DNA of 64,000 bases, from the NCBI GenBank assembly GCA_030919125.1, contig CP121470.1, forward strand, positions 1,532,391-1,596,390, written 5' to 3'. Shown here one piece after another: positions 1 to 64,000 of this stretch; the first letter of the stretch is position 1, and each line of letters opens with the position of its first letter. The stretch comes from Methanoregula sp. SKADARSKE-2. GTDB taxonomy: Archaea; Halobacteriota; Methanomicrobia; Methanomicrobiales; Methanospirillaceae. A model generated the notes under the pieces. The model was not told the DNA's origin. It ran no database searches and saw only the letters and a program-made list of their open reading frames with translations. Made by a program: the position numbers and the translations under genes.

Positions 1-955
1 GCTCAAGAACCCCTTGTTTTTTGAGGGTTGCGAGTTGAAACCGGTTAAAGCAGAAGGCCGAGAACAGCATTTTGGTATGCACCCTGAGAACGGTTGTGAC
101 TTTGGTATGAGCAGAATGGAACACATTCTTGATGATGGCATATGGGCGTTCCCCGGGAGATAGGATTCGAGAGATTCGAGCGTTTTTGAGAACATCGCGG
201 ATACCGATCGGATGCCCACGAACACCCCGTTGCATGGTGGTGTTGAAACCTTTTGTTTTGGTACCGAAATATCCTCGGTCACGGTAGATCACCTCTCCTT
301 CGTTCGACAGGTCGATTTGCGAATCGTGGGTTGAGGCAGTTGTAACCTCGAGAGCCCGGATCAGTCCGAAGTCACAATCCTCTTTGGTATGGAGTTTGTA
401 TCCAAAATAAGATTTCTTGCCCTTTATCGCCCATGTTCCATCCCGGCTTCTTCGAGTTTTTGCAGCATCACCCCGGGGTGTATTCGTTGAAGCATGACCG
501 GGCTCTGAGGTGATGAAAGTCGCATCCTGAATGGTGCCTTTTTTGATTTTCAGACATTGTGCATCGAGTTGTCGCTGGAGCTCATCCCAAATAGCCTTAT
601 CCTTTCCGGTCTTTGCCAACCGCTCCCGGAAATACCAGACGGTGGTCTGATCCGGGACCTTGTTAGGATACCCGAGGAATTTCATAAATGATATGCGATC
701 ATTGGCCTGACGCTCAAGTTCGGGATCGGACAGGCTGTACATCGACTGGAGTACCAGCATCTTAACCATGAGAACGATATCAATATTCGGTCGACCGCCC
801 TCTTCGGTCTGGTTTCGATACAGACCTCCCACTACCGTCAGAATCCTCTCCCAATTGATTAATGTCGAAAATCCATCAAGCCGATCCCCGAGTCGTTTGA
901 TACTCTCATACCGCTTCTCGAGCGCAAAATCAACCAGATTTTCCATACTCGTCAT
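1..955 (-). CDS. IS5-family DDE transposase (last few codons lie outside the window)
   Basis: ATG at 955 (MTSMENL...); no differences seen from 8238-9215 over the overlap; DDE motifs IQDATFI, YRDRGY, GERP. Confidence 0.88.
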   Translation of the reverse strand, partial: MTSMENLVDFALEKRYESIKRLGDRLDGFSTLINWERILTVVGGLYRNQTEEGGRPNIDIVLMVKMLVLQSMYSLSDPELERQANDRISFMKFLGYPNKVPDQTTVWYFRERLAKTGKDKAIWDELQRQLDAQCLKIKKGTIQDATFITSEPGHASTNTPRGDAAKTRRSRDGTWAIKGKKSYFGYKLHTKEDCDFGLIRALEVTTASTHDSQIDLSNEGEVIYRDRGYFGTKTKGFNTTMQRGVRGHPIGIRDVLKNARISRILSPGERPYAIIKNVFHSAHTKVTTVLRVHTKMLFSAFCFNRFQLATLKKQGVLE

Positions 956-1010
956 TGATCGTACTAAGATAAAGTACTACCGGCTACAGGGGGAATTTTT
1001 CAGAATTCTC
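1..1010 (-). mobile_element. IS5-family insertion sequence, copy 1 (truncated by window start)
   Basis: Reverse complement of the 1172-bp element at 8183-9354; shared sequence ends at ...cagaattctc (1010), the same terminus as copies 2 and 3. Confidence 0.9.
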
Positions 1011-1049
1011 TCTTAGATCTTTCGGTCCAAACCAAGTGCGTAAGTCCTA
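1011..1049. repeat. 39-bp terminal remnant of the IS701-like element, abutting IS5 copy 1
   Basis: 37/39 identical to 59430-59468, including the terminal repeat gcgtaagtccta. Confidence 0.8.
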
Positions 1050-1222
1050 TTTTATTTTGCCGGATTTTGGGGGCATGAGCTCCCTTGTCATGCGCTGCCG
1101 GTCTTCCCTTCAGAGATCAGGAGCCCAGAATGCATGGCCCGGAAAAATTTCTTTTCGGATTGCCATCGCAGGAACACAGTACAAACCCCTCCCCGGCCAC
1201 AATTTTTGGGGATAAAAAAAAT

Positions 1223-1453
1223 TTACCGTTCTACAAAATCGGCGACGATCCTGCCGATCTCTTTTAGGTTGTCGTTATGAAAATCATAGCTCACAAAGAC
1301 CTTGCCGGATGAATCGACCTGGACGGTGTCAAGAAGATTTGCGTCGTTGATCTTCTCAAAACGCTGGATATTGTACTCCGCTAAAATCTTACGGATTTTC
1401 CGTGCCTTCACCTGCTCATAATTACTCAGTTTTTTTGGCCTTCCGCGTGGCAT
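1223..1453 (-). CDS. Small hypothetical protein with N-terminal AT-hook-like motif (MPRGRPKK)
   Basis: 76-aa ORF with plausible globular composition; AT-rich TATA-like sequence upstream (about 1470-1490); PRGRP is the AT-hook core. Confidence 0.55.
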   Translation of the reverse strand: MPRGRPKKLSNYEQVKARKIRKILAEYNIQRFEKINDANLLDTVQVDSSGKVFVSYDFHNDNLKEIGRIVADFVER

Positions 1454-2037
1454 AATAGAGCATTACCCATAAAAATATATAAAAAATGGGTTTTGTCTCC
1501 TCAACCATACCCCCGCACAAAAAATTTCAGCGTTCTCCCGAGATGATCGCGTCTTCCCACCCCCCTGTTCGTCCCGGTGTGCGAAGTTGCCGAGCAGCGG
1601 GGAAGCCTTCTTCTGTCCTGCCTTCTTGGCCCACATCGCAATCAGCTCCAATTTCGGGATCTCGGGATAGCAGGTGTTTTTTCCGGTACATCCCGTTGCA
1701 CCTCATCGACCGCAGCCGGGAATTAGGGTGGCATAAACCTCATTTCGCTCAGGGTGATCTGTACTGGCAGAAACGCCCTTGAAGGGGCTTGCCATGAGGT
1801 CTGAGCAGGAGTCGGCGGGGCCTGCTAGCTGCTATCTCTCAACCCTTGCCGTCCGCTGTCCCACATCCGGGGTGGGCAGCAGTTTTATTTTTTCGGATCC
1901 CCCCCTCCTGCTCCCGGAATGAACCGCAAGAACCCCTCAGGGGCCGGCCCTGCACGCAAAGCCCGGACGGACCGGAGGAGGAGCGTACCGTTACAGTCAA
2001 AGATCGGAAGAGAAAATTTTCCGGCCATCTGGCTGCC

Positions 2038-3007
2038 TGTCCTATCCCGAAATCATTTGACATCAGATGTAAATACCGATTTGAGCAACTTATCGAATGG
2101 GGCTATCCAGAGGATCATTCAGCAATGTGTCAATGATAAACCCGTTGTTGAGATTGCCCGGTATTTCCAGATTACCCGTCAACGAGTGTATCAGTTCATC
2201 AACCCGTTCAGAGAATCGGGGGAATATCCGGTACTCAGGCAATCTGGAAGAAAGTCCCAAGCCATCGATGATCGAGCAGAAGAGTTGATCCTCGCAACCT
2301 ATCAATCCAACAACATTGGTCCAATCCATCTGGAGAAGAAGATTGAGGAAACACACGGGATCCATATCCCGCATAATCGAATCTATCGGGTATTGTTGAA
2401 CCACGGTCTGGTGGAGATCAACATGAAAAAACGGCAACAGCGGAAATATGTTCGGTATGAACATACTCATTCCATGTCGATGGGGCAGGGAGACTGGAAA
2501 GAGTTCGAACTTAAAGGATCGAAGAAATGGCTGATCGCATTCATGGATGATTCATCCCGCCTCATCACCTGCTACGGGGTATTCGATTCTCCAACTACCG
2601 AGAACACTCTCACGGTGCTGAATCAGGGATTCCAGATGTAAGGTACGCCCCGCGAGATCCTCACTGACAACAGTACACAATTCGTTTCAGCTCGGAACCG
2701 TGAATAGGCCCATCATAAATTCGGAGAGTTCCTTGTTCATCACAACATAAAACACATCCCAACCAGGATAAAACACCCTCAAACGAACGGCAAAATTGAA
2801 CGGTTCTTCGGAGAAGTCGAACGAAGGATCGCGAAGTTCGGTTCTGTCGATAAAATTCTTCACTGGCACAATGTCATCAAACCTCACATGAGTGAGTCTC
2901 GATTTCGATGAGCCTTATAACGCATTCTGGTACCGTCTACCCCAGGAGAGGATTCTGAAATATGCGCAGAAATGGTTATATGTGTAAAATCAATTCGGGA
3001 TATCACA
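2038..3007 (+). mobile_element. IS481-family insertion sequence, copy 1 (970 bp)
   Basis: TGT...ACA termini with imperfect inverted repeats tgtcctatcccgaaat / attcgggatatcaca; differs from 35638-36607 at 5 positions. Confidence 0.88.
2057..2987 (+). pseudogene. IS481-family transposase pseudogene
   Basis: HTH plus integrase-core motifs (QGDWKE, FMDDSSR, TDN, PQTNGKIERFF); nonsense TAA at 2639-2641 (TAC in copy 2) and TAG at 2705-2707 (CAG in copy 2); 4-bp duplication gagt at 2890-2897. Confidence 0.88.
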
Positions 3008-3142
3008 AACGTCTGGCTGCCCGACCGGCTTCGGCTTCAAGATCGTTATCTCTCCCGAAGATTTCACGAGAATTAAATAGGAGGCACCATATGGTACCTG
3101 TACTCTCCCGTTCCCTAAAAGCCGGGACAGTTCGAGGCGAGG

Positions 3143-3871
3143 ATGATGAAAGAAGAAGTAAAGATCCCGATACACTACATCGAGGCGGCCGAGATCCTGA
3201 AAAATAGCCTGAAGATCAACGGGTCGCCGGTTGCGATGCGGTTTGCCACAAAGAAGGAGGATATCCCCGAAGGGATGGCGGAGATCGACAGGACCATCCG
3301 GCACTGCTCGATGGTCAACCTCGCCCGGAGGGAAGGCCGGATCTTCTATGCCACCGGTCCAAGACACGAATGCAATGGCGGGGCATGGGCGCTCGGGCTC
3401 CGCGAGATCACCGAGACGCTGAAGAACGGGGAGTTCTACTACAAGCTCGGAAAATTCGAGAGCTCGGCCTCGTGCAAGCGGACGATCGAGAGGATCCCCC
3501 ACCTCGACAGAAACGAGACCTACGCGACGATGTACGCCCCGCTCGAAAAGGCACCCTTCACCCCACAGGTGATCATCATCATTGCAAACCCGTGGAGCAT
3601 GCTCAAGCTCTCGCAGAGCACCCTCTTCCGAATGGGCGGGAGGATCCATGCGGAGTTTGCCGGTATCCAGTCGGTCTGCTCGGATACCTGCGCCCAGACG
3701 TATATCAACGGCAAGGTAAACTTTTCGCTCGGGTGCGACGGGTCGCGGAAGTTCTCCGGCATCGATGATGCGGAGATGGTGATGGGGATCCCGACAGAGC
3801 TCCTGCCCGATATTACCGAGGCGTTGCAGGTTGTTGCCGCTGCGCCGGGATCTAAGCTGGGAACAAAATAA
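3143..3871 (+). CDS. DUF169 family protein (COG2043-like)
   Basis: Motifs RHCSMV, HECNGG, QSVCSD, SLGCDGSRK are characteristic of the archaeal DUF169 family; host-like codon usage. Confidence 0.8.
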   Translation: MMKEEVKIPIHYIEAAEILKNSLKINGSPVAMRFATKKEDIPEGMAEIDRTIRHCSMVNLARREGRIFYATGPRHECNGGAWALGLREITETLKNGEFYYKLGKFESSASCKRTIERIPHLDRNETYATMYAPLEKAPFTPQVIIIIANPWSMLKLSQSTLFRMGGRIHAEFAGIQSVCSDTCAQTYINGKVNFSLGCDGSRKFSGIDDAEMVMGIPTELLPDITEALQVVAAAPGSKLGTK

Positions 3872-4268
3872 TCCGGAATTATTTTTCACCACTCTTAAAA
3901 ACGCATTTTATTGCCGGGTAATTTCCGGTTGGAGCGGGTAATTTCCGTTCAGATTAGCCGACCCGGAAATTTTTGATAACCCGGGGGAATTAAAAATTCC
4001 CAGGAAAGCAAAAGAGACAAACGCGACCCCTTGTTCCTGGTGGTGGAAGCCTTCAAGGTACGCCTCCAGATCTCCGTTGCAAAATTTTAAAGGAGAAGTT
4101 CCGGTGATTTTTTTGCACTGCAGTAAACCATGGAAACCCCAGGCACGAACACCGTCAACGATACGCTTCGCGTAAGTGCCGGCCCAACTCTCAGATTTAT
4201 ATGGGAGTACGGGGCAGACCGGTCTCTGCCCTTCGTCACGCCCCATCCGCTCCATAAGGCGACCGGTG

Positions 4269-4556
4269 CTATGATAACTCCGCCCAGATCTCTCCCACGG
4301 CAGATGCGGTCCGGTACTCCTCATCGGAAAATCTCGGGTTGCGATCTTCGAGCTCACAGAGCGCGGATGTCTCCGCATCGCCATCCTTCCCGTATGCCCC
4401 CTCGCGGGATGCGGAGGCGATCTCCAGAACATCGAACGAGAGCCTCCGCACCCGGATGAGAGCCTCCCGGCAGACCGCTGGCGATGCAGCCGGCACGGTA
4501 TCCCGGATCCGGTTCAAGAGGGCGGTCTCATTCGGGGCTGCGCACGATGGCACCAA
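4269..4556 (-). CDS. Hypothetical small protein
   Basis: 95-aa ORF with helical, protein-like composition; TTG start; no recognised family. Confidence 0.35.
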   Translation of the reverse strand: MVPSCAAPNETALLNRIRDTVPAASPAVCREALIRVRRLSFDVLEIASASREGAYGKDGDAETSALCELEDRNPRFSDEEYRTASAVGEIWAELS

Positions 4557-5058
4557 CCGGCCTTTCCGGAAGACAAGCGTGAATGCTGCGGAGAGGACGG
4601 CCGGATCAGCAGGGGCTCTGATATCCTTTCACGGGTACTTGTCTCTCGTATCATTCCGGAATATTTGGGTCCTCTGTTCCGGCGCCACATCTGCCGCATG
4701 CAGGGAGTGGGTGTATAAGGTCATCTCCCATTTCCCCGGCGTTTCTGTTCAAAAATGGACTCCGAAGAGTTTCTCACAAAAAATGAGGTGCTGGGCTGGG
4801 GCCACGGGGTTTTCATCGCCTCATCGGCCCGTGGAGAGGCGGGTCCGGCTGAAGGCCCGGAAAATTAAAAAACCGGGGAGGAAGGGGGTTCACCCTCGCA
4901 AATTCCCCGCGTGGAAGACTGAAACGATCTCTCCGGGCAAATTTTTTAATTCCATTCATTGCCCTCTTTTTCAAGAGCGGGCACAAAGCCCGGGGTAGCG
5001 GGCATCGTGGCACCCGGCGAAATTCATGCGAGGATTTCGAGCCGCACGTCCCAACCTG

Positions 5059-5275
5059 TCACACCGCATTTACCGGGCTGTGTTTTTTGATCTCCGCGAT
5101 GAACTCCGGGCCGTACCGGTCGAGCTTGATCCCGCCAACGCCATGGATCGTGCCAAAACGTTCCCGGCTGCATGGCCGTACCTGCGCCATCTCCCGGAGG
5201 CTTCGGTCCGGAAAGACCATGTACGGCGGCACATTGTCCCGGAGAGCAACCGAGCTGCGGAGCGATTTGAGGCTA
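5059..5275 (-). pseudogene. recQ: Detached RecQ HRDC domain (+1 frameshift)
   Basis: SLKSLRSSVALRDNVPPYMVFPDRSLREMA...GVGGIKLDRYG matches the HRDC consensus; removing one T (ttc ctc [t]agc ctc) joins it to DETLFL. Confidence 0.85.
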
Positions 5276-6910
5276 GAGGAATAACGTTTCGTCATCGACC
5301 CCGGCCGGATCAGCTTCACCGGTGCAAAGACGGGGGGGGAGTTCGGGACGGCTGACGGAATCGGGAGCAGAGCGCCAACCTTGTTCCGCGGTCACCGGCC
5401 CGGGCAGCATGATCCGGTCCCTCCCGTGCAGGAGCCTGAAGCCCTCTGCGGTCAGCGAGATGACCGGATATTCGTCCCCGGACCGGGCGAGACAACCCTG
5501 CCGGATGAGATCGGCTATCCATGTCCGGTACTCTTCGCGGCTGAACTTCTTCCCACTCCCGTACACCGGGAGTGCGTCGAGCCCCAGCTCGTGGATCCTT
5601 TTAGCCCGTGCACCCCGGAGAACACCGGAAATGATCTCGATCCCGAACTTTGCCGGCAACTGTTGCACGCAGGCCGCAATCATCTGCGCCTGCACAGTGC
5701 CATCGATCTCTTGACGGGGATCGGTGCAGGTGTCGCACGATCCGCAGTTCTCCTCCTCAAGGCTCTCATCGAAGTACCTGAGCAGGAATCTCCGCCTACA
5801 CCCGGTGCTCTCGCAGTAATCCACCATCTCCTGCAGCTTGCAGAGCGCCCTCTTCACCTGCCCCCCGTTGCCGTCACGTTCGAGCATCCACCGTATACGG
5901 CCAGAATCGACGCGGCTGAAGAGGAGGACACACTCGCAGAATTTCCCGTCCCGCCCGGCCCGGCCGGTCTCCTGGTAGTACGACTCGATCGACTTCGGGA
6001 GATCGTAGTGAATAACGTACCGGACATCCGGCTTGTCGATGCCCATCCCGAAGGCAACCGTAGCGCAGACCACCCGGACCGTTCCCTTGATGAAGCCGTC
6101 CTGCACCTTCTCCCGGGTTTTTGCCGAAAGGCCGGCATGGTACGCGAGCGCCGAGAAGCCCCATCTCCGGAGTTCCCGTGCGATCTCTTCGGTCTCCTTC
6201 TTGGACAGGCAGTACACGATCCCGGCATCGTCCCGGTGCTGCCCGATAAAGGTTGCAAGAAACTGAAGCGGGTTCTTCTTGGGAATTACCCGGTATTCGA
6301 TGTTCTTCCGGTTGAAACTCCCGACAAATTTCCGGGGGTGTGAAAGCCCGAGCTGCCGGACAATATCTGCACGGACATCTTTGACCGCGGTTGCGGTCAG
6401 GGCGATGACCGGCACACCAGGAAAACATCTCTTCAGCCGGGCAAGCTGCCGGTACTCGGGCCGGAAGTTGTGCCCCCACTCGGAGATGCAATGGGCCTCA
6501 TCGATCGCAATGAGCCGGAGACCAACGTTCGCAAGCGAATCCAGGAAGTTCGGTTGGACGCATCTCTCCGGAGAGACAAAAAGGAGCCGGAGTTCTCCGG
6601 CAGCGAGCTCTTCATCGATCTTCGAGCGATCCCAGAACCCGAGGGTGCTGTTGTACGCAGCCGCGGGAATCCGCCGGGCATTGAGGCTGTCGATCTGATC
6701 CTTCATCAGCGAGATCAGGGGCGAGATGACGAGCGTGAGACCCCCAAGCCGGAGGGCCGGGAGCTGGTAGCAGAGCGATTTGCCGCCACCGGTCGCAAGG
6801 ATTGCGAGCGTATCGTTACCCTCAAGGACCGAGCGGATGATCTCCTCCTGATGCGGCAAAAACGAGGTTCGGCCCCAGTGTTTTTTCAGGAGCTCGTGAA
6901 GGGTATTCAT
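5273..6910 (-). CDS. recQ: ATP-dependent DNA helicase RecQ, ending just before its HRDC domain
   Basis: ATGGGKS Walker A, DEAH, HNFRPEY, ATVAFGMGIDKPDVR, YYQETGRAGRDG, Zn motif CRRRFLL...CGSCDTC, RQC domain; TAG at 5273-5275 where the HRDC frame continues. Confidence 0.93.
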   Translation of the reverse strand: MNTLHELLKKHWGRTSFLPHQEEIIRSVLEGNDTLAILATGGGKSLCYQLPALRLGGLTLVISPLISLMKDQIDSLNARRIPAAAYNSTLGFWDRSKIDEELAAGELRLLFVSPERCVQPNFLDSLANVGLRLIAIDEAHCISEWGHNFRPEYRQLARLKRCFPGVPVIALTATAVKDVRADIVRQLGLSHPRKFVGSFNRKNIEYRVIPKKNPLQFLATFIGQHRDDAGIVYCLSKKETEEIARELRRWGFSALAYHAGLSAKTREKVQDGFIKGTVRVVCATVAFGMGIDKPDVRYVIHYDLPKSIESYYQETGRAGRDGKFCECVLLFSRVDSGRIRWMLERDGNGGQVKRALCKLQEMVDYCESTGCRRRFLLRYFDESLEEENCGSCDTCTDPRQEIDGTVQAQMIAACVQQLPAKFGIEIISGVLRGARAKRIHELGLDALPVYGSGKKFSREEYRTWIADLIRQGCLARSGDEYPVISLTAEGFRLLHGRDRIMLPGPVTAEQGWRSAPDSVSRPELPPRLCTGEADPAGVDDETLFL

Positions 6911-7221
6911 AGTGGTTCCGAGATCATGCAGGCCTTTTCTTCTTCAGGAAAAATTCCCGCAAAAAAGTGAGCACCACCTCTAAAGAACTCTCGGAGCGGG
7001 CCGCGAAAGTGATCGCGGGGTTTTTAAAAACGTCAGAACGCTCCCGCGAAAAAAGGGGAAATTCCCAGTGACGAACCCCGCTTACGGGGTCCTTGTGGGA
7101 GCCACGGCTCTGTGACCGCCCGGCCCGATCAGCGCACTCGGGTTTTTTTATTCACAAGAGTCTGCCCGTGGAAGACCGCTTCCCACACCCTTATCCCCGT
7201 TCGCGCCCAACGTGATACCCG

Positions 7222-7765
7222 ATGTCTGATGATCTCCCCCCGGCCCGGAGCGCATTGGCCCGGAATATTTTTCCGGTACCTGGGGAGATCTGGTCTGGAC
7301 CGGCTGGTTCTCCTTTGCCGCGATGAAACAGGAGTTCCGGAACCTCCCGGGCGAGCCCGGGCTCTACCGGATCCGGGCCGGGGGGTTGCGGGGCGGCAGG
7401 CTCGCTGCCTGCCAGCAGGAGAACCCGGCACCCCGCCCCTCCCGGAGATTGGATCGCCTGGTGATCCCGACTGGATGGGACTTTGCTGGAGTGCGCGGGA
7501 ACTTGTTCCTCAAACATCGATCTCCCCGGGACCGGGCGTTTTTGTCATCAGCGTCCCCGGATCGGAGGAGATCCTCGTCATCGGTCAGGCAGCTGACTGC
7601 GCAGCGCGACTGCGGGAATTCTGTTCAGTTTGTCCCGATAGCGTGCAGGTCTCCTTAAGCCCGGTACCGCCCTCTCACCACAAGGAGCTGGCAAACGATC
7701 TCCTCGGAAATTATTTCTCGAAATTCAGGCGGGTTCCGGCCTGGCAGTTCGGGAGAACGGAGTAG
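7222..7765 (+). pseudogene. Degraded two-repeat GIY-YIG-like nuclease gene
   Basis: Fragments in different frames: EYFSGTWGDLVWTGW...LPGEPGLYRIR, then GDPDWMGLCWS...PGVFVI...ILVIGQAAD...KELANDLLGNYF; frameshifts plus an apparent internal deletion after RIRAGG. Confidence 0.5.
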
Positions 7766-8182
7766 TCTTCCCTCGCCCCGGCAGGATTTTTTTAAAATGG
7801 AAGATCCGGTTTGCCCCGGCCGAACCATCCGGATTTTTTGTTGGATCTTCCGGCAATCGCGTCCCGGCTGGCGTAAATAGAGAAGAATTTAAAACAGAAA
7901 TACCGGTGCCTACCCGCACAGGTACTGGACCGAACAGCAAGACGAACACCCGTGCAGCAAAAGTCAAAGCAGTAATTCCCATCGGAGGCGGCAGGAACCC
8001 TTCCGACAGAAAAGCACAGATCCCCCCCAAAGTTTCGCTATCCCTTACGTTTCTGATTTTTGATGGTCCGGGGAGACCGGTCTTTGCGGGAATTCTGCCT
8101 AAAGGGGTCAGGTTTTTTGACAACATCCCGGTCCAATTGATCCAGCCTGCGCCAGGACCTGCCGCAGCGCGACCACATATTA

Positions 8183-9354
8183 GAGAATTCTGAAAAATTC
8201 CCCCTGTAGCCGGTAGTACTTTATCTTAGTACGATCAATGACGAGTATGGAAAATCTGGTTGATTTTGCGCTCGAGAAGCGGTATGAGAGTATCAAACGA
8301 CTCGGGGATCGGCTTGATGGATTTTCGACATTAATCAATTGGGAGAGGATTCTGACGGTAGTGGGAGGTCTGTATCGAAACCAGACCGAAGAGGGCGGTC
8401 GACCGAATATTGATATCGTTCTCATGGTTAAGATGCTGGTACTCCAGTCGATGTACAGCCTGTCCGATCCCGAACTTGAGCGTCAGGCCAATGATCGCAT
8501 ATCATTTATGAAATTCCTCGGGTATCCTAACAAGGTCCCGGATCAGACCACCGTCTGGTATTTCCGGGAGCGGTTGGCAAAGACCGGAAAGGATAAGGCT
8601 ATTTGGGATGAGCTCCAGCGACAACTCGATGCACAATGTCTGAAAATCAAAAAAGGCACCATTCAGGATGCGACTTTCATCACCTCAGAGCCCGGTCATG
8701 CTTCAACGAATACACCCCGGGGTGATGCTGCAAAAACTCGAAGAAGCCGGGATGGAACATGGGCGATAAAGGGCAAGAAATCTTATTTTGGATACAAACT
8801 CCATACCAAAGAGGATTGTGACTTCGGACTGATCCGGGCTCTCGAGGTTACAACTGCCTCAACCCACGATTCGCAAATCGACCTGTCGAACGAAGGAGAG
8901 GTGATCTACCGTGACCGAGGATATTTCGGTACCAAAACAAAAGGTTTCAACACCACCATGCAACGGGGTGTTCGTGGGCATCCGATCGGTATCCGCGATG
9001 TTCTCAAAAACGCTCGAATCTCTCGAATCCTATCTCCCGGGGAACGCCCATATGCCATCATCAAGAATGTGTTCCATTCTGCTCATACCAAAGTCACAAC
9101 CGTTCTCAGGGTGCATACCAAAATGCTGTTCTCGGCCTTCTGCTTTAACCGGTTTCAACTCGCAACCCTCAAAAAACAAGGGGTTCTTGAGCGGATGCTC
9201 TCGACAAAAAACTGAAATGTGGCCTGAAAATGCAAGAACCGGATACATAGACCCACTCACATTGGTGCTATTTTGTAAAATTGGGGTAAGCCGAACGCTC
9301 GGGAAGCACCCCTTTCCGGTACGATCGTAAAATAATGGGTTATTCGTTACCCTC
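8183..9354 (+). mobile_element. IS5-family insertion sequence, copy 2 (complete, 1172 bp)
   Basis: Boundaries defined by comparison with copies 1 and 3 (copy 3 has the same length); weak inverted termini (gagaattctgaa / gagggtaacgaa); no target-site duplication visible. Confidence 0.92.
8238..9215 (+). CDS. IS5-family DDE transposase
   Basis: 325-aa intact ORF with N-terminal GRP...MVKMLVLQ...SDPELE region and DDE motifs. Confidence 0.92.
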   Translation: MTSMENLVDFALEKRYESIKRLGDRLDGFSTLINWERILTVVGGLYRNQTEEGGRPNIDIVLMVKMLVLQSMYSLSDPELERQANDRISFMKFLGYPNKVPDQTTVWYFRERLAKTGKDKAIWDELQRQLDAQCLKIKKGTIQDATFITSEPGHASTNTPRGDAAKTRRSRDGTWAIKGKKSYFGYKLHTKEDCDFGLIRALEVTTASTHDSQIDLSNEGEVIYRDRGYFGTKTKGFNTTMQRGVRGHPIGIRDVLKNARISRILSPGERPYAIIKNVFHSAHTKVTTVLRVHTKMLFSAFCFNRFQLATLKKQGVLERMLSTKN

Positions 9355-9364
9355 TGATATATGT

Positions 9365-9634
9365 TTACCGGCGAACGCAGTAGAATCCGCCGCGCTGGTG
9401 ATACTTGGTGTACAGCTCGCAGCCCGAGCAGAAACATCCGAACAATTTCATGCCGGTTGCCGATGACTGCCCGCGGGCGCAGAACAGCTCTGTTGGCTGG
9501 AATTTTTCAAGCGTGTGTTTCCTGTAGTTCTGGCAGTTCCTGCAATACTTCCTGCAGATGGCCCGGTTCTCTTCGTTGTCTTCGATCACTGGTTTGTTTC
9601 CCACTTCAATCATGGTAAAGAGGTTGGCGTACAT
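9365..9634 (-). CDS. Cys-rich small protein, DUF2769-like
   Basis: Pattern C-x3-C-x2-C...LFCARG.S...GCFCSGC...FYC typical of methanogen DUF2769 proteins. Confidence 0.7.
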   Translation of the reverse strand: MYANLFTMIEVGNKPVIEDNEENRAICRKYCRNCQNYRKHTLEKFQPTELFCARGQSSATGMKLFGCFCSGCELYTKYHQRGGFYCVRR

Positions 9635-10261
9635 GCCAGATAGATCTTTTTGTCCGCACCCGGGAAACTTCCGATCTCTTGACCGGGCTATTTTTCCCGG
9701 TCACACTTGCCTGAAAGACTGCGCTCTCTTCGGATTACGTACGGCCGGAAAATTCTGCCGGTATTTTCTGCAGAGCCATCCATGAGCCATGAACTTTACC
9801 CCTGAGCCCTAAAAACGGCCGGGAAATTTTTTGTTTTGAGAGCGGGTATGCAGGTGTTGAGTCAGTCTAAAAAAATCCGGTGCAGCTCTTGGCGGACCCG
9901 CTCTCCTTGTTTTTCGCCGGAGTTTGGATCTATCCCGCCTCCCATGATACTGCAGCGGTATCTTCCTCTCCAAACCTTTCAGGCTGACTTTTTTTGGTTC
10001 ACCGTCTTTCCGGACGATGGGTCAAAATAAAGCGGGGAGAACTGTCAGCTTCCGCAAAAGTTCTCCGGAAGGCTTTGGTTTCCTGAAACGCTTGGGTGAT
10101 GATCGGAATCCAATGGGATTATCAGCCCGGGGGAAAAATACTTGGATGGTAGCTTTGCCTCTGATCGCCCGATGACATAAACCTTGGTTTACCGGGACCG
10201 GGTAAGAAGAGGATCCCGGCGGGAAAAACGGATCATGAGGGGAGAGGAGGAGACCAGAGTT

Positions 10262-11566
10262 ATGAATGTACCAGAAATTGATCCCTCGCCCGGTATCGAT
10301 ACCGGGAAGATGGACCGGAAGATCTGGTGGAGGATCATCCCCTTCATCCTTGTCCTGTACGTGATCAGTATCCTTGACCGGATCAATATCGGGTACGCTG
10401 CCCTGACCATGAATGCCGAGCTCGGGATCGATCACTTCCTCTTCGGGTTCATTTCAGGAATTTTCTTTATCAGCTACATCCTGTTCGAAGTGCCCGGCAA
10501 CCAGATTCTTGCACGATCCGGTGCCCGGATCTGGCTGTTCCGGATTATGGTCAGCTGGGGAATCATCGCCATGCTGATGGCAGTCGTCCGCACGCCCCTT
10601 GAACTGGGGATCCTCCGGTTTTTTCTGGGAGCCGCTGAAGCGGGTTTTGCCCCGGGTCTCATCCTGTACCTCTCGTTCTGGTTCCGGAAAGAGAAGATTG
10701 CAAAGGCCCTGGCGGTATTTTTTATCGCAATTCCCCTGGCGATGATGATCGCCTCACCCCTATCCGTTTTCATCCTTTCCCATGCGAGCTGGTTTGGGAT
10801 CTCCGGATGGCGATGGCTGTTTCTCCTTGAGGGGTTACCGGCCGTCTTCTTCGGCTGTGCGATCCTCGTTTGTCTCTCGGATCTTCCGGAAAAGGCACGG
10901 TGGCTCACTCCCCACGAGCGCGCATGGCTCGGGACCCATCTCGACGGGGACCGGGTGAAGGAGGCGACCACACAAAAAATCCCGTTCCGGCAACTAGCCG
11001 GATTCCCGATGGCGATAATCCTGTGCTCATCATCCTTCCTCGTCGGGCTTTTTCTTACAGGCCTCCTCTTCTGGTTCCCCCAGATAGTCTACAGTTCGGG
11101 GCTCTCCGGCTCGGTCTCCGATACGGGAATGCTTGTCATGATACCCTACGGCCTCTCCGCCGTGGTGATGTATGCCTGGTCGCTTCACTCGGATGCCGCC
11201 CGGGAACGCCGCTATCATGTGGCGATACCGTTTTTCCTTGCAGCTGTACTTCTCCTCGCCCTGTCCCTGTCCCTGCCCCACGGGGGGACAGCCGCCGGTT
11301 TCCTCATCCTCACCGGGGTAATTGCAGCATGCTACGCAGCCTATGCCCCGTTCTTTGCATTGACGCTCGAAATTTTTCCCCCGGATCTCCGGGCCTCGGG
11401 AACCGCTCTTGTCAATACTACAGCATCGATGGGAGCCTTTCTCGGCCCGGTCATCTTCGGCCTTCTGGGCGGGCAGATAACCGGTCCTGTTGCGATCCTG
11501 ATGCTCGGTCTTCTTGGGATCGCTCTCATGGTCTGCGGTCTCTGCCTTCTGCGGTGCCGGGAATAA
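10262..11566 (+). CDS. MFS transporter, anion:cation symporter-like (TtuB/NicT type)
   Basis: LDRINIGYA, FEVPGN, GARIW, GAAEAGFAPG, GWRWLFLLEG motifs; about 12 hydrophobic segments; start taken at ATG 10262. Confidence 0.85.
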   Translation: MNVPEIDPSPGIDTGKMDRKIWWRIIPFILVLYVISILDRINIGYAALTMNAELGIDHFLFGFISGIFFISYILFEVPGNQILARSGARIWLFRIMVSWGIIAMLMAVVRTPLELGILRFFLGAAEAGFAPGLILYLSFWFRKEKIAKALAVFFIAIPLAMMIASPLSVFILSHASWFGISGWRWLFLLEGLPAVFFGCAILVCLSDLPEKARWLTPHERAWLGTHLDGDRVKEATTQKIPFRQLAGFPMAIILCSSSFLVGLFLTGLLFWFPQIVYSSGLSGSVSDTGMLVMIPYGLSAVVMYAWSLHSDAARERRYHVAIPFFLAAVLLLALSLSLPHGGTAAGFLILTGVIAACYAAYAPFFALTLEIFPPDLRASGTALVNTTASMGAFLGPVIFGLLGGQITGPVAILMLGLLGIALMVCGLCLLRCRE

Positions 11567-11809
11567 TTTTTCCGGGATCAACCGGATTTTTTTTAGAGAC
11601 CGGTGACCGATACAGTACAAAGTGTACGAAGATTTTCCGCATGGCCGGAAAAAAATCGGCCTGCATTTCCTTGTGCTGTGACCGGATATACCGAGGTCCT
11701 TTGGACAATGCAGGCTTTTTAAAACTTTTCAGAACTTCCTTTTCGGACCCATGACGGCGTCATCCAGAGAGCGAGGAACAAGCCCGGCAAAAATGATGGT
11801 CTCTCTCAC

Positions 11810-12658
11810 CTAAAGCAGGGTCAGGAAAAGGTAACTGAACATAACCAGCGATACGAACGGGATGATGCGGAGAGACCACGCGGAGATCTGATCCACCCGG
11901 GCGAGATCAGTGCGCTCGTTATATTTCATGATGAGAATGCCGGAGATGAGCACCGCTGCAAGGAGCATAGACGCGTTCAGCCCGAGGCGCGAGGTCTCTT
12001 TCATGAGCAGGGATGCGAGCGAGACAACAATGATCAGGAGGAGCGGCAGGAAAATTTCAGGATTGTCGACTCATTGTTTCGCGTGATCCCGTAGCTGAAG
12101 ACCGCGCGGGAGAAGGGAACTTCTCCCGGAGCGTACGTCCTGTTCGTGAGAACAGCCTCCGTGCTCGTGAGCGCCCATCCGGGCATTATCGTCTCCGGAT
12201 TGAGACCCAACTGGCTCTGGTTGATCGTGAAAGCGAGATAGTTTTCCACTAAGGTTTTTGGGTTCGATGATGATGGGGAGGGTGTGAGAGACAAAAGGGA
12301 AGTACCGGAGATTCGGAATTGCATTTATTAGCGCATATACCCGGTAGGTCTTCTCCAAGCCTGCATCGCTGAGCAGATCGACAGAGTTGATTCGCCCGTT
12401 TGTGATCTCAAAGTCCGCAAGGGAGAGGTTTCTCTCGGACCGGAGGCTCAGGTAGAACGTGGTTGTTACGGTTCCTTCAGAGATGCTGAACCCGGTAAAA
12501 TCCACGACATATATCCCGATCTCTGCCGTGGCAGGCTGATGATGACCGGAACCCGTGCCGAAACTTTCGGCAAGTACCGGCCCGGCGAGCAGGACGATGC
12601 CGGCAAGGCAGAGCAGGAAGCTGCAAAAACGGGCGCGTACCTGCCAGGACGGGAGCAA
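11810..12658 (-). pseudogene. Pentameric ligand-gated ion channel (GLIC/ELIC-like) pseudogene
   Basis: Signal peptide; beta-rich extracellular domain with GIYVVDF and Pro-loop LRYFPFVSHTL; frameshifts near 12255 and 12055; then TM helices FLPLLLIIVVSLASLL, RLGLNASMLLAAVLI and a final helix; the M2-M3 loop and most of M3 appear deleted. Confidence 0.6.
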
Positions 12659-13381
12659 ACCGGCAGGGATATTCGCATTCTCGGTGCGGCGAGTTGTATC
12701 AGTCTCCCCGTTATTACATCAATGTGGTGCAGATAATATAAATAGTGTTTAATGCTCGCAAAAAAATGCGATGCGAAACTTCGGGAATTCCATTTTCTGT
12801 CAGCGGAGGTACTGTCGGAATGATGTTCGATGATCTCCGAGAAGCGGGGCGGATACATCACGAATGATGGAGGTCTTGATCGCAGCCCGGTTTTTGGCCG
12901 TGGTAAAGTGGAGGTGGAGGATCTCTTCCCCCCAGTCACTCAGCTGCAGTTCTCGAGAGGTTGAGCTTCACCGGGAGAAATTTTCTCACTGACGGCCCTT
13001 CGATCTCTTCCACGCCACTCGCTTCGGTATCAGCAGTATTCTTCCATCTGCCGGCCAGGCACACCCGGGCTTTTACGAGGTCGGAGGGGGAGGGGAGGGT
13101 TCGTTGGATCTCATCGGTTACCACGGCCTGATGCCGGGTCGTGTTCGTTTACCAGTTTCCGGAAAAGAATACCGATTCGGATCGTGACGATCTCACCGGT
13201 CGGATGAGCGCAGGCTTCCTGGTCGAGCTGCATCACAAAGAACGGCGAGCCCGGAGAAGGAGCACGGTTTTGAAAGAACGGTGCCGGAAGGGCATACCGG
13301 TCTACCCGGCAAGAATAATCCGCTTACATCCGCGCGAGAGATACAACGAGAACGATTGGGGTTACGCTCGCGGATGGGATT

Positions 13382-14165
13382 TTTCCTCACGAGGATTTCC
13401 GGACCATGCCGGCCTATCTCCCAGCCGTGAACATTGCAGGAGTGAAGATCGTCAATGTCCATCCCGGCAACTGGTCGCTCGGCCTGCCTTCCGTGATGGC
13501 CCTCACCCTGATCCTGGATCCGGGGACCGGCGTCCCGCAGGCTCTCCTGAACGCCACGGCCCTGACCGATATGCGGACTGAGTCGGAAGAACGAGATCGA
13601 GCTGGGCCTCATCGGCACCGGCCGGTAGGCGGAGATGCAGCTGGCGGCCATCGCCCACGAGCTTGCGATCCGCAAGGTGAAGATCTGGAGCCTCGATGAG
13701 AAACTCGCTGAAGCGTTTAAGCGCGCCCATAGCGGTTCATTCGACATCATGGTCTGCACACCCGCACAGGCCTGCGACTGCGATGTGCTCGTCACCACCC
13801 CATCTCGCACCCCAATCGTCCAAAATGCCTGGATCCATGAAGGGACCCACATCAACGCGATCGGTGCCGATGCTCCCGGCAAGCAGGAACTGGATCCCGC
13901 GCTCCTGAATCGGGCACGGGTCTTCGTGGACGATCACGAACAGGCTGTCCACTCCGGCGAGATCAACGTAGCTGTTGCAAAGGGGCTCTTCTCCCCGGAC
14001 CGGATCGCCGGCACGCTCGGGGAAGTAGTCCTTGGCCGGAAGGGCAGGTTGTCAGATGACAAGGTTACAATCTTCGATTCCACCGGGCTTGCCCCCCAGG
14101 ACCTGGCCATAGCATCGCTCGCCATGAAGCAGAGCCAGCCGATCGATATTCCGTTCATTGTCTGA
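13382..14165 (+). pseudogene. ala: Alanine dehydrogenase / ornithine cyclodeaminase family pseudogene
   Basis: DFRTMPAYLP, KIVNVHPGN, TDMRT, HINAIGADAPGKQELD, FDSTGLA motifs; N-terminus missing; deletion and frameshift after MRT remove the GAAG and Rossmann segment. Confidence 0.85.
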
Positions 14166-14875
14166 TCCGGCAGGCCGGCCAAGGATACGGGGTTGCCCAG
14201 CTGCAGGCTCCTACCCGCTCACCAGGTATATCAGGATCGAAGATCCCTGCCCGGTACGCAAAGAATGGTGATGATCCCCCGGTTCCCCATCATCCTTTTG
14301 CAATGATTCAGATCCGCGAGGCTTGTGATCCGAAGAATCGATCCGAATCCGCTAAGCACAACCCCATTCTCTTGGTCGGCGCGAGCGCGATGCAGTAACC
14401 GTCCGAACGGTTCTCCTCTGACCGTCACCAACGAGGCGTGGTCCGATGAACGCGATCTCCGCGGGGGATGGAGGTGGGGGTGTTCAATGGGAACTATGAA
14501 GGCACCAGCAGTGACGCGGGTTCCTGTTCGCGTTTGGGTGACCTATGGAGCTGCCGGAGAAGGGGTGGGCGCTGGGTGCCAAGGCCAGGGACCGGCCGGT
14601 GGAGGGTGCTGGAGGAGAGGCAAGGGCATCCCACACCTTCTTTTTAGCGTATCCCGTGGCTGAACCCCGGCACGAGGGGTTTTCACCCTCTTCTTTTCCG
14701 GGAAAAGGGGATCTGAGTGGTTTGCCGTGTCAGCGAGATTCTCTCAAAAGAGTCCCATATTCTAGAGATCTTCCTGCATTACGGGTTTTGAAAAAAGTTT
14801 CCTGCCCTCTCCATATTTTCATTCGAATGAGGAAGGCCAAAAAATAAGGAGATCTTTCTCTGTTCACCGGAGGAA

Positions 14876-15433
14876 TTAAAAAACATGAGCAATGAGCTGG
14901 GAAACTGAGTCCGTCATCAAGAGAAAAACTCCGATAATTATGAATTCGCCATCCGCAAATATATCACAGAAACCATGATTCGATCCATATCTGTCAAAAG
15001 TAAGAATCAGAGTCTGAGTAAAAGCTGTCGCTACCGCAATAAGAAGCACCTCTGAATAAGCATTGATATTCACAAAATACCATGCCCCGATTGCTCCGAG
15101 GGTAATGTTGATGGTACTTAACGCAAGTTTTGTCAGCGGCATTCCAGCATAAACCGGGATTGTACAGATCCCGGCAAGACGATCACCTATGACATCCCGC
15201 ATATCGAACAGGGTTGTATTGATGAAGAAAAATGCATACAGGAATATGCTCACCACATAGGTTGTCGCTGTTGGACTCCCTCCCAGTATAAAAATGGGGA
15301 GAAAAGAGAGCGTTGTTGACCAGATCAATCCCAATGTCACATTTTTTATTGTCGGTATCTCTTTCAGTCGCCGGTAGCGGTAATTTGCCGGAAGTAAGGG
15401 AATACTGTAGGCAATACCTATGATAAGCGGTCC
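14876..15433 (-). pseudogene. UbiA-family prenyltransferase, 3' part cut off by IS630
   Basis: YS.P...RRLKEIP..KN and FDMRDVIGDRLAGICTIPV motifs; the frame runs directly into the IS630 end at about 15434; AT-rich. Confidence 0.75.
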
Positions 15434-15435
15434 TA

Positions 15436-16652
15436 GTAGTTACCGACAATTGAATATATAGATTTTATTGGAAATTATTTTTATTTAAGTACGTACTATA
15501 AAGTTTCAATGAAGAAGCGGTATGTCGTTGAATTAACGCAACAAGAAAGGAAACACCTGACAGGAATTGTCAAGCGTGGGAAAGGCCCGGCGTATCGAAT
15601 CCGACACGCGTATGTCCTGTTGCATGCAGATAAAAATAAATCCGGCAAGACCGATGAAGAGATAACCGTTCTGTTACACTGCCATAGTCAAACAGTTTTC
15701 AATATACGCAAGAAGTATTTCGAAGAAGGACTAACTCGCGCAGTCGGGAGAAAAGCCCAGGAATCATCACCCATTCCCCGAAAACTGGATGGAGCAAAAG
15801 AAGCCCGGCTTATCACGATAGCATGCAGTCAACCGCCGGAAGGATATGCCAATTGGACCCTTGACCTCCTCGCAGACAAAATGGTTGAGTTAAAAATTGT
15901 CGAGACGATTTCAGGAAAAACGATCGGCCGCGTCTTAAAAAAACGAGTTAAAACCTCACCTGCGGCAATGCTGGGTTATTCCGCCGCAACAAAACGCTGA
16001 ATTTGTTGCTCACATGGAGGATATCCTGGAACTCTATCACCGACCTTATGATCCGGAAGTCCCTCTGATTTGTATGGATGAAAAATCGGTCCAGTTACTC
16101 GGAGACTCCCGGGATTCGTTGCCAGCGACTCCCCGGTATCCCGTTCGATATGATTATGAGTATACACGAAATGGAACTGCCTCAATATTCTTCTTCACTA
16201 AAACCCCTGAAAGGAGGGAGGAGAGTTAATCCCCGCAAGCACAGAAAAAAAGTGGATTGGGCTCACGAAGTTAGAGAGTTACTCGAGATTGATTACCCAA
16301 ACGCCAGAAAAATAATTCTTATCTGCGATAACCTGAACACCCACACGATTGGAGCATTTTATGAGGCGTTTCCTCCGGAGGAAGCTTCGATTCTTGTCAA
16401 ACGCTTGGAGATCCATAACACCCCCATACATGGGAGCTGGCTAAACATCGCTGAAATTGAATTAAGCGCGTTATCCCGTCAATGTCTTGATCGAAGATTG
16501 GATAATCTGGAATTGCTTATCCACGAAACAAAAAAGTGGGAAACCTCCAGAAACAATAACCAGAAACTGGTCGACTGGCAGTTTACTTCTGAAAGTGCAA
16601 GGATTAAACTAAAACGACTCTACCATCAATTTTAAGTGTCTATCTCCACTAC
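15436..16652 (+). mobile_element. IS630-family insertion sequence
   Basis: TA at the left flank; termini gtagttaccgac / ...ctccactac; left end matches the remnant at 35573-35620. Confidence 0.85.
15509..16635 (+). pseudogene. IS630 transposase: programmed -1 frameshift plus a second inactivating frameshift
   Basis: OrfA HTH (WTLDLLA), A7 slippery site 15937-15943 leading into KNELKPHL...ICMDEK; extra A near 16200 shifts the frame before PLKG...DNLNTH...GSWLNIAEIELS. Confidence 0.85.
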
Positions 16653-16757
16653 CAGCTCAAGGAAGGTGAGGTATCCGACAAACCGGTACGCAACCTTCTG
16701 TGCGTACCCCAGCCGCCGGAATTCCCTCGTGGTCTGTCTGCAGAAATTTTGTTTCAT
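16653..16757 (-). other. Orphan 5' gene fragment (MKQNF...YRFVGYLTFLEL) ending at the IS630 right end
   Basis: ATG at 16757, 35 open codons up to the IS boundary; may be the N-terminus of the UbiA gene, with intervening DNA deleted. Confidence 0.3.
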
Positions 16758-17041
16758 GGCTAGTTAATTTTACAAAGTTCGATCATCGTTTAAAGATAGC
16801 GGTCCCTTCGAAAATTTTCGCAGTCACGAGCCTTATTTTTCCTGCATCCCGCGCAATCCGGGCCCGCAAAACAGTTTCCCGGAACAATCGTTCCGGTCCA
16901 AAATCAAGCGCGGCGCGGGCCGGGAAAAATATTTAAAATCTGCGGGAATTTTTATAAAAAATCAGAATCTGTTGGCGGACCTGCCGCATTCAATCAGCTA
17001 ACCGCGGGGTTAGCTGAAATCCGGGAAGATCCCGCCGCTCG

Positions 17042-17140
17042 TCCATCGATCGGGATCGCGTTCAGTTTCACGGACGAGAGCATCTTTCTGCATTTTGATG
17101 ATTCCCGCTGCTCGTCCTCCATTCCGGGCTTGAAGAGACC
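17042..17140 (-). pseudogene. Relic of a second nikR copy (C-terminal fragment)
   Basis: 17045-17075 is 28/31 identical to the nikR 3' end (18010-18040) and translates SVKLNAIPID versus SVKLNTIPID. Confidence 0.55.
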
Positions 17141-17263
17141 TAAAATGGACTTTCCTTCATCCTTGATCTCTTCGGTTAAACTGAACCGCGTGGGTCTTAT
17201 TAAAAAAAGGGACGTGCTGGTTTCACAGGGTCGCAGATAAAAAAATAAGACGCGGGCAAAAGA

Positions 17264-17599
17264 TCAGAACTCTTCGGCAATCCCGTAGCCCCAACGGTAG
17301 AGCGTCCCGATGGGATCGCTTCTCGGGAAGAGATCACAGACAAGGTTCTTCCCCCGGAGGAACCGTTCCGCTGTTGCCGGTGAGACAGGCAGGATCTTCT
17401 CCTTGATCGCTTTACTTGTTGACCAGAGATGGAGATAATAGGTAACTGTCTTTTCTCTGTCCGTGTGGAGGTAGAGATCTTTACCCTGGAGCTGGATCTC
17501 CTCCGAATACCGTAACGGTCTTGGGGCCGCATAGAGGCATACGTCCGACCGCGTGTCAACCTTTGACTTCCGGCTGCCGTTATACAGTTGCGTTCTCAT
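17264..17599 (-). CDS. Hypothetical protein
   Basis: 111-aa ORF, ATG start, natural composition, ends GYGIAEEF. Confidence 0.6.
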   Translation of the reverse strand: MRTQLYNGSRKSKVDTRSDVCLYAAPRPLRYSEEIQLQGKDLYLHTDREKTVTYYLHLWSTSKAIKEKILPVSPATAERFLRGKNLVCDLFPRSDPIGTLYRWGYGIAEEF

Positions 17600-18003
17600 G
17601 CTACAACTCTTGCTATTTACCGAAGGGATTGTTTCCCCACAGCCCCTCCGTTCACAGCGTATGTTTGAGGCAATGTCTTTTGTCGTTCGGGATGCCGTGA
17701 AGCGGCGATACCCTGCTTCCTGTATAGGGTGAGGGGGTTATTATATTTTTTTTATTTTTGTAACAACAAATGCACAATTTTTTTTAAAAATGTAGTACAA
17801 AAGGGGATACCTGGTGCCAGACAATACTTGTGTCCCCCGGCAGGAGCGATCAATGCTCGTCCCCGGAAGCAGAGAACCTGGAAAACCGATTATCCCCTGG
17901 CAAAGTATCCGGCCCGCTCAGGCTCCCTGCAGGCAGTCACAAAAAGTCCCGTACAACCCGCTGAAAGAAGAGGGTGTATCTCAGGATCGCCGAAATTGAT
18001 CCC

Positions 18004-18426
18004 TTACGTATCGATCGGGATCGTGTTCAGTTTTACCGACTTGACCCCTTTCTGTGCCATCAGCCGTTCGGCAAGCGCCTTGAGCTGCGAGCCGTCGCCA
18101 TGGATCAGGATGACCTCAAGGCACCGGTTGGGGGTTACGTGCGAGTGGATCGACGCCTTGATGGTGTTGTGGTGCTCGTGTTCGATGTCGGTGATGGTGG
18201 TGAGGAGGTTCCGCTGGTCGTGGTCGTATACCATGGTGATGACCCCCTCGCGTTCGCCCTTGACATCGGACATCCACTTGTAGTACGTGATGTACGTCCG
18301 GATCGCGTCGCGGATCCCTTCCGAACGGGACGAGTAGCCCCGGTAATTCAGGATCTCATCGAACCGGTCGAGAAGGGTCTTGGGGAGCGATACGCCAATC
18401 CGGGAGAGATCGTCATCCATCGTCAT
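18004..18426 (-). CDS. nikR: Nickel-responsive transcriptional regulator NikR
   Basis: Ribbon-helix-helix N-terminus (RIGVSLP...SRSEGIRDAIR) and Ni ligands YDH...HSH...CLE. Confidence 0.95.
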   Translation of the reverse strand: MTMDDDLSRIGVSLPKTLLDRFDEILNYRGYSSRSEGIRDAIRTYITYYKWMSDVKGEREGVITMVYDHDQRNLLTTITDIEHEHHNTIKASIHSHVTPNRCLEVILIHGDGSQLKALAERLMAQKGVKSVKLNTIPIDT

Positions 18427-18458
18427 GATACGCAGGTGAATATCATTGCGTAGTACCC

Positions 18459-18470
18459 TTTATAGGTTTT
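18459..18470 (-). promoter_or_regulatory. TATA box/BRE of nikR
   Basis: Minus strand reads AAAACCTATAAA, about 33 nt upstream of the start codon. Confidence 0.5.
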
Positions 18471-18733
18471 GAAAATACTCCGGGAATGAACGCTTCGTCT
18501 GATTTTTTCTCGCGCATGGCTGCGATCGCTTCATGACCGGGCTCGGATCCGTACACTTCGCCTTCTCCAGTGAGTACCGGAGGCCGGGCTCGCAAAGGCG
18601 GGTTGGATAAAACCTGTCGTTCACCCCTCAGGTTGATGGATCGAATCATCCGGATTTGGTCAATTCCTTCCGTAACTTTCCCTCACATTAAAAAATTCAT
18701 CTGAGATCCCGATCAGATCATAATCTTTTTCAT

Positions 18734-18768
18734 TAATATGGTGTTACTTTAAGATAAAATCGTATTAA
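18734..18768 (+). promoter_or_regulatory. nikM promoter with candidate NikR operator
   Basis: TATA-like tttaagat (18748-18755) flanked by GTGTTAC-N14-GTATTAA half-sites; inferred from position next to divergent nikR; palindrome is weak. Confidence 0.3.
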
Positions 18769-18786
18769 CTATCCTGTGGTGTTATT

Positions 18787-19437
18787 GTGCATATTCCCGA
18801 CGCATTTATCCCGATATGGCAGGGCGCGATCTACTGGCTCCTCGCCCTTGTCTTTGTGGCGCTTGCCCTCCGGTGGGCCAGGAACGAGATGAACGAGGAG
18901 AAACTCCCGCTCGTGGCAGTCCTCGCAGCCGGCATCTTTGCCCTCCAGTCCTTCAACCTTCCGGTCTCGATGGGAACCAGCGGGCATCTCGTGGGCGGGG
19001 CGCTTGCCGCGATAATCCTCGGCTCTCCCTTCGCCGCGATCTTCATCCTGACCATGGTCCTCATCGTCCAGGGAGTCCTGTTTGGTGACGGCGGGATCAC
19101 GACAATGGGTGCAAATATCATCAACATGGGCGTGATCGGGGGATTTGTCGGGTTTTATTCGTTCAAGGGAATCCTGCGCATGACAAAGAGCATGCCGGTC
19201 TCTGCGTTCGTGGCCGCCTGGCTCGCGTGCCTCGTCCCGGCGCTTGCGGCGGCCTTTGAGATGTTCTTTGCCGGGACCTTCCCGCTCGTGGCAGGTCTCA
19301 TCACCATGGGAGTGTACCATGCGGTAATCGGGATCCTGGAAGGATTAGTAACGATTGCTGCGATCTACCTGATAACCAGCGTGAGGCCCGATCTCGTGGA
19401 GACCGGAGCCATAAGGGGAAAGGAGGTGGGTCCATGA
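18787..19437 (+). CDS. nikM: ECF nickel transporter S component NikM (CbiM family)
   Basis: N-terminal MHIPD metal-binding motif, GTSGHLVGG, LFGDGG; GTG start. Confidence 0.88.
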   Translation: MHIPDAFIPIWQGAIYWLLALVFVALALRWARNEMNEEKLPLVAVLAAGIFALQSFNLPVSMGTSGHLVGGALAAIILGSPFAAIFILTMVLIVQGVLFGDGGITTMGANIINMGVIGGFVGFYSFKGILRMTKSMPVSAFVAAWLACLVPALAAAFEMFFAGTFPLVAGLITMGVYHAVIGILEGLVTIAAIYLITSVRPDLVETGAIRGKEVGP

Positions 19438-19787
19438 AGATCGACAACAGGACATTCCTTGCTGCGGGGGTTATCATCGCACTCCTTATCGGGGTAATGG
19501 CGGTGTTTTTTGCCTCCGGGGATCCTGACGGACTTGAGAGCACGGCGCTTGTCGTGCAAGGAGAGAAGACGATCACGGGCGCAGCACCGGAACACGCAGA
19601 GATTCAGAAGGAGATCGTGGGGCGTTTCTCGTATTCTGCCCCGATGGCGGATTACTCGTTCAGCGAGACGATGGGGCCCCTGGAGGGGATCATTGCGATT
19701 GGTCTCGGTACGATCCTTGCGTTCCTGGCAGTTCTCGGGATCATTTATGCGATCAAAAAAGTCCGGCCTCCATTACAAAACCAATAG
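19434..19787 (+). CDS. PDGLE-domain membrane protein (NikN/NikL-like)
   Basis: ASGDPDGLE motif, two TM segments, 4-nt overlap with nikM. Confidence 0.85.
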   Translation: MKIDNRTFLAAGVIIALLIGVMAVFFASGDPDGLESTALVVQGEKTITGAAPEHAEIQKEIVGRFSYSAPMADYSFSETMGPLEGIIAIGLGTILAFLAVLGIIYAIKKVRPPLQNQ

Positions 19788-19822
19788 ACCTTTACCGTTT
19801 TTGAGCCTACGCTAAACTACTC

Positions 19823-20656
19823 ATGCACCTCATCGAGACCCGCGATCTCTGTTACGTTTATCCCGGCAAGGTAACCGCACTGGACAGGATCAATTTTATC
19901 GCCCCGAGGAAAGCCCGGATCGCGGTCATCGGATCGAACGGTGCGGGAAAGAGCACGCTTTTTAAACATTTCAACGGCATCTTCAGACCCACCTCCGGCA
20001 CGATCCTGATCCGCGGGGAGCCGATCACCAAAGCGAACAGCCGGGAGATAAGGAAGTTCTTGGGCCTCGTCTTCCAGAACCCTGACGATCAGATCTTCTC
20101 CCCCACCGTTGAACAGGATATAGCGTTCGGCCCGACCAATCTCGGGCTGGATGAAGAGACGATCCGCCACCGGGTCCACGAAGCCTTGAGCGTTGTCGGG
20201 ATCGAGCACCTCGCGCAGCGGGTCCCCCATCACCTGAGCGGGGGCGAGAAGAAGCGGGTTGCAATCGCCGGTGTGATCGCCATGGAGCCGGAGGTGCTGA
20301 TCCTCGATGAGCCGACCACCGGTCTTGACCCGAAAGGGGTTGCCGACCTCAACAGCTTCATCAACTCCCTCTCAGCGAAGTATGGCATGACCGTGGTCTT
20401 CTCCACCCATGACGTCGCGATGGTCCCTGAGGTTGCAGACTACATTTACGTGATGGATAAAGGCCGGGTCGTTGCGTGCGGGACGGCCGATGAGATCTTT
20501 GTGCAGCCGGAGATGCTCAGGTCCGTCCGGCTCGATGTGCCGGTCCTCCCCCGGCTCCTCAGGGCGCTCCGGGACAAGGGGGTGGACGTCTCGATGGCGT
20601 ACACGTACGCGGATGCGGAAGCCGCCCTCCTCCGGGCGTTTGGCAAACGATCATGA
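19823..20656 (+). CDS. cbiO: ECF transporter ATPase CbiO/NikO
   Basis: GSNGAGKST, VFQNPDDQ, LSGGEKKRVAIAG, LDEPT. Confidence 0.92.
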   Translation: MHLIETRDLCYVYPGKVTALDRINFIAPRKARIAVIGSNGAGKSTLFKHFNGIFRPTSGTILIRGEPITKANSREIRKFLGLVFQNPDDQIFSPTVEQDIAFGPTNLGLDEETIRHRVHEALSVVGIEHLAQRVPHHLSGGEKKRVAIAGVIAMEPEVLILDEPTTGLDPKGVADLNSFINSLSAKYGMTVVFSTHDVAMVPEVADYIYVMDKGRVVACGTADEIFVQPEMLRSVRLDVPVLPRLLRALRDKGVDVSMAYTYADAEAALLRAFGKRS

Positions 20657-21480
20657 TCGAGGAGCTCTTCCAGATAGAACGCGAGTCCTACCGCGACAGC
20701 GTGATCCACCGGCTCGATGCCCGGGTAAAGATCCTGATCGCGTTTGCTGCGATCATCGCGCTCGTCGCCATCCCGTACTCCCCCATGATCTACTCTGTCG
20801 GGGCCGTCTTCTTCGTATTCTTCGCGGTTCTCTGGTGCTGTACCCGGTTGTCTCCGGTGATTTATGGAAAGCGGCTCCTCGCCATCGTCCCTCTCTGGGG
20901 CATCATCATCTTCTTCCAGATCTTTTTGAAGAACCGGTACTATACGGATTATCACCTCGTGATGAGCCTGCCGCTTGGGATCTGTATCTATGCGGAATCG
21001 ATCGAATTCGCGTTCATCCTGCTTGTAAAATTTGTTGTCTGCATCTCCTTCATCATCCTGCTCTCGTCCACGACAAAGATCCACGACCTGCTCGAAGGCG
21101 CAGCGAGGCTCGGGCTCCCGGCAGAGTTTGCCCTTGCGCTCGGGATGATGATCCGGTACCTCTTCGTCTTCGCGTACATGTACCGGAAGATTACCGAGAC
21201 TCTCAGGACGAAATGTTTCGATGCCTTCGACCGCCACCTCCCGTACCGGTACCGGCTGAAGCAGCTGGGGTATCTGATCGGCACGATGTTCATCCGGTCC
21301 TATGAGCAGGGTGAGCGGGTGTACACGAGCATGCTCTGCCGGGGGTACGGCCGGGAGAGTTTCCTCTTCGTGAGGAAGAAACCCCTGCGATGGAGCGAAT
21401 GGGTCTTCCTCTCGCTGTCGTTCTGCTACATTATTCTGGTACCGGTGGTGATCGGGACGACCGGGGTACGATTGTTCTGA
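20653..21480 (+). CDS. cbiQ: ECF transporter T component CbiQ/NikQ
   Basis: HRLDARVK, RYLF, FIRSYEQGERVYTSMLCRGY. Confidence 0.92.
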   Translation: MIEELFQIERESYRDSVIHRLDARVKILIAFAAIIALVAIPYSPMIYSVGAVFFVFFAVLWCCTRLSPVIYGKRLLAIVPLWGIIIFFQIFLKNRYYTDYHLVMSLPLGICIYAESIEFAFILLVKFVVCISFIILLSSTTKIHDLLEGAARLGLPAEFALALGMMIRYLFVFAYMYRKITETLRTKCFDAFDRHLPYRYRLKQLGYLIGTMFIRSYEQGERVYTSMLCRGYGRESFLFVRKKPLRWSEWVFLSLSFCYIILVPVVIGTTGVRLF

Positions 21481-21612
21481 TCCGGAGGATTTTTTCGATT
21501 CCATTTCTGAAATCCGACGATCTAAAGTCTGAATAGAATTTCGCATACGCCTTTCGGAACAACTAAGCAAGTTTTATTTAGTTAATGCAAGTAAATTTGA
21601 TCCTATCTTATC

Positions 21613-22332
21613 ATGCATATCATGGAAGGATTTTTACCGGCAGGCTGGTGTCTCCTCTGGTGGCTCATCGCCCTGCCCTTCATTCTCATAGGTACTCTTG
21701 AACTCCGGGCAATTATACGAAAAGACCGGGAGTACCTGCCGCTCCTTGGCGTTTGCAGCGCGTTCATCTTTATTCTCTCCGCACTGAAGCTGCCATCAGT
21801 GACCGGTAGTTGCTCGCATCCGACCGGCACCGGGCTCTCCACTATGTGTTTCGGTGTCTTCATCACGTCAGTGATTGGCGGGATCGTCCTGCTCTTCCAG
21901 GCGCTCCTGCTTGCACACGGAGGACTCTCTACGCTCGGGGCCAATATGGTCTCGATGGCGATCGGCGGTCCCATCGCGGGTTACGCGATCTACCGTCTCC
22001 TGAAGAACACTACCGTGAATATTTACATCACGGTCTTTCTCGTCACGGCCGTCGCTGACCTGGTCACGTATATCATCACTTCGTTCGAGCTGGCCCTCGC
22101 TTACCCGGCCCAGACAGGTGGCGTATTTACTTCCTTTGCAACGTTCTTTGCGATATTTGCGGTTACCCAGATCCCGCTTGCGATTGTCGAAGCTTGTGTC
22201 CTCGCGCTCGTCTTCAAATATATCGTCAATATAAAGCCGGAAATTCTTGAGAAGTTAAATGTCTTCTCACACGACCAGATCGAGAAGGTCCGCATAATTG
22301 AAGAGCAGGTCACTCCTGCAGAGGGATCGTGA
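21613..22332 (+). CDS. cbiM: ECF cobalt transporter S component CbiM
   Basis: MHIMEGFLP, GSCSHPTG, LLAHGG, TQIPLAIVE. Confidence 0.93.
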   Translation: MHIMEGFLPAGWCLLWWLIALPFILIGTLELRAIIRKDREYLPLLGVCSAFIFILSALKLPSVTGSCSHPTGTGLSTMCFGVFITSVIGGIVLLFQALLLAHGGLSTLGANMVSMAIGGPIAGYAIYRLLKNTTVNIYITVFLVTAVADLVTYIITSFELALAYPAQTGGVFTSFATFFAIFAVTQIPLAIVEACVLALVFKYIVNIKPEILEKLNVFSHDQIEKVRIIEEQVTPAEGS

Positions 22333-22640
22333 TGATCCGGAGATATGCCCTTGAATTGATCACGCTCATTGCAGTTCTTGCCTTCATTGGAATTTTCCTT
22401 CTGGTCAGTTCCGGGGGTGCGCATGAATTCAGCGGTTCCGATGACATGGGATCGCAGAAGATTGCAGAATTGACCGGTGTTTCGGTGGATTCTGTCAAAC
22501 CGCTTATCCCCCAGTACATTCTCCCGAGCGGGGAGATTGAAGCCACCCTCTTCGCCCTTCAGGCAGCGTTCGGCGGTCTCGTTCTCGGCATCGTCTTTGG
22601 ATACTGGCTCGGCCAGAGAAAACCCGCACAAAATTTCTAA
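22329..22640 (+). CDS. cbiN: Cobalt transport protein CbiN
   Basis: FSGSDD, PSGEIEATLFALQAAFGG...GYWLG. Confidence 0.9.
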   Translation: MMIRRYALELITLIAVLAFIGIFLLVSSGGAHEFSGSDDMGSQKIAELTGVSVDSVKPLIPQYILPSGEIEATLFALQAAFGGLVLGIVFGYWLGQRKPAQNF

Positions 22641-22780
22641 AAAAAAGGACGTGCGCCCGCGTTTGTATCGGGGCACAAACGAATGGAGCGTTTCGCGGCT
22701 CCAGATTGCCGCTGAAACATAAAAACCGGAATTGGTTGGCGATCCGAAACATTGGAAAGACCATAACTACGGAGGAAGAA

Positions 22781-23542
22781 ATGTCAAGGATTTACGGAAT
22801 AAAACCTCGGGCAACGACCCGGAAACTCGTTGAGAAGTTTGAAGATGAAGTGATCATCCGGCTCCCCCGGGTGCTTGCGGCATTCCTTTCTTGGCGGCTT
22901 TTTCGTCCCGCTCTTTGCGTGGACGGGAGCGGTCGCTGCAATCCTTGTCGTCTGGCTGGTTGCCGGCAGGCGCGGCGTTGTCCCGGTTGAGACCCTTCTC
23001 CTGACCGGGATCGCGGTCTCGTTCTTCTGCTCGGCCATTGTCTCCTTCCTGATCTCCCGTGCAGGCCGGAACGTCCACCAGATCCTCTTCTGGCTCATGG
23101 GCGGCTTCTGGAACGCATCGCCATCCGATGCAATCCTCGCTGCCGCTCTTCTCGTACCTGCCGGCCTGCTCCTCGTCTTTATGTCCCGGGACTTAAACGC
23201 CCTCTCGCTTGGGGAGGAAACCGCTTTCCATCTCGGCATCGATGCAGCCCGGGTCCGCCAGATCGTACTCGGTGGCAGCACCCTGCTTGTTGCCGGGGCA
23301 GTCTCGATCGCGGGCTCCATCGGCTTTGTCGGTCTTGTCACTCCCCACGTTATCCGCACAGTCGCCGGCCCGGACAACTGCATCGTGATCCCCGCAAGTA
23401 TCTTTGGCGGGGGATTCTCCTTGTCCTTGTGGATACGCTCGCCCGAACGTTCTTCTCGGACCTCCCGGTCGGGATCATAACGGCGTTCATCGGTGCACCC
23501 TTCTTTGTCTGGCAGATCTACCGGAGGGAGTCAACGGCATGA
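22781..23542 (+). pseudogene. btuC: FecCD/BtuC-type ABC permease pseudogene
   Basis: IIRLPRVL followed by a deletion and frameshift; LLLTGIAV, FWLMG, LNALSLGEE.A..LG, GSIGFVGL..PH motifs; extra G near 23410 detaches ...DTLART...PVGIITAFIGAPFF. Confidence 0.85.
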
Positions 23543-24828
23543 ATTCGTCCGTCCGTATTCTCGCAGAAAAAATTCAGGCAGGTTACTCCGGCGGAGATGT
23601 TGTAAAAAATGTCAGCTGTTCGTTTACCACAGGTACCTTCACCGGGATCATCGGCCCGAACGGTTCGGGAAAGACCACGCTCCTCAAAGCGTTCAGCCGC
23701 GTGATCCCCTCAAGCGGCATTCTCGAGCTGGACAATAAGGCAGTCAGCGCTTATTCGCCGGCGGAACTTTCCGCTGCGCTTGGTTTTGTCCCGCAGGACG
23801 AAGGGCGTGCATTCCCGTACTCCGTTCTCCAGGTGATCCTGATGGCCAGGTACGCCCGGACCCGGCGGTTTGCTTCCATCGGGAGTGACGATTATGCCCG
23901 ATGTCACCGGGCGCTCACCGTGACCGGGCTCGCCCGGCTCGCCAATCGTTCGATCCTGACCCTGAGTGGGGGAGAATGGCAGAGGGTCCTCATCGCCCGG
24001 GCCCTTGCGCAGGATACCGGGGTTCTTCTCTTGGATGAGCCGACCTCGCACCTCGATCTTTCCCACCAGGTAGAGATCTTCTCGCTCCTGCGGAGCCTCG
24101 CAGCAGCCGGCTCCACCGTCATAGGGGTCTTCCACGATCTCACTATGGCCGCACTCTACTGCGACCGTCTTGTGATGATCTGTGACGGGAAGATCGTGGC
24201 AGATGGCAGACCCGAAGATGTCATGACTCCGGAAAAAATCCGGGAAGTGTACGGGACCGAGGTCGTCAGTTCGTTTCACCCTGTTACCGGCCGGATGTTC
24301 CTGTTGCCCGTTGATTCAGGATTCCCGCCCGGCATCTCAGGAGAATTGCAAAATGTCCTCGTGATCTCCGGGGGAGGATGCGGGGGCGAGCTCCTGCATT
24401 TCCTCTTCCGGAAGGGATACCGTCTCTCTGCCGGCATCCTTGCGACCACGGACTCCGATTACCTCGCAACCAAAACCCTGGGGATCCCCTGCATCGCAAT
24501 TCCCCCGTTCTCTACGATCCCGGCCCCAGCTCAGGAAAAATTCCGGAATTCTCTTGCACGGGCAGACCGGATTGTCTTCTCTGTTCACCCGGTGGGATGG
24601 GGGAACCTGCCGGTCCTTCTCGCGCTTCGCGAAGTCGATCCGGCGCGTATCATCCTTCATCTTCCGGAGGGCAGGGATTTTGCCTCCTTTGATTTTGCCC
24701 GGGGAAGTGCATTACCCGTACTTTCCGGTCTCTGTGCCGCTGGTGCCAGGTGTTCATCCGGGTTTGGGGAAATCCTTGAGTTTCTTGAAAAGACTAAGGG
24801 AAAGCCCGAATTCCGGAATGAACTATGA
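23539..24828 (+). CDS. btuD: Cobalamin/Fe-siderophore ABC ATPase (BtuD/FepC-like) with C-terminal extension
   Basis: GPNGSGKTT, LSGGEWQRVLIARALAQ, LDEPTSHLD; ATG 23539 overlaps the btuC stop. Confidence 0.82.
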   Translation: MNSSVRILAEKIQAGYSGGDVVKNVSCSFTTGTFTGIIGPNGSGKTTLLKAFSRVIPSSGILELDNKAVSAYSPAELSAALGFVPQDEGRAFPYSVLQVILMARYARTRRFASIGSDDYARCHRALTVTGLARLANRSILTLSGGEWQRVLIARALAQDTGVLLLDEPTSHLDLSHQVEIFSLLRSLAAAGSTVIGVFHDLTMAALYCDRLVMICDGKIVADGRPEDVMTPEKIREVYGTEVVSSFHPVTGRMFLLPVDSGFPPGISGELQNVLVISGGGCGGELLHFLFRKGYRLSAGILATTDSDYLATKTLGIPCIAIPPFSTIPAPAQEKFRNSLARADRIVFSVHPVGWGNLPVLLALREVDPARIILHLPEGRDFASFDFARGSALPVLSGLCAAGARCSSGFGEILEFLEKTKGKPEFRNEL

Positions 24829-25574
24829 CCTCGCGACCGTTATTCATCTCTACGTTCTGCTGCATCAATTACCCGCTCAGGAATGCCCTTGCAACCATCT
24901 CTTCCCGGACTTCGCATGTTGAAATCCTCTCGGACGGATTGCACGATCTTCTTGCAGGCTGCATCTCCTGTGAGGAATTTGCGTTTACCTACAGCGTTCA
25001 TGCACCGTGCGCAGAAGTCAACATCGCGGCAGTGATCGAACGCATGCGGAGTGCTTCGGTCTTGGAGCTTGGCGAAGTGCTTGAAGTTTCTGCCCGCATT
25101 GGTGCTGAGCATCTCGTGGTCCACCCGGGTTACTCGCCGTAAGAGCAGGTGCGGGAGAAATCGTACGCATCCCTGCTGCGCTCGCTAAACGAATTTGTCC
25201 GGCTCCAGGAAGAGTACGGGATAACAATCTGTGTAGAGAACATGGGCGGGTGGGAGTGCTGCCATTTCAGGACACCTGAATTCCTTGCCGAATTGCGTGA
25301 ACGGGATCTCGGATTTGCACTCGATGTCGGCCATGCAGTGCTCAACCGGAATCTTGACCTGTTCCTTGAAGCCGGGGGTTTCTGTCATGTCCACCTCCAC
25401 GATAACGGCGGCGAAACTGACGATCACCTTGCCTGCGGGAACGGGATTGCCAATTTCTCATCACTCATCAGCAGGATTCCGGATCAGGCAACCCTTGTCG
25501 TGGAGACAAAGGCTCTCCCTGCTGCCGACCGGAGTCTCCGGTTCCTTGCACCCCTGATTGACGGAGGTGGTTAA
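24825..25574 (+). pseudogene. AP-endonuclease-2 / sugar-phosphate isomerase TIM barrel with an in-frame nonsense codon
   Basis: VHAP, VHPG, ENM, DVGH, HLHDN..DDHL..G.G metal motifs; single TAA at 25140-25142 with the same frame continuing. Confidence 0.85.
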
Positions 25575-26611
25575 TGGATCTTCTGCCCGCCGGAAAAAAC
25601 CGTGCCATTGTCCTTGTCATCACGGCGATTGCGATTGCGTTTTGTATGCTTCCGGCAACGGCGGTGACTATAACGGACGACACCGGAAACGTCCTCTCCC
25701 TGGATCACACCCCCGTCCGCATCGTCTCGCTCTCCCCCGCCAACACCGAGATTCTTGCAGCGCTCGGACTCGCCGATCGCACTGTTGGCATTACAGATGT
25801 CTGCAATTTTCCTCCTGAGATCCGGAACAAGACTCGCATAGGGGGGTATGCATCCGTAAGTATCGAGAAGCTGGCCGCTATGCAGCCGGATCTCATCCTT
25901 GCTTCGGATCTCACCCCCGAAGGAACCGTGAGAAGACTCCGGGATCTCGGTTTTCCGGTGGTGGTCATAGCTCCGCATGGGATTGACCCCCTGATCCAGG
26001 ATATCCGCAGGGTGGGGGCATTGACCGGAGCTGAAGAGCCGACAGAAAATCTTTCCAACCGTCTTTTGGACCGGCTGGTGGATGCGTGTTCCTGTGGGTC
26101 CATAACACAAGATCCTACCGTTGCCCATGTGATCTGGCATGATCCATTGTACGTCAGCGGCAACAACACGCTCCAGGATGCTGCCATCGTACTGGGTGGC
26201 GGCAGAAACGTTTTTGCCGACCGTGACGGGTGGATCACGGCATCGCTTGAGGAGTTCCTTGCCAGGGATCCGGAGATTATCATCGTGAATGGGGGTGACG
26301 GGATGAACCGGCCGGGGAAAGATTTGATTCGTGAAACCCTGATGGAAAATCCACACTATGCCACACTTTCTGCGGTAAAAAATAATCGCGTCTTTGTTGT
26401 GGATGCCGATATCATCAGCCGTCCATCGCCGCGGATCGTGGATGCGATCGAGCAGATCGCACGATTTTTTCATCCGGAATGTTACCCGGAGGAGACCCGT
26501 CCGCCGGTTCCGGTGAGTCCTGTGGCAACCTCCCCGGGATTTGCTGCCTCCGAGGGCTGCGTCCTGGTTATCCTTCTTGTGAGCATCTCCTGCTGGCTGT
26601 GGATCACGTGA
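25574..26611 (+). CDS. btuF: Cobalamin-type ABC substrate-binding protein (BtuF-like) with C-terminal PGF-CTERM-like signal
   Basis: Signal peptide, RIVSLSPANTEIL, PDLIL, AVKNNRV, RPSPRIVDA; C-terminus SPGF plus hydrophobic helix. Confidence 0.85.
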   Translation: MDLLPAGKNRAIVLVITAIAIAFCMLPATAVTITDDTGNVLSLDHTPVRIVSLSPANTEILAALGLADRTVGITDVCNFPPEIRNKTRIGGYASVSIEKLAAMQPDLILASDLTPEGTVRRLRDLGFPVVVIAPHGIDPLIQDIRRVGALTGAEEPTENLSNRLLDRLVDACSCGSITQDPTVAHVIWHDPLYVSGNNTLQDAAIVLGGGRNVFADRDGWITASLEEFLARDPEIIIVNGGDGMNRPGKDLIRETLMENPHYATLSAVKNNRVFVVDADIISRPSPRIVDAIEQIARFFHPECYPEETRPPVPVSPVATSPGFAASEGCVLVILLVSISCWLWIT

Positions 26612-27021
26612 AAATATACCGGGGACCGGTCTCTCATTTTCCGGTAGTATTGGTTCACCTCAGGGATATCGCAATACTGACTCTCCGTTCAATCCTTTGC
26701 GGAATTACCCATACCTCTGCAAATTATTTCCCATCGCTGCCCGTAAGGAAGTTTATGGAAAGCAAATGGCGGTGAACTTCCATCATGGTTCTCTTCTGTC
26801 ATTGTACTGCATCGGGAATCCGGTCACTTTCCGTAACCTGCGATCAGTGCTTAGGTGAGCGGGCAAAAACCGGTCGGTTATCTCGTGCGTGCCCCTCCTC
26901 CGGAAGGCTCACTTTTTTTTAAAGAGCTTGCGATAAAACCGCAGGTATCACAAGGATAGCGTAAGAAACCTCAGGATCTTTCCCCAAACCTTTTTCATAT
27001 CTCCCGTCAGACGGACACCTC

Positions 27022-27330
27022 ATGGAGAACCAGTTCGGCCACGGTTTTGTAACAACTCTCATCCTCATCGCCCAGCACTTCGCGCTCCCCCCGGAGCAGG
27101 CATGGCACGGGGTCCAGGATCACGTCACGGGACTTGAACTCCCGGAAAAATACCGGGGGACCGAGATCGAGGAGATCACCACCCTGCTCCGGAAAAAAGT
27201 TATCTGGCACCAGGCAGGGACCAGGGACCGGGAAGATGCAGGCGAGGTGATCTCCACGCTCCGTCGGCTTGTGGTCGCAATCGATGCGGACCTTGGGATC
27301 AGGGACCCCCGGTTCGGCCGGTTCGGCTGA
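27022..27330 (+). CDS. Hypothetical protein
   Basis: 102-aa ORF, ATG start, host-like codon usage. Confidence 0.65.
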   Translation: MENQFGHGFVTTLILIAQHFALPPEQAWHGVQDHVTGLELPEKYRGTEIEEITTLLRKKVIWHQAGTRDREDAGEVISTLRRLVVAIDADLGIRDPRFGRFG

Positions 27331-27744
27331 TCCTCCAACGGGCCCCGTTCGTACGGGTTTATGGCTTCTGCCATCCCCCACCGGTCTTTCCGGGTGGTTT
27401 TTCTGCCTCTCTGCTCTGGGGGGAAGCCTCTGTCTCTGAGTGGGTCGCCTCCTTGTGCCATCCCGTCCATGGGGGCGTTTGGCGCAGGCGATCCTTTCGT
27501 AAAACGGCACTATCACTAACGGGTGAGCGCTTTCCGTGGCATGAGGAAGCCCCGGAATCGTCAGAGAAAATGATCTCTTAAACGCACTGGTCCTTGTAAA
27601 TCCTGCCGGGCCGGGAAAGATCTCCCGGGTCGTACGTCCGGGAAAAGCGGGTGACTTTTCAAAAACAAAAAGCATTATAAAAATTTCTCAATGTCCCCGA
27701 CCGCAACCGTTTATACCAAATCCGACCTATAATTATTGTGATAA

Positions 27745-32419
<4,675 letters not shown>

Positions 32420-32966
32420 CGGGAAAACTTTTTTTTTGTCTTTAGTATCTCTAAAATTGCCAACTCTTTTCAGATTACGATCGTCCGGACCTTTGGGGGT
32501 GAAGATCTCCGGAGGCAAGCTGGCACGAACCCGTGGACGAGCAGAGAGGTATTGGAGCTTTTTTTCGGAGATTCTCTCTCGCTTGCGGGGGTCACCCGCC
32601 TCAGGACCTCTCCGAGGTACGGCAGGAGAGAGTGATCTCTGGATCCCGGATCCGCCGCGGGGTATTTCGTACTCCGGTGAGATTATTTGGGCTCTTTTGG
32701 AGAATTCCTCAATGATAGTTCGAAATGTCAGAGACGAGATCATCTGGGAATGGGTGTAAAAAGGATTACGTTGAGTTTGATCACTTTGACCAGAAGCCGG
32801 AGCAATCGAGCCCTCAATGCTCCGCCGAGCGCCAAGTTGTTTACTACTCTTAGTGCCTGAAAATCGGGGGTTAATAGCAATCCTCTGCAGAATTTTAATG
32901 CAGAATATTGGATCTGTACACTTCTCTTCAGTCTCTTTTTTTTGGTTATAGGTGGTTATCCTTGTG

Positions 32967-33814
32967 ATGATCGATTCCTTGGTACTCCTATCCAGTATTG
33001 GATTTCTTGCATTTCTCGTGCCAGGTCGTCACCGCAAATTTGCTGCAATTGCCGGATGGCTCTTTATCTTCCTTAACCTAGTTGTGGCATTACCGAGATA
33101 TTTCGCCGAAAATAATTTTCTGTACCCGATAATGGCTGTTTTGTCTGTGCCGTTTTTTGTCACCACCACCAGATATCTCCTCAGGGAAGACGAGCGCGTA
33201 TACAACCTCTCACGTGCTGCTGCTGTGGCAGTTTTGATCTATGCCCCTTTCGCGATCCAATCGAATGGGGAATTTTGGTGGCCTGGCGCGATCTTCTGAT
33301 AGCTGTTGTAGTAAGTCAAATCGTCTGGTTTCTTAACCTGCTGCATTATACGCCCATCATTGAGAGCTGGAATGTAATTCTTCGGAACACCTACCCTGTG
33401 GAAATTATTCTTGGGTGTACGGGTATTCAGAGTATCGCAGTCATGCTCGGTGTAGTTGGTGCAGTCCCAACAACACATCGCCAGAAAGTCCTGGCGTTTT
33501 TGATCGTGGCGCCTACGATATATATCCTCAACATTTTGCGGAATGTTTTTGTCATCATTGCGTATACCGAACAATGGTTTCCTTATTATCCTGAGATCGC
33601 AGGTACTCCCGCTTCCCCCGGATTTGAGAGTTTTTTCTGGGCCCGTAATGTCATTGCTGAACTACTTGCCTTATTCGTTCTGCTCATTATTGCATCTGGG
33701 CTTTTCACGCTCATACCGAGACTCCGATCATGTGCCATTGAGCTCTTCCCGTTATATCTCGATGACTGGAAGACTACATTTGGCAGGAGGCGCTGGGTGC
33801 ACAAGGATGGATAA
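32967..33814 (+). pseudogene. Second archaeosortase A homolog, frameshifted
   Basis: Collinear with 40179-40997 (SSIGFLAFL, ENNFLYP, EIILGCTG, LNILRN, ESFFWA); one base missing in the T-run near 33275; AT-richer than the host genes. Confidence 0.85.
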
Positions 33815-34400
33815 AATTTTATCCGGGAGTCGGTCGCCGCAGAATTACTGGCAGAACAAATGATGGGGAACGTTGGGCCATCAAAGGTGTGTTCGCCGCT
33901 ATGAACGGATCTACGGTGAGTCCCCCGCAATTTTTAAAGAAGAACTATTAAACCCTGCTTTTCCGGCACTTCTTCGTCAGGTCTCTTGGCTCCGGCACCG
34001 CAAAATCCCGATAGTTCCACCCTGCCCGGACTCTGCCGGGCATCAGGTCTCCTGGGGGATCAATTACCGGGGATCTGGAGGCTTCCGGATCGATCGCTTC
34101 TCAGTTATGTCCATTGAGGCCACGGGAACACTCTCTCATCCCTGTAGAGCGGTTCGCCTCTCGCGCGATAGCGATCCCGCTCTCGTGCACCGCTGCCGTT
34201 GACGGATAGAACCGAGGGACAACCTGCGTCCCTTTCCGACAAAGGGAGGCAGCTGGTATCCGGATGCCGATCTTCTTCTTTGGCCGGGTCCCGTATGCCG
34301 GTCCCCGCAATAAACCCGGAACCTCTCCTCTCCGCTTGGTGACCGGCAAGTGAAACTTTTTTTGAGTTAACCGACACCTTTTTTAAGCTCATATACATAT

Positions 34401-35572
34401 GAGGATAACGAATAACCCATTATTTTACGATCGTACCGGAAAGGGGTGCTTCCCGAGCGTTTGGCTTACCCCAATTTTACAAAATAGCACCAATGTGAGT
34501 GGGTCTATGTATCCGGTTCTTGCATTTTCAGGCCACATTTCAGTTTTTTGTCGAGAGCATCCGCTCAAGAACCCCTTGTTTTTTGAGGGTTGCGAGTTGA
34601 AACCGGTTAAAGCAGAAGGCCGAGAACAGCATTTTGGTATACACCCTGAGAACGGTTGTGACTTTGGTATGAGCAGAATGGAACACATTCTTGATGATGA
34701 CATATGGGCGTTCCCCGGGAGATAGGATTCGAGAGATTCGAGCGTTTTTGAGAACATCGCGGATACCGATCGGATGCCCACGAACACCCCGTTGCATGGT
34801 GGTGTTGAAACCTTTTGTTTTGGTACCGAAATATCCTCGGTCACGGTAGATCACCTCTCCTTCGTTCGACAGGTCGATTTGCGAATCGTGGGTTGAGGCA
34901 GTTGTAACCTCGAGAGCCCGGATCAGTCCGAAGTCACAATCCTCTTTGGTATGGAGTTTGTATCCAAAATAAGATTTCTTGCCCTTTATCGCCCATGTTC
35001 CATCCCGGCTTCTTCGAGTTTTTGCAGCATCACCCCGGGGTGTATTCGTTGAAGCATGACCGGGCTCTGAGGTGATGAAAGTCGCATCCTGAATGGTGCC
35101 TTTTTTGATTTTCAGACATTGTGCATCGAGTTGTCGCTGGAGCTCATCCCAAATAGCCTTATCCTTTCCGGTCTTTGCCAACCGCTCCCGGAAATACCAG
35201 ACGGTGGTCTGATCCGGGACCTTGTTAGGATACCCGAGGAATTTCATAAATGATATGCGATCATTGGCCTGACGCTCAAGTTCGGGATCGGACAGGCTGT
35301 ACATCGACTGGAGTACCAGCATCTTAACCATGAGAACGATATCAATATTCGGTCGACCGCCCTCTTCGGTCTGGTTTCGATACAGACCTCCCACTACCGT
35401 CAGAAACCTCTCCCAATTGATTAATGTCGAAAATCCGTCAAGCCGATCCCCGAGTCGTTTGATACTCTCATACCGCTTCTCGAGCGCAAAATCAACCAGA
35501 TTTTCCATACTCGTCATTGATCGTACTAAGATAAAGTACTACCGGCTACAGGGGGAATTTTTCAGAATTCTC
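34401..35572 (-). mobile_element. IS5-family insertion sequence, copy 3 (complete)
   Basis: 1172 bp; 6 substitutions seen relative to copy 2. Confidence 0.92.
34540..35517 (-). CDS. IS5-family DDE transposase
   Basis: 325 aa; I-to-F, A-to-V and H-to-Y changes relative to copy 2. Confidence 0.9.
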   Translation of the reverse strand: MTSMENLVDFALEKRYESIKRLGDRLDGFSTLINWERFLTVVGGLYRNQTEEGGRPNIDIVLMVKMLVLQSMYSLSDPELERQANDRISFMKFLGYPNKVPDQTTVWYFRERLAKTGKDKAIWDELQRQLDAQCLKIKKGTIQDATFITSEPGHASTNTPRGDAAKTRRSRDGTWAIKGKKSYFGYKLHTKEDCDFGLIRALEVTTASTHDSQIDLSNEGEVIYRDRGYFGTKTKGFNTTMQRGVRGHPIGIRDVLKNARISRILSPGERPYVIIKNVFHSAHTKVTTVLRVYTKMLFSAFCFNRFQLATLKKQGVLERMLSTKN

Positions 35573-35620
35573 AAAGTACTTTCCAATAACATCTATATAT
35601 TCAATTGTCGGGGACTACTA
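35573..35620 (-). repeat. IS630 left-end remnant truncated by IS5 copy 3
   Basis: Reverse complement matches 15434-15481 (tagtag..ccgacaattgaatatatagat.ttattggaa), including the flanking TA. Confidence 0.8.
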
Positions 35621-35637
35621 CATTATATTTAGCCGAC

Positions 35638-36607
35638 TGTCCTATCCCGAAATCATTTGACATCAGATGTAAATACCGATTTGAGCAACTTATCGAATGG
35701 GGCTATCCAGAGGATCATTCAGCAATGTGTCAATGATAAACCCGTTGTTGAGATTGCCCGGTATTTCCAGATTACCCGTCAACGAGTGTATCAGTTCATC
35801 AACCCGTTCAGAGAATCGGGGGAATATCCGGTACTCAGGCAATCTGGAAGAAAGTCCCAAGCCATCGATGATCGAGCAGAAGAGTTGATCCTCGCAACCT
35901 ATCAATCCAACAACATTGGTCCAATCCATCTGGAGAAGAAGAGTGAGGAAACACACGGGATCCATATCCCGCATAATCGAATCTATCGGGTATTTTTGAA
36001 CCACGGTCTGGTGGAGATCAACATGAAAAAACGGCAACAGCGGAAATATGTTCGGTATGAACATACTCATTCCATGTCGATGGGGCAGGGAGACTGGAAA
36101 GAGTTCGAACTTAAAGGATCGAAGAAATGGCTGATCGCATTCATGGATGATTCATCCCGCCTCATCACCTGCTACGGGGTATTCGATTCTCCAACTACCG
36201 AGAACACTCTCACGGTGCTGAATCAGGGATTCCAGATGTACGGTACGCCCCGCAAGATCCTCACTGACAACAGTACACAATTCGTTTCAGCTCGGAACCG
36301 TGAACAGGCCCATCATAAATTCGGAGAGTTCCTTGTTCATCACAACATAAAACACATCCCAACCAGGATAAAACACCCTCAAACGAACGGCAAAATTGAA
36401 CGGTTCTTCGGAGAAGTCGAACGAAGGATCGCGAAGTTCGGTTCTGTCGATAAAATTCTTCACTGGCACAATGTCATCAAACCTCACATGAGTGAGTCTC
36501 GATTTCGATGAGCCTTATAACGCATTCTGGTACCGTCTACCCCAGGAGAGGATTCTGAAATATGCGCAGAAATGGTTATATGTGTAAAATCAATTCGGGA
36601 TATCACA
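35638..36607 (+). mobile_element. IS481-family insertion sequence, copy 2
   Basis: TGT...ACA termini; 970 bp; 5 differences from copy 1. Confidence 0.88.
35657..36511 (+). CDS. IS481-family transposase, C-terminally frameshifted
   Basis: 284-aa ORF without internal stops; the gagt duplication at 36490-36497 diverts it from the LDFDEPYNAFWYRLPQERIL...WLYV tail. Confidence 0.75.
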   Translation: MTSDVNTDLSNLSNGAIQRIIQQCVNDKPVVEIARYFQITRQRVYQFINPFRESGEYPVLRQSGRKSQAIDDRAEELILATYQSNNIGPIHLEKKSEETHGIHIPHNRIYRVFLNHGLVEINMKKRQQRKYVRYEHTHSMSMGQGDWKEFELKGSKKWLIAFMDDSSRLITCYGVFDSPTTENTLTVLNQGFQMYGTPRKILTDNSTQFVSARNREQAHHKFGEFLVHHNIKHIPTRIKHPQTNGKIERFFGEVERRIAKFGSVDKILHWHNVIKPHMSESRFR

Positions 36608-36976
36608 AAAAAATTCAGCATCGAAAGTGATCCTCTTCAAGGACCACCAGACCGAAAGAACTCAGGTACGTCTGCTTCTGGCTCTGCTGAAACCCGGAAC
36701 TAACCTCCCATCAATCCCTCGACAAAGGAGGGCCTGATAATCGAGGGTTAATAGTTATCCCTGCCCGGGAGAAGACCGCAATCACGATAGAGTGTAAGAA
36801 CCGGTGAAGGGTACTGACAATCATTTTATTGGCCATCTCCTCTCTCTCTGAATCCTGAAAATGCCAGCTTTTAAGATCGCCACCAGACTTCATTTTCAGG
36901 ACAGAGAATTGATGTTACCACGTTGACGACTTGGGTATTTTGACAAAAGCAAAAAAATTACCAGAATAAAAGAAGT

Positions 36977-37771
36977 TTACGCCCGGTTCCGGGCGAGCTG
37001 CTTTGCCCCTTCGATGGCATCGTTGAGATTGCCGAGTTTATCGATGATGTTGAGCCTGATTGCGTCAGCGCCCCGGACCACCCGGCCGTTATCGATATCA
37101 GAACGTGCGATCGTCCGGTGGGATGTGACATCGGAGATAAACCCGTTGAAGCTGGCGTCAACAATGGACTGGGCGTACGCCTGCTCATCAGGGTTGAGGT
37201 GACGCGACGGGTTGCCCATATCTTTCCATACCCCGGATTTCACAATGGTGACATTGTAGCCCTCGTTCTCGTTCCACCGGCTGATATCCGAGAACTCCCA
37301 GATGACCCCGATCCCTGCGGTAAACGTATCGGGATTCGCATAGATTGCATCCGCATGGGAGCTCACGTAGTACGCAGCTGAGGTCGCCATGTCGCCCATC
37401 GAGACAACGACAGGCTTCTTTGTCTTGGCGTAATCGAGGTCCCGAATAATTTCCTGTGCCCCGGAGGGGGTCCCGCCCGGGCTATTGACCCGGAGGACGA
37501 TTGCCTCGACCATCGGATCGTCCGCTGCGTCACGGATCTCTCTCCCGATGACCTCGCTTCCCGCAACGCTCCCGTCCGATCGATCCCCGGCATCGATCTT
37601 CCCTTCGAGCCGGACAATTTTCACGCCGGCCTGATCTGCATGGGAAGAGAGAGATTGGGCGAGAAAACCGCCGAAGAAAATGAGGAGACCAAGTCCAATA
37701 AACAGACACCATTTCCGTCCCGGATGCGACCGGGGGGCGCTTCCTCCCGGCGGGACCAGAGTATATTCCAA
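36977..37771 (-). CDS. sppA: Signal peptide peptidase SppA (S49)
   Basis: N-terminal TM, LRVNSPGG, VVSMGDMATSAAYY, GIGVI, IDKLG. Confidence 0.9.
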   Translation of the reverse strand: MEYTLVPPGGSAPRSHPGRKWCLFIGLGLLIFFGGFLAQSLSSHADQAGVKIVRLEGKIDAGDRSDGSVAGSEVIGREIRDAADDPMVEAIVLRVNSPGGTPSGAQEIIRDLDYAKTKKPVVVSMGDMATSAAYYVSSHADAIYANPDTFTAGIGVIWEFSDISRWNENEGYNVTIVKSGVWKDMGNPSRHLNPDEQAYAQSIVDASFNGFISDVTSHRTIARSDIDNGRVVRGADAIRLNIIDKLGNLNDAIEGAKQLARNRA

Positions 37772-37776
37772 AACGT

Positions 37777-38463
37777 CTACACCTCGGGATAGAGTACGTC
37801 GAACTCGGATACGAGATTACTTCCGCACATATAATAGTTCTTCAAGTTGAGACGGATCATCTCGCCCTCAGAGTTGATATGCATCCCGCCGACAAGGGAC
37901 GGGGTATCGGATCCCCCGACAATGAACGGGAGGTGGATAAGCCGGATCTCGTCCACAAGCCGGTCGTGGAGCATGTGCCAGTTCAGGGTAGGCCCGCCCT
38001 CGATCATCAGCTTCTTTACATTGAATTTCTCCCGAAGGATCTTCATGAGCAGCGGGAGCTCGACATGATCTTCTCCCGCAACCAGAACGTTCACGCCTCT
38101 CCCGCGCAGCGCCGCTATTCGGTCCGCTGGCGCCTTCCCGCAGACCGCGATCACGGTGGGCGCATCGGTACCAAGGATATTTGCGGTGAGCGGGATCTCG
38201 GCCATGCTCGTCGGGATGACCCGGAGGGGGCTCTCTCCCGACACGAGCCGGACCGTCAGGAACGAGTTGTCGATCCGGATGGTATTTGCCCCTACCATGA
38301 TCGCGTCGTAATCGGCCCGGGTCTTATGCAGCAGCAGCTCGGTCTCATGGGCCATATATTTCATCAGGATCTTGCTCGACGCACCCTTCTTGAGCGTCAG
38401 TTTGCCATCCGCAGTGATCTCAGACATCATCAGCACGTGCGGGCGGGCGGTTGGTTCTGCCAT
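37777..38463 (-). CDS. RibD C-terminal / DHFR-fold reductase (2,5-diamino-6-ribosylamino-pyrimidinone 5'-phosphate reductase-like)
   Basis: TADGKL, DAIMVGANTIRIDN, LMIEGGPTL, LVDEI. Confidence 0.85.
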   Translation of the reverse strand: MAEPTARPHVLMMSEITADGKLTLKKGASSKILMKYMAHETELLLHKTRADYDAIMVGANTIRIDNSFLTVRLVSGESPLRVIPTSMAEIPLTANILGTDAPTVIAVCGKAPADRIAALRGRGVNVLVAGEDHVELPLLMKILREKFNVKKLMIEGGPTLNWHMLHDRLVDEIRLIHLPFIVGGSDTPSLVGGMHINSEGEMIRLNLKNYYMCGSNLVSEFDVLYPEV

Positions 38464-38590
38464 AGCTATAGTACCAATTGGACGGGGACTATAAATAATC
38501 TGGTGATGGCGGGGGAGATTATACGACGGAAAAGCGCTTCTTTAACGCCTGACGGCAACTATTAATGGATCGCATCCCCATGATCTATGA

Positions 38591-39223
38591 ATGAACATTA
38601 CTGCACTTCGCCCGAGGTTCATGCAGTACCTCGAGCCGGTAGCAGAGCTCTTTGTGAGGCTCCGGATCACCCCCAACCAGATCTCTACCCTCGCCCTCCT
38701 TGCCGGCATCGTCTGCGCTTACCTCTTCTTCCAGGGCCAGTTCGTGATCGGCAGCCTTGCCCTCCTCGTCTCCGCAATCTTTGACCTGATTGACGGGAGC
38801 GTGGCGAGAAAGACCAATGCCCACACGAATTTTGGCGCGGCCTTCGACTGGATCGTCGACAAGTACGTGGACGGCCTCGTCCTGCTTGGGGTGGGGATAA
38901 GCGGGATTGCGATCCTCAGCCGGTTCCTGCCGGTCCCCCCCCTCGGGGATTTCATCATCGTGGGTTTTGCAATCATCGGCTCGCTGATGAATACGTTCAT
39001 CAAGCCGGTGGTCTATGCGGAGATCGGGTACAAAGAAAAAGTCGAGGGGAAGATCGATGACCCCCTCGAAGGCGTCGGATTCTTCGGGAGGCCAGAGACA
39101 TTCCTTGCCCTCATCCTCGGCGGCCTCACCGGGTTCATCTGGGTCTCGGTCATTATCATTGCGGTCTGCACAAACCTCTCCGCCATCCAGCGGGTCGTGT
39201 ACCTGTACCGGACGCTCTCTTAA
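38591..39223 (+). CDS. CDP-alcohol phosphatidyltransferase (archaetidylinositol phosphate synthase-like)
   Basis: TPNQIS and the signature DLIDGSVAR...FGAAFDWIVDKYVD. Confidence 0.9.
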   Translation: MNITALRPRFMQYLEPVAELFVRLRITPNQISTLALLAGIVCAYLFFQGQFVIGSLALLVSAIFDLIDGSVARKTNAHTNFGAAFDWIVDKYVDGLVLLGVGISGIAILSRFLPVPPLGDFIIVGFAIIGSLMNTFIKPVVYAEIGYKEKVEGKIDDPLEGVGFFGRPETFLALILGGLTGFIWVSVIIIAVCTNLSAIQRVVYLYRTLS

Positions 39224-39375
39224 AGCCAGCAGTTTCAGCTTTTGTCCCGCCCTTTTACCGGGATCTTCTTTAAGCCCATATACGTCTCTGTCTTTGCGCT
39301 CATCGATTATGGCTCCGGTTTTTTTTCAGGCGCCAACCGGCTCGATGCACCAGCCGCGGGAAGAAAAAAACGGGG

Positions 39376-40014
39376 CTAATCCCGGTCCGAAAGTTCATCC
39401 GGCCCCAATTTGAGGATCTCGAAATCCCGCTTTCTTGTCGCAAGGCTCTCTGCCTGTGCCCGGCTCAACATCCTGCCCTGGATAAAATCGTATTCGCAGA
39501 GGATCCGAAAATTCCGGAGGAGCGTTGCCCGGAGGGGGTGGTGGTGGAATACGACGCTCTCCTGGTTCCGGAAGTACCATTTTACCCGCTGGAAGGTGAG
39601 CCAGTCAAGTTTCATGGCAAGCGTTGCATGGAACCTGAACGCTTCCTCGGAATCCATGTCGTACTTCCGCAGCGTGCAGTACGGGGCGAGGGTTCGGGAG
39701 AGCCGGAACCGGAACTCTCTCAGCTGTTCATCCGGAATGATATTGATAAAGACTGCCCGCGAATCGGGAAAGAACCCGTATCCCCCGATCGCATACCCGG
39801 GGACAGCCGGCTGGCCTGCACAGATCCGGGTAAAATCCGAGACCAGCCTCTCCTCATCGTTCGTGGAGAAAGGTCCGGCAAGCGTGATATGCGGAACGAC
39901 GAACCTGCTGCGAGATTTAAATTTCTCTGCAAGCTGATCGCTGAGCCGGCGGATCTGCCGGTTGACAGAACCCATCAACCGGATGTCAAGCAGGTACCGC
40001 GTCACCGTGCACAC
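39376..40014 (-). CDS. 2H phosphoesterase (2'-5' RNA ligase family)
   Basis: Two HxT motifs: PHITL and FHATL. Confidence 0.82.
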   Translation of the reverse strand: MCTVTRYLLDIRLMGSVNRQIRRLSDQLAEKFKSRSRFVVPHITLAGPFSTNDEERLVSDFTRICAGQPAVPGYAIGGYGFFPDSRAVFINIIPDEQLREFRFRLSRTLAPYCTLRKYDMDSEEAFRFHATLAMKLDWLTFQRVKWYFRNQESVVFHHHPLRATLLRNFRILCEYDFIQGRMLSRAQAESLATRKRDFEILKLGPDELSDRD

Positions 40015-40178
40015 ATCTCTGCTGTATCGGATGAAAAATTTTTCCGGCTCATCTCTTTTGGAGGGAGGGGGACATTCTCGGGCGGGAGCATCAGGTTCTC
40101 CGACCGCCGGATCAAACGCCCGGCCGGTACCGGTCCCGTCATTTTGGCAGAAACTGAGTGGGTGTCCCGGTCTTCCGG

Positions 40179-40997
40179 TTACTCGTCCTTCCCAAACGCA
40201 CTCCGGATCTCGCTGAAGTAGAGCTGGTACAAGTCATCCGCAAAGAGACCGAGGCGGGGGATCAGCATGAATAAACTGTAGGCGATTACCACAAGCGCAA
40301 CGAGGGCGAGGAGCTCCGCGATGACATTGTGCGCCCAGAAGAAACTCTCGTACCCGGACTCGCTGTTGCCCGCAATCTCCGGGTAATAGGGGAACCACTG
40401 GCTCGTGTATGCGAGGATGACAAAGACGTTCCGGAGAAGGTTCAGGAAATAGATCGTGGGGGCTATGAGAAGGAACGCGAGGATCTTCTGCCGGAGATCG
40501 CTTGGGACTGCAGAAGCGACACCAAGCATGATCGCTATGCTCTGGATACCCGTGCACGCAAGGATGATCTCTACCCGGAACGTATTTTTCATCAGGATAT
40601 TCCAGGAATCGAGCGTGACATGGTAGTTGAGGAGATCCAGTATCCACGAGACCTGGTTTACGACCTGGGCTATAAGCCAGTCCCCGAGGAACGGGATGTA
40701 CTGGAAGGGTGCGTAGATGAGGAAGGCCACGGCTGCCGCCCGTGAGATATTCATGACCCGCTCGTCTTCGAGAAGCAGGTACTTCGCAGTGATGATGAAG
40801 AACGGCACCGAGAGTGCGGCGAGCGTCGGGTACAGGAAATTATTTTCCGCAAAATACTCAGGCAGCGTGCCGAAGATGAAGAAAATAATTGCGGCCCATC
40901 CGAGAATCGCCGCATATTTCCGGTGGAGACCGGGCATCAGGAACGCAAGAAACCCGATACTGGATACCAGTACGAGATAGTCCAGATATTCGATCAT
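40179..40997 (-). CDS. artA: Archaeosortase A
   Basis: Multi-TM protein with EIILACTG catalytic Cys, LNLLRN, FFWAHNVIAE. Confidence 0.9.
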   Translation of the reverse strand: MIEYLDYLVLVSSIGFLAFLMPGLHRKYAAILGWAAIIFFIFGTLPEYFAENNFLYPTLAALSVPFFIITAKYLLLEDERVMNISRAAAVAFLIYAPFQYIPFLGDWLIAQVVNQVSWILDLLNYHVTLDSWNILMKNTFRVEIILACTGIQSIAIMLGVASAVPSDLRQKILAFLLIAPTIYFLNLLRNVFVILAYTSQWFPYYPEIAGNSESGYESFFWAHNVIAELLALVALVVIAYSLFMLIPRLGLFADDLYQLYFSEIRSAFGKDE

Positions 40998-41186
40998 CAG
41001 TAGAATATTCTCCTGTTGATTAAAAAAAGGATGCTGAAGTTACCATTACTGCCTGCATCCTGCCAATCCGGAGGGCCCGGGTTCTGCCCCCCCCCATCGA
41101 TGTTTCCCAACTCCGGTCGCATCCTTTTGGCAAAAAGTTGGTAATTACACGAGAGTTAATCTTCTCATCTCGCCAATAATTTACCG

Positions 41187-41498
41187 ATGTTCTGTCCTGA
41201 GTGCAAAAGTATGCTGATCTCGTCCGGGGGCCAGCTCAAGTGTAAAAAATGCGGCTACATCCGGATGTTCGAAGAGACTGACCCGATGAAGAAGAGGGTC
41301 AGCCGGAGCGAGAATGAGATCGTGATCGTGGAAGAGGAGGGACAGATAAAGACTATGCCCACCATCCAGATCAAGTGCCCGAAGTGCGAGAACAACCTCG
41401 CGTTCTGGTGGCTCCGCCAGCTGAGGGCAGCAGATGAGAGCGAGGTGCGGTTCTTCCGCTGCACGGAATGCAGCCACACCTGGCGCCAATACGATTAA
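41187..41498 (+). CDS. tfs: Transcription factor S (TFS)
   Basis: MFCPEC...CKKC and CPKC...QLRAADESEVRFFRCTEC zinc ribbons with acidic hairpin. Confidence 0.95.
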   Translation: MFCPECKSMLISSGGQLKCKKCGYIRMFEETDPMKKRVSRSENEIVIVEEEGQIKTMPTIQIKCPKCENNLAFWWLRQLRAADESEVRFFRCTECSHTWRQYD

Positions 41499-42741
41499 TT
41501 TTTTTCATAATGTCTCTTCCGTCCACCTTCTCGCTGGTACGTGAGAGTTTTACATAAAGTTTCAGCCGGTTCTTTACCTTTTTGTCCCTTTCGGGAGGAG
41601 GGGCTGCCATGCTGAAAAGTTTGTTTCTGTCGTTCCGGTTCTCCGGATTTCCAATAAGCCGGCGAGGAACGATTGAGATCACCGGGGTTGATGGAGGTTT
41701 GTGAAAGGGTCCTCCAGAAACGCTTAAACTCTCCTGCCCCGGCAAGAAATTACCGGAAGGATTCCAGGCGGATTCGGCCATCTCCTTAAGGACCGGCAGA
41801 GACCCGCTTTTCCTAAAGGGGAAGTACCTACTAGCGTTGATCGCCTGGATACTGATCGCACTCATCGGAATTTTCAGGGTTTGCCCCGACAATTACCGCG
41901 CAAAGTATCCTTTATCGAGAAGAGGTCACCAACGGCGAGACGCTCAAGGCTCATGAACCCGTCCGGAGTAACCCTCCGGTTTTTACTCCTGACACCCTTG
42001 CCACAAACGCGACCATTATCGGGAGGTTGAAAAAAGAGAAAAGAGGCCCTGATAAAACCCGGCAGGAGAGCTGAGACCGGCAAGCTCGAGGCAAAAATCC
42101 TCACCTGGGATCACAACGAGGGAACATCTCTCGTCCGGACCGGTAACCCCCGGGCCCAGCCGGGGGATTTCCCGGTGCCCTCCCTCCGTACGCCTCCGGA
42201 CTGAACATTTAGCTGGACAGAGCGAGGACCTGGCCCAAGGTGAGATCTGTCCGCTGATCACTTTTGAAGGGGCAGAGACATGCATGCGGTCTCAACGCGC
42301 CTTTCGAAGCAGCCCGGGTCTTCGGACTATCCGGCCTCTGCCGACCAGCCAGTCCATGGGTTCGAACCAGAGAGCAGAGCGGAACTGCGAGGAGGCGATG
42401 GAGATCGATCCCCATCCATCATCGTCTCAGGAAGGAACCGAGCCACGCAGAACCCGGTGAAGAGTTCCCCGGGGGTCTTAAACGATGTCCCGTCTTACTA
42501 CCTGGGGTGTCCTGCTCAACCGGTTCTCTTGCGGAGAATCCCTTTTTTTTGCTCCGGTTGTGGTAAAGAGCGAAGAGAGCGAAATGCACCTTTTTTTTTA
42601 AAACGGGCCCCGGACACTCTGGGATCCTCCGCGAGGGCCGGTCTTTTCGGTGCGGGAATGGGTTATCACCATTCACGGGTCCTGTCCGAAATTGCCGGAA
42701 GAAGCAGGTAAAAATAGTAGCAAACAGGACTTAATGCAGAT

Positions 42742-43074
42742 ATGCCCACGACAAAAGGTTATCTCCATACCCTTGCACTCATCAAACAACGGTACACAAG
42801 GGGCTCTTCCTGGACGCAGATCCTCCTCAGTTTTGGTATCATCACGGCCAATGCAAAGTTGTTCGAGGATTTTTTTACCGTTCACTTCGGTCTCACGATG
42901 CCGGTGGTGATCGCTCTAGCCATCCCTCTTTACGTGGTAATCTGTTACCTGATAGGACACGCCGATGAGGCGATCGGATTCTGGCAGGAGGAGAACGATC
43001 TGGGATACCGGGTCACCCCCATGTCCCGGGAGATGCTTGAGGGGATACGCGAGATCCGGCAGAAACTCAGATAA
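42742..43074 (+). CDS. Hypothetical small membrane protein
   Basis: 110 aa, two hydrophobic segments, charged helical C-terminus. Confidence 0.55.
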   Translation: MPTTKGYLHTLALIKQRYTRGSSWTQILLSFGIITANAKLFEDFFTVHFGLTMPVVIALAIPLYVVICYLIGHADEAIGFWQEENDLGYRVTPMSREMLEGIREIRQKLR

Positions 43075-43169
43075 GCCGGAAAATCCTCAAAAAAATTTCC
43101 CCGCCATTTTTACTTTTGGCGACGTATAAATACTAACTCTATAGATGTAGCATATATCGGAGTTTGTTC

Positions 43170-43626
43170 CTGAAGCAGGCAGAATATACGAACATTATCA
43201 GGGACGCAATCCAGAGCGAGATCGACGCAAATCTCTTTTACACGAGCGTTTCTTAGGAAGGTAAGCGATCCGGCCCTCACAACACTCTTCAAGGACATTG
43301 CAGGAGAAGAGAACCAGCACCGCGAGTTCCTCGCGAAGGCTTCCTGGCAAAGGGGCTCAAGACGATGAGCTTCGACACCGCACAAGACTACCGGGTCACG
43401 GACGCGCAGAAGACTCCCCCCTCAGGCAGGATATGCGACCCTTGACGGGCTTGTCCTTGCGATCAAGAAGGAGCTCGAATCGATGTTGATGTACAGACAT
43501 CTCGCGGATGCAAGCACGGACAATGACCAGAAGATCCTCTTCCTTGGCCTTGTCGCCATGGAGCGTTCCCACAAGAGCAGGCTTGAAGAGATCTATACCA
43601 ATATGGCATTCCCCAAAGTCTGGTAA
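43170..43626 (+). pseudogene. Ferritin-like / rubrerythrin-domain protein pseudogene
   Basis: AIQSEIDA, EENQH, KKELES, MERSHK...EEIYTNMAFPKVW spread over several frames; TAG at 43254; apparent start reads CTG. Not recognisable in the ORF track. Confidence 0.8.
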
Positions 43627-43739
43627 AGAGGTGGGGATCTCCTCTGAACGGGAAGGCACAAACTTCTTTTTTTTGCGCTTGGGAGATCGCTTGCCCAACC
43701 ACGCATCGGGAAAAGAGATTCAGAACCAATAAAAAAAAT

Positions 43740-44526
43740 TCAGAGGAGACCCGGCGCCTTCACCCGGAACTTTTGCCAGAGCACGCGGCCCATCACCCGG
43801 AAGGTGAAGTCGAGCTCCTCGAATCCCGGGATGTGGTGCTCCTTTAAGAGGAGACGGCCGGCATTCATCGAATCGCCTCCAAGGAGGGTTGCGATAAGCC
43901 GGTTTTCAGTCTTGCCGGAGAACTCGAGGATCTTCTTTGCCATGTCCCAGAGGTCGGAGTGTTTTGCAAGGACTTCGAAGGTCTTCTCGAACCGCTGGGC
44001 CGTTGCATCGCATAGCAGGTCGATGGGGTTGCCGTGGTTCCAGAACTGGGGCAGGAACCCGCTGAGCTGATCATTGCACGGATCTCATCTTCCGTGACCG
44101 GGAGGATTATGAGTGTGACATCCTTCATCAGCTCGACCATGGTGCCCTCCCATACCGAAAGTGATGACCTTGCCAAATGCCGGGTCGGTTACCGCTGATG
44201 AACAGTTCGAGGCCGGGCTCTGCCTGCTGCTCGACGATGACGCCTTCGATGCGTGCTTCGGGGTTGTACGCCTTTGCACCGTCAATGATCTTGGTGAATG
44301 CACCAAGAGCCGCCTTCTTGCTCCCGATACCGACGATCACACCGCCAGCATCGCTCTTGTGGATGATCTCGGGCGAGATGATCTTCATGACAACTGGGCA
44401 GCCCGGACATTCGGTAGCATACCCTGCATCTTCGCCGTTCTTTACGATCTGATAATCGGGAACGGGCAGGTCGTACTTCCGGAGAATATCATAACCTTCT
44501 GCTTCACTCAACATCTTCTGGATCAA
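43740..44526 (-). pseudogene. ADP-forming acetate-CoA ligase (beta-alpha fusion) pseudogene with large internal deletion
   Basis: ATP-grasp beta part (LSEAEGY, PVVMKI.S..I.HKSDAGGV, DPAFG..ITFGMGG) joins directly to the alpha C-terminus (NHGNPIDLL.DA...LLGGDSM); several frameshifts. Confidence 0.8.
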
Positions 44527-44810
44527 AAGTTCACCTCGGATCCTGGTCGCCTGAGTCTTCCTGGTTTTTCAGGGAATCGTAACTCTCGGGGGATTATTGC
44601 GTGCTGAAGGGTTCTTTTTGAAGAAGGATCATGCCCGCTTCTTATTTTTAAAAATTTTTGATAACGCAGAATTTAAATTTGCTGAATTTCCTGCCAATTC
44701 CGGCGCTTTGAGCAGGCTGAAATGAAGGCTTTAATGGTCAGGTTTTGGGAAATAAACCAGAAAGTTTATTGGAATTCATCATTATTGATAATGGTAATTA
44801 GAGGTACTCC

Positions 44811-46706
44811 ATGGAGAAGAGCGCGGATACCAAAAAAGAAGTGAAGTACTATACCCCCGATCCCTCGTACCGGCAGAACAGCTGGATAGGCGATTATGGC
44901 CGGGCGTATAGTGAATTTGAGAAAGATCCTGAAGCCTTCTGGGCGAAGATCGCAGAGAAGCTCCACTGGTTTTCGGGGTGGGAGAGAGTTCGCGAATGGA
45001 ATTTTCCGCACGCAAAATGGTTCGTGAACGGGAAGACGAACATCACCTACAACTGCCTCGACCGCCACTTGCTTGGCGAGCGGAGGAACAAGGTGGCACT
45101 CATCTGGAAGGGCGAGACCGGTGAGGAGGAACGGGTCTTCACGTACCGGCAGCTCTACCGCGAGGTCAACCGGTTTGCAAACGGGCTCAAAAAGCTTGGT
45201 GTGGTCAAGGGCGACCGGGTCTGCATTTACATGCCGGTAATTCCCGAACAGGTTATTGCGATGCTCGCCTGTGCCCGGATCGGGGCCGTGCACAGCGTTG
45301 TCTTTGGCGGGTACGGCGCATCGGCCCTCAACCAGCGGATTGTCGGCGCTGGTGCAAAGATCGTCATCACTGCGGATATGGCTGTTCGCCGGGGCAAGTC
45401 CACCCCGCTCAAGCATGTCATCGAAGAGGCGATCATCAACGCCCCGACCGTGGAGCATCTTATTGTCCTGCGCCGGGAACTCGGGCGTCCGGTCGAGATC
45501 CATGGCGAGATGGAGATCGACTTTTACGAGCTCTGTAAGGATGTCTCCTACGATTGCCCCGCGGAAGTCATGGACGCAGAGGATACCCTCTTCATCCTGT
45601 ATACGAGCGGAACAACCGGAACTCCCAAGGGAATTGTCCATACGGTCGGCGGGTACATGGTCGGCGTGTATTACACTACCAAATATATCTTCGATCTCAA
45701 AGAGAGCGATGTGTACTGGTGCACGGCTGATCCCGGCTGGATCACCGGCCACTCGTACGTGGTGTACGGGCCGCTCTCAGTCGGGGGGACCATCCTCATA
45801 TCGGAGAATACACCGGACTATCCCGACCCGGGGATCTGGTGGAAGATGATCGAGGAGTACGGGGTCAGCATCCTGTACACGGCACCAACTGCTATCCGCA
45901 TGTTCATGAAGCTGGGCCGGGATTGGCCGGACAAGTACAACCTCGGCTCCCTTCGTATCTTGGGATCGGTCGGAGAACCGCTGAACCCGGAGGCATTCGA
46001 GTGGTTCTACGAAGTAATCGGGAAGAAGAGATGCCCGATAGTCGATACCTGGTGGCAGACGGAGACCGGCATGCACATGATCACGACCGTTCTCGGTGAA
46101 CCGATGCGTCCCGGGTTTGCCGGTAAATCCATACCCGGCGTTGTTGCAGATGTGGTGGACAAGGACGGGAAGCCGGTCGAGCCGGGCAGGAGCGGCTTCC
46201 TCGTCATAAAGGAACCGTGGCCCTCCATGATGCGGACGGTGTACAATAATGAAGAGCGGTACCGGAGGTACTGGGAGATGATCCCCGGCTGCTACATGGT
46301 CGGGGATCTTGCGATCAAGGAGACGGACGGGAACATCATGGTCATCGGACGTTCTGACGACCTGATCATTGTCTCCGGCCACAATATCGGGACCGCCGAG
46401 GTCGAGAGCGCTCTTGTCTCCCACAAGGCTGTTGCGGAAGCAGCGGTTATCGGGAAACCGGATCCGCTCAAGGGCAACACCATCAAGGCGTTTGTAACCC
46501 TGAGGGTCGGACACCCGGCCAGCGATAAACTGAAGAACGAGCTGATCTACCATGTGCGGATCACGCTCGGACCGATCGCGATGCCATCCGAGATCGAATT
46601 TGCGGATTCACTTCCCAAGACCCGGAGCGGCAAGATCGTGCGCCGGGTTCTCAAGGCCCGCGAGATGGGTGTGGATCCTGGCGATATATCAACGTTGGAT
46701 GAATAA
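44811..46706 (+). CDS. acsA: AMP-forming acetyl-CoA synthetase
   Basis: YTSGTTGTPKG, TADPGWITGH, DTWWQTETG, PKTRSGK. Confidence 0.95.
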   Translation: MEKSADTKKEVKYYTPDPSYRQNSWIGDYGRAYSEFEKDPEAFWAKIAEKLHWFSGWERVREWNFPHAKWFVNGKTNITYNCLDRHLLGERRNKVALIWKGETGEEERVFTYRQLYREVNRFANGLKKLGVVKGDRVCIYMPVIPEQVIAMLACARIGAVHSVVFGGYGASALNQRIVGAGAKIVITADMAVRRGKSTPLKHVIEEAIINAPTVEHLIVLRRELGRPVEIHGEMEIDFYELCKDVSYDCPAEVMDAEDTLFILYTSGTTGTPKGIVHTVGGYMVGVYYTTKYIFDLKESDVYWCTADPGWITGHSYVVYGPLSVGGTILISENTPDYPDPGIWWKMIEEYGVSILYTAPTAIRMFMKLGRDWPDKYNLGSLRILGSVGEPLNPEAFEWFYEVIGKKRCPIVDTWWQTETGMHMITTVLGEPMRPGFAGKSIPGVVADVVDKDGKPVEPGRSGFLVIKEPWPSMMRTVYNNEERYRRYWEMIPGCYMVGDLAIKETDGNIMVIGRSDDLIIVSGHNIGTAEVESALVSHKAVAEAAVIGKPDPLKGNTIKAFVTLRVGHPASDKLKNELIYHVRITLGPIAMPSEIEFADSLPKTRSGKIVRRVLKAREMGVDPGDISTLDE

Positions 46707-46726
46707 TTCCCGAATCATACCCAACT

Positions 46727-46734
46727 TTTTAAAT
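46727..46734 (+). promoter_or_regulatory. Candidate TATA box for a near-leaderless tbp transcript
   Basis: TTTTAAAT about 24 nt upstream of the ATG; no obvious Shine-Dalgarno sequence. Confidence 0.35.
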
Positions 46735-46757
46735 ACTGTTTTGGTTTATTTATAAAT

Positions 46758-47318
46758 ATGAAGGTCAGGCCAGAAGATTCTCTCAAGATTGAAAACATCG
46801 TTGCTTCGGCAAAGGTGACCGATTATCTGGATCTGCCCGAGCTCGCATCCAAAATCCCCGGTGCGGAATATAATAAGAAGCGATTCCCGGGCGTTGTCCT
46901 CCGGATGCAGGACCCGAAGATTGCAGCGCTCGTCTTTGGTTCCGGGAAAGTCGTTCTTACCGGGGCAAAGAGCATCGACTCGCTCAGCAAAGGACTCAAT
47001 ATTCTTGGCGACAAGCTCCGCGGGCTTGGGATAGATATCCCCAAAAAACTTGAATACAAGATCCAGAACATTGTCACCTCTGCCGATCTTGCAACGGCAA
47101 TCAACCTGAACAAGATAGCTGTCGGGTTCAACCTCGACCGGATAGAGTACGAGCCGGAACAGTTCCCGGGTCTCGTCTACCGGCTGGAGACCCCGAAAGT
47201 CGTTGTCCTCCTCTTTGGGTCCGGCAAGCTCATCATCACCGGCGGGAAAGTGCCCGAGGATGCAAAGAAAGCGGTCATTAAGATCCTCGCCGATCTCCGG
47301 AGCCTCGGTCTGGTCTGA
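46758..47318 (+). CDS. tbp: TATA-box-binding protein
   Basis: IENIVAS...FPG...LVFGSGKVVLTG and second repeat IQNIVTS...YEPEQFPGLVYR. Confidence 0.97.
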   Translation: MKVRPEDSLKIENIVASAKVTDYLDLPELASKIPGAEYNKKRFPGVVLRMQDPKIAALVFGSGKVVLTGAKSIDSLSKGLNILGDKLRGLGIDIPKKLEYKIQNIVTSADLATAINLNKIAVGFNLDRIEYEPEQFPGLVYRLETPKVVVLLFGSGKLIITGGKVPEDAKKAVIKILADLRSLGLV

Positions 47319-47534
47319 GTTTTTTTTAACTTTTTCCCGCGCTTTCCGGTCAAAGATGGTGATTTTCTTAGAAAATTTGTGTATATGCGGGTTCGGTCGG
47401 ATTGTTTCAAAAGGGAATAATGTGAAAAAATATGCTTGCAGGTTTTTTTCCAATTGTAATATCAAAGCCTATATATTGTCATTTGGATAATTAATGTGTG
47501 AGAACAATTGTTCATGCAGAATCGGGTGTGACGT

Positions 47535-47909
47535 ATGAGATCAGAGAACGTAATGTTTTTTACGGAAAAGGAAGAGGAGTTTGCCAATCTCCTCATCGAG
47601 ATTGGAACGAAGAGAAATGTGGCAAAAGTGCTGGTATTTCTCGCAAGCACCCAGGAGGCAACCTCACGGGCAATTGAGCGGGGCACCGATCTTCGGCAGC
47701 CGGAAGTGAGTATTGCGATGCGGTACCTCCTTGACAAGAGCTGGATAATCAGCAGGGAGAGCAAGGCGGAGAGCAAGGGCAGGCCGGTCAAGATCTACGA
47801 GCTTGCAAAACCCATTACTGAAATTATGGACAGTATCGAGAAGGAGAAGAAGAAAGAGGCGACCAACCAGTTCGCCCTTGTCCAGAAGTTACGGGAGTAT
47901 ATCCGTTAA
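47535..47909 (+). CDS. Winged-HTH transcriptional regulator (COG4738-like)
   Basis: RNVAKVLVFL...IERGTDLRQPEVSIAM...KGRP.KIY pattern. Confidence 0.8.
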   Translation: MRSENVMFFTEKEEEFANLLIEIGTKRNVAKVLVFLASTQEATSRAIERGTDLRQPEVSIAMRYLLDKSWIISRESKAESKGRPVKIYELAKPITEIMDSIEKEKKKEATNQFALVQKLREYIR

Positions 47910-48605
47910 ACTGAGAATCTTACACTTTTTTTCGCCAGCTGCAATGACGGTGGCTATCCCTGAGAAGCCGGTAAAAAGCCCGCTCTCGACAATACCCGGG
48001 ATCTTTGCGATAGCCATTTCCAGCTCGACCGGGTTCTCGATCTCAGGAAATTTGCAGTCGATGATGAAATTCCCGTTGTCGCTGATGACCGGCCCGTCCT
48101 TCTTTCCGCCCTCACGGATAGCCGGCAGGCACCCGAGCCCACGGAGCTGGTTCATGGCAGGCCGGACCCCGAACGGGATGATCTCGACCGGGACAACCCC
48201 CCCCAGCCGGGGAACGAGTTTCTGTTCATCGATGACAACAATAAATCTGGAGGCTGCGGCGGCCACGCACTTCTCCCGGGTGTGCGCTCCCCCCCGCCCC
48301 TTGATCATCCGGAGCCCGAAATCGACCTGGTCGGCGCCATCGATGGCGATATCGATGACCGGGTGATCATCGAGGGTGGTGAGCGGTATCCCGTACTCCC
48401 GGGCCCGGATCGCGGTCTGATAGGAGGTCGGTATCCCCAAGACCGAGAGTTTTTCCCCCTTGAGACGCGAGGAGAGACGCTCTATCATGAAATAGACGGT
48501 CGATCCCGTGCCAAGGCCGACCACCATCCCGTCTTCCACCAGATTAGCAGCGTGGTATCCTGCCTGCCGCTTCGCCGCAGTGAGGGGTTGTGCAGTTTCG
48601 TCCAT
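47889..48605 (-). CDS. rpiA: Ribose-5-phosphate isomerase A
   Basis: GLGTGST, DGADQVD, KGRGGAHTREK, VISDNGN; start taken at MDETAQ. Confidence 0.95.
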   Translation of the reverse strand: MDETAQPLTAAKRQAGYHAANLVEDGMVVGLGTGSTVYFMIERLSSRLKGEKLSVLGIPTSYQTAIRAREYGIPLTTLDDHPVIDIAIDGADQVDFGLRMIKGRGGAHTREKCVAAAASRFIVVIDEQKLVPRLGGVVPVEIIPFGVRPAMNQLRGLGCLPAIREGGKKDGPVISDNGNFIIDCKFPEIENPVELEMAIAKIPGIVESGLFTGFSGIATVIAAGEKKCKILSLTDILP

Positions 48606-49004
48606 GTGACCAAACATATCTGTGCGAGAATAATTAAACGTGCGTTTTTTAAAAACGGCGCCAAAGAAATCCTCTCTTCCAGAATTTTTGCCTCTTGCGT
48701 TATCCACTCCCTGGGGGACGCGGACGGTCTCATTTTACCCTCTCTGGGATCGTAACCTTCTGAATAAGGACGGGTCTTCCGGGACGGGACCACCGCGACG
48801 GACCGAAGTCCTGAGTCTCAGGTGAGATGAGCGGAGGAGGGCTCCGCGGAGCCTGCGATCTGCCCGCCAAAGGTTTTGGAAGGACTGACCTCCCGAGAGC
48901 GGTAACCGGGGGCCGGATACTCCCGGTGGCCCAGGGTCATTCGCAATCTCCTGATCATCAAACAATCATAAGAAGGGGCACCTGAGGAAGAAGAGCGGGA
49001 AGCG

Positions 49005-50414
49005 TTATTTTGGGATGTCGGAAGAACGATACACCCCTCTCGGCACAACAATCTCAAATCTTGCACCTTTGCCTTCATCTCCGGTCTCCCGGATGGTAAT
49101 GCTCGTGATGTCGAGAATCTCCCGCAGATAGAATCCAAGACCGGTATTGCTCCCGAATCCCCGGGTGAAGATCTCCTCCTTCTTCTCAGGCGCGATACCC
49201 TGCCCATCATCCTGGACGGTAATGATGAGACCTTCGCCGGATTCACGGCTTGAAAGATGGATCTTTTTTAATGTTCCGGCATGACGGATCGCATTCTCGA
49301 AAAGATTGTAAAATACCTTCTCAAAGAGCGGGTCTGCGTAGATCTCCAGCAAGGAATTCCAGGGTGGGAGATCGAAAAGATTGCGATCGAATTGTGCCAT
49401 CGCAGCATGGACCACCTTCTCAAGAGAGAGCCATGCCGGGGGTTTCACCCCGATCTCCTCATAGAGTTTGGTAAACTGGATCTGCCGGTTGATGGTATTG
49501 AGGGCGGCTTCCTGCTTCGCGAGATACGTCTTTGCCTCCTGCTCCTGGACAAGGTTCTTCATGGAACCGTTATAGGAGAGGGCAGCCGTAAGGGAGTTGG
49601 CAATATCGTGGCGGGTAATCTGGGTGAGGAAGTGCATCTTGCGGTTGACCTGACCGAGTGCTTCTGCGGCACGTTTCCGATCCGTGATATCGTGGGCGAC
49701 AAGACTCACCATGGGGTTTGCCCCCTTCAGCGAGACGACTCCCGTTGCTATCTCTGCATCAAGGAGAGTGGCATCCTTGCACCGGATCCGGACCTCACCG
49801 GTATAGCCGGTCTCCGAGCAGATCTCCGTCATCATCGCCTCCCCGTCATCATCTACCCCGGAAAGGATCGTGGAAACATCAAGGCCATAGAGTTCCTTAC
49901 GGTCATAGCCAGCCAGCCGGATAAAAGCAGGATTTGCCTCGAGAAGGCGCCGGCTTTTGCAATCGATCAAGATCATGCCTTCGGCGGCTTTGTCCACCAC
50001 GGCATGGTAACGCTGTTCACTCTCCCGGAGTTTGCGATCAAGGCAATGGCGGTGAAGGGCCATCTCGATGGTGGCCATGAGCTCCCGGTCCATGAAGGGT
50101 TTGACAATATACCCATAGGGGGTAGTCTCCTTTGCTTTTGCAAGCCGGTGGTCGTCTACATATGCGGTAAGGTAAATGACCGGGATGTCGAAGCGCTCCT
50201 GGATCAGCCGGGCGGTCTCGATCCCGTCGATCTCCCCCATCAGTTCGATATCCATGAGAACGAGATCCGGCCGGGATCTTGCAATCTGCTCCAGGGCATC
50301 CTCGCCGAATGCTACAGGGTCGGGAGCATGATAGCCGGTCTTTATCAGCAGCTCCTGCATCCGCAGGGCTATCACCCCGTCATCCTCTACAATCAGAATG
50401 GATTCATTGGTCAT
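49005..50414 (-). CDS. Hybrid receiver-PAS-histidine kinase
   Basis: Receiver ILIVEDD...DLVLMDI...KP, PAS, H-box RHDIAN, N-box YNLFENA, G-boxes DDGQG and TGLG; start taken at MTNES. Confidence 0.88.
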   Translation of the reverse strand: MTNESILIVEDDGVIALRMQELLIKTGYHAPDPVAFGEDALEQIARSRPDLVLMDIELMGEIDGIETARLIQERFDIPVIYLTAYVDDHRLAKAKETTPYGYIVKPFMDRELMATIEMALHRHCLDRKLRESEQRYHAVVDKAAEGMILIDCKSRRLLEANPAFIRLAGYDRKELYGLDVSTILSGVDDDGEAMMTEICSETGYTGEVRIRCKDATLLDAEIATGVVSLKGANPMVSLVAHDITDRKRAAEALGQVNRKMHFLTQITRHDIANSLTAALSYNGSMKNLVQEQEAKTYLAKQEAALNTINRQIQFTKLYEEIGVKPPAWLSLEKVVHAAMAQFDRNLFDLPPWNSLLEIYADPLFEKVFYNLFENAIRHAGTLKKIHLSSRESGEGLIITVQDDGQGIAPEKKEEIFTRGFGSNTGLGFYLREILDITSITIRETGDEGKGARFEIVVPRGVYRSSDIPK

Positions 50415-50901
50415 GGTATCCCCTGGAGCAATCCTCCTCCGGCAAAAGCGGAAGATACACTCGTTGATACGCGGATAACAAGCTTTTTCGCAGCTCTCCT
50501 CTCTTCGCTTCGTCTGCCTGTGGGCAGACAACAATTTTATAGGTATCGTGATAAAGCGTCTGGATCTCAGGATAACTGCTCGGCATGGTGCTGTCTCGTT
50601 AAGGTGAAGATGAAGTTTCCCCGGATTGGATTCGGATTCAGGTGGGCATTAACTTCTTGAGCAATGGTCCAATATAAAGATTTGGCTTCGCCGGGAGAAC
50701 GAGATTCTTCGGTTAAAAAAGGGAGAGAATGCTTGAATCAAAAAAAATGGATGCAGCCCTCGGGAAACCTGTTTATCATCGGGGATGCAAACGATCCAGA
50801 TCACCGGAAGAGCCGTTTTCCCGGGGGTTCCCGGGTAAGGATCATAAAAGCCTCACATCGGGGATGAGAGAGATCTCACACCGAAGATTGCCGGGTGCAG
50901 A

Positions 50902-51606
50902 TCAGCTCCGCTCCGCATGGAGGATTCCCAGCACCCCCCGAGCATCGTGGACCGGTTTCCGCTCGATCGAATATTCATAGTGCCGGTCGAGATAATCGAG
51001 GAGAGCCATGTCAGGAGGGCCGGATATCGGGGGCAGGTGGAGCTCCATCTCTATGCGACGGATCCCGGCAAGATCTTCCGGATCGATGAGCCATTCCGCA
51101 CCCTCGCAGTCGCATTTCAAGAAGCTGCACCCCCCGGCTAAGGAGATGAGGGTATGAAGGGGGAATGTCCCGACCCGTACGGAGCGGGAGTCCCAGCAGA
51201 TCTCCTGGGGAGATCCATCGCCAAGGGCTCCTTCGATAACGGTTACCGGGGATTTATTGAGCCGGATATTTTCCCGGAGAATGTCTGCGGTCACCGGCTC
51301 GACCGTGGTAACCTGGCGGGATCTCCGGGCAGCCCGCAGGCAAAAGGCCCCGACATTTGCCCCGATATCGATCACCAGATCGTCGGATGCGAGATCCGCA
51401 AAACAGTATTCCGGAACTTCGGTGATCTGCCGGAATGAGGAGGGGGGTGCCAAAAACCGCATCCCGTCCTCAGAGACCCTAAAGGATTGTTCCGGACAAT
51501 TTCCGGCGGAATTTGCGGCAGCTGACAGGAACGGTACCGGGTCGCGGCTACCGGGATCCAGGATGCCGGGTTTTTTCCACCCCGGAAAGAATTGCCTGAT
51601 ACGCAT
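50902..51606 (-). CDS. FkbM-family SAM-dependent methyltransferase
   Basis: VIDIGANVG, VEP, LKCDCEGAE; start uncertain. Confidence 0.78.
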   Translation of the reverse strand: MRIRQFFPGWKKPGILDPGSRDPVPFLSAAANSAGNCPEQSFRVSEDGMRFLAPPSSFRQITEVPEYCFADLASDDLVIDIGANVGAFCLRAARRSRQVTTVEPVTADILRENIRLNKSPVTVIEGALGDGSPQEICWDSRSVRVGTFPLHTLISLAGGCSFLKCDCEGAEWLIDPEDLAGIRRIEMELHLPPISGPPDMALLDYLDRHYEYSIERKPVHDARGVLGILHAERS

Positions 51607-51743
51607 CACCCCCGCCCCCTGGGGAAAAATGAAAAAGCCGGCCGTCGAAGAATACAGGATCAATCGGGCGTGTACAAATTCATCTTTCCTTTGATACTTC
51701 ATGGTGTTCTCTGGATAAAAAGAGGGCTATCTAAAAAAAAGGT

Positions 51744-52095
51744 TCAGACCCCGCCCATCCGACCATCGACCAACTCTGGCATCTCCTGAGGGATTACTCC
51801 CGATCCAGCAGAGATCCACGGGTTCTTTCGCCGGCGTTGATATTGTCGCCATTCCCCATGCTGTCCTCATGCTCGACCCTTCCTTCGAGGAGGTACGTCA
51901 CCATCCCAACTCGGTGTGGATGCCACGGGTACCCGCAAGGATAATCCTCCGGCCGCCTTCCTGCACGGAAATCATCGTGTATCAGGAAAAGATCAAAGAG
52001 CGCACTTCCTCGGTACCCGAACGTGCGGTGAAGCCGGAGCCAGGCCCCCTATCGTCTCGTAATCCCGAAAGAGGTGATACTCTTCACCCCGGTAA
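51744..52095 (-). pseudogene. Pirin-family protein pseudogene (5' part only)
   Basis: RLHRTFG...FDLFL..DDF...WHPHR...VTYLLEGRVEHEDSMGN, then frameshifted AGSGVIPQEMP...GRMGG and a stop. Absent from the ORF track. Confidence 0.8.
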
Positions 52096-52215
52096 ATATC
52101 GATTTCCGTGGCGCTTTTTTTAAGCTGCATTAAGGTTTTTTTCGGGCATACTGTTTCGCAAAACCCCCTGGGGAAAGGATCATTTTTATCCCAATATTTC
52201 CTTATTCTTCCGGTA

Positions 52216-53016
52216 ATGAGACTGAGAGAGCAGCTGGCCGGAACCCTGCCCGGGGAACTCCTGCAGCACCTCTCCAACCACTTCGATGTCATCGGCGATA
52301 TTGCGATCCTCACCCTTCCTCCGGAACTCCTCCCTTACAAGCAGCTCGTTGCTGCTGCGATAATCACCAACCGCCGGAACATCTACACCGTCCTCAACAA
52401 AACCATGATGCTGAGCGGGGATTCGAGAACTGCATCGTACGAGATCCTCGCAGGTACCTCAATGATTGCACGGTACCAGGAGTTCGGGTTCCAGTACCGT
52501 TTCAATGTCAGCCGGGTTTTTTTCAATGTCCACCTTGCCTACGAGCGGATGCGGATTGCCGATCAGGTTGAGCCGGGAGAGAGGGTCCTCGTTCCCTTCT
52601 GCGGTGTCGGGCCGTTTGCCATTCCCGCTGCCGCAAAAGGTGCAGAGGTGATTGCCATCGAGAATAATCCGGATGCGTACCACTGGCTCCAGGAAAATGT
52701 CGCGCTCAACCGGGTGAGGCAGAGCATGACCGTCATCCTGGGGGATGCATTCGATACCTCCCTCTTGCCCCGCAACCGGTTTGACCGGGCGATCGTTCCC
52801 ACCCCGTACGGCAGAGAGGGGTTCCTCGAAGTGATCGCCCCGCATATCCAGAGAGGCGGGCTGATCCATTATTACACATTCAGGAAGAAGCACCAGATCC
52901 CGGGTCTCCTGGACGAGTACGAACAAAAAGGATTCAGCGCCACGTTCTACCGGCCCTGCGGGAATGTCGCACCCGGAGTGAACAGGTGGGTTTTCGATCT
53001 CGAACGGGATGGCTGA
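52216..53016 (+). CDS. Trm5/Taw2 (Met-10+) family SAM-dependent tRNA methyltransferase
   Basis: FDVIGDIAI, ER.RI, VPFCGVGPFAIP, IENNP; lacks a long N-terminal D1 domain. Confidence 0.8.
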   Translation: MRLREQLAGTLPGELLQHLSNHFDVIGDIAILTLPPELLPYKQLVAAAIITNRRNIYTVLNKTMMLSGDSRTASYEILAGTSMIARYQEFGFQYRFNVSRVFFNVHLAYERMRIADQVEPGERVLVPFCGVGPFAIPAAAKGAEVIAIENNPDAYHWLQENVALNRVRQSMTVILGDAFDTSLLPRNRFDRAIVPTPYGREGFLEVIAPHIQRGGLIHYYTFRKKHQIPGLLDEYEQKGFSATFYRPCGNVAPGVNRWVFDLERDG

Positions 53017-53182
53017 CCGGGAGATCCCCGGGGGATTTTTGTTCATCCCCGCGAAATACCGGATGCTTTATTTGGAGAGACGGGGCCGGCAAACGGCATC
53101 CGATGGTCCCGGGTCAATGACGACAACCCGGAGGGACAGCCTTATTTATCTCCCATCAGGGAAGACGTGTGAATACGAAATC

Positions 53183-53395
53183 ATGTACGAGAAGATCTTT
53201 TCAGTTCTGATGGTGATCGGGCTCGGGGTGCTTGCAGGAGGCGTGCTTGGGCTCCTCATCGGGTTTGCGCTCGGAAAACAGAGGCCCGCATGGTCGGAGA
53301 TGACCCTTGCGGAAAAACGGCTCAACGGGATACTGGTCATTGTCTCTTCGGTCATTGCAAGTGCCGGGCTTGGATGGTACTCCCTTCTCCGGTAA
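53183..53395 (+). CDS. Small two-TM hypothetical protein
   Basis: 70 aa from MYEKIFS, Gly-rich TM helices. Confidence 0.6.
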   Translation: MYEKIFSVLMVIGLGVLAGGVLGLLIGFALGKQRPAWSEMTLAEKRLNGILVIVSSVIASAGLGWYSLLR

Positions 53396-53756
53396 CTCGG
53401 GAGGCATCGCACCGGACGAAGAACTCCGTGAGTGAAAGGCTCTCTTCTCTTATTTTTTCCGCCCGTAAGGGATGAACAGGGCCATGTACTCGTCTGAGGA
53501 GCTGCTTGAACCGGACACCCGTCCGAATTCCGGTCCGGGTCCTGGCTGAGGAGATCGGCTGCGCAGCAGAGGAGAGGCCGTCCGTTCGCCCCGGTGACGG
53601 GGGGATCGAGATGACTTCGGTCATCGGGAACGAGTCTTCACAATCAATGACAACATCAAGAGAAGGTCGTCTGCATAGTCAGAAACGATGATCCGGCCGT
53701 ACGACGGGTTTACCGCGATCTCAGGCGAATTAAGTTCCGGGGTATATTGTTGGCAT

Positions 53757-54152
53757 TTAGCCAGGAGAAGGATAAAGTCGATCCACAGGCCGCAGCCCGG
53801 CGGATCCAGTGGTTCTCGGTGGTGGGGAGGGCCATGAGGGGGCGGCCGGCAGCACGGGGATCTGCGAGTGCGCCCCGAGTGACTTTGCCGCAGCGTACCG
53901 GACCACCGTCGATTCATCACGAAGTGCATCGATAAGCGCGGGAAGACCGGCAGGATCGCCGATCTCTCCCAATGCTTCGGCAGCTCTCAGCCGGCTGAGT
54001 GTCTCTCCGTCATTGAGCGTGACCGCATAGCTCACTCCATCTTCGGGCCGGCCTCGCATCCGGTCGAAGACCTCCGGCAGGTCCTTACCCACAGGGCCTG
54101 CAGACAGGTTCTGGTCCGGGTTCTGGAAAGGAAGTCGTCTATTCACTGCCAC
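53757..54152 (-). pseudogene. HEAT-repeat protein pseudogene
   Basis: RLRAAEALGEIGDP.GLPALIDALRDE..VVRYAAAKSLG, then frameshifted ALADPRA...NHWIRRAAA. Confidence 0.65.
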
Positions 54153-54526
54153 GTGCTCCTTAAAATTTTTCTCCCATGGTCTCAGGATGCTCCAGATCCG
54201 GCGCCACCCAACAGTGGCCTTGGAGGTTTGATCAGGAATTTATGCGAGAAGGTCTACAGATCGGACCCGTGCAGGAATCATGAACACCAAAAAGAGAGGA
54301 GATACGGGAAGACCAGCCCTTGGTCCGATCATGGCAAGCATTATAAAGAATTTGCACTATTATCACACTGCTATAATATCGGGCGAGGCTCTTCTGGCGC
54401 ACCGCTTTTCGGAAAAACCCGCAATTCCTCTCCGGTCAAAGCTTGAGGTTCATCATGTTCCTGATCCACCTTCCCGCAACTCTCCTCACGCTCCTTCCCA
54501 TCTCCTCCCCCGGCCCTTCCCCAAAG

Positions 54527-55912
54527 ATGCTCGACCGGATCGTGGATCGTGACAGGGATCTGCTCGTTGCATCCGTTCAGGAACTGATCCGGATACCCAG
54601 CATAGCGGGAGAACCCGAGCCCGGGGCACCGTTTGGCCCCGGCCCGCGGGACGCGCTCACCGGTGCACTCGGCATCGCCGAACGGTTCGGCTTTTCCCCA
54701 ACAAATCTCGGCAACTACGCGGGATTTGCGGAGTTCGGGAGTGGGGATGAGTATGTCGGGATCCTCGGCCACGTGGATGAGGTTCCGGAAGGTGAGGACT
54801 GGACCCATCCTCCATTCGGCGGGGAGATCCATGGCGGGAAGATCTATGGCAGGGGGGCACTCGATGACAAGGGGCCGGCCCTTGCCGCCCTCTTCGGGGC
54901 CCGGGCGGTCATGGAGAGCGGTCTTCCCCTCTCGCGAAGGGTCCGGGTCATCTTCGGTGCGGATGAGGAGACCGGGGAGGAAGACATCGCCCACTACCTC
55001 TCCATGGAAAGACCACCGGTATCCGGTTTTACGCCGGATGCTGACTTCCCGGTCGTCTTTGCCGAGAAGGGGATCCTCTGGATCGAACTTCAGAGGAACT
55101 TCTCAACAAGTTCCGCAGAGACACTGGTAAAGAAGATCGAAGGCGGATCGGCGCCGAACATGGTGCCGGACCGGGCCACTGCCGAACTGCTGGCCGCACA
55201 CCCGGAGATCGTTATCGCTAACTGCGGGGAGTTTGTGCGCCAGACCGGATTCCCGCTTGAGGCAAGATTGGAGCGAGGATGCGTGATCGTCACCGCACGG
55301 GGGCAGAGCGCCCATGCCTCGACGCCGGAAAAAGGGAGAAATGCTATCATGTTCCTCCTCGGCTTTCTCGCGAGCCAGAAGCTGAGCCCGGGGGCGATGA
55401 CCGACGCCATCCGGTTTTTCAGCAGGGCGATCGGATGTGAGTTGAACGGGAGATCCTTTGGCATTGAGATCTCCGACGCGCCTTCAGGTAGTCTCACGCT
55501 CAATGCGGGCAGGATCGAGGCTACCGAGAGCACCTTCCGGCTGATCCTCGATATCCGGTACCCGGTGACCAGCGATAAAACGGATGTAGTGAACCGGATC
55601 CGATCCACCCTGCGTACGAGCGGATTCTCCGGGAAGATCCTGGAGCACCAGCCCCCGCTCCATTACCCAGAGGACTCAGCCCTTGTCCGGACCCTCGCGA
55701 TCGTATACCGGGAGCAGACCGGGATAATGGCGCCTCCTGTCGCGATCGGGGGCGGGACCTATGCCCGCAGCCTCCCGAACATTGTCGCATTCGGCCCGTG
55801 CCGTCCCGGACAGGATCCGCCGATCCATCGGCAGGACGAGTGCATTGCGATCGACGAGTTGGTAGCGATGGCGAAGATCTATGCCCACGCGATCTACGAG
55901 CTGGCAAAGTAG
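54527..55912 (+). CDS. pepV: M20 family dipeptidase (PepV/Sapep type)
   Basis: GHVD, YGRGALDDKGP, GADEETG, FTPDADFPVVFAEKG, GGGTYAR; start taken at MLDRIV. Confidence 0.85.
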   Translation: MLDRIVDRDRDLLVASVQELIRIPSIAGEPEPGAPFGPGPRDALTGALGIAERFGFSPTNLGNYAGFAEFGSGDEYVGILGHVDEVPEGEDWTHPPFGGEIHGGKIYGRGALDDKGPALAALFGARAVMESGLPLSRRVRVIFGADEETGEEDIAHYLSMERPPVSGFTPDADFPVVFAEKGILWIELQRNFSTSSAETLVKKIEGGSAPNMVPDRATAELLAAHPEIVIANCGEFVRQTGFPLEARLERGCVIVTARGQSAHASTPEKGRNAIMFLLGFLASQKLSPGAMTDAIRFFSRAIGCELNGRSFGIEISDAPSGSLTLNAGRIEATESTFRLILDIRYPVTSDKTDVVNRIRSTLRTSGFSGKILEHQPPLHYPEDSALVRTLAIVYREQTGIMAPPVAIGGGTYARSLPNIVAFGPCRPGQDPPIHRQDECIAIDELVAMAKIYAHAIYELAK

Positions 55913-56316
55913 CGCCCCCCACTTTTCATCTTTGTTGCGATCTTTTGTCCTGGGATGGCCGTCCCCTTGAGAAGCGCGGTCACCATTGAAGGCAGGGCGC
56001 AATCTGACTCCGGCATTGAGAGAGGACTCGGATCCCGGCACGGTGAGGCGTCATCGCAACCGGAGGTGCTGGGGAATGCCCCTCCCCCAGGACTTCGGTT
56101 TTATCTCACCGGATTTACCATGAGGAATTTGCTCCACGGGACGAGCCCTCATGAGGCGGCCAGCGCCCGTGGCAGGCTCCTAATCCACAAAATTTGAAGG
56201 GTTCCCGATAGAAGGTCCGGAGTTTGCTCCTGGATAGGACGATGGTGGGCGGGATATCTGGCATCGGCTATGGCAAGGGAGAAATAGGGGGATCCACTAT
56301 CCTACGACTCTTACGC

Positions 56317-57711
56317 TTAATCGTTTCTGTACTGGCTCTTCGAGAGTGCGTGAAGATCGAAGATCGCATCGGCCTCGGCTTCTGTGAGAATACCCCACTC
56401 CACGGCGAGATCCCGGATCGGTCTGTGGTTCACCATAGACTCGTGTGCGATCTCCGCCGCTTTCAGGTACCCAATCCTGGGGGTCAGCAGGGTCGCGAGG
56501 ATCGGGTTCGTGGGTACTGACATCAGCAGGTGATCACGGTTCGGCTCAATCCCATCGATGCAGTGGGTCGTGAAGACCGGAAGGTAGTGGTTGAGGAGGT
56601 TTATCGATTCGAGAACGTTATTGACGATAATCGGGGTCATTACGTTCAGCTCGAACTGGTCGGCCTGAGAAGCCATCGAGACCACGGCATCGTTGCCGAT
56701 AATCTGGAATGCGATCATGTCAGCGCACTCGGCCATCACCGGGTTGACCTTGCCGGGCATGATGGACGACCCCGGCTGGACCGGTGGGAGGATGATCTCA
56801 TCGAGGTCGACGCTCGGTCCCGAGTTCATGAGCCGGAGATCGTTTGCGATCCGGATCAGTTCCAGTGCCAGCTCCCGGAGGGAGCTGGAGAACGCGCCCA
56901 TCTCCGCCCGACTCTGGAGTGCCTCGAAGCTGTTCCGGGCCGGGACAAGGCCGAGGCCGGTGATCTCCCGAAGGTTCCGGATGACTGCATCCCGGTACTC
57001 CGGGGGGGCGTTCGCCCCGGTCCCGGTCGCGGTCCCGCCGATCGCGACCTCAAGGAGCTCACTCCCCCGCTCACGGATTCGCTTCGCAGCCCTCGAGATC
57101 GCAGAGGCGTACGCGAGGAACTCATCGCCGAGCGTGACCGGGATCGCGTCCATAAGGTGGGTCCGACCGGTCTTTGACAGGGAGACAAATCTCTCTCCTT
57201 TTTGTTTCAGCGATGCGGCGAGGTCAAGAAGCACCCGGTCAAGTACCTGCGCATCCTTCATGATCGCGATATGGCAGGAGGTAGGGAACGTATCGTTCGT
57301 GGACTGGGCGAGGTTGACGTGATCGTTCGGGCTCAGGTACTCGTACTCCCCACGCCTCCTTCCGAGCAGTTCGAGCGCCCGGTTCGCGATCACCTCGTTC
57401 AGGTTCATGTTGAAGGAGGTCCCGGCCCTGACCTGGAAGATGTCGACCGGGAACTGATCGGTAAGTTTACCGGCAAGGATCTCATCCGCAGCAGCCACGA
57501 TCACCTCTCCCCGTTCCCGGTCGAGGATGCCCAGTTCCCTGTTGTTGAGGGCGGCTGCTTTCTTGATCGCCGCGTACGAGAAGATCAATTCGGATCGCAC
57601 GCGCCGGCCGGTCACGGGGAAGTTCCTCACCGCCCGCAGCGTCTGGATCCCGTAGTAAGCGTCGTCCGGGAGAGCGAGCACCCCGAGCGGGTCGCGCTCG
57701 AGCCGCATCAC
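56317..57711 (-). CDS. aspA: Aspartate ammonia-lyase / class II fumarase family protein (possibly decaying)
   Basis: YYGIQTLRA, HVNLAQSTND, GRTHLMDA, GSSIMPGKVNP; several conserved Gly/Ala positions are substituted. Confidence 0.85.
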   Translation of the reverse strand: MMRLERDPLGVLALPDDAYYGIQTLRAVRNFPVTGRRVRSELIFSYAAIKKAAALNNRELGILDRERGEVIVAAADEILAGKLTDQFPVDIFQVRAGTSFNMNLNEVIANRALELLGRRRGEYEYLSPNDHVNLAQSTNDTFPTSCHIAIMKDAQVLDRVLLDLAASLKQKGERFVSLSKTGRTHLMDAIPVTLGDEFLAYASAISRAAKRIRERGSELLEVAIGGTATGTGANAPPEYRDAVIRNLREITGLGLVPARNSFEALQSRAEMGAFSSSLRELALELIRIANDLRLMNSGPSVDLDEIILPPVQPGSSIMPGKVNPVMAECADMIAFQIIGNDAVVSMASQADQFELNVMTPIIVNNVLESINLLNHYLPVFTTHCIDGIEPNRDHLLMSVPTNPILATLLTPRIGYLKAAEIAHESMVNHRPIRDLAVEWGILTEAEADAIFDLHALSKSQYRND

Positions 57712-57746
57712 CGGCCTCCCCCGGATCCCTTTCCTTCTGCGTCCGC

Positions 57747-58372
57747 TCAGGTATCCTCATGGACGGACCGTTTTATCTGTGTCGGTTCCTGCCGGGCCTG
57801 CCCGATCGCACGGTTTGGGGGGAGATCGTCCGCACAGATCTTCTGGCAGGTGGCGTGGAACTCGTTGGCACAGCGATGCGCGCCAGCGGCAGAGAGTCCC
57901 CGAAGTGCTGACCCGCCACCGATACCGGGATCGATCCCGCCCATCGGGTGGTGCCGCCCTGGCGGGATCGGGATTGGATCCGGCATGGGGTCCACACCGG
58001 CAATATCCATCGGAGACTGCCGGATGCCGGGGTGCACGCAGCCGACTTCGAACCCCATCTCTCTGCGATCACGGTTATGATCGACCGTCCCACGACACCC
58101 CGGGGCGTGTCCTCGATTGAGTGCGGGGCGTACCGTGCCATCTTCCATTCGCCCCGGTTGTTTTTGATCCCGCCCTGACCGGGAACATTCATGAGCGAGG
58201 CGTTCATCCCACCCTGGGCGGTGACCGAGGGGGACCGGAGCGGGTACACTCGGGGGATGGCCGAACAGGAGATCCCGGCACGGTCGATCTGAAGTGCGGA
58301 CCGAGGCCCAGTAACTACCCCGCCATGGATGTTTACATCCTGCTCGTGTACTACAGGCGCGTCCGTCAACAA
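57747..58372 (-). pseudogene. Succinate dehydrogenase / fumarate reductase flavoprotein (SdhA/FrdA/TfrA-like) relic
   Basis: Eroded FAD-binding start (DV...GG..TG.RSALQ...YPLRSPSVTAQGGMNASL) joined by deletion and frameshift to PGIRQ..MDIAGVDP...PIPI.PG.HH.MGGID...GL.AAG; about 0.63 kb remains. Confidence 0.7.
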
Positions 58373-58412
58373 AATTTCCTCCTTTGTGCCTGCACTTCTC
58401 CATCATGGTAGA

Positions 58413-59468
58413 TAGGACTTACGCGTTTGAAGGCAGATTCGAACAAGAGATATTCATCACAGCACTACAAAAATAATCAGATTAGAACGCCGTGGAAGCG
58501 ATAAAGAGAGAAGAAGCGGATCGATGAATCGAGCGTTTCGACTCGTACCAGCTGGAACCTGTATTCAATCGATGGGTTTCGAGGCGAAGAAATGCCAGCA
58601 ACGAGAGCAGAATATGTCCTTGTTGAACAACCTCTTTTGGGACGTTTCCGATGCATCGAGAATATCGGTAGCCCAATGTTCGGGTTCCTTATCAGAGTGA
58701 ACGATCCTAAATAGCTTGATGAAACCGTATTGTCTCAGATGAACAACTCTTCCTTCGGGAGGAATCTCAATCTCAGAAACTGAACGGTTGTACGTATTAT
58801 CAGGATCAACCAACCGGTTGGATTTGAGACGGGTACACCAATGCCACTTCAGCGTGCGGATCAATTTCAGGTTGGCGATACTCGAATACCACGAATCAAA
58901 GATGACACATCCCGGCTGAAACTTTCTTTCTTTGGCTGCTCGTAGCATATCCCGGAAATGATCATTTTTGTTTTTCCCGTCTTTGTCTGGACAATAGATC
59001 CGGAAATCTACCGAAACTATCGCAGAACCATCAGTCCAAATGGTTGAGATTAGGTTGATTCCCTGAACTACCCGATGATGCTTCCCACTCCAGTGCCGGG
59101 TCACCAGTTCAATCTGATGGGAATACGGTTTGTCGAGGGTACTATCATCGATTACCAATACTCCTTCGTTAGCCCGGAGCAACCGTTGCGCTTCCTCATA
59201 CAGCGCCCCCGTGTGGTGAGGCTGGCTGCCTCTCTAACAAACGCTTGACGGAAGCGTGAGCTATTGATACTGGTTCAGCGGGAAAACACCGGGATGCCTC
59301 TGTACACGAGCAAACCTGATACGTCGATATCAGAAAGTTTACAAAATTGCCGCTCGTGCATTTCGGTGGATTCACTCTCGTTCGATCTCCATCCCGGGTT
59401 GGTCTAACCCTTGGATGGGCGCTACTAACTCTTAGATCTTTCGGTCAAAACCAAGGGCGTAAGTCCTA
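58413..59468 (-). mobile_element. IS701-family insertion sequence (degenerate)
   Basis: 12-bp terminal inverted repeats taggacttacgc (58413-58424) / gcgtaagtccta (59457-59468). Confidence 0.75.
58482..59375 (-). pseudogene. IS701-family transposase pseudogene
   Basis: MNPPKC...SCTEASRC, LVIDDSTLDKPY, IFDSWYSS; frameshift near 59215; the segment between ASET and KEVVQQGHI is deleted. Confidence 0.82.
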
Positions 59469-59738
59469 GTTTATAAGAACCGGATACCGGATAAATCTAA
59501 GCCCCGCGCTCATAATCATTTGTGCAACACAGCAGCCCGGGCAGGAAATTTATTTTGCATTTACTTTCAAGGTTCCTGATCCAGCACATCCCTTTACGAT
59601 GAACGCCGCCCCCGAAGGGGCGCCCCAGCTTGAAAGCGTTTCCTGGCCGACCTGACTTAATCAGCAGGAGGGAGGATTATTCGCAAAAGTTTTGAAAATA
59701 TTTGCTCTGTAGAAAAAAAGGGAATTCTGAATCCCGGA

Positions 59739-59915
59739 TTAAAACCGGGGTTTACGGTGCTTTGGAAGACATTCCCTACAATATACCGGCCGCCCTTCAG
59801 TGGGCTTGAACGGTACTTCGCACTCTTTCCGGCAATCGGAACAGGTGACTTTTGTCATTTCCCTGGATCCGCCGAAATCTCTCGGCCCTCTCTTCTCGGA
59901 TCTGAAATCTGGCAT
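59739..59915 (-). CDS. CxxC-x17-CxxC zinc-finger protein (58 aa, below the ORF-track cutoff)
   Basis: MPDFRSEKRGPRDFGGSREMTKVTCSDCRKECEVPFKPTEGRPVYCRECLPKHRKPRF; exact CxxC-x17-CxxC spacing with VPFKP..GRPVYC. Confidence 0.9.
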   Translation of the reverse strand: MPDFRSEKRGPRDFGGSREMTKVTCSDCRKECEVPFKPTEGRPVYCRECLPKHRKPRF

Positions 59916-60014
59916 AGGTTCCTCGAACAGTACTCTCTACTGTCGCCAGATACTTACCGTCATGGGTTAAAAAAAATTGTGGTTCTCGCCGGACAAATGC
60001 CGGTTGAATGGGGA

Positions 60015-60296
60015 TCAGTCACGATTTTTATACGCGGCAAGGAGACCTTCTGCGTATTCGGCACTCTTTCTTGCGGGTATGTAGTTGAATTTCTGGACCA
60101 GTCTGAGTAATTCCGCGGAAACTTCGGTCTCATCCGAGAGGCCGAGATTCGCTACTTCGGAAAAAATCCAGTCAAGGCGATCTATCCCGGTCTCCTTACC
60201 AGCGATAGGGATGCGTCTGATGGTGATACGATCCGGGGGAATCCCCCCGCAGATTGAACAATATGCCCCATCTTTTCCATCGTCTGTCATGCTCAC
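60015..60296 (-). CDS. Hypothetical protein with CxxC motif
   Basis: YCSICGG...GKETGID...NYIP; 4-nt overlap with the cupin gene. Confidence 0.7.
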   Translation of the reverse strand: MSMTDDGKDGAYCSICGGIPPDRITIRRIPIAGKETGIDRLDWIFSEVANLGLSDETEVSAELLRLVQKFNYIPARKSAEYAEGLLAAYKNRD

Positions 60297-60667
60297 TCCT
60301 TAATCATGACAAGGATCATCTTGAATTTGGTGATAGCCGAGAGCGCATGGGGTACATTTGCAGGGAAGATAATCGTCTCGCCAACGGTCATCCGGCAGGT
60401 TGTCCCTGCCACCCACACCTCGCACTCGCCATCGAGAATTGTCACCATGGCATCGAACGGTGCGGTGTGCTCCGAGAGACCCTCATTCTCGTCAAAGGAG
60501 AAGAGGGTTATATTCCCGCTCTTCCGAGAGATGATCATCCGGCTCGCAACGGTCCCTTCCTGGTATTTTACCAGGTCAGGAAGCCGCAGCACTTTTCCGA
60601 CAAGTTCGCCGCGTTTACGCTCATGTCTCTCAAGATCTTCGGGGGTTACCGGTTTGTACTCGGCCAT
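60293..60667 (-). CDS. Cupin-domain protein
   Basis: TLFSFD..EGLSEHTAPFDA...G...PANVPHAL; start taken at MAEYK. Confidence 0.85.
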   Translation of the reverse strand: MAEYKPVTPEDLERHERKRGELVGKVLRLPDLVKYQEGTVASRMIISRKSGNITLFSFDENEGLSEHTAPFDAMVTILDGECEVWVAGTTCRMTVGETIIFPANVPHALSAITKFKMILVMIKE

Positions 60668-60814
60668 GGGGAACACATCTTTGTTTGAGAATAGGCGCCG
60701 GGAATATATAGTTCCCCTTTTCCCAACAGGTATAAAAGTTCCAACCGAAGAAAAAAGGATAATCAGCCCCGGGATCTGCAAGGGAGTGAATACCTCCCGG
60801 GAAGGACCGGGACG

Positions 60815-61038
60815 CTACGCTTCGATATGGATTATTCCAACCGGGCAGAGTTCTGCCGCATTCCAGGCACACGTTTCCTGATCTGCAAGCGGGGTTCCCT
60901 CTGCGTTGTTCTTGTTTATCCTGAACCCTTCAAGGATCTGCGAGAAGGAGACGTCCGGATTCTGTTCGAAGAAATCCGGACAACTGTCCCAGAAGTTCCC
61001 GCAACTCACACGATCTCCCTTTCAATGGTAACTATCAT
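60815..61038 (-). pseudogene. Single-cluster ferredoxin pseudogene
   Basis: MIVTIER then a 1-bp loss; first Cys apparently CGT (Arg); ..SCG...CPDFFE...AAELCPVGIIH. Confidence 0.72.
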
Positions 61039-61119
61039 CTTCTACCTTCCTCCAAAAGACCACTACGTCCTGGCTCTTCACACCCTTTTTGTCTGCACCG
61101 ATATAAGATTTTGGCCCGG

Positions 61120-62931
61120 TCATCCCAGTCTCAGCTCCGCAAGTTTTGCCGGTGTCGGTATGCCTTCCGCATCCCAGCCGCGGGCTGCATAATATTCATC
61201 GAGAAGCGGTTCCCGCCTCCAGACATGGCCCGCAGGATCTCCCTCATTTAATGGTTCTGTCAGCAGCCGGCCCGGCAGGGTGTCATCCGCTTTCGTATAA
61301 CCGACCCGTACATTGAACAGCTTCTGGACATTCCAGATCCGTTCGCCGATCCGGAGAAGTTCCGACTCATCAACGGGCATCCCGGTCACCGCGGTAACGA
61401 GCGCCGCATAATCCGGTGCACCCATGGGGGCCCGTGAGGTACACAGGCAGATCCCTGCTGCATCGATTGCAGCAGTTAGATCCTGGAACGTTTTGGTCCA
61501 GACCGCTTTTCCTTCGTTCGTAAACGGATCAAGTTTCTGGGGGAGTCCGAGGACTTCCGGGGAGACCATGTACCCATTGATGTGATCTCCGCCCCTGACC
61601 CCGGTGGCATAGCTGATGCCCTGCCCCTGGAGGCCCCGCGGATCATACCCGGTAAGCTCCTGTTTCTTGACGCTCATCGAAAGTTCCGGGTGGCCGTATT
61701 TCGAAGCAAACCGGTAGGATCCTTCGGCCATCTCGTTCCCAATCCCTCCCCGGTACCCCATTTTTTTGACAAGATCGTACATCCGGGGCCCGTCCCCAAA
61801 CGCGCTCTCTTCCCGGATGAAACCCCGCTCTGACATCTCCATCGCGCAGGCGACCGTCACACCGGCCGATATCGCGTCAAGACCAAGCTCATTGCACGCA
61901 AAGTTTGCCCGGGTAACCCAGAGGAGATCATCGACACCGCAGTCGGCACCGAGAGCCCAGGCATTCTCGTATTCAGGGCATTCATTTTCAATTCCGTCAA
62001 CCTTTGTCCCGCGACCGCATGCGATGAAACAACCATAACACGGCTTTCTCCGGACGAGAAGGGATTTTGTGAGGGCTTCTCCGGAGATATTCTCTGCACC
62101 GGCAGTGGGTGGTCTGGTGATTATTTGTCGGAAGGATGTAGTTGTTGTTGATAAGATTCATCAGGACCTCTGTGCCATAACTCGCGAGTCCCTTGCTCGT
62201 AACCTGCCCGTCCTGGATCTTCTTCCGGGCAGACATAACTGCCTCTTTGAATGCGGCTGGTTTTGCAATTTCAATCCTTCCCGAACCCCGGGCTGCAACG
62301 GCCTTGAGCTTCTTTGAGCCCATGACTGCCCCGAGCCCCCCCTGCCTGCTGCCCGGAACTGGTCGCTCATAATACAGGCGATTCTCGACAATTTCTCACC
62401 GGCAGACCCGATGCATGCGACCCTGACATGCGGATCGGCGAGATCACTCTGGATACCGGCAGTTGTCTCGGTAACAGTCATTCCCCAGTATGGTGATGCG
62501 TCACGGATCTCCGCACTCCCGTGGTGGATCCAGAGGAAGACCGGTTTTTTGGATTTCCCGCTGAACACGACTGCGTCGAAACCCGCAACTTTCAGTTCGT
62601 GGCCGAAGAATGCCCCACGGTCTGAGGAGCAGAGCGTTTCGTTGAGCGGGGACTTGGAAACAACCTGGTGCCGCCCACCGAGTGGGACCCCGGTCCCGGT
62701 GAGCGGGCCGGTGGCAAAGACGATAACATTTTCCGGTCCCAGCGCGTCTGCATCTGCGGGGACGAGATCTCTTGCCAGTTTTACGCCAAAACCCCTGCCC
62801 CCGAGAAACTGACGCTTCAGCTCTTCGGGAACGGGTTGTCGGTTCACCGATCCTCGTGAGAGATCAACGAAGAGGATCGATTCTGCATATCCATCGGATT
62901 CTGTCACTTGTATCACCCGGTCTACCGGCAT
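61120..62931 (-). pseudogene. aor: Aldehyde:ferredoxin oxidoreductase (AOR family) pseudogene
   Basis: LGGRGFG, ATGPLTG, KSPL, RAAGRGG/LGAVMGSKKLKA, PEYE, GLDAIS, GYDPR, YYAARGWD; frameshifts near 62338 and 62105. Confidence 0.88.
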
Positions 62932-63065
62932 TCGTCCGCGCTCTTCTTCTCCCCTCTCCGGGTTTTCGACCCATCCAATGGAAAAATTCCAACGGGAGAG
63001 ACGGCAGGGCTGAGAAGAGAGCACATGTGGCCGTGAGAGCGCAATACACCTGAAAGGTAATAAAG

Positions 63066-63740
63066 TTAGCTTAACAAAAATCCGGTACTGCGGAAGGGCC
63101 GTTTTTCCCGCACTACAAAACCCTGTTGAGGGAAGAAGGGGAGCCAACCGACGAGTTTCAGAATTACAGAGGGAACGTCAAGACATACCAGCGTCGGGAG
63201 AAGGAGATAGCCGGCGAAGAGTTTGAACGGGGTGGCCATCCCCGGGTTTATCGCAACAAGAAGGTTCTGGGGATTTCCGATGGGGCTCATGACACTTTTG
63301 GGGGTGACGGCAAACGCGAGGGTAAGAAGGAGAAGCCGGGACCGGATCCGGAATTCCCGGCCATCCCGAGCATAGAGGTCCCGATGTTTGCCAGGGTATC
63401 GTTCATGAGCAATGCAAAGAGATGCCCGGGGCCCAGGAGAATTGCAAGGATCAGGTGATCGGGGGGGTTTGCCCTGGGGAGGAGGAGGTGTGCAAGGGTT
63501 GCAAGGTACCCGCCTCGACAGAAGAGCTCCGCAAACGATGAACATTCCGAACAAGAAGAGGTGGAGACCGGGATTTATCGCGGTTACCGCATCGGGCAAC
63601 GAGATTTGCCCGGTAACGAGGAGCGCGATTGCTCCCCCGAGCATAATCTGCCAGATTCTCAGCTTGTACCTTCCTACCTGCCGGATAGCAATCAGCAGGA
63701 AGACTGCGGCAAGAACGACGATTGCGAGATACGTACCCGG
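63066..63740 (-). pseudogene. ArsB/NhaD-type anion permease, truncated pseudogene
   Basis: IWQIMLGGA, FLFGMF, LMNDTL, SPIGNPQNLLVA motifs; frameshifts; stops after about half the expected length. Confidence 0.7.
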
Positions 63741-64000
63741 GATCTTTTCCGATTATTGGAGATGCGTTAGTATTTGTTCCGGTAATCGGGAATAGCCAAA
63801 TCTTCCGGAAGGAGAGAAGGTTTTTCCTTCAGGCTGCTCTGGCTGTTCTGGAAAAGCAGGGGGTGGGAGAGATGCGGGGATTAAAGCGATGCGGGTTTTT
63901 CCTCGCGCCCGACATGCCAATGCAGGAGAATTCCCGCCTCGATCCGGTGTGCTTCCGTAAGCGTGAGTTTTGTAAATTCCGACTCTTTGAAAAATCCGGT

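Follow-up and report, generated by a model that had tools for sequence, protein, structure and literature searches.

Probable early reductive evolution of the Candidatus Methanoregula pelomyxae genome, as read from a 64-kb chromosomal window

Gene content of the window

The stretch of DNA analysed here (64 kb, hereafter the window) carries intact and broken host genes interspersed with insertion sequences (IS) (Table 1). Pfam scans, blastx/blastn comparisons with relatives' loci and self-blast assign 37-38 host genes as intact and 16-17 as broken, the status of two to three hypothetical genes being uncertain, and about one-third of the window's non-mobile genes are freshly broken. Together with seven IS copies and deletions of 0.3-2.9 kb, these figures agree with a first-pass annotation that had counted about 38 intact genes, about 17 broken genes and 7 IS and had noted large deletions. 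In our own annotation, 47% of the window is intact coding sequence, 18% pseudogene remains, 12% IS and 23% unassigned DNA. ORFs of at least 200 aa occupy 0.575 of the window, versus 0.729 +/- 0.073 for a set of 44 loci of other Methanoregulaceae.

Table 1. Genes, gene remains and mobile elements of the window, in order of position (L numbers denote relatives' loci)
Feature	Position	Strand	Status	Evidence
IS-A copy 1, DUF772 + DDE_Tnp_1 transposase, cut by window start	1..1011	-	IS	100% identical to 8182-9192
Solo IS-D terminal fragment adjoining IS-A copy 1	1012..1049	.	IS end	match to 59429-59474 and L081 IS-D end
76-aa hypothetical	1223..1453	-	intact	equal length in 98% relative L089/L090
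IS-B copy 1, rve integrase-type transposase, 974 bp	2038..3011	+	IS	
DUF169 gene	3143..3871	+	intact	Pfam 2-208 of 209; also 242 aa in L089
174-aa hypothetical	3908..4432	-	intact	equal length in L089/L090
RecQ helicase, frameshifted	5062..6910	-	broken	Pfam, base-level alignment, reads agree
Hypothetical gene, ~275 bp lost from 5' part	7388..7771	+	uncertain	blastn vs L089
IS-A copy 2	8183..9354	+	IS	Pfam, self-blast
DUF2769 gene	9365..9634	-	intact	Pfam 1-57 of 57
MFS transporter	10184..11566	+	intact	Pfam MFS_1
Membrane protein	11813..12718	-	broken	two ORFs in different frames
Ornithine cyclodeaminase/mu-crystallin family pseudogene (OCD)	13382..14162	+	broken	Pfam, blastx vs L037
UbiA prenyltransferase fragment, 5' third removed by IS-C	14879..15432	-	broken	Pfam 84-230 of 250
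IS-C (IS630-like), HTH_32 + DDE_3 in separate ORFs	15433..16651	+	IS	Pfam
Conserved 111-aa hypothetical	17264..17599	-	intact	1-111 of 111 vs L034, 76% identity
Ni/Co uptake block	18004..22640	.	intact	full-length Pfam; 82-87% identity to relatives
nikR	18004-18426	-	intact	
cbiM, PDGLE gene, ABC ATPase, cbiQ	18787-21480	+	intact	
cbiM2, cbiN	21613-22640	+	intact	
FecCD-type permease pseudogene	22886..23533	+	broken	Pfam 97-276 of 311
ABC ATPase partnering broken FecCD permease	23557..24828	+	intact	Pfam ABC_tran; 7-425 of 428 vs L004
Xylose-isomerase-like TIM-barrel gene (AP_endonuc_2), nonsense codon	24825..25574	+	broken	Pfam halves flank stop
Periplasmic binding protein, Peripla_BP_2	25574..26611	+	intact	Pfam 1-234 of 235
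Conserved 102-aa hypothetical	27022..27330	+	intact	1-102 of 102 vs L004, 81%
gyrB	27799-29877	+	intact	full-length, 86% to Methanoregula MAGs
gyrA	29867-32419	+	intact	full-length, 86% to Methanoregula MAGs
artA (archaeosortase) paralogue, frameshifted near 33290	32952..33811	+	broken	L087 ArtA residues 4-99, 107-271 in two frames
IS-A copy 3	34401..35572	-	IS	
Solo IS-C end between IS-A copy 3 and IS-B copy 2	35573..35620	.	IS end	reverse-complement match to 15434-15481
IS-B copy 2, intact 284-aa rve transposase	35637..36610	+	IS	96% identical to L092 element
sppA (S49 peptidase), RibD_C, CDP-alcohol phosphatidyltransferase, 2'-5' RNA ligase, artA, tfs	36977..41498	.	intact	Pfam
Window-specific 0.9-kb stretch	41570..42483	.		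flanks adjacent in L084
Conserved 110-aa hypothetical	42742..43074	+	intact	
Rubrerythrin relic, C-terminal half only	43369..43623	+	broken	78% nt alignment to L084; dN/dS 0.36
ADP-forming acetyl-CoA synthetase (ACD) relic, Succ_CoA_lig + ATP-grasp_5 parts	43720..44568	-	broken	ATP-grasp_5 7-117 of 221
acs	44811-46706	+	intact	Pfam
tbp	46758-47318	+	intact	Pfam
124-aa gene	47535-47909	+	intact	
rpiA	47892-48707	-	intact	Pfam
Response-regulator/PAS/histidine-kinase gene	49005..50534	-	intact	Pfam; split in L084 and L086
Methyltransferase-like gene	50902..51702	-	probably intact	18-208 of 208 vs L053; weak Pfam matches
Pirin relic, ~500 bp lost	51760..52048	-	broken	pirin motif in ORF; gap vs relative; dN/dS 0.71
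TYW2/Trm5 methyltransferase + DUF7860 gene	52108..53395	+	intact	Pfam; Trm5 truncated in L084
SAM-methyltransferase relic, last ~120 codons	53426..53786	-	broken	cut by ~2.9-kb deletion
HEAT-repeat protein relic, residues 4-118 of 214, two frames	53788..54137	-	broken	blastx vs L088
M20 peptidase	54443-55912	+	intact	Pfam; order as in L088
Aspartate ammonia-lyase/fumarase	56317-57711	-	intact	Pfam; order as in L088
Fumarate reductase gene scraps (TfrA, TfrB)	57768..58384	-	broken	blastx + gene order, L088
IS-D, DDE_5 transposase, 12-bp terminal inverted repeat TAGGACTTACGC	58413..59468	-	IS	Pfam
66-bp end fragment, fifth IS type	59470..59535	.	IS end	matches three IS ends in L081, one in L089
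Cupin gene + small ferredoxin gene	60293..61009	-	intact	Pfam
Aldehyde:ferredoxin oxidoreductase (AOR) pseudogene, three reading frames	61123..63177	-	broken	Pfam; reads agree
CitMHS/ArsB-type permease relic, several frameshifts	63069..63752	-	broken	Pfam CitMHS 118-173 of 336 only

Both cbiM-type Ni/Co transporter operons are lesion-free, and the genes previously singled out as undamaged (gyrA, gyrB, acs, tbp, tfs, rpiA, artA and the Ni/Co uptake genes) are indeed lesion-free and covered over their full length by Pfam or orthologue matches. The block from sppA to tfs is collinear with L084 and L087, with dN/dS values of 0.10-0.28, and the orthologues of acs, tbp, the 124-aa gene and rpiA in the same two loci are equally long (dN/dS 0.02-0.46). 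In the window-specific stretch at 41570..42483 no recognisable gene was found, its ORFs being without Pfam match. Within the window, most intact genes have dN/dS values of 0.02-0.31, versus 0.36-0.71 for relics.

Disabling lesions and insertion sequences

One example is the RecQ helicase, in which a 1-nt insertion at 5275 leads to a TAG codon and ends the protein at 545 aa, stranding the HRDC domain in another frame (5062-5391), where an HRDC-like ORF is found. Pfam detects no HRDC beside the helicase, Zn-binding and RQC domains, whereas the RecQ of the 98% relative P0242 has 616 aa and includes it. RecQ may be functional even without this domain.

The FecCD-type permease has lost ~830 bp (22862/22886), including its first ~110 codons, as well as 1 nt at 23408, and residues 111-279 and 269-316 of the L004 orthologue lie in two frames; the gap corresponds to ~835-847 nt in the X6/X8 contigs versus 23 nt in the window, and X5/X6/X8 carry the extra G at 23408. 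OCD combines a 5' truncation at 13382 with a 31-bp deletion at 13578 (Pfam 51-113 and 141-305 of 314, in two frames); X5 has the missing 31 nt, and synteny with X6/X8 stops at 13383. The membrane protein gene has gained 1 nt at 12074, a base absent in X6 and X13, and lacks ~100 bp at 11945/11954, X6 and X8 being longer by ~90-100 bp; a Pfam scan of 11813..12718 gave no match. AOR lacks 2 nt at 62103, where 4/4 relatives have AA, and differs by 1 nt at 62335, its three ORFs holding AFOR_C 48-385, AFOR_C 2-47 with AFOR_N 179-198, and the N-terminal part. The TIM-barrel gene, in turn, is interrupted by a TAC->TAA change at 25140-25142; L004 has Tyr at this codon, and 4/4 relatives have C at 25142.

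The larger deletions comprise ~2.9 kb at 53785, ~830 bp in FecCD, ~530 bp in ACD (which lacks a further ~190 bp relative to L084), ~500 bp in pirin and ~275 bp at 7388. The first joins window positions 53786/53784, which correspond to 4421/1507 in L084, where the SAM-methyltransferase has 391 aa. At the last, window 7388/7424 corresponds to 9526/9216 in L089, the gene encoding 172 aa there and 272 aa in L091. Pirin has 317 aa in L086 and is split in L084, and the L084 rubrerythrin orthologue is 151 aa long and matches the Rubrerythrin Pfam family. The artA paralogue gives a weak Exosortase_EpsH match. Only residues 219-252 remain of the fumarate reductase Fe-S subunit, and its flavoprotein persists as three fragments in three frames that stop at IS-D. 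In the CitMHS/ArsB-type region, the relatives each have different private indels.

The seven IS copies belong to four families, i.e., IS-A (IS5-like, three copies), IS-B (rve type, two), IS-C (IS630-like, one) and IS-D (DDE_5, one), and are accompanied by three solo IS-end fragments. IS-B copy 1 is a strain-specific insertion with a 10-bp direct repeat (TCTGGCTGCC) on either side: relatives have the empty site, with contiguous flanks in L089/L090. Its transposase carries two nonsense codons, Y->* and Q->*, relative to copy 2. IS-C abuts UbiA at 15432/15433, and synteny with the 98% relative stops at IS-A copy 2. The k-mer depth of IS-A, IS-B and IS-D contigs is 7,000-13,500 versus 105-340 for unique DNA (~30-60x for IS-A copy 1), which suggests ~10-60 genomic copies of each family, although these libraries are single-cell amplified and uneven, unique contigs varying up to 1.8x. 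IS-C likewise has high-copy depth, with other copies bearing 1-nt indels at 16098 and 16500, and IS-D is 96-97% identical to its counterpart in L081. In keeping with IS expansion beyond the window, 29, 16 and 24 entries of the published gene table of this genome have lengths of 978, 855 and 492 bp, versus 0-6 in two bacterial tables.

Authenticity and age of the lesions

The lesions are real, because independently assembled Logan contigs from four public runs (X1-X4) equal all unique window DNA without mismatch or gap (1023-2066, 2986-8210, 9320-15459, 16617-34428, 36584-58275 and 59507-64000). The read check thus upholds the lesions as first described, and all the types then claimed (nonsense changes, large deletions and erosion) are present, as are small indels outside homopolymers, among them +1 at 5275, -2 at 62103, -1 at 23408 and -31 at 13578.

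Nine of the ten lesions tested are absent from ~98% identical relatives, in which RecQ, FecCD, the TIM-barrel gene, AOR, OCD and one membrane gene are in the intact state. Judging from these alignments, most of the tested lesions are younger than the ~2% divergence from the nearest relatives. Remoter metagenome relatives (86-88% protein identity) are likewise eroded, each in different genes: L081 has a broken acs, and L084 a broken histidine kinase and Trm5, all three of which are intact in the window. Coverage by called genes is 75% in L084 and 66% in L091, both with split genes, versus 90% in the free-living type L087, and repeated IS copies occur in L086 and L092.

Source organism and proposed explanation

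The window belongs to the chromosome of Candidatus Methanoregula pelomyxae, whose genome is a single scaffold of 1,949,073 bp with 54.8% GC and 1991 CDS (Treitli et al. 2023; PMC10579272 Table 1). Its sequence is present at 100% in four 2021 runs from one sample, and its gyrB and gyrA lengths equal those of METHP_01785/01786 in the published gene table (gyrB 2079 bp, gyrA 2553 bp, cbiN 309 bp; PMC10579272), with which its 103-aa cbiN ORF is also compatible. FISH localized this methanogen to the cytosol of Pelomyxa schiedti, an anaerobic amoeba, and inhibition of methanogenesis leads to host death, indicating that it is essential to its host (PMC10579272). The first-pass annotation had proposed a protist endosymbiont within Methanomicrobiales, correctly given this identity; the protist host here is an amoeba. 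Pseudogenes and transposases are unmentioned in the main text and gene table of the genome paper (PMC10579272).

The further proposal of recent host restriction stands with qualifications. Recency agrees with the relatives' lack of nine of the ten tested lesions, with a GC content that is not lowered and with a genome that is only moderately small. A nearly identical 16S lineage in ciliates (PMC11378729) and close relatives in environmental metagenomes weaken the case for strict host restriction, for restriction to a single host and for vertical inheritance.

Very probably, the genome is in an early phase of reductive evolution, of which the window is a typical sample. Intracellular life would render many genes dispensable, among them redox and stress enzymes, alternative acetate and aldehyde metabolism, some transporters and paralogues, while a smaller effective population would leave selection unable to purge disabling mutations or to restrain transposition. 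At least four IS families have multiplied to tens of copies, and they enter genes and promote deletions and rearrangements. Dispensable genes are knocked out singly by point changes to stop codons, by small indels and by deletions of 0.03-3 kb. Needed genes remain intact and under purifying selection; they comprise gyrase, TBP, TFS, RpiA, archaeosortase, acs, the genes for lipid synthesis and those for Ni/Co uptake, which serves hydrogenase, F430 and cobamide enzymes. We infer that host restriction is the cause of the erosion. The pattern of kept and lost genes may plausibly reflect the niche. Calling the erosion "selective" is partly circular, since brokenness itself defines dispensability; the sample comprises ~55 genes, and among the broken ones is RecQ, a repair gene. 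The window offers a new, well-resolved example of a known process, the early reductive evolution of symbiont genomes.

That the erosion pattern extends genome-wide is indirectly suggested by three features, namely genome size, IS depth and gene-length counts, the window representing 64 kb of 1.95 Mb. Cultured Methanoregula genomes, by comparison, measure ~2.5-2.8 Mb.

Host association and genome erosion

The window is best explained by early reductive evolution of a host-associated archaeon. Within it, pseudogenes are recent, a few insertion sequence (IS) families have expanded and coding density is lowered. In such a process, relaxed selection together with a small population would let IS multiply, and dispensable genes would die through point mutation, small indels, IS insertion and deletion, with needed genes staying intact. 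The losses are plausibly those that a cytosolic hydrogen scavenger could afford, as they include genes for an aldehyde:ferredoxin oxidoreductase (AOR), an ADP-forming acetyl-CoA synthetase (ACD), fumarate reductase, rubrerythrin, pirin, an enzyme of the ornithine cyclodeaminase/mu-crystallin (OCD) family, a FecCD permease, a CitMHS/ArsB permease and paralogues of artA and ubiA. Retention of acs would fit a role of acetate/acetyl-CoA as the entry point of biosynthesis, the view taken by the authors of the genome (PMC10579272), and retention of two Ni/Co uptake operons and nikR would suit a nickel- and cobalt-hungry methanogen. The genome is not of the advanced, organelle-like type (tiny, AT-rich, gene-dense and devoid of mobile elements), being 1.95 Mb long, rich in IS and low in coding density, with a GC content of 54.6% in the window.

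The published genome of Candidatus Methanoregula pelomyxae consists of one scaffold of 1,949,073 bp (54.8% GC, 1991 CDS, 99.7% complete) and was obtained from MDA-amplified single-cell libraries with PCR closure (Treitli et al. 2023, PMC10579272). The gyrB (2079 bp) and gyrA (2553 bp) genes of the window have the same lengths as in the published gene table, and its cbiN ORF (103 aa) fits the 309-bp cbiN listed there (PMC10579272). Among GTDB species representatives, identity to GyrB of the window does not exceed 86%, and the top matches are all Methanoregula or Methanoregulaceae MAGs. All gyrase words (100%) are found in four small 2021 runs from one sample (X1-X4), which is consistent with these being the Pelomyxa schiedti single-cell libraries behind the genome.

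An IS bloom with gene decay could also arise without host restriction, either in a protist associate that has a free-living stage and is facultative or passed on horizontally, or in a bottlenecked free-living population. Such an origin would agree with the presence of 98-99% identical relatives on long contigs of environmental assemblies, with the occurrence of gyrase words in sludge, sediment, wetland and freshwater metagenomes, with the finding of a 16S lineage only two bases away in two ciliate species (PMC11378729) and with a genome that still measures 1.95 Mb and shows no AT shift. It is a rival to be taken seriously, but nevertheless improbable, because FISH and TEM place the methanogen free in the cytosol of P. 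schiedti, more abundant around the nuclei, and blocking methanogenesis with BES leads to the death of the host (PMC10579272). Moreover, the environmental samples may just contain protist hosts, as the literature has suggested for lake Methanoregula. We know of no free-living methanogen that combines an intact coding fraction of ~50% with four expanded IS families.

Gene inventory and insertion sequences

About 55 host genes are recognisable in the window, 37-38 of them intact and 16-17 broken, as called from Pfam scans and from blastx against the ORFs of 80 gyrB neighbourhoods of relatives, with further relatives' loci gathered via RpiA, AspA and RecQ homologues. Intact CDS account for 47% of the window (53% of its non-IS DNA), recognisable pseudogene remains for 18%, IS for 12% and unassigned sequence for the remaining 23%. 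The fraction of the window that lies in ORFs of at least 200 aa is 0.575, about 2 SD below the 0.729 +/- 0.073 of 44 other Methanoregulaceae loci, and called genes occupy ~90% of L087, a compact locus of the free-living type with the same core gene order. Along the window, coverage by such ORFs is 0.46 in bases 1-20,000 versus 0.66 in bases 22,001-42,000. Although the AspA search brought in a closest relative at only 76%, the free-living gene order obtained through it exposed the fumarate reductase relics. A codon-usage score, which at 55% GC separates real from spurious ORFs incompletely and serves as a hint only, exposed the HRDC and pirin relics.

No tRNA lies within the window, and Pfam yields no match for the broken membrane gene at 11.8-12.7 kb or for ten further ORFs in the unassigned segments at 12.5-12.9, 14.2-14.7, 16.8-17.2, 41.4-42.7 and 59.7-60.1 kb. 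A 0.9-kb segment (41570-42483) without a Pfam match or a homologue among the fetched loci is missing from L084, a locus of an 88% relative in which the two flanks adjoin each other. A lesion in artA suggested by extension of the blastx match to 41324 was rejected, as the subject ORF is open at a contig edge and antisense to tfs. Inside cbiM2, at 21675-21821, there are a contig break and an alternative junction, and the word depth of 9320-21696 differs up to 1.8-fold from that of 21675-34428 and 2986-8210 in X1 and X3 (e.g., 206-244 versus 128-130). Amplification bias or a paralogous copy elsewhere is the likely cause of both.

The first-pass annotation had counted seven IS copies, a number borne out by self-comparison and Pfam, which give three copies of IS-A, two of IS-B and one each of IS-C and IS-D.

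Insertion sequences and solo IS ends in the window
Element	Positions	Properties	Basis
IS-A (three copies)	1-1011; 8183-9354; 34401-35572	~1.17 kb (about 1,172 bp); 99.5-100% identity	Self-comparison
IS-B (copies 1 and 2)	2038-3011; 35637-36610	974 bp; 99.5% identity	Self-comparison
IS-C	15433-16651	IS630-like; HTH_32 and DDE_3, each in its own ORF	Pfam
IS-D	58413-59468	DDE_5 transposase	Pfam
Solo IS ends	1012-1049; 35573-35620; 59470-59535		Sequence comparison

IS-A encodes its transposase in a 325-aa ORF with the Pfam domains DUF772 and DDE_Tnp_1 and is therefore IS5-like; no clear target duplication is seen at its copies in the window. IS-B, with a transposase matching rve and HTH_28, is IS481/IS3-like and has imperfect inverted ends and a 10-bp target duplication (TCTGGCTGCC). 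This duplication is intact around copy 1 of IS-B, a strain-specific insertion that is absent from the 98% relative, and yet the transposase gene of this copy, compared with that of copy 2, has three missense changes and is interrupted by two nonsense codons. Either the element was already defective and was moved by a transposase acting in trans, or it decayed rapidly once inserted. The IS-C copy differs from most other genomic copies at 16061, 16405 and 16467, and some of those copies lack one base at 16098 or 16500; since its HTH and DDE domains also lie in separate ORFs, this copy may be degenerate.

The k-mer depth of IS contigs reaches 7,000-13,500 as against 105-340 for unique DNA, i.e., a ratio of ~30-60 for IS-A, IS-B and IS-D and of ~10-30 for IS-C. 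This implies roughly 30-60 copies each of the former three and 10-30 of the latter, rough numbers given that the libraries were amplified and that unique contigs themselves vary up to 1.8-fold. In the published gene table, 29, 16 and 24 entries have lengths of 978, 855 and 492 bp, which are the ORF lengths of IS-A, IS-B and IS-C, and entries of these lengths number 0-6 in two bacterial tables of the same paper (PMC10579272). In L081 (9436-12554), a locus of the closest relative (99%), an IS lies between tbp and acs, and the matching junction in the window is empty. Additionally, the L081 counterpart of the IS-D segment sits at another place, suggesting that IS mediated rearrangement even though the strains are nearly identical.

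It is very unlikely that these features mark a local plasticity zone, with the window as a junk island full of IS or a hotspot of rearrangement and the Methanoregula genome around it ordinary and densely coding. The evidence does come from one 64-kb window with an uneven lesion density, and some of its decayed genes (e.g., ACD and rubrerythrin), as well as a 110-aa gene, are lineage-specific additions between acs and tfs that are absent from L087. However, the relics are interspersed with gyrAB, tbp, tfs, rpiA, trm5 and lipid synthesis genes, and core single-copy genes standing among relics are unlike an island. The IS depth and the published gene lengths imply tens of copies elsewhere in a genome of 1.95 Mb, 1143 of whose 1991 CDS (57%) are listed as 'hypothetical protein' (PMC10579272). 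Furthermore, two regions of a single relative, L084 and L091, are both eroded.

Authenticity, kinds and age of the lesions

The lesions that the first-pass annotation had taken as genuine are supported by the reads, in that Logan contigs, assembled per run from X1-X4, show 0 mismatches and 0 gaps to the window over all of its unique DNA (1023-2066, 2986-8210, 9320-15459, 16617-34428, 36584-58275 and 59507-64000), with a word depth of 105-340. At the level of contigs, this agreement among four runs excludes sequencing and assembly error. It is thus barely credible that the frameshifts, stops and deletions are errors or chimeras of single-cell amplification, assembly or PCR gap closure, for although amplification chimeras are common in data from MDA-amplified libraries with PCR closure, the four separate runs agree in every unique segment, the lesions include a base substitution, non-homopolymer indels and deletions with diverged remnants, and the same type of decay is found in relatives from unrelated projects.

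Every kind of lesion that had been claimed is present, namely nonsense substitution, deletions of several hundred bp and erosion not attributable to homopolymer errors. The nonsense substitution is a TAA at 25140-25142 in the TIM-barrel gene (24825-25574), which reads HPGYSP*EQV where the orthologue in the related locus L004 has HPGYAAYEQV; read-through by selenocysteine or pyrrolysine was rejected, since the stop is a TAA and Tyr stands at this position in relatives. The small indels lie outside homopolymers. In recQ, one additional nucleotide at 5275 creates an immediate TAG (...CTCTAGC...), one nucleotide has been lost at 23408 (FecCD permease) and two at 62103 (AOR), the OCD gene has lost 31 nt at 13578, and the membrane gene has gained one nucleotide at 12074. 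Among the larger deletions, ~830 bp took away the 5' end of the FecCD gene, ~530 and ~190 bp are gone from the ACD gene and ~500 bp from the pirin gene, ~275 bp are missing at 7388, and ~2.9 kb at 53785 truncate a methyltransferase. The ubiA paralogue is truncated by IS-C.

Both fumarate reductase genes (57768-58384) are destroyed, next to an intact gene for aspartate ammonia-lyase/fumarase (aspA, 56317-57711). The Fe-S subunit retains 34 residues, and the flavoprotein is left as three out-of-frame fragments in a remnant that ends at IS-D. If there is no second copy of fumarate reductase, the reductive branch to succinate drawn for the organism would be broken. In the FecCD-type ABC cluster (22886-26611), the permease gene is dead and those of the ATPase and the binding protein are intact, as if the operon were halfway through being lost.

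Relatives ~98-99% identical at the DNA level occur in other public data, including the runs X5-X9 and X13 with relatives at ~98%, and these allow the lesions to be dated. The 98% relative has a RecQ of 616 aa with its HRDC domain. X5, X6, X8 and X13 have C at 25142, which restores TAC (Tyr), and AA after 62103; in X5, X6 and X8, a G follows 23408. X6 and X8 carry ~835-847 nt in place of the 23 nt left in the window by the FecCD deletion, and X5 keeps the 31 nt missing at 13578. Altogether, nine of ten tested lesions are absent from ~98% identical relatives and therefore arose after ~2% divergence, and a 1-nt state at 62335 is the only one common to the window and two relatives. The relatives in turn carry their own lesions: in X8, a deletion of 156 bp and several indels affect the same relic regions, and in L081 acs, intact in the window, is split into four ORFs.

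Gene content differs between these close relatives as well, since the segment 59647-60675 (a cupin gene and upstream DNA) is present in X8 and has no counterpart in X5, X6 and X13. In X5, word depth exceeds 100,000 over 60676-61850 (a ferredoxin gene and the 3' part of the AOR gene) as compared with 1,700-17,000 nearby, which suggests RNA or a strongly biased library; if X5 is RNA, the AOR region of that relative is highly transcribed.

Relative to L084, dN/dS is 0.02-0.31 for most intact genes (TBP 0.02, RibD_C 0.10, Acs 0.11), higher for the intact RpiA (0.46) and DUF7860 (0.56) genes, and 0.36-0.71 for the three relics measured. In this comparison, drawn against L084 alone, the pattern would fit purifying selection on the kept genes and its relaxation on the relics.

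Known systems and the wider clade

Early-stage reductive evolution is exemplified by Sodalis glossinidius, Mycobacterium leprae, Serratia symbiotica, Shigella and Burkholderia mallei, in which about half of the DNA is intact coding sequence, pseudogenes number in the hundreds, a few IS families have undergone bursts, and IS-mediated deletions and rearrangements are accompanied by little or no AT shift yet. These are bacteria in animal hosts, whereas the present case is an archaeon in an amoeba, known from a 64-kb window. The same question of degradation is raised by the endosymbiont genome of a methanogen of an anaerobic protist that Beinart and colleagues reportedly described in 2018. Likewise methanogens inside anaerobic protists, Methanobrevibacter sp. 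NOE (from Nyctotherus ovalis) and Methanocorpusculum sp. MCE (from Metopus contortus) accumulate pseudogenes and retain core metabolism, but they live in ciliates and belong to other orders or genera (Lind et al. 2018). To these cases the present one adds near-identical relatives that date single lesions as private. NOE, regarded as an obligate endosymbiont, has a genome of 1.91 Mb with 187 curated pseudogenes (PMC11287868 Table 1). Another protist-associated methanogen with a raised pseudogene count is Methanobrevibacter cononymphae from the termite-gut protist Cononympha, whose 148 pseudogenes are concentrated in the repair, defence and mobilome categories; it differs in that its genome size is like that of free-living relatives, it is interpreted as facultative and its coding density is not reported to have fallen comparably (PMC11287868). 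The genome-degradation question is also addressed for ciliate-associated Methanocorpusculum, again methanogenic protist endosymbionts, in a preprint which argues that the classic degradation pattern is ill-fitting for many marine symbioses (bioRxiv 10.64898/2026.05.13.724943). In the present genome, degradation is clear.

Publications already cover the organism, its genome and its life as an endosymbiont, but not the erosion. In the genome paper, the terms pseudogene, transposase, insertion, genome reduction, mobile and erosion do not occur anywhere in the main text, and the words transposase and pseudogene are absent from the gene table for the methanogen (PMC10579272). A literature search on Methanoregula with pseudogenes and transposases found nothing. 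As the process is well known in bacteria and pseudogene counts have been reported for NOE, this is a new example of a known process. Its interest lies in the fact that symbiont genome decay is known almost wholly from bacteria, that the genomes of intracellular archaea are a handful, and that reports conflict on whether these archaea degrade at all. Here, the closed genome of a proven, essential endosymbiont shows a textbook early stage, with an IS bloom, ~50% intact coding sequence (in the window) and fresh lesions. Since near-identical relatives order single lesions in time, rates, the order of loss and the role of IS become measurable in an archaeon. The published annotation (1991 CDS, without a pseudogene or transposase label for the methanogen) needs revision, and metabolic maps may hold dead genes, e.g., those of fumarate reductase, AOR, ADP-forming acetyl-CoA synthetase and the FecCD permease. 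Additionally, protist-borne methanogens that are now counted as free-living can be spotted in metagenomes by contigs with this signature of erosion.

More distant members of the clade, at 86-88% protein and ~84-89% DNA identity to the window, are eroded too. L084 and L091 lie ~50 kb apart on one 198-kb contig of JGI 3300013126, with called genes covering 75% and 66% of them, respectively, and on this contig the pirin, histidine kinase, Trm5 and dehydrogenase genes are split. The contig is as eroded as the window, and the genes hit are partly different. Among these more distant members, two contigs of an ENA assembly carry repeated IS copies.

It is a serious possibility, if somewhat short of a probable one, that the whole clade of 'environmental' Methanoregula is protist-associated, each lineage decaying independently and at present, with different genes hit and lesions mostly younger than ~2% divergence. 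Such a clade may take in the amoeba symbiont and its relatives 98-99% identical at the DNA level in other hosts and samples, and it may also extend to the lineages at 86-88% protein identity in the JGI metagenome and in long-read metagenome assemblies. If so, it would constitute a natural replicated experiment on the start of archaeal genome shrinkage, as well as a marker of hidden protist hosts in metagenomes.

Follow-up and report, generated by a model that had tools for sequence, protein, structure and literature searches.

Organization of the locus

The window, that is, the whole 64,000-nucleotide stretch of Methanoregula sp. SKADARSKE-2 that was analyzed, carries btuC, btuD, a TIM-barrel gene and btuF downstream of cbiMN. 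The arrangement of overlapping genes proposed in the earlier note was confirmed by Pfam and NCBIfam profile searches, from which the gene identities below are taken.

21613-22332, plus strand: cbiM, open, 239 aa (Pfam CbiM, 184.7 bits)
22329-22640, plus strand: cbiN, open, 103 aa (Pfam CbiN, 47.9 bits)
22781-22861, plus strand: relic of a gene of about 121 aa, with 27 N-terminal codons left
22856-23542, plus strand: btuC pseudogene, FecCD/BtuC pieces in three frames
23539-24828, plus strand: btuD, open, 429 aa (Pfam ABC_tran)
24825-25574, plus strand: TIM-barrel AP_endonuc_2 gene (Pfam PF01261), with an in-frame TAA at 25140-25142
25574-26611, plus strand: btuF, open, 345 aa (Pfam Peripla_BP_2, 112 bits)

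Successive genes of the operon share an ATGA at 23539-23542 (btuC/btuD) and at 24825-24828 (btuD/TIM barrel), and one nucleotide within TAATG at 25572-25576 (TIM barrel/btuF). The ATG at 22781 does not mark the start of btuC but opens the separate, conserved gene of about 121 aa. The position of cbiMN upstream of the operon is also seen at the loci of three relatives (L015, L017 and L019). The cbiM at this locus is the second CbiM of the window, and a paralog with 85% identity, accompanied by cbiN and cbiO, is located elsewhere in the genome (G000:C1:155413-156087). A search of positions 19000-28000 for Rfam RNAs and riboswitches returned a chance-level match alone (E 0.72). A 222-aa ORF on the minus strand downstream of btuF has no Pfam match.

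Lesions in the operon

Four lesions were located by comparison with contigs of relatives, which are intact at all four sites. Deletion 1 (686 bp) joins the 27 remaining codons of the small gene in frame to btuC codon 46. Its junction at 22855-22862 (plus strand) contains one copy of CATCCGGC; the relatives have two copies of it, 686 bp apart, so that the deletion took the rest of the small gene together with btuC codons 1-45. On the contig of a relative (X4), positions 22700-22862 of the window map to 1026-1188, and 22855-22885 to 1867-1897. Codons 46-55 of btuC correspond to 22856-22885. Deletion 2 (125 bp, at 22885/22886) removed codons 56-98 and changed the frame. Codons 99-276 correspond to 22890-23423, and a frameshift is found in the G run at 23409-23413, where six G have become five (the relatives have one G more). 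The C-terminus is encoded at 23408-23542, with TGA at 23540-23542. The codon numbering was obtained by tblastn with an intact ortholog of 315 aa. Pfam FecCD recognizes pieces in two frames with 149.9 and 35.8 bits. No other FecCD permease was found in the genome, and the broken btuC is the sole one.

The fourth lesion is a nonsense codon in the TIM-barrel gene. TAC (Tyr106) has become TAA at 25140-25142, where the orthologs read SPYEQVR and the relatives have C, not A, at 25142. The stop precedes seven of the nine metal-ligand residues and cuts the window copy after the second ligand. Both btuD and btuF are open, and the ATPase motifs of btuD are kept. The view that the permease and the TIM barrel are broken while the ATPase and the binding protein remain open thus holds. 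The lesions in btuC and in the TIM-barrel gene are real departures from the intact forms, not chance breaks in open reading frames, and the decay is almost certainly real.

Importer proteins

Among NCBIfam models, the permease and the ATPase are matched best by the Halobacterium-type BtuC (NF007081) and the corrinoid BtuD (NF007082). For the intact orthologs, the corrinoid BtuC, BtuD and BtuF models are the best or near-best matches at scores under their equivalog cut-offs (282.5 vs 461 for NF007081, 291.7 vs 537 for NF007082, and 112.9 vs 234 for NF002894), and the assignment holds at family level (FecCD, ABC_tran, Peripla_BP_2). The BtuCDF importer of Halobacterium is a corrinoid ABC importer, reportedly the subject of work by Woodson and co-workers in 2005. 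Its models fit the permease and the ATPase best, and the ATPase model reaches part of the C-terminal extension described below (up to model positions 345-349 of 402), whereas the operon scores below the cut-offs of both the permease and the ATPase model (282 vs 461; 292 vs 537). We are not aware of any haloarchaeal btu operon reported to contain a TIM-barrel gene.

BtuD of the window consists of an ABC ATPase (residues 1-260) and a C-terminal alpha/beta domain of about 170 aa (24319-24825), and NF007082 matches residues 16-348 with 274 bits. The structure model of the C-terminal domain has a pLDDT of 84. The extension is similar in fold to nucleoside 2-deoxyribosyltransferase, LOG-like and TIR proteins (Z 9-11); a Foldseek search with it gave weak Rossmann-like matches alone (TM <=0.45), and a look-up in the ESM Atlas gave nothing usable. 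BtuF has an N-terminal signal or anchor and a PGF-CTERM tail, and is matched by TIGR04281 (133.8 bits) and by the BtuF model (98.8 bits), both under cut-off. What is left of the small upstream gene shares 70% identity with the N-termini of its orthologs, and in relatives this gene sits directly 5' of btuC. With the 121-aa protein, neither Pfam nor Foldseek (E<=0.001) gave a match, and the VIA Z was at most 6.5; no second copy of its gene was found in the genome.

In the loci L015 and L018, cbiZ (Pfam PF01955, 197-202 bits) follows directly after btuF, and it lies nearby in L090 and L092. The assignment to corrinoid uptake and salvage is sustained by these close relatives and by the Halobacterium-type models, and the operon is very probably a corrinoid salvage operon.

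Relationships of the TIM-barrel protein

All homologs listed carry PF01261; in the window the domain is found in the C-terminal piece with 62.0 bits (cut-off 31.1) and in the N-terminal piece with 21.6 bits. The closest solved relative is MJ1311 of Methanocaldococcus jannaschii (PDB 3WQO; E 6.4e-42, 146.7 bits), to whose chain residues 19-276 the profile positions 5-242 (238 of 247) align. MJ1311 shares the fold and the metal-ligand set and is listed in the PDB as 'uncharacterized protein', and in the literature as a predicted Endonuclease IV (Endo IV) homolog (PMC2770678). A quick maximum likelihood tree of 105 proteins places the btu-linked TIM barrels in a clade of their own (98%), nested in the MJ1311-like group. 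Those in-order paralogs that lie closest to MJ1311 are not btu-linked, and the btu-linked clade forms an offshoot specific to its lineage. Endo IV (Nfo; M. tuberculosis, 5ZHZ) has the TIM barrel and a nine-residue trinuclear metal site in common with the clade (E 2.3e-15), and Endo IV models score the orthologs with 35-40 bits; it is a DNA-repair enzyme, whereas the operon context of the TIM barrel gives no hint of a DNA role.

Nine residues (H59, H100, E138, D167, H170, H190, D199, H201 and E227) are invariant among the orthologs. In the alignment to 5ZHZ the motifs VHAP, VHPG, ENMG, DxGHA, HxH, DDH and VxE are in register, and the nine residues also align with the invariant H76, H114, E157, D181, H184, H209, D215, H216 and E246 of CbiR. 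Judged from these alignments, the clade retains the full predicted ligand set of an Endo IV-type trinuclear site. The same site also permits monoesterase or nuclease chemistry, so that the sequence does not settle which reaction is catalyzed.

CbiR of Akkermansia muciniphila is a cobamide-remodelling phosphodiesterase (Mok et al. 2020, PMC7733943), an oxygen-sensitive and metal-dependent enzyme by which cobamides are hydrolyzed to cobinamide-phosphate and the alpha-riboside. The cbiR genes have cobamide genes as neighbors, and in a quarter of cases transporters; homologs were reported from one archaeal taxon alone, and no Methano- name occurs in the supplementary files (PMC7733943). [quoted passage not shown]

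The kinship implied by the term 'CbiR-like' was not upheld. Against a cut-off of 105 bits, the CbiR model NF041277 gives 49.8 bits for the window protein read through its stop, 54.6 and 40.0 bits for intact orthologs, 50.3 bits for an unlinked paralog and 232.5 bits for a true Akkermansiaceae CbiR; sub-threshold matches occur in 11 of 14 control genomes as well. The CbiR model thus rates these proteins no higher than the unlinked paralog, nor higher than the Endo IV models rate them. Reciprocal HMM searches are near zero (CbiR HMM <=9 bits, reverse search <=30 bits). In a search of 1.84 billion proteins, CbiR-like proteins were absent from the 131 nearest cluster representatives. The tree sets CbiR (23 rows) apart by a branch with 100% support, and the identity between the two is 15%. 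CbiR orthology was put to four tests and rejected. That the protein is a true but divergent member of the CbiR family is highly improbable in view of these values, notwithstanding the common superfamily, the nine aligned ligand columns (hhalign probability 97%), the cobamide context and the rank of NF041277 as top NCBIfam match of one ortholog (54.6 bits). If the TIM clade processes cobamides, its recruitment would be independent of CbiR. A literature search for functional studies of MJ1311, MJ0874 or CbiR in methanogens found none.

Linkage to btu genes

Genes of the btu-linked clade stand with btuC, btuD and btuF at all 26 loci (15/15, 10/10 and 1/1) in four Methanomicrobiales families, although, with kin included, fewer of these observations are independent than the figure suggests. 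The linkage persists through rearrangement of the gene order across the four families, and the coupling of the TIM barrel to the operon is both tight and widespread. At the loci of in-order paralogs (about 38% identity) btu genes were found in none of four cases. Related TIM genes also occur in another family of the phylum, where they stand divergently beside cbiZ or btuFCD at three of ten loci. Among the genomes sampled, the clade is confined to Methanomicrobiales, and it is missing in two of the six sampled families of that order. Four relatives without a btu-linked TIM barrel retain FecCD permeases, which indicates that the enzyme is an accessory and not an obligate partner of the importer.

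Proposed function

The operon order in intact form is the 121-aa protein, btuC, btuD with its C-terminal domain, the TIM barrel and btuF, followed by cbiZ in close relatives. In such relatives BtuFCD would import corrinoids, and CbiZ would recycle cobinamide. From its context the TIM barrel probably works in corrinoid salvage. The window genome has lost the TIM-barrel gene along with the permease, the small gene and the cbiZ of operon type, and the de novo markers CbiD, CbiC, CbiG, CbiB and CobS are without stops; that the enzyme disappeared with uptake, while de novo synthesis was kept, points to a role specific to salvage. The broken window copy amounts to a natural knock-out. Comparison of 26500-27900, downstream of btuF, with the corresponding stretches of relatives by tblastx and blastn brought up no relic of cbiZ.

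On balance we favor a salvage-specific phosphoesterase, predicted to be a functional analogue of CbiR. The cytoplasmic protein would be a metal-dependent enzyme, built around an Endo IV-type trinuclear site, and would take only imported corrinoids as substrates. The cut most likely made would be at the phosphodiester of the nucleotide loop, yielding cobinamide-phosphate; that the enzyme cleaves this bond specifically is a slightly less than even proposition. Cobinamide-phosphate would be directly usable by archaeal CobY, and the cell would then fit its own lower ligand. The reaction would be that of CbiR in Akkermansia, carried out by an independently recruited clade. In its full form, to which we assign a probability of roughly 35%, this reading gives Methanomicrobiales a family of cobamide-remodelling phosphodiesterases that evolved independently as the second of its kind; it would be an MJ1311-like offshoot of the Endo IV branch, built into an importer operon. 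Foreign cobamides would be cleaved to cobinamide-phosphate as they enter and then rebuilt to carry the cell's own lower ligand, and the LOG/TIR-like domain of BtuD and the 121-aa protein may be further parts of the system.

The same context (btu linkage, cbiZ) would also accommodate another step of corrinoid salvage, namely a phosphomonoesterase acting on cobamide-5'-phosphate or alpha-ribazole-phosphate (CobZ/CobC-like), or, perhaps in concert with the nucleotide-binding-like C-terminal domain of BtuD, the degradation of the lower-ligand nucleotide once it is released. Endo IV-type trinuclear sites (Nfo) also remove 3'-phosphates, and the likeness of the BtuD extension to nucleoside 2-deoxyribosyltransferase, LOG-like and TIR folds would suit nucleotide breakdown. 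A phosphatase of loop assembly, however, would be needed in de novo synthesis too, yet the TIM barrel was lost while the de novo genes are open; as between monoester and diester, the sequence does not favor the monoester. We regard this alternative as unlikely, though as the most serious competitor.

A function unrelated to corrinoids, such as that of a DNA-repair paralog of Endo IV or of a sugar-phosphate isomerase riding in the operon, is improbable. Public annotation does name these proteins sugar phosphate isomerase/epimerase, the predicted Endo IV homology of MJ1311 and the Endo IV model scores point to repair, and corrinoid neighbors are absent at 7 of 10 loci of MJ1311-like genes outside the order. 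The sugar isomerases of the superfamily use four metal ligands, against nine conserved here, and a distinct paralog that is more like Endo IV is retained in the genome (C1:44321-44884). Translational coupling, linkage maintained through rearranged gene orders in four families, the independent adjacency of relatives to cbiZ or btuFCD in another family, and the coincidence of gene loss with transporter loss all speak against a passenger.

Which B12 analogues are usable by a microbe is decided by cobamide remodelling, and the central methyltransferase of methanogens is corrinoid-dependent. To our knowledge, the cobamide remodellers are CbiZ, some CobS enzymes and CbiR only. Archaeal CbiZ is predicted to be unable to cleave complete cobamides, so that a step is missing from the pathway by which archaea would salvage them (PMC3541065). 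CbiZ, which serves archaeal cobinamide salvage, is a pathway neighbor of the TIM barrel but an amidohydrolase of a different fold. The DUF71-B12 hypothesis addresses the same gap with a PP-loop ATPase (PMC3541065). If the favored reading is true, the TIM family would fill this gap by a third, hydrolytic route via cobinamide-phosphate, beside CbiZ and DUF71-B12. The btuCD-TIM-btuF-(cbiZ) operon is a concrete and easily assayed candidate for remodelling in methanogens, and would provide the first functional lead for the MJ1311 family, the structure of which is solved.

Recency of the decay

Three related strains (about 98.5% identical; contigs from two other studies) lack all four lesions. The lesions are private to the window strain, and the decay is accordingly very recent, in agreement with the recent abandonment of salvage put forward in the earlier note; the retention of cobalt uptake, also put forward there, is borne out by the open cbiM and cbiN, and the de novo corrin markers are open as well. 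Of the 25 substitutions shared against relatives, 17 are derived in the window lineage, and 15 of these are changes from GC to AT. In the window strain the only FecCD permease was killed by two deletions and a frameshift and the TIM-barrel gene by the nonsense codon, with the small gene deleted and the operon-type cbiZ absent; btuD and btuF are open yet drifting, and the cell would now rely on cobalt uptake and de novo synthesis. Operon decay by itself is ordinary genome erosion.

It is very improbable that the lesions are artefacts of assembly or amplification in the source sample and that the operon is actually intact. The runs that contain the lesion-bearing words are all from one sample (X1-X3), one lesion of the four falls in a homopolymer run, and the comparison rests on contigs, not raw reads. 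Against this, the four lesions are independent and fall into three kinds, among them a substitution and a deletion of 686 bp between 8-bp repeats; the contig of X1 covers the whole 4 kb at a depth of 128 without variants; the remaining two runs of the lesion-bearing sample contain all sampled words; and the same genes show the surplus of derived GC-to-AT changes in the window lineage.

The ORF coverage is 0.79 for the genome, 0.70 for the window and 0.83 for the loci of the relatives, a measure too blunt for decay in GC-rich DNA. Runs with small shares of the words (X9-X20) were left out of the comparison and carry no information on habitat. The source study includes a single-cell protist RNA run, the presence of which would fit an intracellular symbiont.

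Gene content and organization of the locus

The genome containing the window is a single contig of 1.95 Mb, and the closest protein relatives of the window genes are named Methanoregula in public sources. As an earlier note had proposed, btuC, btuD, a TIM barrel gene and btuF lie downstream of cbiMN; the overlapping junctions and the Pfam and NCBIfam identities agree.

Features of the locus (window coordinates, strand, description)
18787-19434, +, CbiM-like gene, first gene of the ECF module (Pfam/NCBIfam)
19434-19784, +, PDGLE gene, ECF module
19823-20656, +, cbiO, ECF module
20653-21480, +, cbiQ, ECF module
21613-22332, +, cbiM, after the ECF module
22329-22640, +, cbiN, after cbiM
22781-26611, +, the four genes (Pfam, NCBIfam)
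23539-23542 (ATGA), 24825-24828 (ATGA) and 25572-25576 (TAATG), +, junctions of the four genes
24319-24825, +, C-terminal alpha/beta domain of BtuD, ~170 aa (residues ~261-429; AF2 pLDDT 84)

The ABC ATPase (429 aa) has NF007082, 'corrinoid ABC transporter ATPase', as its top NCBIfam model. For permease and ATPase alike the best match is the Halobacterium-type corrinoid importer, yet the scores are below the equivalog cut-offs, as are those of intact orthologs. In the closest relatives cbiZ follows btuF directly on the same strand (Pfam 197-202 bits), which links the unit to corrinoids and not to iron chelates; at loci L090 and L092 cbiZ is nearby. The binding protein (Peripla_BP_2/BtuF) carries a PGF-CTERM sorting signal (26530-26611), SPGF followed by a hydrophobic tail, and therefore would be a substrate of archaeosortase A. 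Upstream (18787-22640), the CbiM-like/PDGLE/CbiO/CbiQ module is followed by a cbiMN pair without Q and O genes of its own. A second cbiMN-cbiO set, with a CbiM 85% identical, is located 1.4 Mb away (C1:155413-157909).

Lesions and age of the decay

The permease gene consists of FecCD/BtuC fragments in three frames, and the AP_endonuc_2 TIM barrel of two halves that share a frame, with TAA at 25140-25142 between them, so that both are broken as first described. Lesions were mapped by tblastn with the proteins of intact relatives and by alignment of the small-gene region. Intact operons in related genomes encode a BtuC of 315 aa and, upstream of it, a conserved protein of ~121 aa. The four-gene stretch 22781-26611 stands, but the ATG at 22781 is the start of the small gene and not of btuC. 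At 'IR', the reading frame passes from the first 27 codons of the small gene (22781-22861) straight into BtuC codon 46. BtuC codons 56-98 are absent, with a frame shift at 22885/22886, and a second one lies in the G run 23409-23413. In the TIM gene, a stop replaces the Tyr of the motif SPYEQVR of Methanoregula orthologs. The observation of a broken operon is thus confirmed and sharpened.

The intact state was taken from contigs that match at ~98.5% identity; they come from three runs in two other studies, each run labelled with a different organism. Compared with the window, these contigs are longer by 686 bp between two copies of CATCCGGC (22855-22862), by 125 bp at 22885/22886 and by one G at 23409-23413, and they read C instead of A at 25142 (codon TAC). 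All three are intact at every site; the four lesions are therefore private to the window strain, and the decay is recent, as had been claimed. The lesion-bearing sequence is known from runs X1-X3 of one sample, which contain the whole stretch and are probably its source, and the comparison was at contig level; with four lesions of three kinds at a depth of 128, however, an artefact is unlikely.

With more distant orthologs as reference, 25 substitutions shared against the relatives were polarised (23539-25574). Seventeen are derived in the window lineage and two lie on the stem of the relatives; eight further substitutions are private to run X4. Of the 17, 15 run from GC to AT, including 10 C-to-T changes when read on the coding strand; this suggests that mutation in the window lineage is biased towards AT and may be strand-asymmetric. 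Since derived changes also hit conserved residues (V100I and S281C in BtuD, L124F in the TIM protein), the genes still open are drifting too, though the excess is small. On its own, the decay is ordinary erosion.

Salvage and synthesis in the genome

Searches of the genome found no FecCD permease besides the broken btuC, no further BtuF or ~121-aa gene, and nothing orthologous to the operon-type CbiZ; a distant CbiZ-domain ORF (79 bits) is the only CbiZ-like remainder. The de novo pathway, checked at marker level, is represented by CbiD, CbiC, CbiG, CbiB and CobS, all without stops. Together with the second cbiMN-cbiO, this gives ORF-level support to the earlier view that salvage was abandoned while cobalt uptake and synthesis were retained. 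Loss of the TIM gene along with permease, small gene and cbiZ, while de novo genes were kept, argues that the TIM enzyme serves corrinoid salvage and not synthesis.

The study that contains the window DNA (runs X1-X3, X15) also includes a single-cell 'protist metagenome' RNA run. This run and the small genome would fit a methanogen living inside an anaerobic protist.

Relationships of the TIM barrel protein

The suggestion that the TIM barrel is CbiR-like, CbiR being the cobamide-remodelling phosphodiesterase of Akkermansia, did not hold. Against the NCBIfam CbiR model, with its cut-off of 105 bits, the protein reaches 49.8 bits and an unlinked paralog 50.3 bits; of 14 control genomes, 11 likewise contain sub-threshold matches. 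For reference, a genuine CbiR (232 bits, gene next to cobU) was taken from an Akkermansiaceae genome, and 73 relatives of it were added: their HMM gives archaeal TIM proteins at most 9 bits, and the reverse HMM gives CbiRs at most 30 bits. When 1.84 billion cluster representatives were searched by profile, the 150 nearest relatives were retrieved, and none of the 131 near-full-length ones scored was CbiR-like. In a quick ML tree, CbiR is set apart with 100% support, and the proteins linked to btu genes group as a single clade (98%) within those that resemble MJ1311 of Methanocaldococcus jannaschii. Model score, reciprocal HMMs, nearest relatives and tree all reject CbiR membership.

The closest solved structure is MJ1311 (3WQO, E 6.4e-42), followed by endonuclease IV. 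Nine residues are invariant and align both with the trinuclear-site ligands of endonuclease IV and with nine invariant residues of CbiR. Sugar isomerases of the superfamily have four metal ligands; with all nine kept here, metal-dependent hydrolysis of a phosphoester is very probably the type of reaction, rather than sugar isomerisation. In public sources the proteins of the clade are named 'sugar phosphate isomerase/epimerase'. Intact orthologs include a 253-aa protein (L021:6977-7735) and P0002, which shares 90% identity with the window protein.

Most relatives sampled within the order have an unlinked TIM paralog of ~38% identity. It is missing from the window's genome, whose only paralogs are an endonuclease IV-like gene with 28% identity (C1:44321-44884) and, at C1:1239338-1240159, a very divergent gene. 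In a relative of the same genus (G014), the orthologous TIM gene (L019:7001-7746) is split by a frameshift near codons 86-90, beside seemingly whole btuC, btuD and btuF; the split reflects an independent loss or else a draft-assembly error.

Linkage to corrinoid genes

The gene neighbourhood bears out the proposed coupling: btuC, btuD and btuF lie within 6 kb of the clade's TIM gene at every locus examined (15/15, 1/1 and 10/10), despite a varying gene order, with btuF sometimes upstream and BtuD sometimes without its extension. Among 301 genomes of the phylum, clade-level scores are confined to Methanomicrobiales (four of six families sampled). The ~38%-identity paralogs within the order have btu genes at 0 of 4 loci. 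FecCD permeases also occur in four relatives that lack the clade, and the TIM enzyme is therefore accessory.

In another family, related TIM genes are divergent beside cbiZ or btuFCD at 3 of 10 loci, the neighbour being cbiZ at L077 and L081 (Pfam 141-152 bits) and btuFCD at L078, with a spacing of 140-330 bp to cbiZ or btuF-btuC-btuD. L077 and L078 belong to one genome and L081 to another genus of the same family. As all are outside Methanomicrobiales, the tie of the MJ1311-like family to corrinoid salvage may predate the operon.

Proposed function

A cytoplasmic TIM barrel phosphodiesterase would cut the nucleotide loop of imported cobamides; its product, cobinamide-phosphate, would enter the archaeal CobY route, of which it is a substrate (PMC3541065), and CbiZ would deal with cobinamide. 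Which bond is cut, and in which substrate, is an inference. The enzyme would then perform the CbiR reaction through convergent recruitment. Of the earlier interpretation, which finds partial support, the corrinoid operon, a putative salvage role and the recent loss remain; kinship with CbiR does not. CbiR homologs were reported from 275 bacterial taxa and one archaeal taxon (Mok et al., PMC7733943), and the supplementary files of that paper contain no Methano- names. No paper on the function of MJ1311 or on such an enzyme in methanogens was found. The conserved operon makes the clade a credible and testable candidate for a new family of cobamide-salvage enzymes.

Accessory proteins

The C-terminal domain of BtuD has no match in local Pfam; an ortholog carries the precomputed label PF27219 'MJ0874'. 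The best structural neighbours of its AF2 model (Z 9-11) are TIR, nucleoside 2-deoxyribosyltransferase, LOG-like and MoCo-carrier folds, and the invariant motifs GGGxG and PxGxGN are reminiscent of LOG/SLOG nucleotide-binding domains. The domain may have a regulatory role or bind the nucleotide loop. BtuD of a Methanoregula relative (L021) is without it.

The ~121-aa protein, of no known family or fold, is encoded upstream of btuC in corrinoid clusters of the window's family (e.g., L016:10167-10529 and L066:2460-2822), in some cases with a second copy after cbiZ. Its gene directly follows the TIM gene in a metagenomic sister lineage, where the TIM gene is preceded by that of a 327-aa protein without Pfam match but with a P-loop-like N-terminal motif.
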